Shown: in pieces, positions 1-64,000 of the stretch | Layout: each line of letters starts with the position of its first letter | Numbering within the stretch: the first letter of the stretch is position 1 | Source of the DNA: Pristiophorus japonicus | Taxonomy: Eukaryota | Reading direction: 5' to 3' | Assembly (NCBI RefSeq): GCF_044704955.1 | Contig: NC_091991.1 | Coordinates: 17,856,001 to 17,920,000 of the forward strand | Length of the DNA: 64,000 nucleotides | Made by a program: the position numbers and the translations under genes | The notes under the pieces: model-generated | Seen by the model: only the letters and a program-made list of their open reading frames with translations | Databases searched by the model: none | What the model was told of the DNA's origin: nothing

Positions 1-445
1 TAGATTGAGTAGACTGGGTCTTTACTCGTTGGAGTTCAGAAGGATGAGGGGTGATCTTATAGAAACATTTAAAATCATGAAAGGGATAGACAAGATAGAG
101 GCACAGAGGTTGTTTCCATTGGTCGGGGAGACTAGAACTAGGGGGCACAGCCTCAAAATACAGGGGAGCCCATTTAAAACCGAGTTGAGAAGGAATTTCT
201 TCTCCCAGAGGGTTGTGAATCTGTGGAATTCTCTGCCCAAGGAAGCAGCTGAGGCTAGCTCATTGAATGTATTCAAATCACAGATAGATAGATTTTTAAC
301 CAATAAGGGAATTAAGGGTTATGGGGAGCGGGCGGGTAAGTGGAGCTGAGTCCACGGCCAGATCAGCCATGATCTTGTTGAATGGCGGAGCAGGCTCAAG
401 GGGCTAGATGGCCTACTCCTGTTCCTAATTCTTATGTTCTTATAT
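1..445 (+). mobile_element. CR1 LINE 3' end (ORF2 C-terminus and 3' UTR), cut by the window edge
   Basis: ORF 5-349 has LGLYSLEFRRMRGDLIETFK...TRGHSLK...RNFFSQRVVNLWNSLP, the CR1 ORF2 C-terminus, followed by a (TTCTTATG)n tail. Nearly identical to 4301-4753 and to the 3' part of 37954-39165. Confidence 0.95.
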
Positions 446-1315
446 GAGACATAACAGGTAACCCCCCGCAATGTGATGAGTGTGAAAGGAATGGCTTGGG
501 CATTGTCGGGATGCTTTATGGTTTTAGTGTGTGGTGGTGCCAACCTGGCGCATTATGTGGCAGCCAGGGTGTACAGTGTGAAGTGAAATAAATCTGGCCA
601 TGGTGAGGTCATCCCTGGCCTCCCGGGAAACAATGTGCTCGGGTACTGATGCCCTGTGTCCTGTGCAGCATTAGGTGATTGCGGAGAAGATTGATGTTGT
701 TGTTGGCGCAGCCTGGGTGCTGCTGGTGTTGGGGCTGATCATGGTGGGATTCTGAGGACCAAGGTAAGCGCGTATAAAGGACATCATTGTTGATGGAATA
801 GATAGCAGGTGAAGTAGAGATGACAGACACATTCTGTTCATGGCAAGAGAGTTCTTCCAATGAGGTAAGAATGGATGGAGAGTGGAAATCCTGCAGAATC
901 TGTACTGAAAATGGACTGAGAAACAGCTGGAGGGTGGGGAAAGTGATGATCTGTCGGGTGGGAGCTGTTACTGTACCTTTGAAGCTGTGAAGTAATCAGC
1001 TGGAGCAATGGTCATTCAACTCCTGCCTCAGCTTCATAGATGTGATCCCCGAATAGCATGGACCCCGCGGTGAGCAGTTACAGTCAAATGGTAAGTTAAA
1101 AAAGGCTGTTAATCATCTGTCAACTAGATGCTAATGTGTTTAATTGGGCTGGCCGCCACTGCCTGTTGGGTCTGCTCAACGCTGGCAGACCGGCCATTGA
1201 GAAAGGCGTGTTGTGGCGGGTTGACAGTGTGTTCCTGATCCGCTGTCATAAAAAAACAGTTTCCCACGCGACCTGCCACCCATCCTGCCCGCTGACACCC
1301 CGGAAAATCTCAGCC
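446..1315 (-). mobile_element. Degraded PIF/Harbinger-derived element fragment
   Basis: The minus strand near 590-620 reads ARDDLTMARF, resembling a HARBI1-type C-terminus. A GC-rich end with GGAAAATCTCAGCC at about 1302-1315 resembles the termini of other Harbinger elements here. Confidence 0.5.
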
Positions 1316-2782
1316 TTGGACTTTAAAGTCAAGAAGCAAAATGTTGGTCCAAAGTATGGATATTGCCCCATTTATTTATTTTGATACTTTTGTGTGGAGT
1401 ATGATGCTTTACTGTGACTATGAAATGTACTCAAGCACAGCAGCACACACAATGCATGTGAATACAGTGGCACTCTACTCCAGCAAAGCAGCAATACAAT
1501 CAGGGGAAGAGAAAAGCTGGCAGAGAAAACCAGTAATACATTTTAAGAATAAATTATCGGATACATATATTTATCCTGGAATGGAGGCAGTAAAAATGGA
1601 TTGAGAATGATCATTGTTGATAGGACTATGTGTTATCATTGATATTTCTATGAACAATCTTTGATCTGTACTTTTATTTTCTTGAGTTACAGCGTATAAC
1701 TGGTACATGCTGAACATAAGACTACATTTTCCAAGTACGCAGCAGCAGTGAGGAGCTTCACCCACTGCCAGTGCATATCAAAAAATCGGCTCTATGTTGC
1801 CCACAGTTTTCTGATATACACGGGAGTTGACTGAGGTTCCTTACCGCTGGTGCGTACTTGGAAAAATTAGGCCATAGTTTAATATTTGGGAGCAAGTCAA
1901 AAACTTCACATAATAAGGATATTGTAACTATGGTTTCTGTGTTTTAATGGAGCAACTCTGGAAGCTATCCAGATAGATTCAAGCCATGTTCTGGCTTTGT
2001 GCAGAGTCACAATTTAAAATAATTATTCAAACCTTTTTTTAAACGAACCTCCTGCCATTGGTCTCTTTATCAAATTACAATGTGTGATTTGGACTCAGTT
2101 CATGAAATTTAGTTCTCCCAACTCTATTGTAAAGAGTTTTTTACTGCTTAGCGTTATGAAGTAAATTAAATTCACAGGAGGTTTTGATAAATATGTTACC
2201 GGAATGTGTTTCAAAATAAATCAGAATGATTGGACAAAAATTGTGATTTTGTTTGTGAATGGTTTGGGTTGGGTTATTTTTATTTCACTGAGAATAGGTA
2301 CATTGTGTAGATCAGGGAAGTCATTGCCATGTTAAAATTAATATTTCACAATGTACGAAAATGTTCTATTGACCAGATTCTTTCCCTGTGAAAGATACAC
2401 ACAAGTGATCAAAGGAAAATGCAATTCTCTAGGAATTTCATATTATTTCAGTCGCCAGTCGCAGGTCTGCTTGTCGACAGAGTCCAAAACATATCTACTT
2501 TGTTCACACAAAGCAAAGCTGACATGCTACAGAGAAGTTAAACGAGGGGAGTCCTGTGAAATGAATCCTCTGTGCAACAATAATGTATGTCTGTAGTTAA
2601 TCTGATTCCCTCGTGACGAGGAACTGTTTAAACTGAGCCTCTTTTCGTTTGTAGTTTGGAATATTAAACTGAAATATTCCCTAGAATAACAAACAGAAGA
2701 TTCCTGAAATGCAATAGCAGTTGTCACCACCCAAAAAAGAGAAAAGATAGGTTCAAATTGGGAAATGTTGTTTGGAATTTGT

Positions 2783-3848
2783 TAGAACATAAGAACATAA
2801 GAAATAGGTGCAGGAGTAGGCCATACGGCCCCTCGAGCCTGCTCTGCCATTCAATAAGATCATGGCTGATCTGATCTTGGCCTCAATTCCAATTTCCTGC
2901 CTGTTCTCCATAACCAATAACTCCTCTATAGTTCAAGAATTTGTCTATCTCAGCCTTGAATATATTCAATGACCCAGCCTCCACAGCTCTCTCGGCTAGA
3001 GAATTCCAAAGATTCCTGACCTTTTGAGAGAAGAAATTCTCTCCATCTTAAATCGGCGACCCCTTATTCTGAAGCTATGCCCCCTAGTTCTAGATTCCCT
3101 CATGAGGGGGAACACCCTCTCACTATCTACCCTGTCAAACCTCCTCAGAATCTATGGGCCTGAAATTGAAGAACATATCGCCCACTGCCGCCAACTGCCG
3201 CCCACGGCCGCCGACATTCCTCTCGTCGAACCGCCCAGTGCCACTTTCAACGTGGCCTGGAGCGGGCGGTGGGGGGAGAGCCGCCGGGAAGCGCCCGCTG
3301 ACGGCCAAGTCGTGCAACTGATCTCCTGCCCGCCGAGCTGCGATATTGATGTGGGCGGGAGTTGGCGGGAGTCGGTGGCAGAACAGGGGCTGGACCGCTG
3401 GCTGGAGGCTGGTCTGTCCCTGGCGTTAGGTCGGAAGATGGGGAGAAAAAGGTTGGTATGCTTTTTGTAATTTCTTTCTTTACAGGAACTGGAGGTCCCC
3501 TGAAGGTCTTCAGAATTTCTTTTTATGCTTTTGCTTTTCAGGTCTTCGACCCTCTGTGGGCCCGACTCCATCTTTGGCGGCTCTTGGGCGGCAAGTGCCT
3601 TTGCCACCGAGAAGGATTGGCAGCTTACATCGTTTATTTGCCACCCACCGACCTTCGAGGGACCTCTCTGATGAAAACCCCGCCCAAAGTACCGTCAGGC
3701 ACCTCAGCGGCCATCGGCGGTCCTTTGGGCGGCACTCGGGCGGGCGATGGCCTTCATCAAATTCGGGCCCTATATGTTTCAATACGATCACCTCTCATTC
3801 TTCTAAACTCCAATGGATACAGGCCCAACCTGCTTAACCTGTCCTTTT
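2783..3848 (-). mobile_element. CR1 LINE 3' fragment interrupted by a MITE
   Basis: (AGAACATA)n tail at 2783. Antisense CR1 3' UTR/ORF2 stops at 3155 and resumes at 3771. Confidence 0.9.
3156..3770. mobile_element. Harbinger-type MITE
   Basis: TIRs GGGCCTGAAATTGAAGAA / TTCATCAAATTCGGGCCC. 3-bp TSD TAT at 3153-3155 and 3771-3773. No transposase. Confidence 0.88.
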
Positions 3849-4300
3849 GTTAGTGAGGTTATGGTGCATAGGAAGATAAGTGGACTCACAGATTGTTAGT
3901 GTGTGCCCTCAGCCACATAATGGTGCTTCAGCCATACAATAAAGGCATCCATGTCAACACGTTTGAAGATGATGTTGGGGATGGCACTGAAAGAACGAAG
4001 AGCTACATGTTCAGAGGGAGATAAATTACAGTAAGTAAGGCGTTGGAGAAATTCAGCTGGCTGATATCATAATAATAATTCACCATGAAAAAAGATGCAA
4101 GAGGCCAGAGGGAGGAATTTTATCTGAAATGACCCTTACATTTTTGAACATTTTTATGGAAAATACCACCAAAATTCCTCTGCTGTTGGAGCACAACAAT
4201 CCTGCAATCTGGGCAGGGGGCGCAATTTGGGGTAGTAACTACCTCAAACCAGATCTCTATCCCTTTCTACCTGCAATCCAAAATTATAATGCGGGAGGTC

Positions 4301-4753
4301 ATAAGAACATAAGAACATAAGAATTAGGAACAGGAGTAGGCCATCTAGCCCCTCGAGCCTGCTCCGCCATTCAACAAGATCATGACTGATCTGGCCGTGG
4401 ACTCAGCTCCACTTACCCACCCGCTCCTCATAACCCTTAATTCCCTTATTGGTTAAAAATCTATCTATCTGTGACTTGAATACATTCAATGAGCTAGCCT
4501 CAACTGCTTCCTTGGGCAGAGAATTCCACAGATTCACAACCCTCTGGGAGAAGAAATTCCTTCTCAACTCGGTTTTAAATGGGCTCCCCCGTATTTTGAG
4601 GCTGTGCCCCCTAGTTCTAGTCTCCCCTACCAGTGGAAACAACCTCTCTGCCTCTATCTTGTCTATCCCTTTCATTATTTTAAATGTTTCTATAAGATCA
4701 CCCCTCATCCTTCTGAACTCCAACGAGTAAAGACCCAGTCTACTCAATCTATC
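4301..4753 (-). mobile_element. CR1 LINE 3' fragment (young subfamily)
   Basis: Antisense copy of the element at 1-445. TSD AGGTC at 4296-4300 and 4754-4758. Confidence 0.95.
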
Positions 4754-4829
4754 AGGTCGGGAAATAGGCTTTTTGTGCCTCCCCCACCCTGTCCTAAAAG
4801 AGTTAGGACACACTAGATTTCCTGCTCGA

Positions 4830-6780
4830 TCATCCTTTTCTGAGGCCAATGTTAAATGCACCTCCATACTTGCTGTAGGAAGGCATAAGCAGTGCCCATA
4901 AATGCAGTCTCCCAATATAAATCATTCTCAGAGTGATCAATTGCAGTTGTCTTCTGTTATAATAGTTCTGTCTCCTCAAAGGAACAACCAAGTGTCACTG
5001 CAATACCCCAGGCTCCTGTATAGTAGATGCCCATGAAAGGTTATAAGTAGCACATATGCATGCCCCCTTTATATAAATCTCCCCACCACTGTGATGTGGA
5101 TCAGGGTCAAAGCTGGGCAAGACTGGCAGTTGGAAATCCAGTAGAAACTGTAAATGCAGAACCGTAAATCCTTCTGTGATAAGTTCAGTACAAGTCTTTT
5201 TTTACCCCCCAAAGAGGAGTTCACTAATCAAGAGATGGCATCATATCTCTTTCTGTTTCGCAACATCTTCTCTGCATTCCTGTACAATCTCAAGTTCATG
5301 CAGACCTCAGCTGCTGAACTGTGATCACCCCAGGGTTCCACTCCATTGGCACTAGAAAGAATGCTTCCTTTCCCATGGGATTAGGGTATTTGGTTCTTCC
5401 ATTGGCGGATATAGAAACATAGAAACATAGAAAATAGGTGCAGAAGTAGGCCATTCGGCCCTTCGAGCCTGCACCAACATTCAATATGATCATGGCTGAT
5501 CATGCAACTTCAGTACCCCATTCCTACTTTCTCTCCATACCCCTTGATCCCTTTAACCATAAGGGCCACATCTAACTCCCTTTTGAATATATCTAATGAA
5601 CTGGCCTCAACAACTTTCTGTGGTAGAGAATTCCAAAGCTTCTCCTCATCTCGGTCCTAAATGGCTTACCCCTTATCCTTAGACTGTGACCCCTGGTTCT
5701 GGACTTCCCCAACATCAGGAACATTCTTCCTGCATCTAACCTGTCCAGTCCCATCAGAATTTTATATATTTCAATGAGATCCACTCTCATTCTTCTAAAT
5801 TCCAGTGAATATAAGCCTAGTCGATCCAGTCTTTCTTCATATGTCAATCCTGCTACCCCAGGAATCAGTCTAGTGAACCTTCGCTGCATTCCCTCAATAA
5901 CAAGTATGTCCTTCCTCAGATTAGGAGACCAAAACTGTACACAATATTCAAGATGTGGCCTCACCAAGGCCCTGTACAACTGCAGTAAGACTTCCCTGCT
6001 CCTATACTCAAATCTCCTTGCTATGAAGGCCAGCATGCCATTTGCTTTCTTTACTGCCTGCTGTACCTGCATGCCTACCTTCAATGACTGATGTACCATG
6101 ACACCCAGGTCTCGTTGCACCTCCCCTTTTCCTAATCTGTCACCATTCAGATAATATTCTGCCTTCCAGTTTTTGCCACTAAAGTGGATAACCTCACATT
6201 TATCCACATTGTACTGCATCTGCCATGCATCTTCACAAGTTCTTGATAAGGATAAGTTGTTTATAAATGTGATTCAACCGTTATCCCTTTTGGGTGGATC
6301 CCCTGCCACTTTAAAAAATAATTTTAAGGCAACACTTTATTTTTCTCCTCATTGCTTGGTTTCCCTGTGCCATGCATCAACTGTAGTCAAGAATGCGGAT
6401 GATATATTCTCAAAGTCACTTTTAATAAGGAGATCCTCACTCATCGTAAATCCTAAGAACGCTTTCCTCATTTTCCTGAGCTTCTGCCAGTAAAGGATAG
6501 TTTCCAAATAGCCTAGAAATGACGTCAATCCTTTAATTGAGAATGCTGATCTTCAGCGTCCCTATTGTGTCCTGAATGCTACGGTGCTTCAATGCTCGAT
6601 GACAATCTTTCTTTGCTGAATGGGATTTCATATCATAATCTACCCTGATGGATGTTTTTTGTCCATCGAATGAAAGTAGGTTGGTTGGCTTCACATTCAG
6701 GCAATACTTCATCTCCTTTGTATGATAAAGTTGAAGCAACTTGCATGCAATGGATTACTATCTGAATCAATTACACTGCT
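4830..6780 (-). pseudogene. Possible fossil integrase-core (IS3EU-like) transposase, split by the CR1 at 5412-6230
   Basis: Minus-strand fragments KYCLNVKPTN, SIRVDY, ILN*RIDV (NQRIE-like, CAA>TAA), YWQKL and DIRQWKNQIP*SHGK lie in the order expected for integrase-core transposases. Many stops and frameshifts. Confidence 0.35.
5412..6230 (-). mobile_element. CR1 LINE 3' fragment
   Basis: ORF 5593-6219 MQYNVDKCEVIHF...YRALVRPHLEYCVQFWSP and a (AGAAACAT)n tail. Confidence 0.95.
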
Positions 6781-7533
6781 TAAAAGTCTCTTGGTTAATA
6801 CAACTGGCTGTCCCTTTCACTGTTGCCTTTGGATGTTGGGTGAGAAATGGCTCTTGGCTGAAACTTGCTGATGTACATATTAATCACTACTCTGTAAGCC
6901 TTTAGAACTGGCAATAGTAATGAAATGGAACTGCATATTAACACCAAACAGAAAATTACATAGTATTAAACGATATACGGCCCAGAAACAGGCCATTCAG
7001 CCCAACCAGTCCATGCCGACGTTTATGCTCCAACCGAGCTTCCTTCCGTCTTTCCTCATCTAAATCTAGCAGCATAACCCTCTATTCCCTTCTCCCTCAT
7101 ATGCTTGTCTAGCCTCCCCTTAAATGCATCGATACTATTGGCTTCAACCACTCCCTGTGGTCGCGAGTTCCACATTCTCACCACTCTCTGGGTAAAGAAT
7201 TTTCTTCTGTATTCCCTATTGGATTTCTTGGTGACTATCTTATATGGATGGCCTCTAGTTATGCTCTTCCCCACAAGTGGAAACATTCTCTCTGTATCCC
7301 CTCTATCAAAACCTTGCATAATTTTAAAGACCTCTATTAGTTCACCCCTGAGCCTTCTTTTTTCAAGAGAAAAGAGACCCAGCCTGTTCATCTTTTCCTG
7401 ATATGTATACCCTCACATTTCTGGTATCATCCTTGTAAATGTTCTCTGCACCCTCTCCAATGCCTCTCACCTAGTGGAAATATCCTGGTGTAATTGATTC
7501 AGATAATAATCCATTGCATGCAAGTTGCTTCAA
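6731..7533. repeat. 46-bp inverted repeat pair (6731-6776 and 7488-7533)
   Basis: TTGAAGCAACTTGCATGCAATGGATTACTATCTGAATCAATTACAC matches the reverse complement of 7488-7533 at 45 of 46 positions. Confidence 0.92.
6955..7468 (-). mobile_element. CR1 LINE 3' fragment (second family)
   Basis: ORF 7056-7391 MNRLGLFSLEKRRLRGELIEVFKIM...FFTQRVVRMWNS. Same family as 53500-54110. Confidence 0.9.
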
Positions 7534-10472
7534 TTCTTCAGCCACGCAGCAGCACACTCTCAGCTTGAATGGTTTATTCTGGGATCTTGAAAGGACTGCG
7601 TGAAACTGACAAAGAAGATAACAAGACAGAAAAGTGGCAATTTGTATTTAAATATTCATTCCTTTAAAGCAAATTATTTTACCACACATAGGCCTAGAAA
7701 TTGAACAAGGTCCAAAAATGGGCACAGGGATTACAATGCGCAATTAACCTGCGCCCGTTTCTTCTGATGTAGGCAGCTGAATGCACTGTTGAGTGGCTGC
7801 ATGCCTCGGCTGGGGGCCCAAGTTCGTGCGAGGCTTGCACCAATTAAAGCTAGCCTGCACTACTCAAAGGCAGCCTGCATCTCTTAAAGGTGAGGTGCCT
7901 TCTAGCTTCAGTAGGTGCTGGAAATGACTGGGAATTAGATTGTAAGCAAAAAGATGTACTGATGGCATAACAGGTCAGAGAGCAGGCTCCAAGATCATCT
8001 GACGCAGCACTGGAGCCCTGGGTGCAGGAGATGGACAGGAGGAGGGAAGTCCTGTTATCCAAAGGGAGGCAAGAGGTCCTCCAGACAAACTCTGAGAAGG
8101 TAATAGGAGCAAGTAGCCATTGCGGTCAACACCTAAGGACCTGGATGCAGTGCCGCCAGAAATCTAATGACCTCACATGAGTGGTCAAGGTCAGTGAATT
8201 CATCCTCAAGTGCCATATCCTTACAACTACATCACTAATCTCATACACTGCTCAATTCACCACCTCCCTTCACTCACCTAACAAGAATCTCTAAAAATCA
8301 CCACTCATATCTCAGTCATAGCTTCACCTCACCCTCACACACTTACCGCTGCTGCAAGCCTCACACCCATACCTCACAGCTTGCCCGCACTGCCAGTTAT
8401 TCAACTATGACAGGCACATCACCCAAACACATTGCACCACACTCACTGATACGCTTCCCTCCGTCTCGCAGGACAAGGTGGCTATCCATTGGGAGACAGG
8501 CGCGCTGCATGACCTAACCCCCACAGAGGAGGCATTGGTGCTGGAGATTAGTGGAGCGGCCATCGCTGAACCCGTGTCCACTGGCGGGGCTCAAATAATC
8601 CAAGCTGATGGTCTCCTCAGACCTAATCCTCCTTCTCATATCCCACTTCCCCCTTGTCCCACAATCTCTTCTGATTTACATGCTGCAGGTGGTGGAAGCT
8701 TGCACCCCTTACATTTGCCCCTCCCCTCATCGCTACTCAACCCTTATGCCTTTCTCCTTTCAGATAGCCAAGGACTTTAACCTGGCCAGCCAGTGGCGGA
8801 GGAGCAGGAACTCCAAGAGAAAGAAGGCCGTGATGCACCGTCACTCGATTTCACACTCGCAGCCACCAGCTCCGACACTGAGGGGTCGAAATTCAATACC
8901 GCTGATTTTGAGGCGGTGTCACCGGCTGAGATGATTTTTTAACGGCAGGCGTTAGGCGCGGCCCCGAAACTCGAAATTCAGTTTTGCCTCTTGAAAAGTG
9001 GATAGCAGCATTAATTCATGATGGTGCACATTTACCTGGAGACGGTAAGCGGCGTTGAGCGGGCCGTTACGTAGAGCCTCAACATGCGGGCATTAGGCAG
9101 CGTTTGGAGCTGCGCTACAGGCATAGTGGAGCCACCTGGATTCCATTGAGGCGTTAATTGTCTGCCTCACTGCCTCGTGGTTACATTCACTTCCTACGCA
9201 CTCACTCAGATGGTGAGGATGGCAGACCTAGCCACAGCTCGTCAGCGTGCCCACAGTTCTCGGCCGCCGCCCTGAACGCACTCCTTGATGCCCTGGAGAG
9301 GCGACGTGGACCAACTCAAAGAGGCCTCTGGAGGGAGATCTCAGATCAACTTTCGGCGAGTGACACGGTGGCCAGGGCAACCATTCAATGCCGACAAAAG
9401 TGGAACGAGATGATGCGGTTGGTGAGGATGAGTACCGTAACTTTGAGCCAGTACCATGCTAAGCTCTGATCTCACTGTGCACTCTCTGCTCAATGTAATG
9501 TTTCAGCATCCATGCTCTACGTGGGTGAGACCAGACGCAAGGTTCCCATTGAAGCCTCACCCACTGCAAGGGCCTGCATGTGCAGTTAAGCCTGCAGACC
9601 CAGCCCTGATGTTGTTAATTCCTCAGTCTTCATAGGCATCTCAAAGATGGTAGCCTCCCTGTTACTGGAAGGTCCTGGCCCCCTAACTCAAGCATTGCCA
9701 CAACAAGTCCACGCAGCAAATGGAAGTTACATCGAACTGTGAAGACTCTCAGACAGTTACATCCACTAAACTATATAAGGCACTTGGGACACACTGATCG
9801 AAGGGATCTAACTCAGACATACTCTTTCACCTTACAGGACAAGCACACCCACAACTGCAGGGAGCAGATACGGATTGCAGGAGGGGACTCTGACCTGCAG
9901 GTCCTGACTCCGTTCAAGGAATGCTTCTCAGCCCTGATGGGTGTTCAAGTTGGTGTGATGGCGATGGGTGAGGCCAAACCCCCTGGTGAGAGTGACGGTA
10001 TGTTGAGTTCCTTTGCAGCACCTGGCAGGCCACTTAGGCCCGACACCACAAGCATTCAGCTCTCTCCATGAGACTGGCATTGTTGAATCCGTGTCTCGCT
10101 CCTGGCCCCCTCCCCTGCAGCTAATCACTCTTCTCTGGCTTTGTGCTTTCAGATGAAGACTCAGACAGCCAGGGGCCTGCACGTCAGCCTTACACTGCGG
10201 GTATTGGTGGAGAAGACGAGGAGGTGGCGGACACCTCTCTGGATGTGACTGAGTATCCAGCATCCTCACAGAGCAGGGCCAGCAGCTTTACTTCGGAAGA
10301 CGTGATCGGGAGATGGAGGTGGGTGATGCTCTGGGACCAGTGGTCAGCAGCAACGCCACGGGGGATGGAAGGTCAGGGGGTCAGCTCACCGGAGAGTGAG
10401 TGTGCGCCTGAGTGATGCTCAGTAGTATTCTTATGATGAGGCGGACTAAAAGGATCTCGCACGACAGTCATT

Positions 10473-13400
10473 AGAACATAAGAACATAAGAAGCAGGAGT
10501 AGGCCATTTGGCCTCTCGAACCTGCTCCGTCAATAAAATCATGGCTGATCTGATCTTGGACTCAGCTCCACTTCCCTGCCCACTCCCCATAACCATTTAC
10601 TCCCTTATCGCTCAAAAGTCTCTCTATCTCCACCTTAAATATATTCAATGACACAGTCACAGCTCTCTGGGGCAGAGAATTCCACATAATTACAACCCTC
10701 TGAGAAAAGAAATTCCTCCTCATCTCAGTTTTAAATGGGCGACCCCTTATTCTAAAATTATAGACCCTAGTTCTAGACTTCCCTCATGAGTGGACACATC
10801 CTCTCTGCATCTACCTTGTCGAGCCCCCTCATAATCTAAATGTCTCAATAAGATCACTTCTCATTCTTCTGAATTCCAATGTGTACAGGCTCAACCTGCT
10901 CAACTTTTGTTCATAAATCAACCCCTTCATCTCAGGAATCAATCGAGTGAACCTTCTTTGAATGGCCTCCAATGCCAGTATATCCCTCCTTAAATAAGGA
11001 GACCAATCTGTACGCAGTACTCTAGGCGTGGCCTCACCAATACCGTGTACAGTTGTAGCAGGACTTCTCTGCTTTTATACTCCATCCCCCTTGCAATAAA
11101 GACCAACATTCCATTTGCCTTCCTGATTACTTGCTGTACCTATTGTGTTCCTAACACAGATGAGGCTGCACACAGGGAGGCTAAAGTAACAGTGACCTCA
11201 GTCTTTAATAAGACACTCCAGAGTGAGGAACAGGCCTTAGGGGCCGGCTTATATACCGTGCTCCCAAGGGATGCTGGGATCCCTCGGGACTTCAGGGGAT
11301 GAGCTCACTGGTGGCGGAACATGGGAGTGCATGCTTTACAGACACACACTCCGCACCCCCCAAATCAAAGTGAAAACTATTTGCAAGGTGAGGCCGTCGG
11401 GAGCCTTTTTTTCCCTGGTGGACCGCCTTGGTACAAATGTCTGTTCTGGTGTTTAGGCTGGGCCCTCGCTGGGCTGGCATGTTGTTGGCCCTGCAGGGCT
11501 TCTGGGCTGTTGGGCGTGATGGGTTCGATTTCCTGGTCCAGCGTGGTGTCGTTGATCCTTTGGGTGTGTGTTTTGGCTCGAAAAAGGTGGTGTCTGCTGT
11601 GAGTTGTTCAGGGCAGTCTGAGAACCGCAGCCTCGTTTGGTCCAGGCGCTTTCTGCAAATTTGTCCATTGTCTAGTTTGACTAAAACACCCTACTCCCTT
11701 CTTTAGCTATCACTGTGCCCGCGATCCACTTGGGACCATGTCCATTGTTTAGCACATACACAGGGTCATTCAGATCAACTTCCTGTGACACAGTGGCGTG
11801 ACCATCGTTTACATTTTGTTGCTGCCGCCTGCTCTCTACCTGATCATGCAGGTTGGGGTGAACCAGCGAGAGTCTGGTTTTAAGTGTCCTTTTCATGAGT
11901 AGCTCAGCCGGGGGCACCCCTGTGAGCGAGTGGGGTCTCGTGCGGTAGCTGAGCAGTACTCGGGACAGGCGGGTTTGGATAGAGCCTTCTGTGACTCGTT
12001 TAAGGCTCTGTTTGATGGTTTGTACTGCCCGCTCTGCCTGCCCATTGGAGGCTGGTTTAAACGGGGCCGAGGTGACATGTTTGATGCCATTGCGGGTCAT
12101 GAGTTCTTTATATTCGGCACAGGTGAAACATGGCCCGTTGTCACTGACCAGTATGTCAGGCAGGCCGTGGGTGACAAACATGGCCCTCAGGCTTTCAATG
12201 GTGGCGGTGGTGGTGCTTCCTGACATTATTTCACATTCAATCCATTTTGAAAAAGCATCCACCACCACCAGGAACATTTTACCACGAAACAGGTCCGCAT
12301 AGTCAACATGGATCCTCGACCATGGTCTGGAGGGCCAGGACCACAAACTTAGTGGTGTCTCTCTGGGCGCGTTGCTCAACTGAGCGCATACACTGCATTG
12401 CCGTAGACAGGACTCTAAGTCAGAGTCGATACCGGGCCACCACATGTGGGATCTGGCTATCGCTTTTATCATTACTATACCCGGTGTGTGCTGTGGATGT
12501 CCGAGATGAATGTCTCCTTACCCTTTTTTGGTAGCACTACGCGGTTACCCCACAACATGCAGTCTGCCTGAATGGACAGCTCGTGCTTTCACCGCTGGAA
12601 CACCTTGATTGGCTCTTGCATTTCAACGGGGATGCTGGCCCAGCTCCCATGCAGTACACAGTTTTTTTATGAGGGACAGCAGAGGATCTTGGCTGGTTCA
12701 TGTCCTAATCTGGCGGGCCGTGACAGGTGATTTATCATTTTCAAATGCTTCCATGACAATCAACACGTCTGCGGGCTGCGTCACCATCAACAAGTTTGCA
12801 GACTGCGCCATTTCCACCGCCGTGGTGGGCAATGGTAGCCGACTGAGAGCATCAGCATAGTTCTCGGTGCCTGGCCTGTGGCGGATGGAATAGTTATACG
12901 CTGATAGCCGCGAGTGCCCACCTTTGTATGCGGGCTGAGGCATTAGTATTTATCCCCTTGTTTTCAGTGAACAGGGATGTGAGAGGCTTGTGATCGGTTT
13001 CCAGCTCAAATTTGAGGCCAAACAGGTACTGATGCATTTTCTTTACCACGAACACACACGCTAATGCCTCTTTCTCAATCATGCTGTAGGCCCTCTCGGC
13101 CTTAGACATGCTCCTGGAAGCATATGCGACAGGTTGCAACTTCCCCGCAACGTTAGCTTGTTGTAATACACACCCGACTCTGTACGACGACGCATCACAT
13201 GCTAGCACAAGTCTTTTACACGGGTTATACAATGCAAGCAGCTTGTTGGAGCATAAAATGTTTCTGGCTTTCTCAAAAGCAATTACTTGTTTTTTTTCCC
13301 CATATCCAGTTCTCACCTTTGCGCAATCATACATGTAGGGGCTCTAAAAGGGTGCTTAATTCCGGTAGGAAGTTACCAAAATAGTTGAGGAGTCCCAGGA

Positions 13401-16248
13401 ACGACCGCAGCTCCGTGACGTTCTGTGGCCTGGGCGCGTACCTGATAGCGTCTGTCCTGGCGTCTGTGGGCCGAATGCCGTCCGCTGCTATCTTTCTCCC
13501 CAAAAACTCCACTTCTGTTGCCATGAAGACACATTTCAACCTCTTCAGCCGCAGTCCTACGCGATCCAGTTGCTGGAGGACCTCCTCCAGGTTTTGTAGG
13601 TGCTTGGCGGTGTCCCCACCCATAACCAATATGTCGTCCCGAAAGACCACCGTGTGTGGTACCGACTTGAGTAGGCTCTCCATGTTTCTCTGGAAGATCA
13701 CTGCAGCCGACCGAATTCCAAACGGGCATCTGTTGTAGATGAACAGTGCCTTGTGCGTGTTGATGCAGGTGAGGCCCTTCGAAGACTCCTCCAGCTTTTG
13801 CGTCATGTAGGCCGAAGTCAGGTCGAGCTTGGTGAACGTCATGCCTCCTGCAAGCGTCGCATATAGGTCGTCTGCCTTCGGTAATGGGTATTGGTCCTGT
13901 CGCGAGAAACGATTAATAGTTACTTTATAATCACCACAAATCCTGACCGTGCCATCACTTTTGAGTACTACAACAATCGGGCTGGCCCACTCGCTGAATT
14001 CCTCTGGGGAGATGATGCCCTCTGCCCTCGCGTTGCAGCCTGTCCAGCTCGATTTCTTCTTTCTCCCTCACCATGTGAGGTACCTTGTGGTGAATGGATC
14101 GTGCCTCTGGGATCAAGTGGATTCACACCTTCGCCCCGGAAAAGTTTCCAATGCCTGGCTCAAAAAGGGAATGAAATTTGTTTAGAACCTGAGTACATGA
14201 GGCCTCATCGACATGTGATAGTGCTGAGATGTCATTCCAGTTCCAGCGGATTTTGCCCAGCCAGCTCCTTCCAAGCACTGTGGGGCCATCGCCCGGGACA
14301 ATCCAGAATGGCAGTTCATGCATCGTGCCCTCATAGGTGACCTTGACGTGGCGCAGCCCAAGACAGTGATAAGCTCTTTGGTGTACGTTTTCAGTTTGGG
14401 GCTCAGGGCTGGTCTGAATGTCTTGTTGCACTACAGTCTCTCAAACATCTTTTTACTCATGATGGATTGGCTAGCACCAGTGTCCAGTTCCATGGCTACG
14501 GGTAAGCCATTCAATTTTACATTTAGCATTATAAGTGGACATTTCGTCAAAAACCTGTGCACCCCATGTACTTCAGCATCTGCCTCCTCTCTCTGAGGCT
14601 CGAAATTGCTTTGATCCACCATGGACTGATCTTCCTGTGCCACGTGGTGGTTATCAGGTTTTGCAGAGCTTGCAACTCGTTTGCAAGCTCGTTGGAGGTG
14701 TCCCATTGTTCCACAGCTCTTGCAAACATATCCTTTGATGTGGCATGAATAGGCTGAATGGAAGCCTCCACAACGCCAACAAGGTGTGAATTGCCTTGCA
14801 TTCATCCTTTGTTGGGGACTCTGAATCATCTGGGTTACCTGAGGCCTGCTGGCAGTTGCAGACTTGTGGGTTCTGCCCTGTACATTTCTACTCGCAAAAA
14901 CAGTTCCAGGTAATTTATGAACATTGCTGGCACTTGTGTGCTGAGAGATTTGTTTGGTGTTATCACTGGTGGACATAAACGCTTGTGCTATCGCAATGGC
15001 CTTACTGAGGGTTGGTATCTCTACAGTCAAAAGTTTTCATAGGATGGTCTCGTGGCCAATGCCCAGTACAAAAAAATCTCTGAGCATCTGCTCCAGGTAG
15101 CAATCCAACTCACATTGTCCTGCAAGTCGCCTTAGCTCGGCGACGTAACTCGCCACTTCTTGACCTTCAGATCGCTGGCACGTGTAGAACGGATACCTCA
15201 CCATCAACACGCTCTCCCTCCGGTTAAGATGCTCCCGAACCAGTGTACACAGCTCCTCATACGACTTATCTGTGGGTTTCACCGGAGCCAGAAGATTCTT
15301 CATGAGGCTGTAGGTCGGTGCCCGACAGACTGTGAGGAGGACCGCTCTCCTTTTTGCAGTGCTTCCTTCTCCGTCCAGCTCATTGGCTACAAAGTATTGG
15401 TCTGGCCATTCGACATAGGCTTCCCAGTCCTCAACCTCCGAGATGCCCACTGTTTGCTGTATCTTTGCGTTGGATTTGTATACTCATCGCCAGTTATTGT
15501 GTTCCTAACACAGATGAGGCTGCACACAGGGAGGTTAAAGTAACAGTGACCTCAGTCTTTAATAAGACACTCCAGAGTGAGGAACAGGCCTTTGGGTCCG
15601 GCTTATATACAGTGCTCCCTAGGGATGCTGGGATCCCTTGGGACTTCAGGGGATGAGCTCCCTGGTGGCGAAACATGGGAGTGCATGCTTTACAGATACA
15701 CAACAGTACCTGCATACTAACTTTACGTGTTTCATGCATAAGGACCCCCAGGTCCCTTTGTACTGTAATTTTTCTCCATTTAAGTAATAATTAGCTTTTT
15801 TATTTTTTTCTGCCAAAGTGGATAACCTCACATTTTCCCACATTATACTCCATCTGCCAAATTTTTTCCCACTCACTTAGCCTGCCTATATCCCTTTGCA
15901 GATTTTTGTGTCCTCCTCATAACTTGCTTTCTCACCCACCTTTGTATCATCAGCAAACTTGGCTACATTACACTCGGTCTTTTCATCCAAGTCATTAATA
16001 TAGATTGTAAATAGTTGAGGCCCCAGCAGCGATCCCGGCAGCAGCCCACTAGTCACTGGTTGCCAACCGGAAAATTACGCATTTATCCCAACTCTTTGTT
16101 TTCTGTTAATTAGCCAATCCTCTATCCATGCTAATATATTACCCCTAACCCTGTGAACTTTCATCTTGTGTAGTATCCTTTTATGTGAAACCTTATCGAA
16201 TGCCTTCTGGAAATCCAAATACACCACATCCACTGGTTCCCCCTTATC
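10473..16248 (-). mobile_element. CR1 LINE (5'-truncated) split by Gypsy element 1
   Basis: Tail at 10473. RT region at 15711-16248 (antisense of [13 protein letters not shown]). TSD CAGTCATT at 10465-10472 and 16249-16256. Confidence 0.93.
11141..15705 (-). mobile_element. Gypsy (Mag-like) LTR retrotransposon 1, full length, decayed gag-pol
   Basis: LTRs at 11141-11348 and 15495-15705 (about 9 substitutions). TSD GTACC. PBS TGGCGATGAG and a G-rich PPT. Gag Cys/His knuckles (CWRCGGFH, CKSCGTMGH), protease LDTGA, RT VFRDDILV, RNase H ACDAS/ETDHKPL, integrase HVDYA/SDNG/SNGQAER. Confidence 0.97.
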
Positions 16249-17299
16249 CAGTCATTGCAGATGCACAGCGATCTGCTGGGTGTTTTGTCAAGGGTGCTTG
16301 AGAGTGTCGATGCAGTTGTTTTGAGTGTGGTGGAGGCTGCCTCAAGAACTGTATTTGTGTCTCAGCAGCCATTGAGCTCATCTTTAGTTGATGCCAACGG
16401 ATGTTGGATGCTTCAAGTGGCCCAGGCATGGTGGCATGCACTATGGCTGACGTGGCAGTAGCCATTGAGCAACAGGCCGACGCTATGATAGGCCTGCAAA
16501 CTGTCATGTTGTCAGTGCATGGTGGCATCAATCAGCTCTGAGGTGTCCTGCAGTCACAGTCTGCCCTGATGCAGAACCAACTGACCGCTGCCATCGTGTC
16601 TGGGCCCCATCAGTTGGACGGGGAACTAACATTGGCGAAACACGACAGCAATCTGTGCTCAGCCATATCGCTCCAGATGCTGAGGCTCTGCCCCGGGGGA
16701 GTAGCAGTGTGTCAGGTCTGTTGGAACGTGATTGCCCTCTCTCAGGACGACGTCACGCCACCCTTGCCCCTGCAGCTCTCTGCAATGCATCCAACACAGA
16801 GTGCTGCCGCCCATGTTGAGGTGATGTAGTCCACAGCTGGCCTTTCCAGGACCCGAGCTGGTGTGGAACATCCTGGTAGACCATCAACTGTGGCAGCGGC
16901 GCCAACACAGCGACCTTCGAACAGCCTTTCTGCAGACACTGAGACCCCATTGAGGAGGAGCAATAGGCCTGGGAGGGGGAGAAAGGAAGGGGTGGGAAAG
17001 CATTGAGAAAGAGCCGGTAAATATGTGTGTGTGTTAGTAGCCAGACCTGGTCACCTTGCTCCAATGTGAACTATTGTAAATAATTGCATTTGGATGAGCC
17101 AATAAAGAATTGTGTGATGCTGACCAGAGATGGTGTCCTTGTTCCATGGTAAAGTAATGTGAATAGTTGCACACGGATGTGGGTGATAATGTTCCAAGGG
17201 GACTGGTTTCAATTATTGTTTGCTGTGGATGATGGCATCTTTTATTGCTGCTTTACAACACACTGTGATGCTTTCTGTAAATAAAAATTTGTTTCAGTT

Positions 17300-17816
17300 G
17301 TCACAATGTTGTGTTGCCATTTATATGCATGGAGGCTTGGAGGGTGGGGCATGATGTCTTCAGCGGATGGCCAGGTGAAAAAGCTGGCCAGCTGAGGTCT
17401 GCAATGCCAGATGCATACAATCAATGGCCCCCTCAACCACTATCCGCTATACTGGCGAAACCACGGGAGCACTCATCTCGGTGTTCCCTGGACATGCTGA
17501 AATTGACGTAGTCCATTCGTTTGTTGTCGAGAGTGTTGGTCACCTGGCGAATGCAGCAATGTACCGCAAACTGCGAGATGTTGCATATATCGCCTACAGG
17601 AGACTGAAAGGAGCCGGTAGCATAGAAGTTGAGGGCTGCTGTCACTTTCACTGCCATGGACAGCGAGGTCCTGGTGCCGATGTCAGCTGCCAGATATGTC
17701 TGCAGGAGGTGACAGAGCTCCGTCACCACCTCTTTGCGGAACTCAGCCTTCTCAGGCACTGCTCCTCGGACATCGCATGTTAATAATAATGCGCACGGGA
17801 AACCCAGCGACTTCAC
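17300..17816 (-). pseudogene. HARBI1-like Harbinger transposase remnant (inner element)
   Basis: FRKEVVTELCHLLQ...AVKVTAALNFYATGSFQSPVGDICNISQFAVHCCIRQVT. The DDE core is mostly deleted. Confidence 0.85.
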
Positions 17817-18493
17817 GGCCTTCTGCCCTCCAGTCTGGGGTCTGTCCTCTGGTGACCATCCGCATTTGCCCTAAGCTGTCTCTGCAGCCAGTGCCTTTGA
17901 AGTCATCACCGCAGGACAACATGTTGTCTCATCACTGCTCCCATAACTTTGCAGAGGTCACAGCGATATGCTAGTTCCAAATGTATCCGATGGTGAAGGC
18001 AACAATGTCTCCGAGATGCTAGTACTGAAACTTAGGAGTCAGTAGCTGCAGGATGCCAGCAGCTTCGAACTGTGCGAGCAGCCAACGTAGCACGGACCAC
18101 GAGCTCTCTGGGCCAGATACAACTCCCTGTAAATAACGCCCCGGATTGGTTTCCCTGCGCTGAGCATGCCAAAATGTTCAGGTGTCATCGCCTCCAGCCG
18201 CTAAGTGAGGCGGGCCAAAGTGAATTTGACGAGACCGGCACCAAGGAGGAGTTACACGGGTACTGACGTCATGATTTCCATGGCGGTAGTCGACTGGGCG
18301 GCAAATCTTTATGCCCTTGAAAAAGGACAACCGAATTTCCCATCAGGCAGCACCCACGCCTAACGCCGCCAGCCGGCCGTTCACGCTCCATTGCCGCCTC
18401 ACTCAGGTGGTATCAGCTGGCGGTAGCAACCGAATTTTGACCCCTGACACTCCACCTACTTTAGCGGATAGCTTAGAAGCGGGATCTGCACGT

Positions 18494-18755
18494 GTTTTTG
18501 TTATATTCGTTCACTGGATGTGGGCGGCGCTGGCAAGGCCAGCATTTATTGCCCATCCCTAATTGCCCTTGAGAAGGTGGTGGTGAGCCGCCTTCTTAAA
18601 TCGCTGCAGTCCGTGATACTTCTTTGTCGTGATTTGGTACAACTGAGTGGCTTGGCAGGCCATTTCAGAGGTCAGTTAAACCCATTGCTGTGGGCTTGGA
18701 GTCACATATCAGCCTGACCAGGTAAAGACAGCAGATTTCCTTTCCTAAAGGACAT
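18494..18755 (-). mobile_element. tRNA-type SINE, 3' part (same family as 59510-59807)
   Basis: Reverse complement of the GGAAATCTGC...GTGACTCCA...GGGCAATTAGGGATGGGCAATAAATGCTGGCC...CCCACATCC body and tail. Confidence 0.8.
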
Positions 18756-19143
18756 GGGAGGCATGAGTGGGCTGCAGCCAGGGCAGGGTCAAAGGGCAGC
18801 ACAGGTGCCAGCTCCCCAGGAGGTGAGATCACACATGAGTTCTGCTGCACAGGATTCAGATGAGGACTTTGCTGGGGTGGCCGACAGAAGAAGGCTGGTG
18901 GGTATGCACAATTAAATGCTTGGTGCGTTGGCAGGCCTGCCAGAAAGCCTGAGTGCAATGTCAAGGAGCATGGTGGAGTCCGGGATCAAACTTGCACAGA
19001 GTTTTGCGCAGAGCTTGGAGCCCGTCCTTTCCAGCATGGAAGTGATGGGCAATTCCATCAGAGCACTTGTGGACCCAACCATGATGCAGCGTCTGTTGGC
19101 CGATGTCTCAGCGTCCATTGCTGCACAAGTAGAAGCCACCCAA

Positions 19144-20137
19144 CATAAGAACATAAGAAATAGGAGCAGGAATAGGCCATGCGGCCCCTCGAGCCTGCTC
19201 CGCCCTTCAATAAGATCATGGCTGATCTAATCATGGACTCAGCTCCACTTCCCTGCCTGCTCTCCATAACCCTTTATCCCCTTATCATTTAAGAAACTGT
19301 CAACTTCTGTCTTAAATTTATTCAATGTCCCAGCTTCCACAGCTCTCTGAGGCAGCTAATTCCACAGATTTACAACTCTCTGAGGGAAGAAATTTCTCCT
19401 CATCTCAGTTTTAAATGGGCGGCCTCTTATTCTAAGATTATGCCCTCTAGTTCTAGTCTCTCCCATCAGTGGAAACATCCTCTCTGCATCCATCTCGTCA
19501 AGCCCCCTCATAATCATATACGTTTCGATAAGATCACCTCTCATTCTTCTGAATCCCAATAAGTAGAGGCCCAACCTACTCAACCTTTCCTCATAAATCA
19601 ACCCCCTCATCTCCAGAATCAACCTAGTGAACCTTCTCTGAACTGCCTCCAAAGCAAGTATATCCTTTCGTAAATATGGAAACCAAAACTGCACGCAGTA
19701 TTCCAGGTGTGACCTCACCAATACCTTGTATAGCTATAGCAAGACTTCCCTGCTTTTATACTCCATCCTCTTTGCAATAAAGGCCAAGATTCCATTGGCC
19801 TTCCTGATCACTTGCTGTACCTGCATACTATCCTTTTATGTTTCATGCACAAGTACCCCCAGGTCCCGCTGTACTGCAGCACTTTGCAATCTTTCTCCAT
19901 TTAAATAATAACTTGCTCTTTGATTTTTTTTCTGCCAAAGTGCATGACCTCACACTTTCCAACATTATACTCCATCTGCAAAATTTTTGCCCACTCACTT
20001 AGCCTGTCTATGTCTTTTTGCAGATTTTTTGTGTCCTCCTCACACATTGCTTTTCCTCCCATCTTTGTATCATCAGCAAACTTGGCTACTTTACACTCAG
20101 TCCCTTCTTCTAAGTCATTAATATAGATTGTAAATAG
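19144..20137 (-). mobile_element. CR1 LINE 3' fragment
   Basis: ORF 19356-19721 HLEYCVQFWFPYLRKDILALEAVQRRFTRL and an 8-bp repeat tail. Confidence 0.95.
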
Positions 20138-20819
20138 AATCTAGGTGCTGCAGTGGAAGCTCAGACTTCTGTCATGTAAGCGCCGCTTGCTACCACGCAA
20201 GCTCAAACTGCTGCCATTGTGAATGCGGTTGCCAGTGTTGAAAGGAACTTGCAAGTGTCACAGCCGTCTAGCAACCTGTCATCCAACAATTTACTAGGAC
20301 TGCCGAGGCACCATCCTGGAGGAGTGGCATTGGCTCCATGGGACACGAACCTGCTGTCTTCTCTCAGGATGACAGCATCTATTCTCCCACCACTGCCACT
20401 CCGCTAGTGCCCTTGCTTTTGCCTGTCCGCTTGCCAGCCCTGACCACTGCCACCCATGCCGAGATAGTGCAGTCTGAAGCCGGGCCTTCTAGGCCCAGAG
20501 CTGCTCGAGGTCGTCCTCCAAGGCCATCTGCAGCCTCCCCCACTGAAAGTCAGCAGCCTTCCACTAGTCATGCTGCAGCCACTGGGGTTGCATTATGTAG
20601 ATTCACTAGGCAGGCAAAGGCACACAGAAGACAGCGACTAAGGCAGTGTACAAGGGTGATTAGTCCACTTTGGCATGTAATATTGGATGCTTCGATTTAT
20701 AAATTTGGTTTGGAATGCTTGTTTTATGGTGGTATTTATTGTAGATTTGTGGCCAAGAGGACACTGTGATTGTGAGTATGAAGGAAAGGTAAGGTGTGAG
20801 AGTGTTGGTGAATGGGGAA

Positions 20820-22361
20820 TTGGGAATGTATTCACTGGTACCACAGTCGGAGGAATTGATCATGGCAGCCCGGCCAGAAAGGGGCTCTGTTGGTTGCATC
20901 CTCCTCTTCCTCCTCCTCGGCTCTTTGCCATATACCTGGTGGCAAGGGTTGTGCCCTCATGGTGGCGAGGTTGTGCAGCATGCAGCAGACCACAACGAAT
21001 CTTGAGACGCATCCTGGCAAATACTGAAGGGCTCCTCCAGAGCCGTCCGTGCAGTGAAAGCATTATTTAAGCATGCCAATGGTCTGTTCAATCACATTCC
21101 GTGTGGCAGCATGACTTTCGTTGTATGTGTGCTGCCCACGTGTACTTGGGTTACACACTGCAGTCATGAGCCAGGTAGTCAGCAGATAGTCTTGTTGCCC
21201 AGTAGCCATCCATTGGTTTGTCATGGTGGCTCAAATGCAGATGGGACAGCAGACTGCTGCAGAATGAGGGCCAGGATACCAAGCATTGACCTGCATGATG
21301 CGTTGTGTATGGCAGCACACATGATATGCTCCTTTTACGGCCCCGACCTGCCGCTGATGTTCCCACACAGGTCGGGGCTGCCACGCTGCTCCCAGGCCAG
21401 CGCTCGCTGCTCCTTTTAAGGTTGCTGCAATGTGTGCGCGCACTAGGTCCATGCAGCAGAGCTGGTCTCCAGTCATCTTGGTTAACCCTTGCCACTGGAC
21501 CAAGACCTAGCTCTGACAAGCCCATGTGGTGGCTGGTGTGCAACGGCCACCCCACACTAAATAAATCCACGCACAGGCATCTTCCACCCTTCAGCATGCA
21601 GTTCGGGATCTGGAATATTAGGTCCTTTATTGAAACACCTGTGAACTCATTTAACTCATCCCTTTTTGACGTGGAAGCAAGTCATCCTCGATTCGAGGGA
21701 TGACCTAAGAAGAAGACGAAGGTAGCACACGAAGCTGGACATTGAGCAAGTGGAATTCCCTCCGGTTGCAGTCCATCTGTGAATTCATATGCAGCACCAG
21801 CAAAGCAATGTGTGTGCAGTCAATGGCACCCCTGCACCATGGGGAAGCCGCATGCGCCCTCTACTTGCTTCTCTCTGGCAAGGGAGAATGAAATGTATTC
21901 ACCTCTCTTTGCTTATAGAACTTCAATGACCTCCCTTATGCAACAGTGCACGGCAAACTGGGAGATGTTGGAAATATCGCCAGCTCCAGTCTGGAAGGAG
22001 CCCGACGCATAAAAATTGTTCGTCACGCTCAAATTCACAGCATTGGCGATGCCATCCTCACTCTGCTCTGCGGGCTGCAGTTCTGCAGGGTTCGGGTTCG
22101 GGTTAGCAGATGGCAGATTTCAGTGAGCATCTCCTGAGTGATGAGGAGACGTCACATACACTGTTCCTCGCTGATATTGAGGTTGGAAAATTGTTCCATG
22201 AAGACCCAGTGTGGATGTGGCCTCCTGCTGAGAGCCCTTTTTCCTCTCCTCTGCCTCTCTCTTCGAGCAGCTTGTCCTCCTCGGTGACTCCTCTGCTCAT
22301 TCGCCCTGTCATGCTTCAGGCGAAGGGGGATACAAACTACTGCTCCCATGTTTTGGAGCAA
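20820..22361 (-). pseudogene. HARBI1-like Harbinger transposase of the outer element
   Basis: MGAVVCIPL...RRALSRRPHP, SGSFQTGAGDISNISQFAVHCCIREV, GFPMVQGCH, RIMQVNAWYPG, IEQTIGMLK, VSRFVVVCCMLHNLA. Frameshifted and split by a SINE. Confidence 0.9.
21321..21720 (+). mobile_element. RTE-tailed SINE-like element, copy 1 (apparent 5' inversion)
   Basis: Body is shared with 24181-24455. The 3' end GTGGAAGCAAGTCATCCTCGATTCGAGGGA matches the RTE tail, followed by (GAA)n. TSD GGCAGCACAC / GGTAGCACAC at 21311-21320 and 21721-21730. Confidence 0.85.
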
Positions 22362-23940
22362 CTGATCTGAGCCAGAAGCCTTGAAGTAACCTGCCCCATT
22401 GCAGAGTTCAGCAACTTCAAATACGACAATAAACCACCAAACACTTGTACAAACTCACTGAGAACCAGTCGGAATCAGTCAACAACTAACTGAAGGCAGT
22501 TGATGACCTTTTAAATCGCACTGGTGGGGGTTCTTCTTGCTGCTGAGCGCGTGTTCAGCTGTGCATGTTTAAGACACGACATTAACTGGGGCGTTGAGGT
22601 CGAAAGTGGTGGTACTGGCTTCAAATCAGTGCTACACGCTGACTGATATCACGATCTGCATACTTCCAGTGCATGCTCCTGGTGGCCCGCACTAACGACC
22701 TCACCAAAATAGTGTGTGCGCGCGATGCGGATGGCATTTGGACTCAAAACGGCACCTGTAGCTCTGAAAAACCGGGCACCACGAAGCCAAATTGTGAGTC
22801 CAGATTGTTTTGCATGGCTTGCGCTACTTTGCTTCATTAGCATAATCTTGCAAATATTAAATTGCTACTTTGCAAACTAGCAAGACCTATTTGATGCTGC
22901 ACAGTATCAGATATCCTGCTGTTGTCATTGGTGGCACCAATTTCTTTGGATATTGAAAGGCAAAGATTAAGACTAAATTATGTCATCATTAAAGTTATTC
23001 AGGCTTAACAGTTCACTAGGATTTAATCGTTTCCAACAACTAATGTATACATAAATTATTTCTTAAGGGTTAATAAAAAAGAGGCAGCCAGTTTTATTTT
23101 AGTTTTAAATTAACCAAGCCGTGAAGAGCAAACTAATTAAATATAAAATGTTGAATTTCTCTTCAGAGCATTATTTGAATTAATAATTCGAACAGGAATA
23201 CAGACAACTTGATAGAAATCCCATTATCACATGGTTTTTCAAATTAGTTCCTCATGGCTGCCTCCCAGTACCAAGCAGTTTCCTTTTGCAAGGTGGCCTG
23301 GAGGGCATTAGCTCTTGTTCGCCTTGTGCATTGTGAATAAGATGCTGTGGTGGACTAACAGGAGGTGCAGTCCTGTGGAGTGGGAAACTGCCCTGACAGT
23401 TTTTCTTGCTCTTTCCTTGAGATGAGCAGAGATGATAGCTTTTTCAAAACTGCCAAGTGCAAATTCTTTCCAGAAAGCTCAAGTATCTACAATACGTTGC
23501 CAGAAGTTTTGAATGCAACTATATTTGACCACACAAGCTTTTTACTTCTGTCAAATGTTTCAAATTTATAACATTCTTAATGAGATAACAGCCATGAGAT
23601 ACAATTTTCACAGAGTTATTTCTGTTCCTCAGTTCATTTGCCTTTTTTAATCTGTTAAAAGCATTTTTGTTTTAAATTTATATCCAAACAAATATACTTG
23701 GCACCCATTGCATGGGATAAAACATTAATACTACAGTTAGACTCAATGTCATATCACAGACTTACATCACAACAGTAATTGCACTTCAAAAGTAATTTAT
23801 TGTACAAATATGTTGAGGGAGTTTGATGTGGTACGACACTTTGTAAATGCATGTATTTATTTCTTTGGACATACCATCTGCAGGACAAAGTTCAAATCCA
23901 GTAAGTCATTGATTGTTACTACATTATTCCTATTATAGGG

Positions 23941-24455
23941 CAGGCCGGGGAGCGGAAGGAGCAGTGTGGCGGCGTACCACTCCAGGGAGCAGCACGTGCT
24001 GGAGCAGGAGAGCAACGGCAGTGAAAAGGGACGTCACCAAAATCCAGGTTGGTGATTGGAGCGTGGGCAGGTACAGCAGGAGTGGCGAGGTCAGGGTGAA
24101 GGGGCGGCGAGAGAATGTAGAGGGACGTGATCGGGGCCCAGGAGAGGCGAGGGCCCAGGGGCAGCACGGGCCAGCCCACACTGCGATATGTGCGCGCACT
24201 AGGCCCGTGCAGCAGAACTGGTCTCCAGTCGTCTTGGTTAATCCTTGCCACTGGACCAAGACCTAGCTCTGTCAAGCCCGTGTGGTGGCTGGTGTGCAAT
24301 GGCCACCACACGTTAACAAAATCCACGCACAGGCATCTTCCACCCTTCAACATGCAGTTCGGGATCTGGAATTTTAGGTCCTTCATTGAAATACCTGTGA
24401 ACTTTTTATCGTGGAAGCAAGTCATCCTTGATTCGAGGGACTGCCTATGATGATG
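23941..24455 (+). mobile_element. RTE-tailed SINE-like element, copy 2
   Basis: TSD ATTATAGGG at 23932-23940 and 24456-24464. Ends GAGGGACTGCCTATGATGATG, like the RTE at 57486. Confidence 0.87.
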
Positions 24456-25204
24456 ATTATAGGGATAGAAATTGATCAGCCTACTGACGGGTTTTTCGGT
24501 GGTATTTCGTCGTTTTGGGCTGAAAACGGATTAGTGGGAAATTCATTGCAGTCTTCCGCCGGCAGTTTTGAAATATCTCTGAGGAGCGGACCGCCGACAT
24601 GTAACGAGTTTGGTGGGAGCAGTGATCCGTAATTCTTCAAAACAAAAACGCCCAGTTGGATCAGCTTGTCGATGGACGGTCGGTATGAAACCCTGCAAAA
24701 AAAGATCAGTGAACGTTTTTTTTTTAATTCTTTTGCAGCGATTCAGTGGAAAAGGATCCTCTGAATGTTTTCCGATGTTTTATGGCAGAGCCCGATTGAC
24801 ATTTTGAATCTGTTTCCTGCCCAACAGCCAGCCAGATGGAGAGACTGGCACTAGGCTGCAGAGAGGATGGAGCGAGGGTCCAAAGGCTGGGGATCTTCGG
24901 AGGGGTCGGTGGCTGGAGGATCTTTGCAGGGGGGTGGGGGCTACAGATCTTCGGAGGGGTCAAGGGCGGCAGACTGTCGGCGGGGTCAAGGGCTGGAGGT
25001 TGCAGGAGGGGTCAGGAGCTGTAGATTGGAGGCCAGAGGGGATTGGAGATTGGACAGGGGGCTTGGAAGGCCAAAGGTGGGGGGTTTGTGGTTGAGGGTC
25101 GGGGGCCAGGGGCTGCGGATCAAAAGGCCGGAGGTGGGGGTTGGGGGCCAGGGACCAGGGGTTGGAAGGGCGAAGTGTGTATCGGGGCCAGTGGCTGGGG
25201 GTTG

Positions 25205-28200
25205 AAGAGGGAACTGAGGGAAATCCTTATTAGTCAGGAAATGGTTTAGGGAAATCGAAGAGACTGAAGGCCGATAAATCCCCAGGGCCTGATAGTCTGC
25301 ATCCCAGAGTACTTAAGGAAGTGGCCCTAGAAATAGTGGATGCATTGGTGGTCATTTTCCAACATTCCATGGATTCTGGTTCAGTTCCTATAGATTGGAG
25401 GGTAGCTAATGTAACCCCACTGTTTAAAAAAGGAGGGAGAGAGAAAACAGGGAATTATAGTCCGGATAGTCTGACATCGGTGGTGGGGAAAATGCTGGAA
25501 TCAGTTATTAAAGATGTAATAGCAGCGCATTTGGAAAGCAGTGACAGGATCGGTCCAAGTCATCATGGATTTATGAAAGGGAAATCATGCTTGACAAATC
25601 TTCTAGAGTTTTTTGAGGATGTAACTAGTAGAGTGGTTAAGGGAGAACCAGTGAATGTGGTGTATTTGGACTTTCAAAAGGCTTTTGACAAGATCCTACA
25701 CAAGAGATTAGTGTGCAAAATTAAGGCACATGGTATTGGGAGTAATGTATTGACATGGTTAGAGAACTGGTTGGCAGACAGGAAGCAAAGAGTGGGAATA
25801 AACGGGTCCTTTTCTGAATGGCAGGCAGTGACTAGTGCTGGGACCGCAGCTATTTACAATATACATTAATGATTTCGATGAAGGAATTGAATGTAATATC
25901 TCCAAATTGCAGATGACACTAAGCTGGGTGGCAGTGCGAGCTGCGAGGAGGATGCTAAGAGACTGCAGGGGGACTTGGATAGGTTAGGTGAATGGGTAAA
26001 TACATGGCAGATGCAGTATAATGTGGATAAATGTGAGGTTATCCACTTTGGTGACAAAAACAGGAAGGCAGATTATTATCTGAATGGTGACAGATTAGTA
26101 AAAGGGGAGGTGCAACGAGACCTGGGTGTCATGGTACATCAGTCATTGAAGGTAGGTGTAAGGTCCTTACACAATACCACAAATCCACACGAGGCACATT
26201 CTATGGACAAGGTCACTCCATAACCTGCACCTTTATTCATAGGACCAAGAAGTGATAAACCTGCATAGGACCTCCCTTTATATACCTGGGTGACCAGGTG
26301 AGGCGTGTATCCCACAAGTTCACCCCCTGTGGTCAAGGTGTGCATTTCTTACGTATATACAGTGTTGCAGTGTTGTTACATAAAGATTACATACATGACA
26401 TCACCTCTCCCTCAACATCTTATTGGGATCATAGGTTAAGTCTCTCGGGTGGTCTGCACTCTCTCGTGGAGCGCCGCAGTTGGGGCTCTGGTTGTTGAGC
26501 CTTGGTATGCGTGTCTGTCACCTGTGGTGATTCCGGCCTGTCCGGGCTGACCACAGGGACTGTGCATGCTGCTGAATGTTCTTGTTGCTCGTTCACTGGC
26601 AGTGGTGTGGGCAGCATCTCTTGATCTTCCTCATGTTTCTCAGTGTCCATGCTGAACCTTTTTTTCACTTGGTCCAGATGCTTGCGGCATACCTGCCCAT
26701 TGTTAAGTTTAACCACGATGACCCTATTCCCCTCTTTGTCTATTACAGTACCCTCAAGCAATTTGGGCCCCAAAGCGTGACTGAGAACAAATACGGGGTC
26801 ATCAATTTCTTTTCAGCTTCCCCTTGAATTTCGGTCATGGTACTCCTTTTGGGACTGGCGCTTGCCCTCAACAATGTCGGACAGGACTGGATGAATGAGG
26901 GACAGCCAAATTTTGAGTGTTCGTTTCATGAGTAGCTCTGCGGGCTGGACCCCCGTGAGCGAATGCAGTCGGGACCTATAGGCCAGCAGGAGGCGCGATA
27001 GGCGGCATTGAGGGGAGAGTCCTTAAATCCTGAGCATGCCTTGTTTTATGATTTGGACTGCACGTTCCGCCTGGCCATTGGAGGCCGGCTTGAACGGTGC
27101 TGTCTGTCCTGACATGGTTAATGCCATTACCCAACATGAACTCCCGGAATTCGTCGCTTGTGAAACATGGGCCATTATCGCTAACAAGGATGTCCAACAA
27201 GCTGTGGGTCACAAAGACCACGTGCAGACTCTCCACGGTGGTGGATATCATGCACGAATTCAAAATAATGCACTCGATCCATTTCGAGTATGCATCAATC
27301 ACAATGAGAAACATTTTTCCCTTGAACGGGCCCGCGTAGTCCACGTGAATACGTAACCATGGCCTGGTGGGCCGCTGATCAAATGCCAAACGGACATTGT
27401 TGTAAACAAACGGTCCCTTGTGCGTGGTGATGGTGATCAGTAGTTTAGATTCGTCGGCCAGTTCTTGGGTCATGTAGGCTGAAGTGAGGTCCAACTTGGT
27501 GAACAGCTTGCCACGTGCCAGCGTGGCAAAAAGTTCCTCTGTTCTCGGGAGCGGGTATTGGTCTTGTATGGATACCCGGTTGATAGTGGCCTTGTAGTCA
27601 CCACAGATCCTGACCGAGCCATCTGCTTTTAGGATGGGAACGATGGGGCTTGCCCAGTTGATGAATTCAACGGGCGAGATAATGCCCTCTCTCAGCAACC
27701 GGTTCAACTCGCTCTCAATTTTCTCCCGCATCACATACGGCACAACTCTGGCTTTGTGGTGCACTGGTCTGGCGTCCGGGGTGATGCGTATCACCACTTT
27801 GGTACCTTTGAACGTCCCAATGCCAGGTTGAAATAGTGACTCAAATTGCTATAGGACCTGTGAGCATGAACTTCGCTCCACAGATGACATGGCGTGCACA
27901 TCCCCCCATTTCCAGTTAATCTCAGCTAACCAGCTCCTCCCCAACAGTGCGGGACCATTGCCCGGGACAATCCAGAGCGGCAGCCGGTTCACCGATCCAT
28001 TGTATGTGACCGCAAACATTGCACTGCCTAGCACTGGAATGAATTCTTTGGTGTACGTCCGTAATTGCGTCTCAATGCGTTCTAGTTTGGATCTGCTGGC
28101 TTTGAGTGGCCACAGCTTTTCGAATTGTTGAACACTCATGAGTGACTGGCTGGCCCCCGTGTCCAGCTCCATGCGTACAGGGATGCGGTTTAATAGGACT

Positions 28201-30245
28201 TTCATCATCATAGGTGGCGTTTTGGTATATGTGCTGTGAATTTTTGCCACATGAACCCGCTGAACTTCAGCATCCATTGATTTGCCCCAAGCATCATCCT
28301 GAATCGCAGACCCCTCATCTGGTTCATCCGCCTTGTATATTAGCCTGTTTACAGGCTTTCTGCACATTCTGGTTAAATGGCCACTGAGGTTACAATTTCT
28401 GCAGACGAACTGTTGAAATCTGCACGGCCTGGCAGCATGTCTGCCCCACACCTCCAGCATGAACTGAGATTCCCATTGTTGTGAACAAAAGAGCTGTTAC
28501 AAGGCATACCTCGCTGATTGTCCCTTTCACTGCTCTTGAGCACCCTATTAGTGGGTGTCAATGGCTCCATCCCGGGCCGCATTGTCCACTGGGGGGGCGT
28601 AAATGTCCGTTCAGCCTGCCATTGTCTCTGTTGGAGACTTACTCTTGGATCTATTGCTGCCTGGTGTGTCTCGAACTGCCCTTGCCTGCCTGCGGGGCTC
28701 TGAGTCGCGTTTATGATATTGATTCCCTGATCCATCGCTACGTTGGAGGCAGAATTGCGCGCGTTTTTACCTTGGTTTCCTCCTCCCCCGCCATAAAAGT
28801 CTGAGCCATCAACGTCACCGCTTCTAAGGTCAAGTCCTTGGTCTCAATTAGCTTTCTGAAAATCCCAGCATGACCGATGCCCTCAATAAAGAAATCCCTT
28901 AGCATCTACCCCCTGCAGGCATCTGTGAACTTAGAGAGGCTGACCAAGCGCCGGAGGTCTGCAACGAAATCCGGTATGCTCTGTCCTTCCCGACGTCGGT
29001 GTGTATAGAATCTATGTCGGGCCATGTGTATGCTGCTCACCGGTTTGAGGTGCTCACCGATTCGTTTGTTGAGCTCTTCAAAGGTTTTGTCCGCCGGCTT
29101 CTCGGGTGCTAGCAGGTCTTTCATGAGCGCGTAAGTCTTAGGTCCACAGCTGGTCAGCAGATGAGCCCTTCGCTTGTTGGCCGCTGCGTCTCCCAGCCAG
29201 TCCTTTATAACAAAACTCTGCTGGAGCCTCTCAATGAAATCATCCCAGTCCTCACCAACACAGTACCGTTCAACAGTGCTGCCGGTGGCCATTCTCGTGG
29301 GTCGTTGATTCCCGTTTCTCGTCGCCAATGTAATGTCCTTACACAATACCACAAATCCACACGAGGCACATTCGATAGACAAGGTCACTCCATGACCTGA
29401 ATCTTTATTCACAGGACCAAGAAGTGATGACCCTGCATGGGACCTCCCTTTATATACCTGAGTGACCAGGCAAGGAGTGCCTCCCAGAAGTTCACCCCCT
29501 GTCTTCAAGGTGTGCATTTCTTACGTATATACAGTGTTGCAGTGTTGTTCCATTAAGATTACATACATGACAGTAGGCATGCAGGTACAACAGGCAGTAA
29601 AGAAAGCGAATGGCATGCTGGCCTTCATAGCGAGGGGATTTGAATATAGGAGCAGGGAGGTCTTACTGCAGTTGTACAGGACCATGGTGAGTATTGTGTG
29701 CAGTTTTGGTCTCCTAATCTGAGGAAGGACGTTCTTGCTATTGAGGGAGTGCAGCGAAGATTCACCAGACTGACTCCCGGGATGGCAGGACTGACATATG
29801 AGGAAGGATTGGATCGGCTAGGTTTATACTCACTGGAATTTAGAAGAATGAGAGGGGATCTCATAGAACCTTATAAAATTCTAACGGGACTGGACAGGTT
29901 AGATGCAGGAAGAATGTTTCCGATGTTGGGGAAGTCCAGAACCAGGGGTCACAGTCTAAGGATAAGGGGTAAGCCATTTAGGACCGAGATGAGGAGAAAC
30001 TTCTTCACCCAGAGAGTGGTGAACCTGTGGAATTCTCTATCACAGAAAGTTGTTGAGTCCAGTTCATTGGATATATTCAAGAGGGAGTGACCATTACGGC
30101 TAAGGGGATCAGGGGGTATGGAGAGAAGACAGGGGTTGGGTACTGAGGTTGCATGATCAGCCATGACCATGTTGAACGGCAGTGCAGGCTCGAAGGACCG
30201 AATGGCCTGCTCCTGCACCTATTTTCTATGTTTCTATGTTTCTAT
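25205..30245 (+). mobile_element. CR1 LINE (RT through 3' tail) split by Gypsy element 2
   Basis: [28 protein letters not shown] and [11 protein letters not shown]. Resumes at 29573 and ends in (TTTCTATG)n. Confidence 0.95.
26157..29572 (-). mobile_element. Gypsy (Mag-like) LTR retrotransposon 2 with an internal RT-to-IN deletion
   Basis: 244-bp LTRs at 26157-26400 and 29329-29572 (TG...CA). TSD GTAGG. PBS TGGCGACGAG. Gag MATGSTVERYCVGEDW, protease LDTGA, and the RT N-terminus joined directly to integrase RIHVDYAGPF. Confidence 0.96.
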
Positions 30246-30660
30246 GAAAGGCCAGAGGGGGGAATCAGAGATCGGAGGCCCCGTGATGGTGGTCGCAGGG
30301 AATTTGGGAGGCTGGGGTGGTTGTCCCATTGCAGGGGGTTGGCGAGGTAGGAATGCGGAATTCAACAGGTAAGTGGAAAAGCACTTACCTCCTAGATCTT
30401 GTCTTCATGTAGCTGTCGGCTTTCCCGAGGTCTGAGAAACCCGCCCGCTCACAGTTAAATTAGAAATGGTGGATCACCGTGAAGCACCTGGCCTCAGTAT
30501 AATATTTAAAGTGTCAACCCACCTCCCCTCCCATCCCGCCTCCATTAAATCCGCAAGTGGGCGGGTTGGAGCTAGGTTGGCGTCCGGATTCAGATTTTTA
30601 ACTCTTTAACTTCGCACCCGACACCAACCCACCCAATTTTTTGGAGTTAAAATGCGGCCC

Positions 30661-30815
30661 GTGCTGTCAGTGGGATTTTGCTATGCACACATTGGCTACC
30701 GTGTCTTCCTAAAAAACAGTCAGTGTACTTCAAAAGTTATTGATTGGCTGTGAAAAGCTTTGGATCTTGGGGAAGATGTGGAAGGACCTATATAAATATC
30801 AATTCCTCCTTTATC
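30661..30815 (+). mobile_element. Deu-type SINE 3' tail remnant
   Basis: ACTTCAAAAGTTATTGATTGGCTGTGAAAAGCTTTGG...TATATAAAT matches the tail of 43331-43752. Confidence 0.6.
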
Positions 30816-31319
30816 TATGTAGAATCATAGACTGGTTACAGCATGGGAGAAGGCCATTCGGCCCATCAAGCCCGTGCTGACTCAAATATATATTTCAGAT
30901 ATATATCTAGCTAGAAATTTTAATGGAGGTGACAGAATGAATGTTTGAAAAGATAGTTTTTTTATGAGTCCTTTAAAGGTCACTGAAGCAGCAAGTTCAG
31001 GGAGAGAGTTACAGAGGGTTGGACCTAGATGGCTGAAAGCTTTGCCAGCATGTGAAGTGAGAGGAGTGGAATTGCACAGCTTGTGACTGTAAGCCATCAT
31101 TATAGGCGGTCGAAACGAGGATGACTGTAAGTATTATCTGGTCCTCAGCAGAAAATATCCTCCTGTCAATCATGCCGGTGAAATTCTCTGTCAACGTTCA
31201 TGGGTTCATGTCAGTTTGATAAAATGTAAGGAGAAGGTGTGACAGACAAAATACATTTATTATCTGTGTGATTCAAACTTTTTGAAGCAAAAGCATGTGA
31301 TCAAGTATGATTGTGGGAG

Positions 31320-32600
31320 GCAAAGATGCCACTTTAATTCTCCGTTACAGTTCCACTCTGGCCTCTCTGTCCTCGGCCTCTTGCACTATTCCAACGAAGC
31401 TCAATGTAAGCTCGATGAACATCTTTCGATTAGACACGTTACAGCCTTCTGGACTCAACATCAGCAATTCCAGATCATAACCTCTGGCCCCATTTTTTCA
31501 GACAGCAGCTGTTAATGATTCTGCTCTTCCCATTTACTCCTCTTCTAGACCCATCTTTTGTTCCTTTACTTGTGCCATTACCATCTACTTTTGCTGAGTA
31601 CAGTCATCTCTTTTGTCATTTAATCTCTCCTGCCTTCCACCCCTATCACAGACCTTCCCTTTTGTTCTTTCCTCCCCCTCCCCACCCCCCCACCGCACCC
31701 CACACACACTACCTTTCTCTGCCCCTGCACTTGCTTAAAACCTGCTACATCTCGAACTTTTCCAGTTCTGACGAAAGGTCTTCGACCTGAAACATTAGGC
31801 CGGAAGTTCCAGCCTCGCCGGGTCCATACGGAGCGCGCACAGACCTGGCAAGGTTTCCCAAAAGCCGGTTTTCAGGGCGAGATGCCCATGCGCCAAAAAC
31901 CGGCTTTTCCGATCTGTCAAGATTTCTCCATGCAGATCCTCCACATCACCGGGAAAAGGACATTTGCGCAGGTGAGAATGCACTATTTGCCCAACTCTTG
32001 CCCAGCGAATGTCCTTCAAACTTTTACTTTGGTAAAAGCAGGCGTATAGCTTAGTTTTGCCAGCGTAAGTGTTTGAAAACATATAAAAATTAAATGTAAT
32101 CATTCATTTTTATGTTAAAAACCCTGGCCATTAAATTAAATTTATTTTTAACCCTATTAAAACACATTATAAAAAAAAATTCCAAAATATTTTTTTTTCT
32201 AAAACATTTAATTTAAATTAATTTTAAATATGTGAGTTTTTTTTATTTATTGTGCTGTGTTTCTTGTTTTAGGAGGGTTTTCTCATTGATATTAATGGGA
32301 GCTCGCACAAACGGAAATCCCATTTTTATCAATGAGAATACTGCATTGTGATTGGTGGTCCAGGCCCACGTGACTCCAGCATTTCCCTACGTATGGGGTC
32401 GTCCTCTCCCCGTACGAAGCGCATCGACTGAATCCTCTGACCGGAATCGAAGGCGCCTCCATGACCACCAGGTATTTTCATTAAAAAATTTCGGGTCCGA
32501 GACGTTCATCCGAAGGAAGCCTCCGACAAACATTTTCCCGGCATTAACTCTGTTTCCCTCTCCACAGATGCTGCCTGACCTGCTGAGTATTCTGTTTTTA
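31320..32600 (+). mobile_element. Penelope-like element 3' remnant, split by a MITE
   Basis: HFNSP..HS.LSVLGLLH...EAQCKLDEH resembles a GIY-YIG C-terminus. Then CTGACGAAAGGTC...GAAAC and CTCTCCACAGATGCTGCCTGACCTGCTGAG. A short antisense copy lies at about 54255-54295. Confidence 0.75.
31798..32543. mobile_element. Harbinger-type MITE
   Basis: Flanked by TTA at 31795-31797 and 32544-32546. Ends are GGCCGGAAG / TTTCCCGGCA, with GC-rich arms and an AT-rich core. Removing it restores the Penelope sequence. Confidence 0.8.
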
Positions 32601-33199
32601 TGTCATGCCTACATATAGTGCTCCAGTATCATGAAGGGCCTTTGTTAAAAGCTAGAAAAGCATAACCAGTGAGGGCAGTTGAAGCTGGATTCAAAGGCCA
32701 CAAAATTCGGCACCTGAGAGCTGGTAGTTAAGGCCGGTTTTGAAAAGAAATGATGTCCGACTCGCTTCTGCCCACTTCCAGCAGGGCCCGCACTGTTCCA
32801 CATCTTGGTGAGGGCATTAGCATGGGCAAGACATACGTTGGGCAACAGTATGCAGAGTAGGCAGACAGTGACGTCAGTCAAACATTTAACGTGATTTGAC
32901 GCATGACCTGCCATTTTGGTAGCCGTCACTCCATTTAACGCCCTCTCCTAAACACGCAGAGCTGAGCGCGCATTCAGCTGCACAAGAGAACCCCACCCTC
33001 CCACCAGTGCTACTTAAAGGGATGTATCCAACTTGCAGGTAAGTTGGTTATTTCTCCTGTACTGGCTCTTGAAGAGTTTGTATGAACACGGGGTCATTGG
33101 ATGACATGTACAAAGTTGGTGAAGTATGCAGAGAGTGCTAGTGCTACTGGACATTGGGATGGCGTGAGCTGCTCTTGGAAGGCCTCGGAGTCCACCACT

Positions 33200-34070
33200 T
33201 GATCCCAGTCCTGGGGGCTCTAGTTGCAGTCCCACTTGGGCTGCAGGATGACATGGAGATGGAGCAGAGGCAGCAAAGAGGACAAGCTGCTCGCAGAGGG
33301 AGGAGGAGGAGGGAGAGGAAAGCTCTCAGCAGGAGGCCTTACCCACCTCGAGTCCTCGGGTAGCACTTCTCCTATCTGCACCTAAGCCAGGAGGTGGGCA
33401 CAGAACTCTGCCACTTCTTAGAACCGGACCTGCAGCCCCAGAGCCGGGCGACGATGGGTTAGCCAGTGGTCCTCAAGGTGTCAATGGCCCTCAATTCTTT
33501 CTCCAGTGCATCATTCCTGGCTGGAATAGGCGACATAGCAAACATCTTGCAGTTCACCGTCCATAGCCGCATCTGGGAGGTCACAGAGGCTCTGTACTCG
33601 AGGTCAAGGGACTTAATTTGTCTAAACAGAGAGAAGTAGGAGGAGCACGAGCATGGCTTTCCCAGGATATCGGGCTTCCTCATGGCACAGGGCACCATGG
33701 ACTGCACACACGTGGCTTTGCGGGCGCCTCATCTCAATGGTGAGATGTTCCACCAGCCGCAAAGGGTACAACTCACTTGGTGTGCAGTTGATGTGCAATC
33801 ACGCCCAGCACATCATGATGGTGAATGCCCGGTGTGCTGGCAGCAGTCATGATGCCTTCATCCTGGGTCAGTCCGCTGTGCCAGCAATCTTCTACCAACC
33901 ACGTCGAACCCAAGGGTGGCTGCTAATCAAGAAGGGCTATCCATTCTACACCTGGCTGATGACTCTCTGCAACTCCACCACTCGTGGCCAGCACTCATAT
34001 AATAAGAGCCACGCTGCCATCAGGAACATCGTTGAGCAGACCATCGGGGTGCTCAAGCAACGGTTCTGCA
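33200..34070 (+). pseudogene. HARBI1-like Harbinger transposase
   Basis: ALSRRPYPPRV, GTMDCTHVALRAP, RKGYNSLGVQLMCNH, RCAGSSHDAFIL, GWLLIKKGYP, RNIVEQTIGVLKQRF. Confidence 0.9.
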
Positions 34071-34334
34071 GTTGTGCCTCCTCCTCTCCCTCCCTCCCTC
34101 CACCACACCCACCCCCCCCCCCCCAAACCAATTAGCTGCTACTCTTGCTGGTATTGCACCACCTTGGCCTGCAAAAAATAGGTAAGTATTTCAGTGTGTT
34201 TGCTGCAATGTGTTTGGGTGATCTGCCTGTTGTGGTTGAAGAGCTAGCAGTGTGGGCAAGGTGTGAGAAGTGGATATGAGGCTTGCAGCAGTGGTAAGTG
34301 TATGAGGATGAAGTGGAGCTATGAATTTGAGTTA

Positions 34335-37300
34335 TGTCATGTATGTACTATTGGGATCACTAGCCACTAGATGGCATCACTGTTGGAGGCCATCGGGCTC
34401 ACGCACGTGTGTGCAGCCCAAGTATAAAAGGCCAGCCATTTTTTCTATTAGTCACTTTGTGCCTTAATAAAGCAGAGCCAAGGTCATACCTCTTGGAGTT
34501 ACACAGTACTCAGTCGAACAGTTATTGCATACACAACATTTGGCGACGAGGCACCAAGAACCTTTGCATGCAAAAATGAGCACAATTGGATTGTTGGAGC
34601 AATTTGTGGAAGGAGTAGATTGGACAGACCTTGTGAGCCATTTGAGCCAGTTCATTGTGGCCAACAAAATGGAGGAGGTCGGCGACACAGATCGGCGCCG
34701 GGCGGTGTTCCTCACGGTTTGCGGTCCAAAACTTTATGGTCTGCTAAAGAATCTACTCCTGCCTGTGAGTCCAACAGAGAAGATGTATGAAGAATTGTGT
34801 ACACTGGTACAGGACCACCTTAAGCCAGACGAAGGCATCATCATCTCGAGATACAGATTTTACACGCACGTTCGCTCCGAGGGCCAGAATGCGGCGGAAT
34901 TCGTTGCCGACCTGAAACGTCTAGCGGGACCGTGTAAGTTCAAGGCTGTGTTGGCAGACATACTGCAGGACTTCTTTGTAATCAGCATCAACCACGAGGT
35001 GATCCTGCGTAAACTACTGGCAGTGGAGACGTTGGACTTGAACAGGGCTATCACGATCGCTCAGTCATGCATGACGACGGATAGAAGTCTAAAGCAGATA
35101 TCAGTGAAAAATCAAAACTCGGCAAGTACTGTAAATATGATTGATTTGGCATTCGGCAGAGCGGCACATGGCAGGGCCTACCTGACTGCGTACGCGAAAC
35201 CTGTGGCTGCCCAAAGTCCGCCAGCAGGAATGCATCCGATTTCTCCGTGTTGGCATTGTGGGGGAAATCATCGGCACCAGCAGTGCTGGTTTAAGCAATA
35301 TAGTTGGAAAGGCTGTCTGAGAATGGGGCATCTCCAGCGCAAGTGTCCGCAGATGAGCAAGCGTGCTGCGACACACCATGTGGAGGAAGATGGTCAGACT
35401 AACGCGGATCCGGATACACAATCTGAGATATCAGAGGAGGAAGTGTATAGACTGTACTCGTTCCTAACTAAGAGCAAACCGATAATGATCAACGTGAAAT
35501 TTAATGGGGTGCCGGCATCAATGGAACTGGGCATGGGGACGAGTCAATCGATAATGACCCAGAGGGCATTCGACAAGCTGTGAAATACTAAGGCTGTGAG
35601 GCCCAGGCTGAGTCCAGTCAATGCCAAGTTGCGCATGTACACCAAAGAAATCACAGTGATTGGCAGTGCCACAATTAAAGTGTGGTATAGCGGTGCGGTT
35701 CATGAGTTACCGCTATAGTTCTAGACAATAACCCGACGCTGTTCGGCAGGAATTGGTTAGAAAAAATCAGATGCGATTGGAATGACATCAAGGCGTTGTC
35801 ATCGGAGAAAGATAGTTGTGCCCAAGTACTGAGTAAGTTCCCCTCGCTGTTCGAACCAGGCATCGGCAACTTCATGGGAGCCAAGGTGCAGATCCACGTG
35901 GACTCAGCTGCAAGACCCGTCCATCATAAAGCTCGGGCAGTTCCGTATATGATGAGGGAGAAGGTCGAAATTGAACTGGACAGACTCCAGCGTGAAAGGA
36001 TCATATCACCGGTTGAATTTAATGAATGGGCCAGCCCCATTGTTCCTGGGCTGAAAAGTGTTGGCACAGTCAGAATCTGTGACGACTAGAAGGCTACGAT
36101 CAACAGGGTTTCGAAACAGGATCAGTACCCGTTACCGAAGGCTGATGACTTGTTTGCAATGCTAGCCGGGGGAAGTCGTTCACCAAACTGGACTTGATGT
36201 TGGCCTACATGACACAGGAGCTGGTCGAGATGACAAAGAGACTTACGTGCATTAACATGCATAAAGGAATGTTTATTTATCACAGGTGCCCTTTTTGAAT
36301 TCGCTCGGCTGCAGGAATATTTCAGAGGAACATGGAGAGTCTACTGAAGTCCGTTCCCAGAACCGTCGTGTTCCAAGATGACATCCTGATCACAGGTCGT
36401 GACTCCGAGGAACATCTGAACAACCTGGAAGAGGTTCTACATCGTCTGAACAAAGTGGGACTCAGACTGAAACGCTCGAAATGCATCTTCATGGCACCAG
36501 AGGTCGAATTCCTGGGGAGGAAATATGCTGCTGATGGCATCAGGCCCACGGACGCGAAAACCAAGGCTATCAAGAATGCACCCAAGCCGTAGAATGTGTC
36601 GGAGCTGCATTCGTTCCTGGGTCTACTCAACTACTTCGGTAACTTCCTACCTAAATTGAGCACCTTATTAGAATCACTGCACATGCTGCTAAAAAAAGGC
36701 GACAACTGGGTGTGGGATGCGTCTCAAGACAGAGCTTTTGAGAAAGCCACTAATCTGCTTTGCTTTAACAAGCTGCAGGTACATTATGACCCATGTAAAC
36801 ATTTAGTATTGGCCTGTGATGCTTCATCATATGGAATTGGTTGCGTACTCCAACAAGCTAATGAGTCGGGTAAACTTCAACCAGTCGCGTATGCTTCAAA
36901 AAGTTTGTCTAAAGCAGAAAGAGGTTAAAGCATGGTAGAGAAAGAAGCACTAGCCTGTGTGTATGGGGTTAAAAAGATGCATCAGTACCTGTTTGGTCTT
37001 CGGTTTGAACTGGAGACAGATCACAAGCCGCTCATTTCACTGTTCTCTGAAAACAATGCTTCATCTCGCATCCAGAGGTGGGCGCTGACATTATCCGCTT
37101 ATGATTATGTCATTCTCCATAGACCTGGCATCGAGAATTGTGCCGATGCTTTGAGCTGTCTGCCGTTGCCCACACCAGAGGTGGAAACGCCACAACCGGC
37201 GGACCTATTGTTAGTTATGGATGCTTTTGAGAGTGAAGGAATCCTTGTCACGGCTCAACAAGTTAAAAGCTGGACCAGTCAGGATCCGATTTTATCGGTG

Positions 37301-40060
37301 GTGAAGAGTTGCATCCTCAAAGGTGATTGGTCTGCCATACCCAAGCAAATGTGCAAGGAGACCAAACCTTACATTCGTCGCAAAGACGAACAGTCTATTT
37401 AATCTGATTGTATACTGTGGGGCAATCGTGTTGTTATGCTCAAGAAAGGGAGAGAGAAATTTGTACGTGAGCTACATAGCACACATCCCGACATTGTAAT
37501 GATGGAAGCCATCGCCAGGTCTCATATATGGTGGCCGGGAATTGACTCTGAACTGGAATCATGTGTGCATCAGTGCAACACTTGTATGCAGCTCTACAAA
37601 GCACCAGCGGAATCGCCGCTGAGTCTGTGGTTGTGGCCGTCCAAACCATGGTCCAGGATCCACATAGACTTTGCAGGTCCCTTCCTGGGGAAGATGTTTT
37701 TAGTTGTGGTGGATGCATATTCGAAGTAGATAGAGTGTGTAATCATGTCATCCAGCACATCCACAGCTACCATTGAGAATCTCAGTGTCATGTTCGCGAC
37801 ACATGGTCTGCCTGACATCATTGTTCGCGACAACAGATCGTGCTTCACCAGTCAGGAGTTTCAAGAGTTCATGAAACTCAATGGTATCAAACCTGCATCC
37901 AATGGGCAAGCAGAACGTGCTGTCCAAATCATAAAGCAGAGTATGAAGTGAGTGGATAGAGGTGTACCGATGGATGTGGTGTACTTAGATTTTCAAAAGG
38001 CATTTGATAAGGTGCCACACAAAAGGTTACTGCAGAAGATAAAGGTACGCGGAGTCAGTGGAAATGTATTAGCATGGATGGAGAATTGGCTGGCTAACAG
38101 AAAGCAGAGAGTCGGGATAAATGGATCCTTTTCGGGTTGGAAATCGGTGGTTAGTGGTGTGCAACAGGGATCGGTGCTGGGACCACAACTGTTTACAATA
38201 TACATAGATGACCTGGAAGAGGGGACAGAGTGTAGTGTAACAAAATTTGCAGATTACACAAAGATTAGTGGGAAAGCGCGTTGTATAGAGGACACAGAGA
38301 GGCTGCAAAGAGATTTAGATAGGTTAAGCGAATGGGCTAAGGTTTGGCAGATGGAATACAATGTCGGAAAGTGTGAGGTCATCCACCTTGGGGGAAAAAA
38401 CAGTAAAAGGGAATATTATTTGAATGGGGAGAAATTACAACATGCTGCAGTGCAGACCTTGTGCATGAATCCCAAAAAGTTAGTTTGCAGGTGCAAAACG
38501 TAATCAGGAAGGCGAATGGAATGATGGCCTTCATTGCGAGAGGGATGGAGTACAAAAGCAGGGAGGTCCTTCTGCAACTGTATAGGGTATTGGTGAGGCC
38601 GCACCTGGAGTACTGCGTGCAGTTTTGGTCACCTTACTTAAGGAAGGACATACTAGCTTTGGAGGGGGTACAGAGACGATTCACTAGGCTGATTCCAGAG
38701 ATGAGGGGGCTACCTTATGATGATAGATTGAGTAGACTGGGTCTTTACTTGTTGGAGTTCAGAAGGATGAGCGGTGATCTTATAGAAACATTTAAAATAA
38801 TGAAAGGGATAGACAAGATAGAGGCAGAGAGGTTGTTTCCACTGGTCGGGGAGACTAGAACTAGGGGGCACAGCCTCAAAATACGGGGGAGCCAATTTAA
38901 AACCAAGTTGAGAAGGAATTTCTTCTCCCAGAGGATTGTGAATCTGTGGAATTCTCTGCCCAAGGAAGCAGTTGAGGCTAGCTCATTGAATGTATTCAAG
39001 TCACAGATAGATAGATTTTTAACCAATAAGGGAATTAAGGGTTATGGGGAGCGGGCGGGTAAGTGGAGCTGAGTCCACGGCCAGATCAGCCATGATCTTG
39101 TTGAATGGCGGAGCAGGCTCGAGGGGCTAGATGGCCTACTCCTGTTCCTAATTCTTATGTTCTTATGAGTAACCCAAGGGTCACTGCAGACCCGTCTGTC
39201 ATGCATACTGCTGAGTTACAGGACGAGACCACACACACTTACCGGGGTCTCGCCAGTTGAACTAATGATGAAGAGAGGTCTTAAGACCAAGCTATCTCTT
39301 GTACACCCTGACTTGAATAATCATGTTGAATATAGAAGACAAAGTCAGCAAGGGTATCACGATCGCGCAGCTGTGTCATGCGATATTTCTGTAAATGATC
39401 CTGTATATGTTCTGAATTATGGTCAGGGTCCCGAGTGGATCGCTGGTACTGTCATGGCCAAGGAGGGCAACAGAGTATTTATTGTCAAGCTCAAAAATGG
39501 GCAAACATACAGGAAACATGGATCAGACAAAGCTGCGGCACACAGACGAACCGGAACAGTCGGAGGAAGAGACAATCGACGACCAAACAACCTACCCCCA
39601 GTCATCAGAGGATTCAGTGGTCATCAGTGAATCGGGACTTTCAATCACTGACATGTTAAATGAAAATGGACTTTCAATCCCTGAAATGGCCATTGCCACT
39701 CCCACCAGGTGAGCCACCCAGCCACCAGTCACAACAGACTCTGAACACTCACCCAAGGCTGGAGTTGAACTGAGACAGTCAACCCGGGGATGTAAAACAC
39801 CGGACCGTCTCAATTTGTAAAAGACTGTGTTAATATCTCAGAGGGGGGAATTGTCATGTATGTACTTTTGGGATCACTAGCCACGACATGGCGTCACTGT
39901 TGAAGGCCATTGGGCTGCACGCACATGTGTGTAGCCCAAGTATAAAAGGCCAGCCATTATATATATTAGTCACTTTGGGCCTTAATAAAGCAGAATTGGT
40001 CAAGGTCATACCTCTTGGAGTTAATCAGTACTCAGTCTAACAGTTATTGCATACACAACA
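34335..40060 (+). mobile_element. Gypsy (Mag-like) LTR retrotransposon 3, full length, with a CR1 inserted in the integrase
   Basis: LTRs at 34335-34538 and 39852-40060. TSD AGTTA. PBS TGGCGACGAGG and PPT AGAGGGGGGAA. Gag ORF to 35583, RT VFQDDILI, RNase H ACDAS, integrase HIDFAGPF. Confidence 0.97.
37954..39165 (+). mobile_element. CR1 LINE 3' 1.2 kb nested in Gypsy 3
   Basis: [15 protein letters not shown]...KFADYTK through the tail. TSD TGAGT at 37949-37953 and 39166-39170. Confidence 0.95.
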
Positions 40061-40069
40061 AGTTATAAC

Positions 40070-41595
40070 AACATAAGAACATAAGAAATAGGAGCAGGAG
40101 TAGGCCATACGGCCCCTTGAGCCTGCTCCACCATTCAATAAGATCATGGCTGATCATTGACCGCAACTCCACTTTCCCATCCAATCTCCATATCCCTTGA
40201 TTCCCCTAGAGTCCAAAAATCTATCTATCTCAGCCTTGAATATACTCAGAGACTCAGCATTCGCAGCCCTCTGGGGCAGAGAATTCCAAAGATTCACAAC
40301 CCTCTGAGTGAAGAAATTCCTCCTCATCTTTGTCTAAATGGCCTTCCCCTTATCCTGAGACTGTGACCCCCCCCAGTTCTAGACTCTCCTGCCAGGGGGA
40401 AACAACCTCTCAGTATCTACCCTGTCAATCTCCTTCAGAATCTTGTATGTTTCAATAAGATCACCTCTCATTCTTCTAAACTCAAGAGAGTATAGGCCCA
40501 TTCTACACAATCTCTCATCATAAGACAGCCCTCTCATCCCAGGAATCAATCTAGTCAACCTTCGTTCCACTGCCTCCAAGGCAAGTATATCCTTCCTTAG
40601 ATAAGGAGACAACACTGTGCACAGTACTCCAGGTGTGGTCTCACCAAGGCCCCGTACAATTGTAGCAAGACTTCCTTGCTCTTATACTCCAAACCCCTTG
40701 CAATAAAGGACAACATGCCACTTGCCTGCCTTATTGCTTGCTGTACCTGCATGCTCGCTTTCTGTCTTTCTTGCACAAGGACACCCAAATCTCTCTGAAC
40801 ACCAACATTTAAAAGTTTCTCGCCATTTAAAAAATATTCTGTTTTTCTATTTATCCTACCAAAGTGAATAACCTCGCATTTCGGTACATTATACTCCATC
40901 TGTCACCTTACTGCCACTCACTTAGTCTATCTATATCCCTTTGCAGACTCTTTGTGTTCTCCTCACAGCTTACTGTCCCACCTAGTTTTGTATCAAAAAA
41001 TAATAAACTTGGATACATTGCACGCGGTCCCTTCATCTAGCTCATTAATATAGATTGTAAATAGCTGAAGCCCCAGCACTGATCCTTGCGGCACCCCACT
41101 AGTTACAGCCTGCCAACCTGAAAAAGACCCGTTTATCCCTACTCTCTGTTTTCTGGCCATTAACCAATCCTCTCTCCATGCTAGTATGTTACCTCCAATC
41201 CCATGAACTTTTATCTTGTGTAATAACCTTTTGTGGCACCTTATCTAATGTCTTTCGGAAATCCAAATAAATTATATCGACTGATTTGTTTTTTATCTAC
41301 CCTGCTAGTTACATCCTCAAACAACTTTAATTAATTTGTCAAACATGACTTCCCTTTCATAAAACAATGTCGACTCTGCCTAACCATGTTACGATTTTCG
41401 AAGTGCCCTGATACCACTTCCTTAACAATGGATTCCAGTATTTTTCTGATACTGATGTTAGGCTAACTGGTTTGTATTTCCTTGTTTTCTCTTTCCCTCC
41501 TTTTTTGAATACCGGTGTTGCATTTGCTACCTTCCAATGTGCTGGGACCGTTCTAGAATCTAGGGAATTTTGGAAGATCAAAACCAATGCATCGT
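40070..41595 (-). mobile_element. CR1 LINE (RT through tail)
   Basis: WKVANATPVFKKG, MEYNVPKCEVIHFG and RPHLEYC, with the tail at 40070. Confidence 0.93.
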
Positions 41596-43330
41596 GATTG
41601 AAAAAGATTGTTGGTAGGTGAGTGATGGGGTGTGGTGCATTGAGCAGTGTATGAGGTTTGTGGTGCAGTTGGTGGGATATGGCATTTGAAGAGGCATTCA
41701 CTGACCTTGACAACCTGTGTGAGTTCATTAAACTTCTTTTGGCGCTGTAACCTGGGGAAAAAACTGGTGGCAATGACCGCTTCAACAAACCACTCCCACT
41801 GATTTCTTACGGTCAGTCCGGAGGGCCTCCTGGCCTCCTACGTTTCGAGGACCTGACTCCTCCTTTTGACCCCCTGCACTAAGGCCCCCAGTGCTGCATC
41901 AGAGAACCTAGATCACCTTTCTCTGCCCTTTTGAGCCAAAGCTTTCACTTTCCTTTGCAACAATAACAATGAGCTTCTTATTTCAGAAAGCACCTCCCCT
42001 TTAAGAGCTGCAGTCTGCGTTTCATACTGCAAGTTAGTTTTAAATAGAGAGCACTTACCACAAAATTGAACCAACCAGTGCTCAGTGCTTCAATCATGTT
42101 AATTAGCAAGCATCACAAATTTTGCATGCTGCCTGCATTACTTTCAATGGGTGCGGGCAGATCACGCATTGCGATCCCCGCACCCATTTTCGGGCCTTAT
42201 TGAATTTAGTCGTCAAAGTCTTCATTGACATTTTTATGCTCCATTTCTAAAGCCATTGCAACTGTTTGCCTACAATTCAAAGACACCTTGTTATTTTGTG
42301 CGAAAGGCATATTTTTTGCATGTAACAGCAAAAATATGTTCTGTAATATAAATTATGAATGAATATTTATAATATTTTTTAATGTTTAGTGCTTTCATAA
42401 ATCTAAATTTGTCAAGTGGCAGAAATAAATCTGGCGATTTTGCATTGAGAAATATTAGACACGGAATGGGAGAATTTGAGGAACCATTCAAAAGCTTGAA
42501 TTGATGATGTTTCCTCCTACTGGAATATAGACAATGATCACGGTTACAACTTCAACATTTGTTACAGATATTAATAAACATGGCATTTGAACGGGCACAG
42601 TCATTCCACAAGTTTAGTTGAGATTGATATTTGAAAGATATTTTTGGACCGAGAAAAATGTTTTTTCTCAGAATTAGGATGAGGTCAAATCTTTTATTTC
42701 TCATATTCTTTTTCATCTCTTTGCATGTAAAACAGTACTGTGTAATAGATCATTGATGTCAGTCCTTTATTATTTATTCGTTATGCATTACATAATGCAA
42801 ATGTTTCATAGATGGTTCATGGTAAGTCAGTGTTTCCCTCAGTTAGTTAAACAGGTAACATCCCTTTATTTCAGACACTTGTGATTGCAGGTTTCTGTAC
42901 TGGTGATTGTATGGTATTACAAATACTTCTTAACTCATTTTGCAGTACTTATTTCCAAAGACTTCAATAAAAATTCCATGGGGAACATGTATAATGACAC
43001 TTAATTCACGGACCTTAATTACATTTCCACATTATGTATTTATCCCATGCTAGATAGATGTTGCTCCTGACCCTTTGTTGCTGTTTAAGAGGAACTGCCA
43101 TGTAAGCACCACCTCACACCTTTGTTACGTTGCTCAATGAATGATAATTTAAAAAGCTAGAATCAGGTAATGTTGACTATCAGTTCAATTAAATAATATG
43201 TAAATACTTTACTGCTTTTAATACTTGAAAATGTCAAGCCCACGTTTTATGCCTGCGCACACTATCCTTTGTCCAAGAGGGCGGGCAAGCATTTTGTTCA
43301 CAAGCCTATGGTTATTCTGTTTTCAAACAA

Positions 43331-43752
43331 GGTGTCAGCCTTGGCTTAGTGTTAGCACTTGGCTCATCGGTAGCCCTCTCGCCTCTGAGTCAGAAATTTG
43401 TGGAATCATGTCACACTCCAGGGACTTGAGCACCTAATTTAGACCGACACTTCGGTAGAGAACCGAGGGATTGCTACAAAGTTGGAGGGGGCTCTCTTTT
43501 GGATGAAACATTAAATTGAGATTCTCTGGCTGCCCGGTTATGGCACTATTCGAAGAACATAAAGTTCTCCTGGTGCCTTGGCCAACGTTTCTCCTTCAAC
43601 CAATGCCACCACAAAAAAAATAATGATTTCATTATTGTGCGTAATTGACTGTGCGTTTGCATACATATTAACAGTAAGTGCATTTAAAAGTAATTCATTG
43701 GTTGTGCTGCTTTGAGACATCCCGTAGGCTTGATAAGGTGTTATATAAATGT
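43331..43752 (+). mobile_element. DeuSINE (SacSINE1-like)
   Basis: tRNA-like head GCCTCTGAGTCAGAA, Deu-like core CTTTTGGATGAAACATTAAA...ATGGCACTATTCGAAGAA...GTTCTCCTGGTGCCTTGGCCAAC, tail TATATAAATG. Confidence 0.75.
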
Positions 43753-44257
43753 ATGTGATTTATGGCAACAGTTGAAAAGCATTTCCCTTAATAAACATTG
43801 GCACTCGCTACAAAAGGTTAAATAAACAATCCTACTTGCTACAATAAAATCTTTTTAAAATTATTCTATTTATAATATCCTTAAGCGTAAATATTGCAGT
43901 TTACATTTCTAGAAATTCCACAAATTTGTCCGCTGTCCACACAATAACATTTTACAAGAAGAAGGAATGCTTGCTGCCCAATTCTTGTTTCTTTCATTCA
44001 ATATTTCCTTTAAAACTGCCCAGTTGAAGCCATAGTGAATTAGTCATCCATATTTGGTGTAAGGTTTTTACAAAATATTAACATACTTTATTTATTTTGG
44101 CAGTGGTTAAATCTGATAAAAGACAAGTCAATTATATTCATCTTTGTGATAGTCTGTTATTTCATTCCAGTTCAATTCTCTCCTCCAGTGCTGTAATCCT
44201 TCATTTTGTTTTTATTTTCTCTTGGCGCTGCTTCGAAGGATTAGCTTCTATCAAGTT

Positions 44258-44329
44258 TTAATCCAGAAAGTCACCAGTCTCGAACACTTCATCATCAAAT
44301 TCAACACTGCATTTCCCTGGAGCAATGTG
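44258..44329 (-). CDS. Candidate terminal coding exon of an unidentified host gene (HIAPGKCSVEFDDEVFETGDFLD*)
   Basis: Unique sequence with acceptor ttttaataaacag|CAC, an acidic open frame to TAA, and AT-rich downstream sequence with minus-strand AATAAA at 44211-44216 and 44087-44096. No partner exon found. Confidence 0.4.
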   Translation of the reverse strand, partial: HIAPGKCSVEFDDEVFETGDFLD

Positions 44330-46248
44330 CTGTTTATTAAAAGCATTATTTTTTGTTGCCCCTTTTTAATATGTACTTTATTTTCTCCCATTCTCTCCCT
44401 CTCCCTTGGCTGTGCATTATTCCTAGACAATACTGGAAAAAGTGGGCAAGGAACGAGTTCCTCGGCTTTTACTTACAAGACCGCTGACTGGAGCAAAAAT
44501 AGGCTAGCGTGACTGGCCTGGCAATTTTCTATCTGTCCTTTTGAGCAAAGTGCCTAATCTCCACTTGGCACTTCCGATTGATGATACGGCTGTAATTGAG
44601 AAATCAAAATGAAGGGCATCATAGCATGAAGCTACACCTACCCTATTCCTTTACACAGTGTTGGAGCAAAGATGTTGGAGCAAAAGTGTGGCGTGCTACT
44701 CTTTTTAAATATATTGATTGTACACTCAGGCTGACAGTGGCTCGATGGAAGAATGTTGGACAAGCCCTTTGGTTTGCAAAATGCACAACTTGGTTTGGAG
44801 TTTGGAGGTGGGGAATTTCTTCTCTGCACTTGGTGGAGTGAAGTTTTAAATGTGTTAAGAGGTTTTCAAGCAATACCGTGATTGGTCCAATAAAATATTA
44901 ACATTTTAAATTCATACCTAGAGTCTCATGATTGGACATCTATTTTATTTCTAATTTATATGTGTGTTGTCCCCTTTCTATAATTCTGAATCAGCCAGCA
45001 CTTTGATCTTTCATGGCACTATAATATGGTTTTAAATACCTCCCATTATTGCATAAATCTTGCTCAATAAAAGAGAAGGCCCACACACCAAGTGTGGCAG
45101 TTAAAGACCAATAACTCTCCTTTCAGTTCTGGGAAAAGTCTTTTCATATGTCCTTCTTGCTCGACTTCAGCCACTCCTAACCTGACACCGTCAGCCTGAG
45201 CAATTGAGTTTCACTGGCAATGGAGGCCGTACTTGCTCTCCAGCTACTCTGAGATTCATTGCAAATTCAACCAACCCTGGCAATGGAATACGTAAACCTC
45301 TAGTCAGCCTTTAAGTCTGTCCACAGAAGCACCCTCTGGAAGGCCCTACAAGGCATCGGCATCCCTGACATCTTCCTGAGGCCACTTCCAGGTTGACATG
45401 ATGACCCTGGAGTTCAGGTGTGACTGGGGAACCACAGTCTGAGAGATTCTGCACTTGTCTCCTGGCTCCAACCCTGCCATGCAATGGACTGGATTCTCGA
45501 ATACATCTCTGCAAATATCGGCATCACCGTTGATCAGGCATTTTTTACTGGCGTGGACTAGGTGGATGATGTTATCCTTCTTGGTCAGGACACAAATGAT
45601 CTTAGAGATGCATTGGAGAACTTTCAACATGAAAAAGCCACTTTTGGGTTGCTGGTTTCTTGGGCAAAGACAAAAATGCAGAGAGTCAGAACAAATGCTG
45701 CAGTACAAGACATTCAAGTTGATGGACAAAACGTGGAGGCAGTGGATGACATTATCTACCTAGGCAGCAAAATCTCATAAGATGGGCATAGTGAGCCAGA
45801 CATACCGAAGAGAATCGGCTTAGCAGCTTCAACAATGAAGGACCTGCACAGGGTCTGGAGTCAAAATATGAAAATCTCCAGGAAGGCACGGATCTATCAG
45901 AGCTGTGTCCTTCCCATACTTTTGCATGGATCTGAAACATGGACACAGCTTAAGTAAGAAGCATTACATATGCACTGTCAGAGACAATTAGATGGCACAA
46001 CTTTGTCCTTTAGCAATGAGAACCAGACTTGAGAAGATTGAAGTCGTCATTAATTGTTGTCACTTGGCAGCCTTTGGTCATATCATTTGCCTCAGAGACT
46101 AAGTGCCTGTAAACCGGTCAGTGAAGATCGGAATCGAGATTAGGAGGAGACACTGATATGCTGCGGATTGGAGGGGACCAAAGGTATACCCTCAATTAAC
46201 CTGCATATATCGGATGAGTAACAATCCAGTGGAACTCTTGAAAACTAG

Positions 46249-47847
46249 GGGCTCAGGTTTCGGACCCCCGCTAGAACGGCGCGCATCGGAGAGGCCCGCC
46301 TAATTTGTAGAACAAAAATTGCGCCGAATACTTACCTCGCGATTCTCCGATATCTGTAGGCCCGTTTCCAGTTCGGCGCAGCAGGAGCTGCTGGGGGCGG
46401 AGCTACAGCCCTGCACCAAAATCAGTGCCGGCAGCTGCACGCGTGCGCAGTAGCTCCTGGCCCTCACAGCGCGTCCTGTCTCCGGGCGACGACCCTATCC
46501 CTGGCCGAAGGTACGTCGCCCCTATCCTGGGCCGAGTGGCCTGACACCTCGTCGGCGGCGGGGCCCGCCCGCCCGGCATGTTGCTGGGGCCGGCCCTGCC
46601 TGATGTCCACTGTGGCGGCCGGCGTCTTCGGCGGCAGCGGTGGGGCCCGTTCAGCCTTCCTCCCTCCTGTTCAGCAGCCCTCCCATTCAGCCCTCCTCTC
46701 TCCCCCTTCCCTCCCCCGTCCTCCCCCCTCCTCTCCCCCTCTTCCTCCTCTCCCCCTTCCCCCTCCTCTCCCCCTTCCTCCCCTCTCCTCGCCCCCTTCC
46801 CCCTCCTCTCCCCTCCCCCTCCCTCCCCCTCCTCTCCCCTTCCCCCTCCTCTCCCCCTCTCCCTCCTCTCCCCCTTCCCCCTCCTCTCCCCTCCCCCTCC
46901 CTCCCCCTCCCTCTCCCCTTCCCCCTCCTCTCCCCTCTCCCCCTCCTCTCCCCTTCCTCCCCCCTCCTCGCCCCCTTCCCCCTCCTCTCCCCCTCCTCTC
47001 TCCCCCTCCCTCTCCCCTCCTCCCTCCCTCTCCCCACCTTCTCTCCCCCCTCCCTGCCCCCTCCTCTCCTCCCCTCTCCTCCTCTCCTGCCTCCCCTCTC
47101 CCCTCTCCCTCCCCCTCCCTCCCCCTCCCCTCTCCCCCTTCCCTTCCCCCTCTCTCCCCCTCCTCCACCTCCTCTTTTCTACCCACTTCCCCCCTCTCTC
47201 CCCCCCCACTCCCCCTCTCTCCCCCCCAACCCCCCCCCCCCTCTCTCCTCCCACCCCTCACTGTCAGAAACACAGGGAGAGAGACACTGACAGAGACAGC
47301 GAGAGAGACACTGGGGGGGCCCTGTTCCAGCAAGCTGTTGGAGGGCTCCCGGAGCTGCAGTAAGTGAGTAGAAAGTTAATTTTTTATTTATTGATTGATT
47401 TTTTAAAAAATTTTAATTTTTAATTTTTACATTTTTTTGATTGATTTATTGGTTGATTTATTGATTTATTTATCATTTATTATTGATGATGGCTCTTTAT
47501 TTGTAAAAGTGAAGTGTTTAATGCTTGTAAACCTCCCCCCGCCCCCCCAATCTCTCGTTTCCTACGCCTGATTTATAAGTGTAGGCAATGTTTTTCTGAG
47601 CGTACAAAAATCTACACTTACTCCATTCGAAGTTAGTTTGGAGTAAGTTTTCGCGCCTAAACTTGCAAAACAGGTGTAAGTGGTTGGACACGCACCTTTT
47701 GAAAAAAAAGTCTGTTCTACAATGAAACTATTCTCACTCACTAGAACTAGAGCAAACTAAATGCCGAGAATTGCAATTTTTAAGATGCTCCATTCTAAAC
47801 TAGTTGCTCCAAAAAAATAGGAGCAACTCAGGCCGAAACTTGAGCCC
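46249..47847. mobile_element. Harbinger-type MITE with an expanded polypyrimidine core
   Basis: TIRs GGGCTCAGGTTTCGG / CCGAAACTTGAGCCC. TSD TAG at 46246-46248 and 47848-47850. Confidence 0.92.
46690..47260. repeat. About 570-bp near-pure C/T tract (CCCCTCCTCT-like units)
   Basis: Read directly from the sequence; very few purines. Confidence 0.97.
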
Positions 47848-47985
47848 TAGGATTGGAGCCTTACAGCACGGTCATGGTTTGTTGACACTGCAGGCCTCTG
47901 CCGGCTAAACGTAACTGCTTTCTTGTTTACATTCTCACATAGTCCTTACATGTTTTTTTGCCCCTTTCTTTCCTCCGAAGGTGTG

Positions 47986-48280
47986 TATAATGTATTTGCT
48001 TCATGGGTTCATTGCTTAAGAATTCATAGCAACACATTGCTATTAAGAACTAGTTGGTTTATTAACAAGGGTTTAACAATCACACTACACATTACCAGTT
48101 CATCCACTAGGCTCACTATAAACCCATCGTGGATGACCGAGACTCAGTTGACTGGGGTTTTACTGAGCCTTGTGAACATCATGGGACTGGCTAAGCCACT
48201 CACAGTGCAACAGCTCTACAACTATTTTTGTAGAACAGCTCTACAAACCTGTGAGCATACTCACAGGTGCATACATTACA
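47986..48280 (-). mobile_element. Solo LTR
   Basis: Termini TATAATGTA...TACATTACA. TSD GTGTG at 47981-47985 and 48281-48285. AATAAA on the minus strand near 48058. Confidence 0.85.
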
Positions 48281-48462
48281 GTGTGAGTTTGTACTGGTCT
48301 ATGATTCCATAGGCAACATCATGGCACCAGTACCTCAGCCAAATGGCCATTCTTCCTTTGCGACGATAGGTAGTGGGAATCAGTGAGCTGTTTCACCTTG
48401 GGAAACATTACAGCTGAACCTGATCTTGTCCTCGACCGGCTTCTGTTTGTGTATTTTCCAGC

Positions 48463-48712
48463 AAACTTCTTCGCTCAGAGAGTTGCTAACCTGTGGAATT
48501 CCCTCCTGCAGAGAGTTCTTGGTGCCAGTTCATTGGATATATTCAAGAGGGAGTTAGATATGGCCCTTACGGCTAAAGGGATCAAGGGGTATGGAGAGAA
48601 AGTAGGAAAGGGATACTGAGGGACTGATCAGCCATGATCTTATTGAATGGTGGTGCAGACTCGAAAGGCCGAATTGCCTACTCCCTCACCTATTTTCTAT
48701 GTTTCTATGTTT
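48463..48712 (+). mobile_element. CR1 3' fragment
   Basis: NFFAQRVANLWNSL...GIKGYGEK* followed by (TTTCTATG)n. Confidence 0.9.
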
Positions 48713-48739
48713 CAAAGGTCACTGGACAGTGATCAAGAG

Positions 48740-51700
48740 GCCCCACGTGACGGAGAGGCGGGAGTGTGAGCAGCAGGGAGTCCGGGGAGGTCGGAGGCCT
48801 ACAAATGGCCCAGCTGGTGCAGCTGAAGCAGGGAGGCAAAAAGAAGTAGAAAGAAATCGAAAGGTGACATCACAGCCAAGGGGGTAAGTGATTGGCTGGT
48901 GATTGGTAAGTAGTTTTTCTTTTTCTTTTCTATATCAGTAAGTGACATTTCGCATTGTTGTTGCCAATTTAAGTTAATCTAAGGGTTAAGACATGGCAGG
49001 AGAGCTCGGACACGTGTGATGCTCCTCCTGTACTATGTGGGAAGTCAGGGACGCTTCCGGTGTCCCTGTCGACTACGTGTGCGGGAAGTGTGTCCACCTC
49101 CAGCTCCTGACGGACCGCATTGCGGCACTGGAACTGCGGGTGGATTCACTCTGGAGCATGCACGATGCTGAGAATGACGTGAATAGTACGTTTAGTGAGT
49201 TGGTCTCACTGCAGGTAAAGGGTACCCAGCCAGATAGTAAATGGGTGACCAACAGGAAGAGCAGTGGAAGGAAGGTAGTGCAGGGGTCCACTGCAGTCAT
49301 CCCCCTGCAAAACAGATACACCGCTTTGAGTACTGTTGAGGGGGACGACTCATTAGGGGAGGGCAGCAGTAGCCAAGTTCATGGCACTGTGGCTGGCTCT
49401 GCTGCACAGGAGGGCAGGAAAAAGATTGGGAGAGCTATAGTGATAGGGCATTCGATTGTAAGGGGAATAGATAGGCGTTTCTGCGGCCGCAACTGAGACT
49501 CCAGGATGGTATGTTGCCTCCCTGGTGCAAGGGTCAAGGATGTCTCGGAGCGGGTGCAGGACATTCTGAAATGGGAGGTTGAACAGCCAGTTGTCGTGGT
49601 GCACATAAGTACCAATGATATAGGTAAAAAAACGATATGAGGTCCTACGAGATGAATTTAGGGAGCTAGGAGCTAAATTAAAAAATAGGACCTCAAAAGT
49701 AGTAATCTCAGTATTGCTACCAGTGCCACGTGCTAGTCAGATTAGGAATTGCAGGATAGCTCAGATGAATACGTGGCTTGAGGAATGGTGCAAAAGGGAG
49801 GGATTCAAATTCCTGCGACATTGGAACCGGTTCTGGGGGAGGTGGGACCAGTACAAACCAGAAGGTCTGCACCTGGGCAGGACCGGAACCAATGTCCTGG
49901 TTGGAGTGTTTGCTAGTGCTGTTGGGGAGGAGTTAAACTAACATGGCAGGGGGATGGGAACCTATGCAGAGAGATAGAGGGAAATAAAATGGAGGCAGAA
50001 GCAAAAGATAGAAAGGAGAATAGTAAAAGTGGAGGGCAGAGAAACCCAAGGCAAAAAACAAAAAGAGCCACATTACAGCAACATTCTAAAGGGGCAAAGT
50101 GTGTTAAAAAGACAAGCCTGAAGGCTCTGTGCCTCAATACAAGGAGTATTCGGAATAAGGTGGATGAATTAACTGCGCAGACAGCAGTTAACGGATATGA
50201 TGTAATTGGCATCACAGAGATATGGCTCCAGCGTGACCAAGGCTGGCAACTCAACATGCAGGGGTATTCAACATTTAGGAAGGATAGGCAGAGAGGAAAA
50301 GCAGGCGGGGTGGCGTTGCTGGTTAAAGAGGAAATTAATGTAATAATAAGGAGGGACATTAGCCTGGAGGATGTGGAATCGGTATGGGTGGAGCTGCGGA
50401 ATACCAAAGGGCAGAAAACGCTAGTGGGAGTTGTGTACAGACCACCAAACAGTAGTAGTGAGTTTGGGGACAGCACCAAACAAGAAATAAGGGATGTGTG
50501 CAATAAAGGTACAGCAGTAATCATGGGCGACTTTAATCTACATATTGATTGGGCTAACCAAACTGGTAGTAATGCGGTGGAGGAGGATTTCCTGGAGTGT
50601 ATTAGGGATGGATTTCTCGAACAATATGTCGAGAAACCAAGTGGTGAGCTGGTCATCCTAGACTGGGTGATGTGTAATGAGAAGCGACTAATTAGCAATC
50701 TTGTTGTGCGAGGCCCCTTGGGGAAGAGTGACCATAATATGGTAGAATTCTTTATTAAGACGGAGAGTGACACAGTTAATTCGGAAACTAGGGTCCTGAA
50801 CTTAAGGAAAGGTAACTTCGACAGTATGGGGGGTGAATTGGCTAGAATAGACTGGCAGAGGATACTTAAAGGGTTGACGGTGGAGAAGCAATGGCAAACA
50901 TTTAAAGATCACATGGATGAACTTCAGCAATTGTACATCCCTGTCTGGAGTAAAAATATAATGGGGAAGGTGGCTCAACCGTGGCTAACAAGGAAATTAA
51001 GGATAGTGTTAAAACCAAGGAAGAGGCATATAAATTAGCCAGAAAAAGCAACAAACCTGAGGACTGGGAGAAATTTAGAATTCAACAGAGGAGGACTAAG
51101 GTTTAATTAAGAGGGGGGAAATAGAGTACGAGAGGAAGCTTGCAGGGAACATAAAAACTGACTGCAAAAGCTTCTATAAATATGTGAAGAGAAAAAGATT
51201 AGTGAAGACAAATGTAGGTCCCTTGCAGTCGGATTCAAGTGAATTTATAATGGGGAACAAAAAAATGGCAGACCAATTGAACAAATACTTCAGGTCTGTC
51301 TTCACGAAGGAAGACAAGAATAACCTTTCGAATGTACTAGAGGACAGTGGGTCTAATGAGAAGGAGGAACTGAAGGATATCCTTATCAGGCGGGAAACTG
51401 TGTTAGGGAAATTGATGGGATTAAAGGCCTATAAATCCCCAGGGCCTGATAGTCTGCATCCTAGAGTACTTAAGGAAGTAGCCCTAGAAATAGTGGATGC
51501 ATTGATGATCATTTTTCAACAGTCTATCGACTCTGGATCAGTTCCTATGGACTGGAGGGTAGCTAATGTAACACCACTTTTTAAAAACGGAGAGAGAGAG
51601 AAAAAGGGTAATTATCTACTGGTTAGCCTGACATCAGTGGTAGGGAAAATGTTGGAATCAATCATTAAGGATGAAATAGCAGTGCATTTGGAAAGCAGTG

Positions 51701-53322
51701 ACAGGATCGGTCCAAGTCAGCATAGATTTATGAAAGGGAAATCATGCTTGACGAATCTTCTGCAATTTTTTGAGGATGTAACTAGCAGAGTGGATAAGGG
51801 AGAACCAGTGGATGTGGTGTATTTGGACTTTCAAAAGGCTTTTGACAAGGTCCCGCACAAGAGATTGGTGTGCAAAGTCAAAGCTCATGGTATTGGGGGT
51901 AATGTACTGAAGTGGATAGAGAACTGGTTGGCAGACAGGAAGCAGAGAGTCAGGATAAACGGGTCCTTTTCAGAATGGCAGGCAGTGACTAGTGGAGTGC
52001 CGCAGGGCTCAGTGCTGGGACCCCAGCTCTTTACAATATACATTAACGATTTGGATGAAGGAATTAAATGTAATATCTCCAAGTTTGCAGATGATACTAA
52101 ACTGGTGGCAGTGTGAGCTGTGAGAGGGACGCTAAGAGGCTGCAGGGTGACTTGGACAGGTTAGGTGAGTGGGCAACTGCATGGCAGATGCAGTATAATG
52201 TGGATAAATGTGAGGTTATCCATTTTGGGGGCAAAAACACGAAGGCAGAATATTATCTGAATGGCGGCAGATTAGGAAAAGAGGAGGTGCAATGAGACCA
52301 GAGGTCACAGTCTAAGGATAAGGGGTAAGCCATTTAGGACCGAGATGCGGAGGAACTTCTTCACCCAGAGAGTGGTGAACCTGTGGAATTCTCTACCACA
52401 GAAAGTTGTTGAGGCCAATTCACTAAATATATTCAAAAAGGAGTTAGATGAGGTCCTTACTACTAGGGGGATCAAGGGGTATGGCGAGAAAGCAGGAATG
52501 GGGTACTGATGTTGAATGTTCAGCCATGAACTCATTGAATGGTGCAGGCTAGAAGGGCCGAATGGCCTACTCCTGCACCTATTTTCTATGTTTCTATGTT
52601 CCTATGTCATGGTTCATCAGTCATTGAAGGTTGGCATGCAGATACAGCAGGCAGTGAAGAAGGCAAATGGTATGTTGGCCTTCATAGCTAGGGGATTTGA
52701 GAATACGAGCAGGGAGGTCTTACTGCAGTTGCACAGGGCCTTAGTGAGGTCTCGCCTGGAATATTGTGTTCAGTTTTGGTCTCCTAATCTGAGGAAGGAC
52801 ATTCTTGCTATTGAGGGAGTGCAGCGAAAGTTCACCAGACTAATTCCAGGGATGGCTGGACTGTCATATGAGGAGAGACTGAATCAAATGGGCCTTTATT
52901 CACTGGAGTTTAGAAGGATGAGAGGGGATTTCATAGAAACATATAAGATTCTGACGGGACTGGACAGGTTAGATGTGGGAAGAATGTTCCCGATGTTGGG
53001 GAAATCCAGAACCAGGGGACATAGTCTTAGGATAAGGGATGGGCCATTTAGGACTGAGATGAGGAGAAACTTCTTCACTCAGAGAGCTGTTAACCTATGG
53101 AATTCCCTGCCGCAGAGAGTTGTTGATGCCAGTTCATTGGATATATTCAAGAGGGAGTTCGATATGGCCCTTACGGCTAAGGGGATCAAAGGGTATGGAG
53201 AGAAAGCAGGAAAAGGGTACTGAGGGAATGATCAGCCATGATCTTATTGAATGGCGATGCAGGCTTGAAGGGCCGAATGGCCTACTCCTGCACCTATTTT
53301 CTATGTTTCTATGTTTCTATGT
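48740..53322 (+). mobile_element. Near full-length CR1 LINE (5' UTR, ORF1, ORF2; inactivated)
   Basis: ORF1 at about 48993-49941 has a Cys motif (CSSC...CGKC) and an SGNH-esterase-like region (VIGHSIVR, CLPGA, VHISTND, GLHL). ORF2 has APE endonuclease (GITEIWL, MGDFN, SDHNMV) and RT ([25 protein letters not shown]). Ends in an 8-bp repeat tail. Confidence 0.96.
52300..52605 (+). mobile_element. CR1 3' fragment nested inside the long CR1
   Basis: The host jumps at GAGACC to RGHSLRIRG and a tail, then resumes at GTCATGG. Confidence 0.9.
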
Positions 53323-53499
53323 TAACCTCAGCTGCTTATTTGCCACTCTAGGCCGAGACCAGTTATTCGCAACCCTATCATCATCCCAGTTGAGGTCAGC
53401 TGACAGAACACACCAAGAACCAAATCTGGGACCTTCCCAGCCTGGAAAGGCTAATTGCAGGCTGGGGACTTGGGGGTAAGAATAGTTGAAGAAATCCCA

Positions 53500-54111
53500 T
53501 TACAGAATTGAAAAGTAGGAAAGTTATGCTTAACCTGTATCGAATCTTGATTAGACCACACTTAGAGTACTGCGTACAGTTCTGGTCGCCACATTATAAA
53601 AAGGATATAAAGGCACTGGAGAGGGTGCAGAGAAAATTTACAAGGATATACATATCAGGAAAGGATGAACAGGCTGGGCCTCTTTTCTCTTGAAAAAAGA
53701 AGGCTAAGGGATGACCTAATAGAGGTCTTTAAAATTATGAAAGGTTTTCATGGAGCGGATACAGAAAGAATGTTTCCATTTGTGGGGAAGAGCATAAGTA
53801 GAAGCCATCAATATAAGATTGTCACCAAGAAATCCAATAAGGAATTCAGAAGAAACTTATTTACCCAAAGAGTGGTGAGAATGTGGAACTCGCTACCACA
53901 GGGAGTGGTTGAAGCGAATAGTGTCGATGCATTTATGGGGAGGCAAGACAAGCATATGAGGGAGAAGGGACTCGAGGGTTATGCTGATAGATTTAGATGA
54001 GGAAAGTCGGGAGGAGGCTCAAGTGGAGCAGAAACGCTGGTATGGACTAGTTGGACCAAATGGCCTGTTTCTGTGCCATATATCCTATGTAATCCTATGT
54101 AATCCTATGTA
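53500..54111 (+). mobile_element. CR1 3' fragment, second family, with an (ATCCTATGTA)n tail
   Basis: RPHLEYCVQFWSPHYKKDI and LGLFSLEKRRLRDDLIEVFK, ending in a 10-bp tail repeat. Confidence 0.92.
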
Positions 54112-55326
54112 AACAATAGTCTCCAGTGCCATCTGCTTACCATAAAATGCATGCAGCAAAATTTAGCTTTTTCTTTGTTTGTAACTTATAATACTATCAA
54201 TATTTTAAAATGCCCCTATTGTTAGAATATCTCCTGAAAACATATTTAAGATATAAACAGAAAAGGCTGGAAATACTCAGCAGGTCAGGCAGCATAGGCC
54301 TGAGACTTCTTTAGTGCAAACCGTATTAGCTGGACTTCCCCAATACTATACTTTAATCAGCGGCATAGACATTTTTGTGCATTATTTTGTTTCGTTTAAG
54401 TTTACTTCTCATTTATGGAGCTAGCCACACGACAGCTTGAACTACTTTAGGAATTTTTTTTTAAAGCATCTATTTACCCCCATTCATCTTCCCAGAGTGG
54501 CTGCGCCTGTTATGAATTAAGCATTGCCTGCGAACTGTGAATATGATGTGGTTTGCTTTTAAGACAATCAGAGACATTTCTGCATATCTGTGGAATGGAC
54601 ATCAAGTTGAGAAAGTTTTAAGTGTGTCAAGTGTCATCTAATTCTGCAGCAGCAGATGAGTCCTAAATTGCAAAGAGCCTTTCATTGCAAAATATGCTAA
54701 AAGAAACGGTGCCTATATCTAAAAAAATAAGAATATGTAACAGGAAACGAGATGATAGAGAAAGAAATAAATGGGGCCAAATCGCACTGTGCAATATTAG
54801 CATGCAAATATATTCATAGATTTGTGTGAAATTCCTTTGTCTGCCAGTTTAAGGGGAGCTTTAACCGATTTATTTTAAATTCTTTCATTAAAATGGCAAC
54901 TAAAGACATTTTACAAAGGTAAATGAATGCATTTGTAACCTGATATTGCACAGCAGATGATTTCAAAACACAATGGGGGAAAAATTCTGTTGTGCCCCGC
55001 TTGTGGGCGGTAATACTCGCCAGGCGTGGGACTTTGCACGAGGCACAGAAGTCCCGCCTCTTGCGAGAAATTGGGGTTACCACCCTCGAAAGGAAGTGGA
55101 GTGCAAAATAACAAGCTCTACTTCCTGTCTGGGGCAGTACTGGGGCGGACAGTTGGGGATTGGGGCGCTCGACTCAGCAGTGCTCGCACTGGGCTGTATA
55201 GCGCTGCCGGATAGGAGGGGCTCATCCCGGAATTAAAGGGAAGGGCACAAGCTGCATACTCTACATTATAAAAAGGGTTCTACCTGCACCACCGGGGAGC
55301 GCGGATGCCCCGCGATCAGTCCGGTA

Positions 55327-55743
55327 CTAACCCTGACCATAACTCTAACTCTAACTCGAACCTTAACCCTAACCCTAACCAGAACGCGAACCCGAACCCT
55401 AACACTAACTCTAACTCTAACTCTAATTCTAACCCTAACCCTAACCCTAACCCTAACTCTAACTTTAATTCTAACTCTAACTCTAACTCTAACCCTAACC
55501 CTTNNNNNNNNNNNNNNNNNNNNNNNNNNNNNNNNNNNNNNNNNNNNNNNNNNNNNNNNNNNNNNNNNNNNNNNNNNNNNNNNNNNNNNNNNNNNNNNNN
55601 NNNNNNNNNNNNNNNNNNNNNNNNNNNNNNNNNNNNNNNNNNNNNNNNNNNNNNNNNNNNNCCTAACACTAACGCTAACCCTAACCCTAACTATAACTCT
55701 AACCCTAACCCCAACCCTATCTCTAACCCTAACCCTAACCCTA
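55327..55743. repeat. Degenerate telomere-like (CCCTAA/CTCTAA)n array spanning an assembly gap
   Basis: Hexamers CCCTAA, CTCTAA, CCCGAA and CACTAA on both sides of the N run. Confidence 0.92.
55504..55661. other. Assembly gap (158 N)
   Basis: Run of N. Confidence 1.
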
Positions 55744-56549
55744 GGTGAGTGGACAAATGCATGGCAGATGCAGTATAATGTGGATAAGTGTGAGGTTATC
55801 CACTTTGGTGGCAAAAACAGAAGGCAGATTATTACCTGAATGGTACATTAGTCATTGAAAGTAGGCATGCAGGTACAGCAGGCAGTTAAGAAAGCAAATG
55901 GCATGTTGGCCTTCATAGCGAGAGGATTTGACTATAGGAACAGGGAGGTCTTGCTGCAGTTGTACAGGGCCTTGGTGAGACCACAACTTGAGTATTGTGT
56001 GCAATTTTGGTCTCCTAATCTGAGGAAGGACATTCTTGCTATTGAGGGAGTGCAGCGAAGGTTCACCAGACTGATTCCCGGGATGGCAGGACTGACATAT
56101 GAGGAAAGACTGGATCGACTAGGCTTATATTCACTGGAATTTAGAAGAATGAGAGGGGATCTCATAGAAGCATATAAAATTCTGATGGGATTGGACAGGT
56201 TAGATGCAGGAAGAATGTTCCCTATGTTGGGAAAGTCCAGAACCAGGGATCACAGTCTAAGAATAACGGGTAAGCCATATAGGACCGAGATGAGGAGAAA
56301 CTTTTTCACCCAGAGAATTGTGAACCTGTGGAATTCTCTGCCACAGAAAGTTGTTGAGTCCAGTTCGTTGGATATATTCAAAAGGGAGTTAGATGTGGCC
56401 CTTACAGCTAAAGGGATCAGGGGGTATGGAGAGAAGGCAGGAGCGGGGTACTGAAGTTGCATGATCAGCCATGATCATATTGAATGGTGGTGCAGGCTCG
56501 AAGGGCCGAATGGCCTGCTCCTGCACCTATTTTCTATGTTTTTCTATTT
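55742..56549 (+). mobile_element. CR1 3' fragment
   Basis: Starts TAGGTGAGTGG. ORF 55855-56454 and a TTTTCTATG tail. Confidence 0.95.
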
Positions 56550-57484
56550 TAACCCTACTCAAGCAGAGTGCCGGGCTGACCGATCGTGGCATGGACCTCG
56601 TGTCCAAAGTGGCAATGGGGCGCACAAGAAAAATGCACATCGCAGCCAGCCACCTCCCCTTTAACTTTCGCCCCGCTAGCAGCCAGCCGCCCGGTACGCG
56701 TCCCCTGTCGCTGGCATCGCCCGCCACAGCTTCAGGGGGCGATACCCAATTTAGGGTCCGAGATACTAACTGGGCGCTGCGCACGGCGATCTCCGGGCGC
56801 AGGAAATCGGGGCACAATGCCGCTAAAGACCCGCCAAATTTCGGGGGAGTTGTGAGCAGGGCTGCGCCCAGTCACAAAGTCGTTCGTGCCCCGTTAGCAC
56901 GGAGGCGCAAATGACCCGAATTTACCCCCCCACCCCCCCCCGCCCTCCCCCAGTGTCTACAGAATAAACAAAGTATTTAAACAGCGATTTAAAGAAAAAT
57001 TATATATATAATACAGAAAATGTGAGAAGTGTAGGGTCGGTCAGCTTCTGAAGGAGGGATGTTTCAAAAGAAACACTGAAGAAATTCCTTTCGCCAAAAC
57101 CGATTACAGTGCTTGAAATGGGAACTTCACTTTGTTGTCTGGATAAATTGCATCAGATTGTCTTTGAAGTTAAATGGAGTTTGTTAAAAACCCTTGATCA
57201 ACCAGGATAATGGAGAAGGAGCTTTCACCCTGTAAATAATGGAATTCCACCTCCTTGAAATTACCTACTGGTTCTCCTCATAATTACAATGGTTTTCTAT
57301 AAAATTATAATACGGAATAAAATCACAATAAATTATAATATATTCAAAACGTAATACAACAACTGAATGAAGTGTAGCATAACAAATGAATAAAATGCAA
57401 TGTATTGTTCAATGGAAAGTGTAATCGGACGGGATACAAAACAGGCAGCTGATCCGATCCGGTCTGTTTGCCACTGGGCAGGTT

Positions 57485-58064
57485 CATCATCATCATAGGC
57501 AGTCCCTCGGAACCGAGGAAGACTAGCTTCCACTCTAAACATGTCCTTAGGTGGCTGAACAGTCTAATACGAGAGCCACAGTCCCTGGCACAGGTGGGAC
57601 AGATAGTCGTTGAGGGAAAGGGAGGGTGGGACTGGTTTGCCGCATGCTCTTTCCGCTGCTGCGCTTGATTTCTGCATGCTCTCGGCGATGAGACTCAAGG
57701 TGCTCAGCGCCCTCCCGGATGCACTTCCCCCACTTAGGGCGGTCTTTGGCCAGGGACTCCCAGGTGTCATTGGGGATGTTGCACTTTATCAGGGAGGCTT
57801 TGAGGGTGTCCTTGTAACGTTTCCTCTGCCCACCTTTGGTTCATTTGCCATGAAGGAGTTCCAAGTAGAGCGCTTGCTTTGGGAGTCTCGTGTCAGGCAT
57901 GCAAACAGTGTGGCCCGCCCAGCGGAGCTGATCAAGTGTGGTCAGTGCTTCAATGCTGGGGATGTTGGCCTGGTCGAGGACGCTAATGTTGGTGCGTCTG
58001 TCCTCCCAGGGGGATTTGCAGGAACTTGCGGAGACATCGTTGGTGGTATTTCTCCAGCGACTTG
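57485..58064 (-). mobile_element. RTE LINE 3' end
   Basis: Minus strand KRYKDTLKASLIKCNIP..TWESLAKDRPKW, and tail GAGGGACTGCCTA(TGA)n. Confidence 0.9.
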
Positions 58065-58144
58065 AGACTTGGGCAGGTAGGTTAGCTTAAAATGACCCCC
58101 AATGTGTCTTGTATGAGAGTGGTGTGAGCATCTCGTGCTGCTTA

Positions 58145-58310
58145 CGACAGAGGTGAGGCGAGAGTGACTGTCCTTGATATCAAGGCAGCATTTGACCGAG
58201 CGGGGGACCAAAGAGCCCGAGTAAAACTGAAGCCATTCGGATCACGAGAAAAACTCTCTGGTGGCTGGAATCATACCTGGCGGCTAGGAAGATGCCTGTG
58301 GTAGTTCCCT
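58145..58310 (+). mobile_element. LINE RT fragment
   Basis: RVTVLDIKAAFDR...WWLESYL. Confidence 0.7.
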
Positions 58311-58438
58311 GATATCTCTCAACCATACTTCCTGCTGGCGCACCTCGCTGCTTGGGTCGCGTCATCATATTACAAATGTGACATTCGGACATCACACTGC
58401 CTGTGAATTGGTTTATTGCATTATCTGAAGGACTGCCA

Positions 58439-59410
58439 GGCCGGAATTTTGTGGAGGAAGGCAGATTGGGGGGCAGCGAGGGCTCCAAGGCAGGGCCTGC
58501 TTTGCATGCGAGATTGAGAAGCTGGCTGGCTGCGGGCAGGTAGTCCTTCAGCTGAACAGAGGAGAGAAGAAGGCTTCAAGTGATGGCCAGGCCATTAAGT
58601 GGATCGGGATGTGAGGGTGGGTGGGGGGAGGGGGGGGGGGTGCGGTGGAGGGGAGCGAATCAGGGGTCAGGCAGATGATTGGGGGGGCGGTGAGAGAGGA
58701 TCGGTTGTTGGGGGTGGTGAAGGGAAGATCGTGGACGGTCTGAGCATCATCGGTTGGGGGCAGGGAGGGCTCGGAAATCAATCGAAGGCCTCGTGAGGGG
58801 GTCTCCAATCGCAGGGGTTGGGTTAGGCAGGGACTTTAGATCCAGGATGTCATGTATCCTACATGACTATTGTTGGTACTATCACAAGGTGTGCCACCAG
58901 AGGGCACAGCAGTGGGAGACTTGTAGGTTACCTGTACAGGTGTGCCTGGCCTAGTACAAAAGGCAGGCCACCATGTGTGATCCTCACTCTGGAGTTAACT
59001 AATAAAGGACTAAGGTCACGACAGTTCAAGTACAACACATTGCCTCGTGGAGTCATTACTAGAGCATCTAAGGACACAACACAGGAGGTAGGTATAAAGC
59101 AACTTACCTCCTGGATCCACGAGTCCCTGCCTCGGTTTAACTGCCGCGTTTCACGGATTGTGTGAGACCCGTCCACGCGCAGCGAAATTCAAAGTGCAGG
59201 TTAAAAAAAGAGGCTTCCAGCCTCATTAAAATATTTAAATTGGTGTTCCGCCCCTAGGAGCGGGTTGGCCGCCCCTGTTCCGCCCCGCCTCCGTCAAAAC
59301 AGGAAGTGGGCTGGTTGGAGGCAGGGTCAGTTCGGGAAGCGCCATTTTTAATAATATAACTACCCCCACACTCCAAACACACACGTTTTTTTTAAGGTTA
59401 AAATTGCCCC
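58439..59410. mobile_element. Harbinger-type MITE containing a solo LTR
   Basis: Ends GGCCGGAATTTT / AAAATTGCCCC. Right arm is homologous to 30360-30660. Confidence 0.65.
58848..59081 (+). mobile_element. Solo LTR (Gypsy-like)
   Basis: TGTCATG...CACAACA. TSD CAGGA at 58843-58847 and 59082-59086. TATA-like TACAAAAG and AATAAA. Confidence 0.92.
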
Positions 59411-59509
59411 CTCGATGTCTGTGAATGCCTGTTTAAGCAGGGATTTGACAATACCTCTAATGTTAACGTTGTTACCTATTCTGCCACTGCTATTTGTCCT
59501 TGGAGTTCG

Positions 59510-59807
59510 GCAGCATAGTGGTTATATATTGGGGCTAGTAATCCAGAGGCCAGAACTAATGGTGACCATGAAACTACTGGATTGTTGTAAAAACCCGTCT
59601 GGTTACGAAGGAAATCTGCCCTCCTTACCCAGTCTGGCCTACGTGTGACTCCAGAAGCACAGCAATGTGGTTGATTCTTAATGGCCTAGCAAGACACTCA
59701 GTTGTATCCAAAAATGCCTCTCCCCAGCTTCTCGAGGTCAATTCGGGATGGGCATTAAATGTTGCCCTTGCCGGCAATGCCCACATCCTATGAATGAATT
59801 TAAAAAA
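59510..59807 (+). mobile_element. tRNA-derived SINE
   Basis: A-box-like GCATAGTGG head, central GTAAAAACCC...GGAAATCTGCC...GTGACTCCAG, tail CCCACATCCTATGAATGAATTTAAAAAA. Confidence 0.8.
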
Positions 59808-60157
59808 GCATGTAGCCCAGTATAATTCTAATAAGCCCAGAATAGTTCAACCACAACATGGATTCAAATATCTCTTCCCCTTTCCCCGCCCTGTAACAAA
59901 TACCCCTGTAGCGCATTTTGACTGAAGTCCGACGATTAGTAAAGATTATTTTTTGAGAAACCTGACTTTTTAAAAGTAAGCTTCACTATTCATCTTAGTC
60001 TGCGCTGATTTAATGCAATCCTCACATGATAATGTTACTTGTAAGAAGACAGAACTTCCCATATTGATACTTGAGATGATTGTTCTGATACTCTTTTCGA
60101 GGGCTGGCATCACTTCAATCCCTAATACACTTTCCAAACACGTTCAAATTTAAAGAT

Positions 60158-60176
60158 GCCAGCACCATCTAGTGGA
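60158..60176 (-). promoter_or_regulatory. CTCF consensus motif in unique DNA
   Basis: Minus strand TCCACTAGATGGTGCTGGC fits CCASYAGRKGGCR with one change. Motif only; binding not shown. Confidence 0.55.
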
Positions 60177-61839
60177 ACTAAGCATTCATTACAACCTCAA
60201 AAAGTAGAAAGGGTCATCACCTAAGCCCTAGTTAAGGTGTCACATATTTGGACGATCTGGATGAATGCTGTAACAATTTTGCTTGCTCATGTCACCACAT
60301 TAACCCAGGAGCAATGCATGCCTGCCAATCACAATAATTTATGTAGAATGGCATTGGATTGCATATTAGCTAATGTAAAGAAATACCAATGATGCTGGCA
60401 GCATGAGTAAGATACAAAGTCAACTTTGAGACCCTGCCCCCGCAAATACTACACAATGAGAAAATGTCAAATTTAGTCAGCAGCGAAAGACCCACAGTTA
60501 CAGTTTGGATTTTTATTTTGACAACGTGTGCGCAGCAAATAAACAACAAGTCCAATGGAGCCTAAATGGTACGGGATCACGAGGAAGTTAGATGTATGTT
60601 CTGAAGGGTCAAAGATCAGGAGGCGTGAGTACCAGCAACTCATGGTACTTATTCCTACACTAAAGCTTCACTCTTCTGGGTGCAATTAATAACCTCCGGG
60701 TGATTGGAGAATAGGGCAATTGTGCTCTTAGCTGGAATGGTTCCTACACATAAGCACAATGTGGCTCAAATGATCCGACAAAGTTGCCAAAAAACATCAC
60801 TGGGAATTCTCTCAGGGTTGGTCCCAATTGGTCTCTGTAACATCAGGGAAAAATCAGTGGAAACCCTAGGCACACCACGTCAGTACTTTCCCGGCAAGTA
60901 CGACTTACATCAAGCAGAGGTTTAAGGCACTCTATGCAGATTGCGTTGAAATGCAGCTCCAAAATGTAGATTAGCAAGTTTTTCTTATTAAGCATATCAT
61001 TAACATAAGAGAAAGTTGAGGAGGAGAAAAAGCTACTAAGGCCACTGAAGGATGCAGTTACACTCCAAGTGTAGGATTGGGGCAAAATAGCTTGACTTTG
61101 CATGAATGCTGCAGTTATAGAGGATAATTTTTTTGATTTCAAAATGCAAGATGGGTGGCCTTGCCGACATGCCTCAGATGTCAGGAACTGACAGGCGTGC
61201 TGTCCACAATCTCCAGATAACCGAGGCCACTGGGCAATGCTCCCACTGTCACTGCACCCTCATTCTCCCAGCCGAGCATACAAATACAGCTTCAATATTG
61301 TAGTAAGTGCCACATTGAGATATTACCATAAATGGATGTGTTACTTGTCAGGGACCTAACCCAGTGTAACCTCTTTAAACGTTTTTGCTTGTGTATGGGT
61401 AGGATGACATCGTTAAGTCACAATGTCTCTAATTGTGTAGCATAGGGGAACTGATAGCTCTGAGTTTTAGAAAAATGGCCTTGGGGCTGGTTTGACAGTT
61501 GTTTTAAAAATAACTTAAGTGATAAAGGTGATGTGATGTGTTGCCAGGGAAACAAAGAGAAGTTGCGGTTAGAGCAAGATACAGAATTGTCATGTGATAG
61601 TGATAGGAGAAGATGCAAAAGATTTGGATAAGGAACTTGGATTCAACCCGAGGAACGGGAGCTCCTCGCTGCAACTAGCTTATTCCCCAGGCTGAGCTTA
61701 TACTTGGTCTGCAGGTATTGCTTTACGTATCAATAAAGTGTCTCTCTGTAGGAACACTTTTTGGGGGGAGTCTTGAATTGACAAAGCACAAAGGACCATT
61801 TCAGCACCAACACCTCGTAGATTATTCCAAATGTTTGTT

Positions 61840-62720
61840 ACCCTTTCAGTAAATAAATATTTTCTCATCTACATTTTAAATTTAGTTTTCACGAATTTAA
61901 TGTCCCCTAACCCTACCATTATATCTTGAAATAATACTCTGAGTTTGCCTTATCTATACCATAAAGTATTTTATGGACCTCGGTGATGTTCTCCCTTTGC
62001 CACCTTTTCTCCACATAGAGGAGCCCAAACTGCTTCACTTTCCCTCACAGCTCATCTCCTTTATACTTGGGATCATTCTTGTTCTTCTCTGTATCTGAAG
62101 TATTCTGACCAAAATTACACCCAGCGCTCCAAATGTGGTTCTCCAGTGCATTATAAAATCTAAGCATAACCTCTGTTGATTTATACTGTATTACTATGGC
62201 CATATATCTCAATCGTCCATTCGCTATTTTAATCTACATTGTGTGACATTGAAAATGACAATACTATTGATACTCCCAGGTCCTTATCTAAGTCTTCCTA
62301 GGCTAATTCTAGTTCCTTCATTGTACACTGGCATTTTTCAATTTTTCATTTAATAACGATAGTGATAGGAAAAGGTGGAAAAGATTTGGATAAGGGATTC
62401 AACCAATTTATTTAATACGTTAATACTGTAAATCGCCCGTATTAAATTCTATTTTCCATTTGACCGTCTAGTTTCATAATTTACGTATCCTTCTTTGCAT
62501 TCTCTTTTCTTATTCTTCTCCTTATTTCAATATTGCCTGCACATTTAGCAAGCTTACAATTAGTCTCTGCATGCAGACAAATTATGTCGATACGAAACAA
62601 CAAAGGTCCACACACTGACCCCTGAAATGGTTTACACAATACTATTCTCCAGTCTGCCATTACACGCTCTAAAGTATTTTCCAGTTATTATTCACCATAT
62701 TATCCAATTCTATCCTGGAT
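61840..62720 (-). mobile_element. Ancient CR1-like LINE remnant
   Basis: Antisense of RPHLERWV*FWS, DKDLGV and GSVCGPLLFRI-like motifs, heavily decayed. Confidence 0.7.
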
Positions 62721-62989
62721 GCCGATGGTAATTAGAAGCAGAGGGGGAAAATTCATCATGTGCAGTAGTGCAAACCAGGCGATAGTGAATCGACAGTCTG
62801 TTTCACACTACAGCCACAATTTTTCCCATTGACTTCAATGAAAAGTGCAAAACCCCTTACCAATTTTTTATTGCCCCTTTTGAACTTCCGCCCAAGACAG
62901 ATTACACCCCCAGAATGCCCCTGTCAGAAAGAACCTAATTCTCTCAACATAATACTAACAACTGCAAACTACTTGCTTGGCATATCTTT

Positions 62990-64000
62990 GTCATGTGTGG
63001 CTTATTTGTCCGGTACCATTCTTATCTATCTAATCATAGCCAGAAAATCACTTGCAATGGCTTCTCTTCCCCCCCCCCCCCCCCCCCAACGTGTCATTAC
63101 CTCTGGTGTCCCGCAAGGATCTATCCTTGGGCCCCTCCCATACCTCATCGACACGCTGCCCCTTGGCGATGTCATCCAGAAACACAGCGTCAGTTTCCAC
63201 ATGTACGCTGATGACACCCAGCTCTACCTCACTACCACTTCTCTCGACCCCTCCACAGTATCTAAATTGTCAGACTGCTTGTCCGACATCCATTGCTGGA
63301 TGAGCAGAAATTTTCTCCAATTGATAATATTGGGAAGACCGAAGTCATTGTTTTTGGTCCTCGCCACAAACTCCGTTCCCTAGCCATTGACTCCATCCCT
63401 CTCCCCAACTCCTGTCTCAGGCAGAACCAGACTGTTCGCAAACTTGGTGTCATATTTGACCCTGAAATGAGCTTTCGATCACATATCCGCAGCATAACTA
63501 AAACCGCCTATTTCCGTAACATCGCCCGTCTCTGCCCTTGCCTCAGCTCATCCGCTGTCGAAGCCCTCATCTGTGCTTTGTTACCTCTAGACTTGACTAT
63601 TCCAATGCACTCCTGGCTGGTCTCCCACATTCTACCCTACGTAAACTAGAGGTCATCTAAAACTCGGCTGCCCGTGTCCTAACTCGCATCAAGTCCCGCT
63701 CACCCATCACCCTGTGCTCATTAGCCTACATTGACTTCCGGTTAAGCAACACCTCGATTTTAAAATTCTCATCCTTATTTTCAAATCCCTCCATGGTCTC
63801 TCCCCTCCCTATCTCTGTAATCTCTTCCAGCCCCACCATCCCCGAGATGTCTGCGCTCCTCTAATTCTGCTCTCCTGAGCATTCCATTTGTAATCGCTCA
63901 GCCATTGGTGGCCGTGCCTTCTGTTGCCTCGGCCCCAAGCTCTGGAACACCCTGCCTAAACCGCTCTGCCTCTCTACCTCTCTTTCCTCCTTCAAGATGC
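62990..64000 (+). mobile_element. L2-clade LINE RT and C-terminal region
   Basis: SGVPQGSILGP, FHMYADDTQLY, LSDIHCWMSRNFLQL, NIGKTEVIVFG, LGVIFD, HITLCS, GGRAF...PKLWNTLP. Confidence 0.92.

Follow-up and report, generated by a model that had tools for sequence, protein, structure and literature searches.

The long terminal repeats (LTRs) scattered over this window, by which we mean the whole analysed 64-kb stretch of DNA, which is likely from a shark, raise the question of why several Ty3/gypsy elements carry the core of a predicted CTCF site close to the outer edge of U3. The question whether transposon CTCF sites are accidental or serve the element has been pursued mostly in mammals.

Elements of the window and their CTCF-type sites

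Gypsy 3 is bounded by a 5' LTR of 204 nt (34335..34538, plus strand; TGTCATGT...ACACAACA) and a 3' LTR (39852..40060, plus strand), with the 5-bp target duplication AGTTA and a PBS at 34541. Two elements lie on the minus strand, namely, Gypsy 1, with a 5' LTR of 211 nt (15495..15705), a 3' LTR at 11141..11348, the target duplication GGTAC and a PBS at 15492, and Gypsy 2, with a 5' LTR of 244 nt (29329..29572), a 3' LTR at 26157..26400, the target duplication CCTAC and a PBS at 29327. A solo LTR of 234 nt occupies 58848..59081 on the plus strand and has the target duplication CAGGA. The order of protease, reverse transcriptase (RT), RNase H, and integrase that characterizes Ty3/gypsy was found in Gypsy 1 and Gypsy 3 from Pfam hits and the order of tblastn matches; most of RT/RNase H is missing from Gypsy 2.

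The RT stretch of Gypsy 1 (13327..14067, minus strand; Pfam RVT_1), which served as the query for fetching related elements, has K02A2.6-like relatives, and a K02A2.6-like pol is taken by us as a mark of Mag-type elements. The window LTRs are short (204-244 nt), as are those of Mag C (SURL), for which a median of 164 nt in the training set, the LTR termini TGTNATRT...AYANAACA, and hosts including vertebrates have been described (PMC3601003). Both ends of this consensus are matched by Gypsy 3 and the solo LTR, the Gypsy 2 LTR matches at its 5' end and differs at its 3' end (ACATTACA, ACCTTACA), and the Gypsy 1 LTR differs at both (TGTTGTGT...ACACAATA). Based on these termini and the assumed link with the polymerase, the elements of the window are probably of the Mag C (SURL) type.

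The CTCF core consensus (CCASYAGRKGGCR / CCACNAGGTGGCAG; PMC5291250) is present without mismatches in the Gypsy 3 5' LTR (CCACTAGATGGCA, 34364..34376, plus strand, LTR position 30, 59 nt 5' of TATA) and in the solo LTR (CCACCAGAGGGCA, 58894..58906, plus strand, LTR position 47, 61 nt 5' of a TATA-like box). Their scores of 18.6 and 18.7, which, like all scores given here, derive from a CTCF matrix drawn up for this analysis in place of the JASPAR one, are the two highest among approximately 128,000 window positions. A CTCF-like core with two mismatches (CCACCAGGGAGCT, 15656..15668, minus strand, LTR position 38, 59 nt 5' of TATA) scores 9.3 in the Gypsy 1 5' LTR, and a weaker site in the 3' LTR of the same element (11302-11314, minus strand) scores 2.9. 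The motif strings and coordinates of the initial annotation were correct (GCCACTAGATGGCATC at 34363-34378, GCCACCAGAGGGCAC at 58893-58907, and CGCCACCAGGGAGCTC on the minus strand at 15655-15670), as was its description of a mutated site in the Gypsy 3 3' LTR (CCACGACATGGCG, 39881-39893, plus strand, score 7.5). All sites also point in the same direction relative to the LTR, as had been claimed, and lie on the sense strand 5' of the TATA box.

The consensus failed in Gypsy 2, in which no aligned CTCF match was detected by the matrix (best scores 0.8 and 2.9). The one-base-short near match previously attributed to this element is present in its 3' LTR only (GACCACAGGGGGTG; site CCACAGGGGGTG, LTR position 69, 48 nt 5' of TATA), whereas the 5' LTR reads GAAGACAGGGGGTG and holds a broken site (AGACAGGGGGTG, LTR position 69). 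Across the 64 kb, CCASYAGRKGGCR has two exact matches, one in Gypsy 3 and one in the solo LTR, and six matches with at most one mismatch versus 2.08 expected, six being reached in 1 of 100 shuffles. High matrix scores also occur outside the LTRs, with 17.4 at 26980 and 14.8 at 60178.

Kinship of the families and recurrence in other LTRs

The LTR families had been described as unrelated and as sharing little else besides the motif, and neither description can be maintained. Alignment of the four families yields identities of 58-68%, with z values of 3.8-9.3 relative to 200 shuffles, and still of 2.7-6.8 when the first 65 nt are left out. All four have TATA, TCACT, A(A/T)TAAA, and AGGTCA in common; the three with internal regions (Gypsy 1, 2, and 3) share the PBS TGGCGAYGAG and form a single RT clade (97-99 SH-aLRT). 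Considering this similarity together with the fixed position of the site 59-61 nt before TATA in Gypsy 1, Gypsy 3, and the solo LTR, the window shows one inherited site, and since its families are relatives, they are to be counted once, not three times. This homology is compatible with a passenger that arose by chance a few times and was carried along as U3 was copied whole, useless to the element even if host CTCF sites may still be seeded by it, which we consider distinctly unlikely. Between families, the core is better kept than the neighbouring bases, which argues against a passenger: in a three-family anchored comparison, identical bases occupied 8 of the 12 core positions, as compared with 4 of the 25 positions preceding the core and 9 of the 40 following it.

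The bias in position and orientation that the initial annotation had proposed to look for across LTR families was found in elements of other animals, which were fetched blind to the motif. The test set comprised 62 LTR starts obtained via RT homology, and a site was called when a matrix score of at least 9 was reached within +20..55 of the LTR start. Sense-strand sites were detected in 4 of the 62, at +27 to +42, versus 0.09 expected (mean of 300 shuffles, maximum 2), and the column-permuted matrix gave a maximum of 2 over 1000 permutations. Antisense-strand sites at +20..55 were absent from the 62 starts, and none of 21,260 other positions scored 9 or more. Chance would not confine the sites of three separate lineages to a single strand and to +27 to +47 while leaving all of these other positions empty, and this is a second argument against a passenger.

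The four sites were not spread evenly over the test set. Families were regarded as teleost-type when a teleost protein was at least 87% identical or belonged to the same 90% cluster; on this basis, the site was present in 4 of 7 teleost-type families but in none of the 55 others (Fisher p=6e-5). In this comparison, approximately 19 of the 62 LTR-start anchors, judged by eye, seem to be in the wrong place and inflate the number of negatives, and the teleost label, derived from named proteins found with the L013 and L024 queries, favours site-bearing lineages. The site is accordingly not a general feature of Mag elements. The nearest named kin of the site-bearing distant relatives are from bony fish. 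The teleost-type families L008, L021, and L029 have no intact site, and their absence, together with that in Gypsy 2, indicates that the site is dispensable, as a passenger would be. A site lacking one base (score 3.4) in L101, an element with no defined LTR start, was left out of the count.

The four out-of-sample sites form two sister pairs and hence represent about two independent lineages. With the elements of the window included, site-bearing elements fall on three branches of the polymerase tree, and a single clade was rejected (p-AU 2e-5), while the window clade and the L012/L030 branch may be joined as one. Beyond the window, the site recurs in two further polymerase lineages, both of which have relatives in teleosts.

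CCA and AG are retained in all seven sites (Gypsy 1, Gypsy 3, the solo LTR, L012, L030, L024, and L025), whose differences fall at degenerate positions of the consensus. A different origin of this pattern, in a short inverted repeat forming a hairpin of the GCCAC-N3-GTGGC type or in the site of another factor with a similar core, appears very improbable. Gypsy 3, the solo LTR, L012, and L030 do fold into hairpins of 4-5 bp (-2.0 to -4.7 kcal/mol); however, there is almost no hairpin in Gypsy 1, L024, and L025 (-0.2 to -0.9), in which CCA..AG is nevertheless kept, and the matrix fits one strand only, with reverse scores below -27, so that the hairpin reading is weakened. Regarding another factor, CCAC-N6-GG was observed by eye before TATA in several plant Retrofit LTRs, the hosts of which have no CTCF (PMC3601003, supplement 2), but this plant motif is spaced differently and has no fixed AG.

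Several further collections were searched. Eighty further contigs (G001, G002, G003, G068, G177, and G186), including 60 of the 118 matches from G001, yielded 24 purine-tract-plus-TG anchors, many of them doubtful, and no sites; these contigs mostly represent other Gypsy lineages (RT approximately 27-40% to the query) with a few Mag-type elements (43-48%), and are weak evidence that the CTCF-type site is not general to Gypsy. Relatives in viral contigs were few (1, 7, and 1 loci), and a PBS pattern search in five genomes gave results close to its reversed control and was set aside. Among the anchored starts of the out-of-sample test, no site was found in the 26 from MAG-contaminant contigs, many records of which are titled with bacteria that we presume to be sponge symbionts. 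CTCF is absent from non-bilaterians (PMC12221973), and the result for these 26 starts speaks against a non-CTCF origin.

Conservation among Gypsy 3 copies and a proposed role

Contigs of the Gypsy 3 family show no variant at 2% or more over 34364-34374. A motif-compatible A/G difference is common at 34376 (A approximately 26-27%), and a motif-breaking C>T change occurs at 3-5% at 34375; as a rule, Gypsy 3 copies have the core intact. The U3 flanks at 34335-34363 and 34377-34393 are equally invariant, and, therefore, Gypsy 3 copies reveal no extra constraint on the core, which a passenger would also predict. CpG decay, which affects the site as well as other parts of the LTR, is a sign of methylation in the germline and counts against the role proposed below.

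Taking the comparison between families together with the recurrence in other lineages, we lean towards the reading that the CTCF-type sequence lying approximately 60 nt before TATA, at the outer U3 edge, is selected, in that bound CTCF would help to keep the small promoter of the element open. Selection on the element would maintain the site because the promoter would then stay open whatever the surrounding chromatin. Reverse transcription copies U3 into both LTRs, and each insertion would accordingly supply two predicted CTCF sites in the same direction, and each solo LTR one. Binding would be limited to the unmethylated minority of copies, following the pattern of mouse IAP LTRs; on these copies, CTCF may separate the TATA/initiator region from the host chromatin alongside, serving both as a local barrier and as a point from which nucleosomes are positioned. 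According to the orientation rule, a forward CTCF site faces downstream (PMC5291250), and loops anchored at the forward site may extend downstream across the element and reach into host DNA. The host would thereby acquire loop anchors as a by-product. A closed loop by which the element insulates itself was also considered and was rejected on geometry, since the sites of both LTRs are arranged in tandem and cannot form a convergent pair.

A broader proposal, possible but rather doubtful, is that vertebrate Mag C elements recurrently carry a forward CTCF site at the outer U3 edge as a selected module. This module would have been acquired independently by several lineages in CTCF-bearing hosts (or kept since before the split of sharks and bony fish and lost elsewhere) and would converge on the layout of mouse IAP. 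If so, high-copy families such as Gypsy 3 would rank among the main contributors of oriented CTCF anchors to the genomes of sharks and fish, and the spread of these anchors would benefit the element.

Precedents and significance

Precedents are known in the U3 CTCF motifs of mouse IAP and in CTCF-bound Gypsy repeats of the lamprey. In mouse, approximately 10% of IAP LTRs have a CTCF motif at the 5' end of U3, with binding measured, and the majority of the motif-bearing LTRs are unbound (PMC7898769). The present sites resemble these in their location, in their restriction to some LTR types, and in containing CpG, so that binding may depend on methylation; unlike the retrovirus-class IAP, they belong to Ty3/gypsy elements of the Mag C type, are the family norm in Gypsy 3, extend over three polymerase lineages, and are predicted from sequence. 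The mammalian motif is bound by CTCF of the lamprey, whose ChIP-seq peaks are strongly enriched for two LTR/Gypsy families: 96 of the 166 copies of repeat 743 and 137 of the 359 copies of repeat 697 lie beneath peaks (PMC5504073, Table 3). Both cases tie Gypsy-class repeats to CTCF in a non-mammalian vertebrate, there by measured peaks and here by motif; the lamprey repeats are identified at the level of LTR/Gypsy. The main text of the Mag C survey of LTR structure describes U3 as poor in recognizable motifs and does not contain the words "CTCF" or "insulator" (PMC3601003).

The presence of the site in some families and its absence from close ones in similar hosts provide a natural comparison of copy number, methylation, and expression. 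Concrete repeat families are also named for the reading of shark and fish CTCF maps, which is a reason to retain multi-mapping reads, and predicted oriented chromatin anchors would be scattered as the elements spread.

In Drosophila, gypsy, an errantivirus, has an insulator composed of arrayed Su(Hw) sites in its 5' untranslated region; the window elements similarly have a putative insulator built into a Ty3/gypsy element and differ in having a single CTCF-type site in U3. HTLV-1 reportedly has a single proviral CTCF site. Like the window elements with their predicted sites, BLV and HTLV-1 are integrating retroelements with CTCF sites of their own, which in these viruses affect the LTR promoter and loop with host DNA; unlike them, they are exogenous deltaretroviruses in which binding has been demonstrated. 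In BLV, CTCF represses the 5' LTR and favours the 3' LTR, which is the opposite sign to a protective role (PMC8989512), and a true CTCF site in Mag C-type LTRs may similarly dampen or direct the LTR by repressing the 5' LTR promoter or by blocking the LTR enhancer from upstream host genes, thereby lowering the cost to the host. Insulation is reportedly stronger with the enhancer downstream of CCACCAG (PMC12885311), and the rest of U3 lies there; however, the 59-61 nt spacing to TATA in three families fits either role, and we regard dampening as unlikely.

Besides the core, the Gypsy 1 5' LTR contains a candidate upstream motif for zinc fingers 9-11 of CTCF (ATGCACTCCC, 15677..15686, minus strand) 8 nt before the core; no such match was found by eye in Gypsy 3 or the solo LTR. 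Upstream motifs of this type accompany approximately 13% of CTCF sites and have been linked to insulator activity (PMC12885311). When compared by eye with the motif CTGCAGTTTC of the IL3 insulator, as given in an oligonucleotide of the same study, the Gypsy 1 sequence is identical at 6 of 10 positions and has equal spacing to the core, and is a plausible candidate for contact with zinc fingers 9-11.

Related Gypsy elements in the window and their CTCF-type site

The animal DNA of the window is rich in repeats, with numerous pieces of CR1-type LINEs whose tails suggest that the source is probably a cartilaginous fish. It harbors three Ty3/gypsy elements flanked by LTR pairs, Gypsy 1 (LTRs at 15495-15705 and 11141-11348, minus strand), Gypsy 2 (29329-29572 and 26157-26400, minus), and Gypsy 3 (34335-34538 and 39852-40060, plus), together with one solo LTR (58848-59081, plus). 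A 5-bp target duplication is present at each of the four, and identity within the LTR pairs is 91-96%. Gypsy 2 (26157-29572) is only 3.4 kb long and lacks most of the RT/RNase H, while a CR1-type LINE piece lies inside the integrase end of Gypsy 3 (about 37950-39170) and a DDE_Tnp_4 transposase fragment (33626-34135, plus) shortly upstream of it. A degenerate short-period tandem array (46646-47100) and a degenerate CCCTAA telomere-like repeat array across an assembly gap (55296-55767) were also noted.

The three CTCF motifs reported in the initial annotation were confirmed in Gypsy 3 (34363-34378), the solo LTR (58893-58907), and Gypsy 1 (15655-15670, minus), each on the sense strand with a TATA box downstream. 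Exact CCASYAGRKGGCR matches in the window were restricted to the Gypsy 3 and solo sites, which, with the CTCF matrix that underlies all scores in the present study, were the best 2 of about 128,000 positions (18.6 and 18.7). Gypsy 1 scored 9.3, with a candidate upstream motif at an 8-nt spacing, equal to that of the IL3 insulator site and identical to it at 6/10 positions (PMC12885311, in part), and the matrix scan revealed no aligned site in the Gypsy 2 LTRs. At least three of the four LTRs scored at least 9, at any place or strand, at a frequency of 0.0015 in 2000 shuffles that treated the families as independent, though they are related. The third-best match in the window (17.4) is at 26980-26998 (plus), between the LTRs of Gypsy 2 and close to its integrase end, antisense to this element. 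Another CTCF-like site, CCACTAGATGGTG (60160-60178, minus; score 14.8), follows the forward site of the solo LTR by about 1.1 kb and is convergent to it, in surroundings without a match to the three LTR queries.

The description of these families as unrelated was not borne out: pairwise LTR identity is 58-68% and is still significant without the first 65 nt, Gypsy 1, 2, and 3 form one RT clade, and the PBS TGGCGAYGAG is common to these three, the families with internal regions. All four LTR families share a TATA box, TCACT 29 nt on, a poly(A) signal, and AGGTCA. The distance from TATA to the initiator-like TCACT is exactly 29 nt in all seven LTRs, which likely places the U3/R border there. AGGTCA is retained in each family, 11-19 nt from where the poly(A) signal begins, with AGGTTA in its place in the 3' LTR of Gypsy 2; in Gypsy 3 this element reads CCAAGGTCA, which we take to be an SF-1/ERR-type nuclear receptor site. 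The published Mag C LTR termini, TGTNATRT and AYANAACA (PMC3601003 Table 3, in part), are fully matched by Gypsy 3 and the solo LTR and partly by Gypsy 1 and 2. Since the site lies 59, 59, and 61 nt before TATA in related families, the three window sites represent one inherited site. Its core is better kept between families than neighboring positions: in an ungapped anchored comparison, 8/12 core positions were identical in all three, versus 4/25 upstream and 9/40 immediately after it.

Regarding Gypsy 3 copies, the 5' LTR was covered by 2120 and 3907 contigs from two of the four listed runs, both from a single sample that may be the source of the window itself, and 87 and 139 of these had loose ends at the LTR 5' edge, indicating many insertions of the family. 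No differences of at least 2% were listed at 34364-34374, while 34375 was C>T in 3-5% and 34376 was G in 73-74%. These few differences indicate that an intact core is the norm and that the window's Gypsy 3 3' LTR is a decayed copy. The flanking U3 was as invariant as the core, and thus extra constraint on the core is not evident among these copies. At the core CpG (34375-34376), the motif-compatible letter was far commoner than the motif-breaking letter, and decay at the CpG at 34406-07 was symmetric (10-12% each side); this asymmetry is only a hint because one source element or reference-directed mapping bias could yield the same pattern.

Sites at LTR starts from other loci

A total of 136 loci were fetched by RT alone; of 559 confirmed stretches in the metagenome scan, which covered 8/64 parts, the best 80 were included. 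Independently of the motif, the purine tract or PBS served to anchor LTR starts, giving 66 starts (3 placed by eye) and, after 4 near-duplicates were dropped, 62. In the sense-strand interval from +20 to +55, which brackets the positions in the initial annotation and the edges of which were fixed after hits had been seen, four of the 62 families scored at least 9: L012 (+33, 19.9), L030 (+42, 16.7), L024 (+32, 13.2), and L025 (+27, 9.4). Shuffling gave a mean of 0.09 and a maximum of 2 in 300 trials, and permuting the matrix columns never yielded more than 2 in 1000, while the opposite strand of the same starts had no sites and none of 21,260 other positions reached the score. The bias in position and orientation expected of the motif was thus detected, and the LTR-edge CTCF-type site is a real, non-random feature. 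About 19/62 anchors look misplaced by eye, and pair- or PBS-based LTRs of many doubtful-anchor loci likewise had no site. A further 80 contigs, mostly of other Gypsy lineages, had none at 24 anchors. A conserved hairpin, proposed as the underlying feature instead of a CTCF site, accounts for 4/7 sites but fails for the remaining 3/7.

The L013 pol, from the family of L012, shares a 90% cluster with a protein of Clupea harengus. A Scomber protein is 90% identical to L030, and across RT/RNase H, L024 and L025 match proteins of Coilia and Metynnis at 87-88% identity. L008, L021, and L029 are teleost-type yet lack the site. It was present in 4/7 teleost-type versus 0/55 other families (p=6e-5), with hosts assigned for few of the 55 and a named protein set behind the teleost label that was drawn with two site-bearing queries. 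Animal DNA within MAG records accounted for 26/62 starts, and many of these record titles presumably denote sponge-symbiont taxa. CTCF is described as missing from non-bilaterians (PMC12221973, in part).

Three branches carry the site, namely, the window clade, L012 with L030, and L024 with L025, requiring three changes, and a single clade of all site-bearing elements was rejected on a quick tree (p-AU 2e-5). These phylogenetic results point to at least two independent origins of the site, or repeated losses. The feature is narrower than initially proposed within the window, where relatives carry one inherited site, and wider outside it, where other lineages carry it. Separately, prokaryote reference genomes include much animal host DNA, such as G001, the genome with L101, which has 118 matches to a Gypsy RT profile, and LTR retrotransposons occur in several 0.5-2.8 Mb MAG contigs (the records behind L088-L136).

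Possible roles of the site and precedents

U3 is templated once and then copied to both LTRs, and, thus, the sites arrive as a tandem pair. CTCF loops mostly join forward-reverse CCACNAGGTGGCAG pairs (8704 versus 174 divergent; PMC5291250, in part), so that forward LTR sites would face downstream and be unable to enclose the element; a closed loop around it was ruled out by the tandem forward orientation of both sites. The benefit of the putative CTCF site to the element would most likely be local. CTCF would sit where the element meets host DNA, with TATA about 60 nt away and the whole U3 spanning only about 115-145 nt, and, when bound, would keep flanking chromatin and methylation away in a minority of copies, comparable to the behavior described for variably methylated IAPs (PMC7898769, in part). 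The main functional rival to this local benefit is that the putative site may repress the LTR promoter, as CTCF does in the BLV 5' LTR (PMC8989512, in part).

Close precedents are mouse IAP LTRs, about 10% of which have a CTCF motif at the U3 5' end (PMC7898769, in part), and a pair of LTR/Gypsy families in lamprey that are enriched in CTCF peaks (PMC5504073, in part). The literature searched, which included few subscription papers, yielded no description of a CTCF motif at a set position in the LTRs of Mag or other fish Gypsy elements, and the available main text of a survey of LTR structure that modeled Mag C does not mention CTCF (PMC3601003). In supplement 2 of the same survey (in part), several plant copia LTRs in the Retrofit alignment have a conserved CCAC-N6-GG shortly before TATA, a superficial likeness to the CTCF core in hosts without CTCF.

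Follow-up and report, generated by a model that had tools for sequence, protein, structure and literature searches.

The locus described here lies in a 64-kb window (the whole stretch of DNA that was analysed) and runs from a GC-rich repeat arm through a (TAACCC)n-like array, a 5′-truncated CR1 LINE and the motif TAACCCTA into a multi-copy arm. Probably, though by no means firmly, this order arose when an ordinary CR1 insertion hit the final unit of a telomere-like microsatellite that a MITE-like element already contained. The layout is real and probably ordinary, and the locus works like a standard truncated CR1 insertion beside an ITS-like microsatellite. A target-site duplication (TSD), a junction microhomology and a slippage signature are observed, while the pre-existence of the tract, which we infer, is likely.

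The left arm (54975..55327, 57% GC), part of a putative non-autonomous MITE-like DNA element with a TIR-like end at 54975-54987, meets the array at CCGGTAC-TAACCCT (55321-55334). The degenerate (TAACCC/TAACTC)n array lies on the plus strand; its left part (55328..55503) has 29 units, 9 of them perfect, and its right part (55662..55743) has 13 full units, 7 of them perfect, ending in a TA that is common to CR1. Between the two parts the array crosses a gap of 158 N (55504..55661), as the sequence-only reading had cautioned. The left copy of TAACCCTA (55736..55743, plus strand) is a TSD candidate, and CR1 (55742..56549, plus strand), which comprises the ORF2 end, 3′ UTR and tail, begins straight after the array with TAGGTGAGTGG at 55742. 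Its tail ends at 56549 and is followed by TAACCCT-ACTC, that is, by the right copy of TAACCCTA (56550..56557, plus strand) with CTC next to it, which equals TAACCC-TACTC and resembles two array units. The right arm (56558..56930, 62% GC, multi-copy) then extends to a TIR-like end at 56918-56930. On the minus strand, CCACTCACCTA continues in register into GGGTTA. Over 55320-56560 the letters agree with the sequence-only reading.

The longest direct repeat shared with the right flank is TAACCCTA itself, 8 nt long (55736-55743 and 56550-56557) and placed directly around CR1, and it supports an ordinary insertion because the pairing proposed earlier, with a left copy at 55328, matches the right flank over 7 nt. 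That the array is enclosed in a TAACCCT duplication, as claimed earlier, is thus one interpretation and not something observed, because any array unit could be the left copy. The advantage of 8 over 7 nt rests on one base, and since every array unit matches and a single A-to-G change at 55335 would bring an 8-nt match there too, the junctions alone do not settle which left copy is the true one. An ordinary TSD may lie immediately around CR1, with the array outside it. This candidate measures 5 nt without the junction microhomologies and up to 8 nt when they are counted in; for CR1/L2 the commonest TSD lengths are 3-5 bp, and those of ZfL2-1 range over 1-8 bp (PMC4245944). The sister copies within the window read GGTTAGGTGAG across the junction position, and the TA at 55742-55743 can therefore be assigned to the LINE just as well as to the array. 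This shared TA is a normal 5′ microhomology, and microhomology of 1-2 bp is found in about half of zebrafish LINE integrants (PMC4760211). Bases in register with the repeat are the TA at the cDNA end and the TA before CTC in the right flank.

According to the reading that we prefer, the tract would already have been there, derived from the element family or from an earlier telomeric insertion in this copy, and it may have been short. The CR1 endonuclease would have nicked the G-rich strand, with the cDNA primed from an end reading TAGGGTTA; the truncated cDNA end would then have used TA to anneal with the staggered end of the top strand, which would produce a duplication of 5-8 nt, and replication slippage would have spread variants such as TAACTC along the left tract, both before and after the insertion. 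Precedents in PMC8537989 are ITSs inside transposons and the later entry of a SINE into an ITS. The variant-like unit TACTC after the right copy of TAACCCTA favours an existing tract as well, but this argument is post hoc and weak. Against an existing tract stands the tail side of CR1, which holds one array unit, perhaps two, an outcome that random insertion in ~69 units gives in ~1.5-3% of cases. Because of these 1-2 units, the existing-tract model requires either good fortune or a tract with few units when CR1 inserted.

The array, which the sequence-only reading had called degenerate, is strongly so: 16 of its 42 units are the perfect TAACCC and 11 are TAACTC. TRF places the 6-bp unit at 55327-55502 (score 170) and 55662-55743 (score 108), and the window's 29 TRF rows contain no further array of this telomere-like unit. 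Measured against TAACCC, the array has mismatches at 34 of 252 sites (13.5%), vs 37 of 766 sites (4.8%) at which CR1 differs from the sister-copy majority (Fisher p=1e-5), and this favours a tract older than CR1; however, the argument from greater age is weakened because slippage may have copied variants, and in the 13 units adjoining CR1 the divergence (8/78 sites) is not significantly higher than that of CR1 (p=0.058). The TAACTC variant (11 units) is arranged in runs, which indicates slippage. Identical variant units neighbour each other 7 times vs 2.7 expected (p=0.003), and the mismatches across the three C positions number 2/20/5 (p=3e-5). There are only 10 distinct position/base changes in the array, and by our count ~12-14 mutation events vs ~12 expected at the CR1 rate. 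The array carries 0.81 mismatches per unit; in PMC2246262, mammalian ITSs have 0-0.14 when young and 0.29-0.40 when old, in a set pre-filtered to <1 mismatch per unit. When exact addition followed by independent mutation was simulated at CR1 rates, 0/20,000 runs yielded as many as 34 mismatches or as many as 11 units of a single variant, and at array-matched rates 40/20,000 reached 11 copies of one variant. Because this model fails, and given the 0.81 mismatches per unit, slippage shaped the array. The motif TAACCCT is found 28 times in the window vs 8.3 expected, a count that is inflated by an antisense motif near the 3′ end of other CR1 subfamilies; this motif partly accounts for the occurrences outside the array (315, 4431, 7075, 19267, 39038 and 53975).

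Alternatively, the array may have begun as 5′ extra nucleotides at the joining step, without telomerase, a few units of which slippage later expanded and diversified, a route to which we give a modest but appreciable chance. The TAACCCTA overhang begins and ends with TA, so that a cDNA end (...CCTA-3′) could anneal, gain a hexamer, slip and repeat the cycle, with a repair polymerase or the CR1 RT as the enzyme. This route predicts the single tail-side unit, the orientation and the register, and it would let TAACTC derive, post hoc, from the local TAACCC-TACTC; in addition, ~100 nt from its 5′ end the focal CR1 has lost 47 nt between microhomologies. The array is nevertheless at least 258 bp long (416 bp if the gap is sized correctly), far above usual templated insertions, which measure tens of nucleotides. 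The route also requires a chance 8-mer target, and TAACCCTA is present only twice in the rest of the window, both strands counted. As for how common such additions are, 5′ extra nucleotides, largely templated by the flank, accompany about half of zebrafish L2 inserts (PMC4245944 and PMC4760211), and 14.6% of 5′-truncated human L1 copies carry them (PMC2912911).

The sequence-only reading had instead proposed that telomerase, or an RT jump onto a C-rich telomeric template, extended the truncated cDNA with telomeric repeats (TTAGGG), which annealed to a target that was already telomere-like. Here the overhang would have happened to read TAACCCTA, and slippage would later have reshaped the array; we judge this improbable, although a small chance must be allowed for it. 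The orientation, the in-register TA at the cDNA 3′ end, the telomere-like target and the single unit on the tail side all fit, and perfect units are denser near CR1 (7/13 vs 9/29 in the left part, no significance having been computed). According to PMC2246262, in-register bases mark telomerase-type ITS insertions, some of which have TSDs, and TERC-ITS loci exist in a shark (PMC8537989). What does not stand is the addition of exact TTAGGG units followed by independent mutation, which the simulations above reject at CR1 rates and which even at array-matched rates seldom yields 11 copies of one variant. Near-exact TTAGGG units would be expected for a telomerase-made ITS of the age of CR1 and are not seen, the array having 34 mismatches vs ~12 expected at the CR1 rate, though later slippage could blur this. 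No telomerase-RNA match was found near the array with Rfam (54500-57700, E<=1), where short pieces or the 158 N could hide one, and the output consisted of 2 weak, unrelated, chance-level matches. Furthermore, telomeric hexamers adjoin 0/10 of the other CR1 5′ ends, a small sample, and the TA fit is common by chance, as 27% of CR1 positions would give a 2-nt fit to the repeat. The geometry is not decisive for telomerase, because an ordinary insertion with an adjacent TSD and TA microhomology gives the same junctions. The version that survives is a short addition followed by heavy slippage, and no finding points specifically to telomerase. Two related routes were rejected as well: an RT switch onto G-rich TERRA is excluded by the orientation of the array, since copying UUAGGG would place TTAGGG on the LINE sense strand, and telomere-primed insertion is contradicted by position and orientation, since it would put the array at the tail side. 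The slight probability that remains falls to further possibilities, among them slippage that started from nothing but the TSD copy. Expansion of a lone TSD copy with no seed tract had been named earlier as an alternative; we consider it unlikely, as it would start from ~1.3 units, which by general experience are too few for slippage.

The run of 158 N is the sole gap in the 64-kb window, and that it falls in the array, between arms that share no significant long inverted similarity, speaks for a scaffolding artefact, with the two sides of the N run coming from two repeat-bearing loci and the left arm and left array being unrelated to CR1. We regard such an artefact as very improbable. The unit, the orientation and the variants (TAACTC, TAACAC) are alike on both sides of the gap, TIR-like ends bracket the whole, and the length of the gap preserves the 6-bp register, which has a 1-in-6 probability by chance and gives weak support for contiguity of the array. 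In any case, 80 nt separate the gap from the array-CR1 junction, which is not touched by it.

In the ordinary insertion that we prefer, the inserted element is a common one. CR1 (55742-56549, plus strand) holds the end of ORF2, with its stop codon at 56452-56454, then the 3′ UTR and, from ~56530, a TTTCTATG-type tail, which in the focal and sister copies consists of short 8-bp repeats and not of poly(A). A search with the C-terminal part of ORF2 gave 1079 matches at E<=1e-10 among 1392 candidates. The best of them are 85-89% identical in amino acids, the named ones being ray and skate proteins from Leucoraja and Mobula, vs ~50% identity for bird and turtle matches. These identities suggest that the LINE is a CR1 and that its host is, in all probability, a cartilaginous fish. 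The domain PF00078 was found on longer protein matches, and Pfam alone gave 0 families on the C-terminal piece. We take the clade to be CR1 partly from general knowledge and partly from its protein relatives. CR1-like LINEs are reported to be major repeats of sharks (PMC1513397).

Comparison with the sister copies places the 5′ truncation of the focal CR1 at 55742 and reveals an internal deletion of 47 nt at ~55843 (55839-55844), flanked by a 5-nt ATGGT repeat; either the RT skipped these bases while CR1 was inserting, or they were lost afterwards through microhomology. The 11 CR1 copies examined, which are only some of the window's CR1 pieces, each had a tail and a definable 5′ end, although some of these ends may be later interruptions, and telomeric hexamers lie upstream of 1/11, the focal copy only. 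The 10 other copies have direct repeats of just 3-5 nt and lie in non-telomeric sites. A telomere-specific LINE was ruled out, with 1/11 of the CR1 copies examined in the window at telomeric repeats. Elsewhere in the window, a longer copy of the focal subfamily (51360-53327) is interrupted by a 310-nt CR1 3′ fragment with its own tail (~52297-52608), a CR1 nested in CR1; AACC follows the tail of the outer copy, as it does in the focal copy, probably by chance.

The sequence-only reading also held that a MITE resumes after CR1. The right arm is indeed multi-copy, but the inverted alignment of the two arms is no better than that of shuffled sequences, as 82/300 shuffles reach the best alignment and overall inverted similarity does not rise above them. 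The arms share a terminal inverted match of 11/13 (54975-54987 and 56918-56930) and one inner 13-nt match. Neither arm has a second copy within the window, no TSD was seen by eye at either end of the element, and left-arm folding is uninformative (z=-1.9). We infer from sequence that the left and right arms belong to one element, likely a single MITE. The right arm is present on >100 contigs at several positions, with a summed depth of 187 to 21,000 (bins of 56570-56921) vs 11.8 in the unique flank in run X1; its copy number was taken from contigs of two public runs of one sample over 56350-57650. The right flank is present in 4 public runs of one sample from one study, of which 2 were used. 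Beyond 56966 the flank is single-copy, with 0 differences over 720 nt in contigs, and because of this identity the runs may be the source sample and so not independent. Contig left ends at ~56556 (tracked at 56587-56610) could mean that family copies lack TAACCC there, but they were dropped as evidence, because a variable CpG site would produce the same signal if 31-mer contigs broke 30 nt ahead of it.

Searches for further copies were negative in the sets covered. The element motif had 0 matches in metagenomes, the CR1 tail motif had 0 in metagenome, prokaryote and viral contigs, and 0/58 candidates scored when other element copies were sought via spurious ORFs. A single match among 1.84 billion representatives, a bacterial-type repeat protein with 21-33% identity, was rejected as chance. 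The array-CR1 fusion peptide matched 0/5977 candidates, and a telomere-repeat translation appeared in 0 of the best 120 of 1079 CR1 proteins, a weak result as ORFs rarely cross the 5′ junction.

Some observations concern the surroundings of the arms. Contigs that jump from 56760 or 56676 to 56901 suggest shorter MITE-like family members with the right end in common. A very high-copy repeat, probably a SINE, begins at ~57484 (57484-57650), and many contigs among the matches listed link CR1 tails to it. A GGGGGAAAATTC start at 62743-62900, which resembles the left end of the element, opens a short A/T-richer element whose body is unrelated in sequence.

The arms recall MITEs of the PIF/Harbinger type, known from fish and amphibians, in their TIR style, as they have a short G-rich terminal inverted match, a GC-rich non-coding body and, for the right arm, many copies; unlike in those elements, no 3-bp TSD was found, and the unity of the arms is only putative. 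TRAS/SART elements and endonuclease-independent telomeric L1 have a long telomeric array on the tail side or on both sides and are target-specific. As in telomere-targeting retroelements, TPRT would here have been primed by a telomeric 3′ end rich in G, but unlike in TRAS/SART the array is on the 5′ side of CR1, and the 10 other CR1 copies examined lie in non-telomeric sites. With truncated CR1/L2 inserts, as described in PMC4245944 and PMC4760211, the focal copy shares the truncated 5′ end, the 2-nt microhomology, the short duplication and the short-repeat tail; it differs in its long telomere-like neighbour, whereas the extra nucleotides of those inserts are 'several', flank-templated and non-telomeric. 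Finally, the s-ITS/TERC-ITS loci of PMC2246262 and PMC8537989 likewise have an internal TTAGGG-type array with in-register junction bases, sometimes within a transposon, and one reported ITS was later struck by a SINE. Our array is much more degenerate than these, with 0.81 mismatches per unit and a dominant variant in runs, and no TERC fragment was detected here.

On the favoured explanation, a very abundant LINE has merely nested itself once in a microsatellite, and this matters little. An array made at the junction would instead represent a long 5′ extension, periodic in sequence, that a repair polymerase or telomerase produced from an overhang of 8 nt able to overlap itself. If the telomerase proposal were true, a truncated CR1 cDNA would have been handled as a broken chromosome end, and telomerase would act in the shark germ line as a host factor by which LINE 5′ junctions are rescued. 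The scar left by this could be counted across the genome, as CCCTAA arrays that lie within the TSD and solely at the 5′ side. The way in which truncated LINEs become joined at their 5′ end has been described as long debated (PMC2912911), and among titles and abstract openings of mostly non-subscription literature none was found to describe the addition of telomeric repeats where a LINE 5′ end joins its target; a case next to a LINE might be contained in the ITS tables of PMC2246262 and PMC8537989. Within that literature, a contribution of telomerase to a LINE 5′ junction would, if true, be a novelty, but it is not established by a single locus that is degenerate and gapped and that also has a simpler explanation. 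The locus does offer a precise query for counting such junctions in long-read shark genomes.

Two further features of the window were noted. A C/T-rich low-complexity array of ~540 nt occupies 46695-47236, with periods of 11, 21 and 78 nt, and 63090-64000 resembles, by eye, the 3′ part of a different, L2-type LINE.
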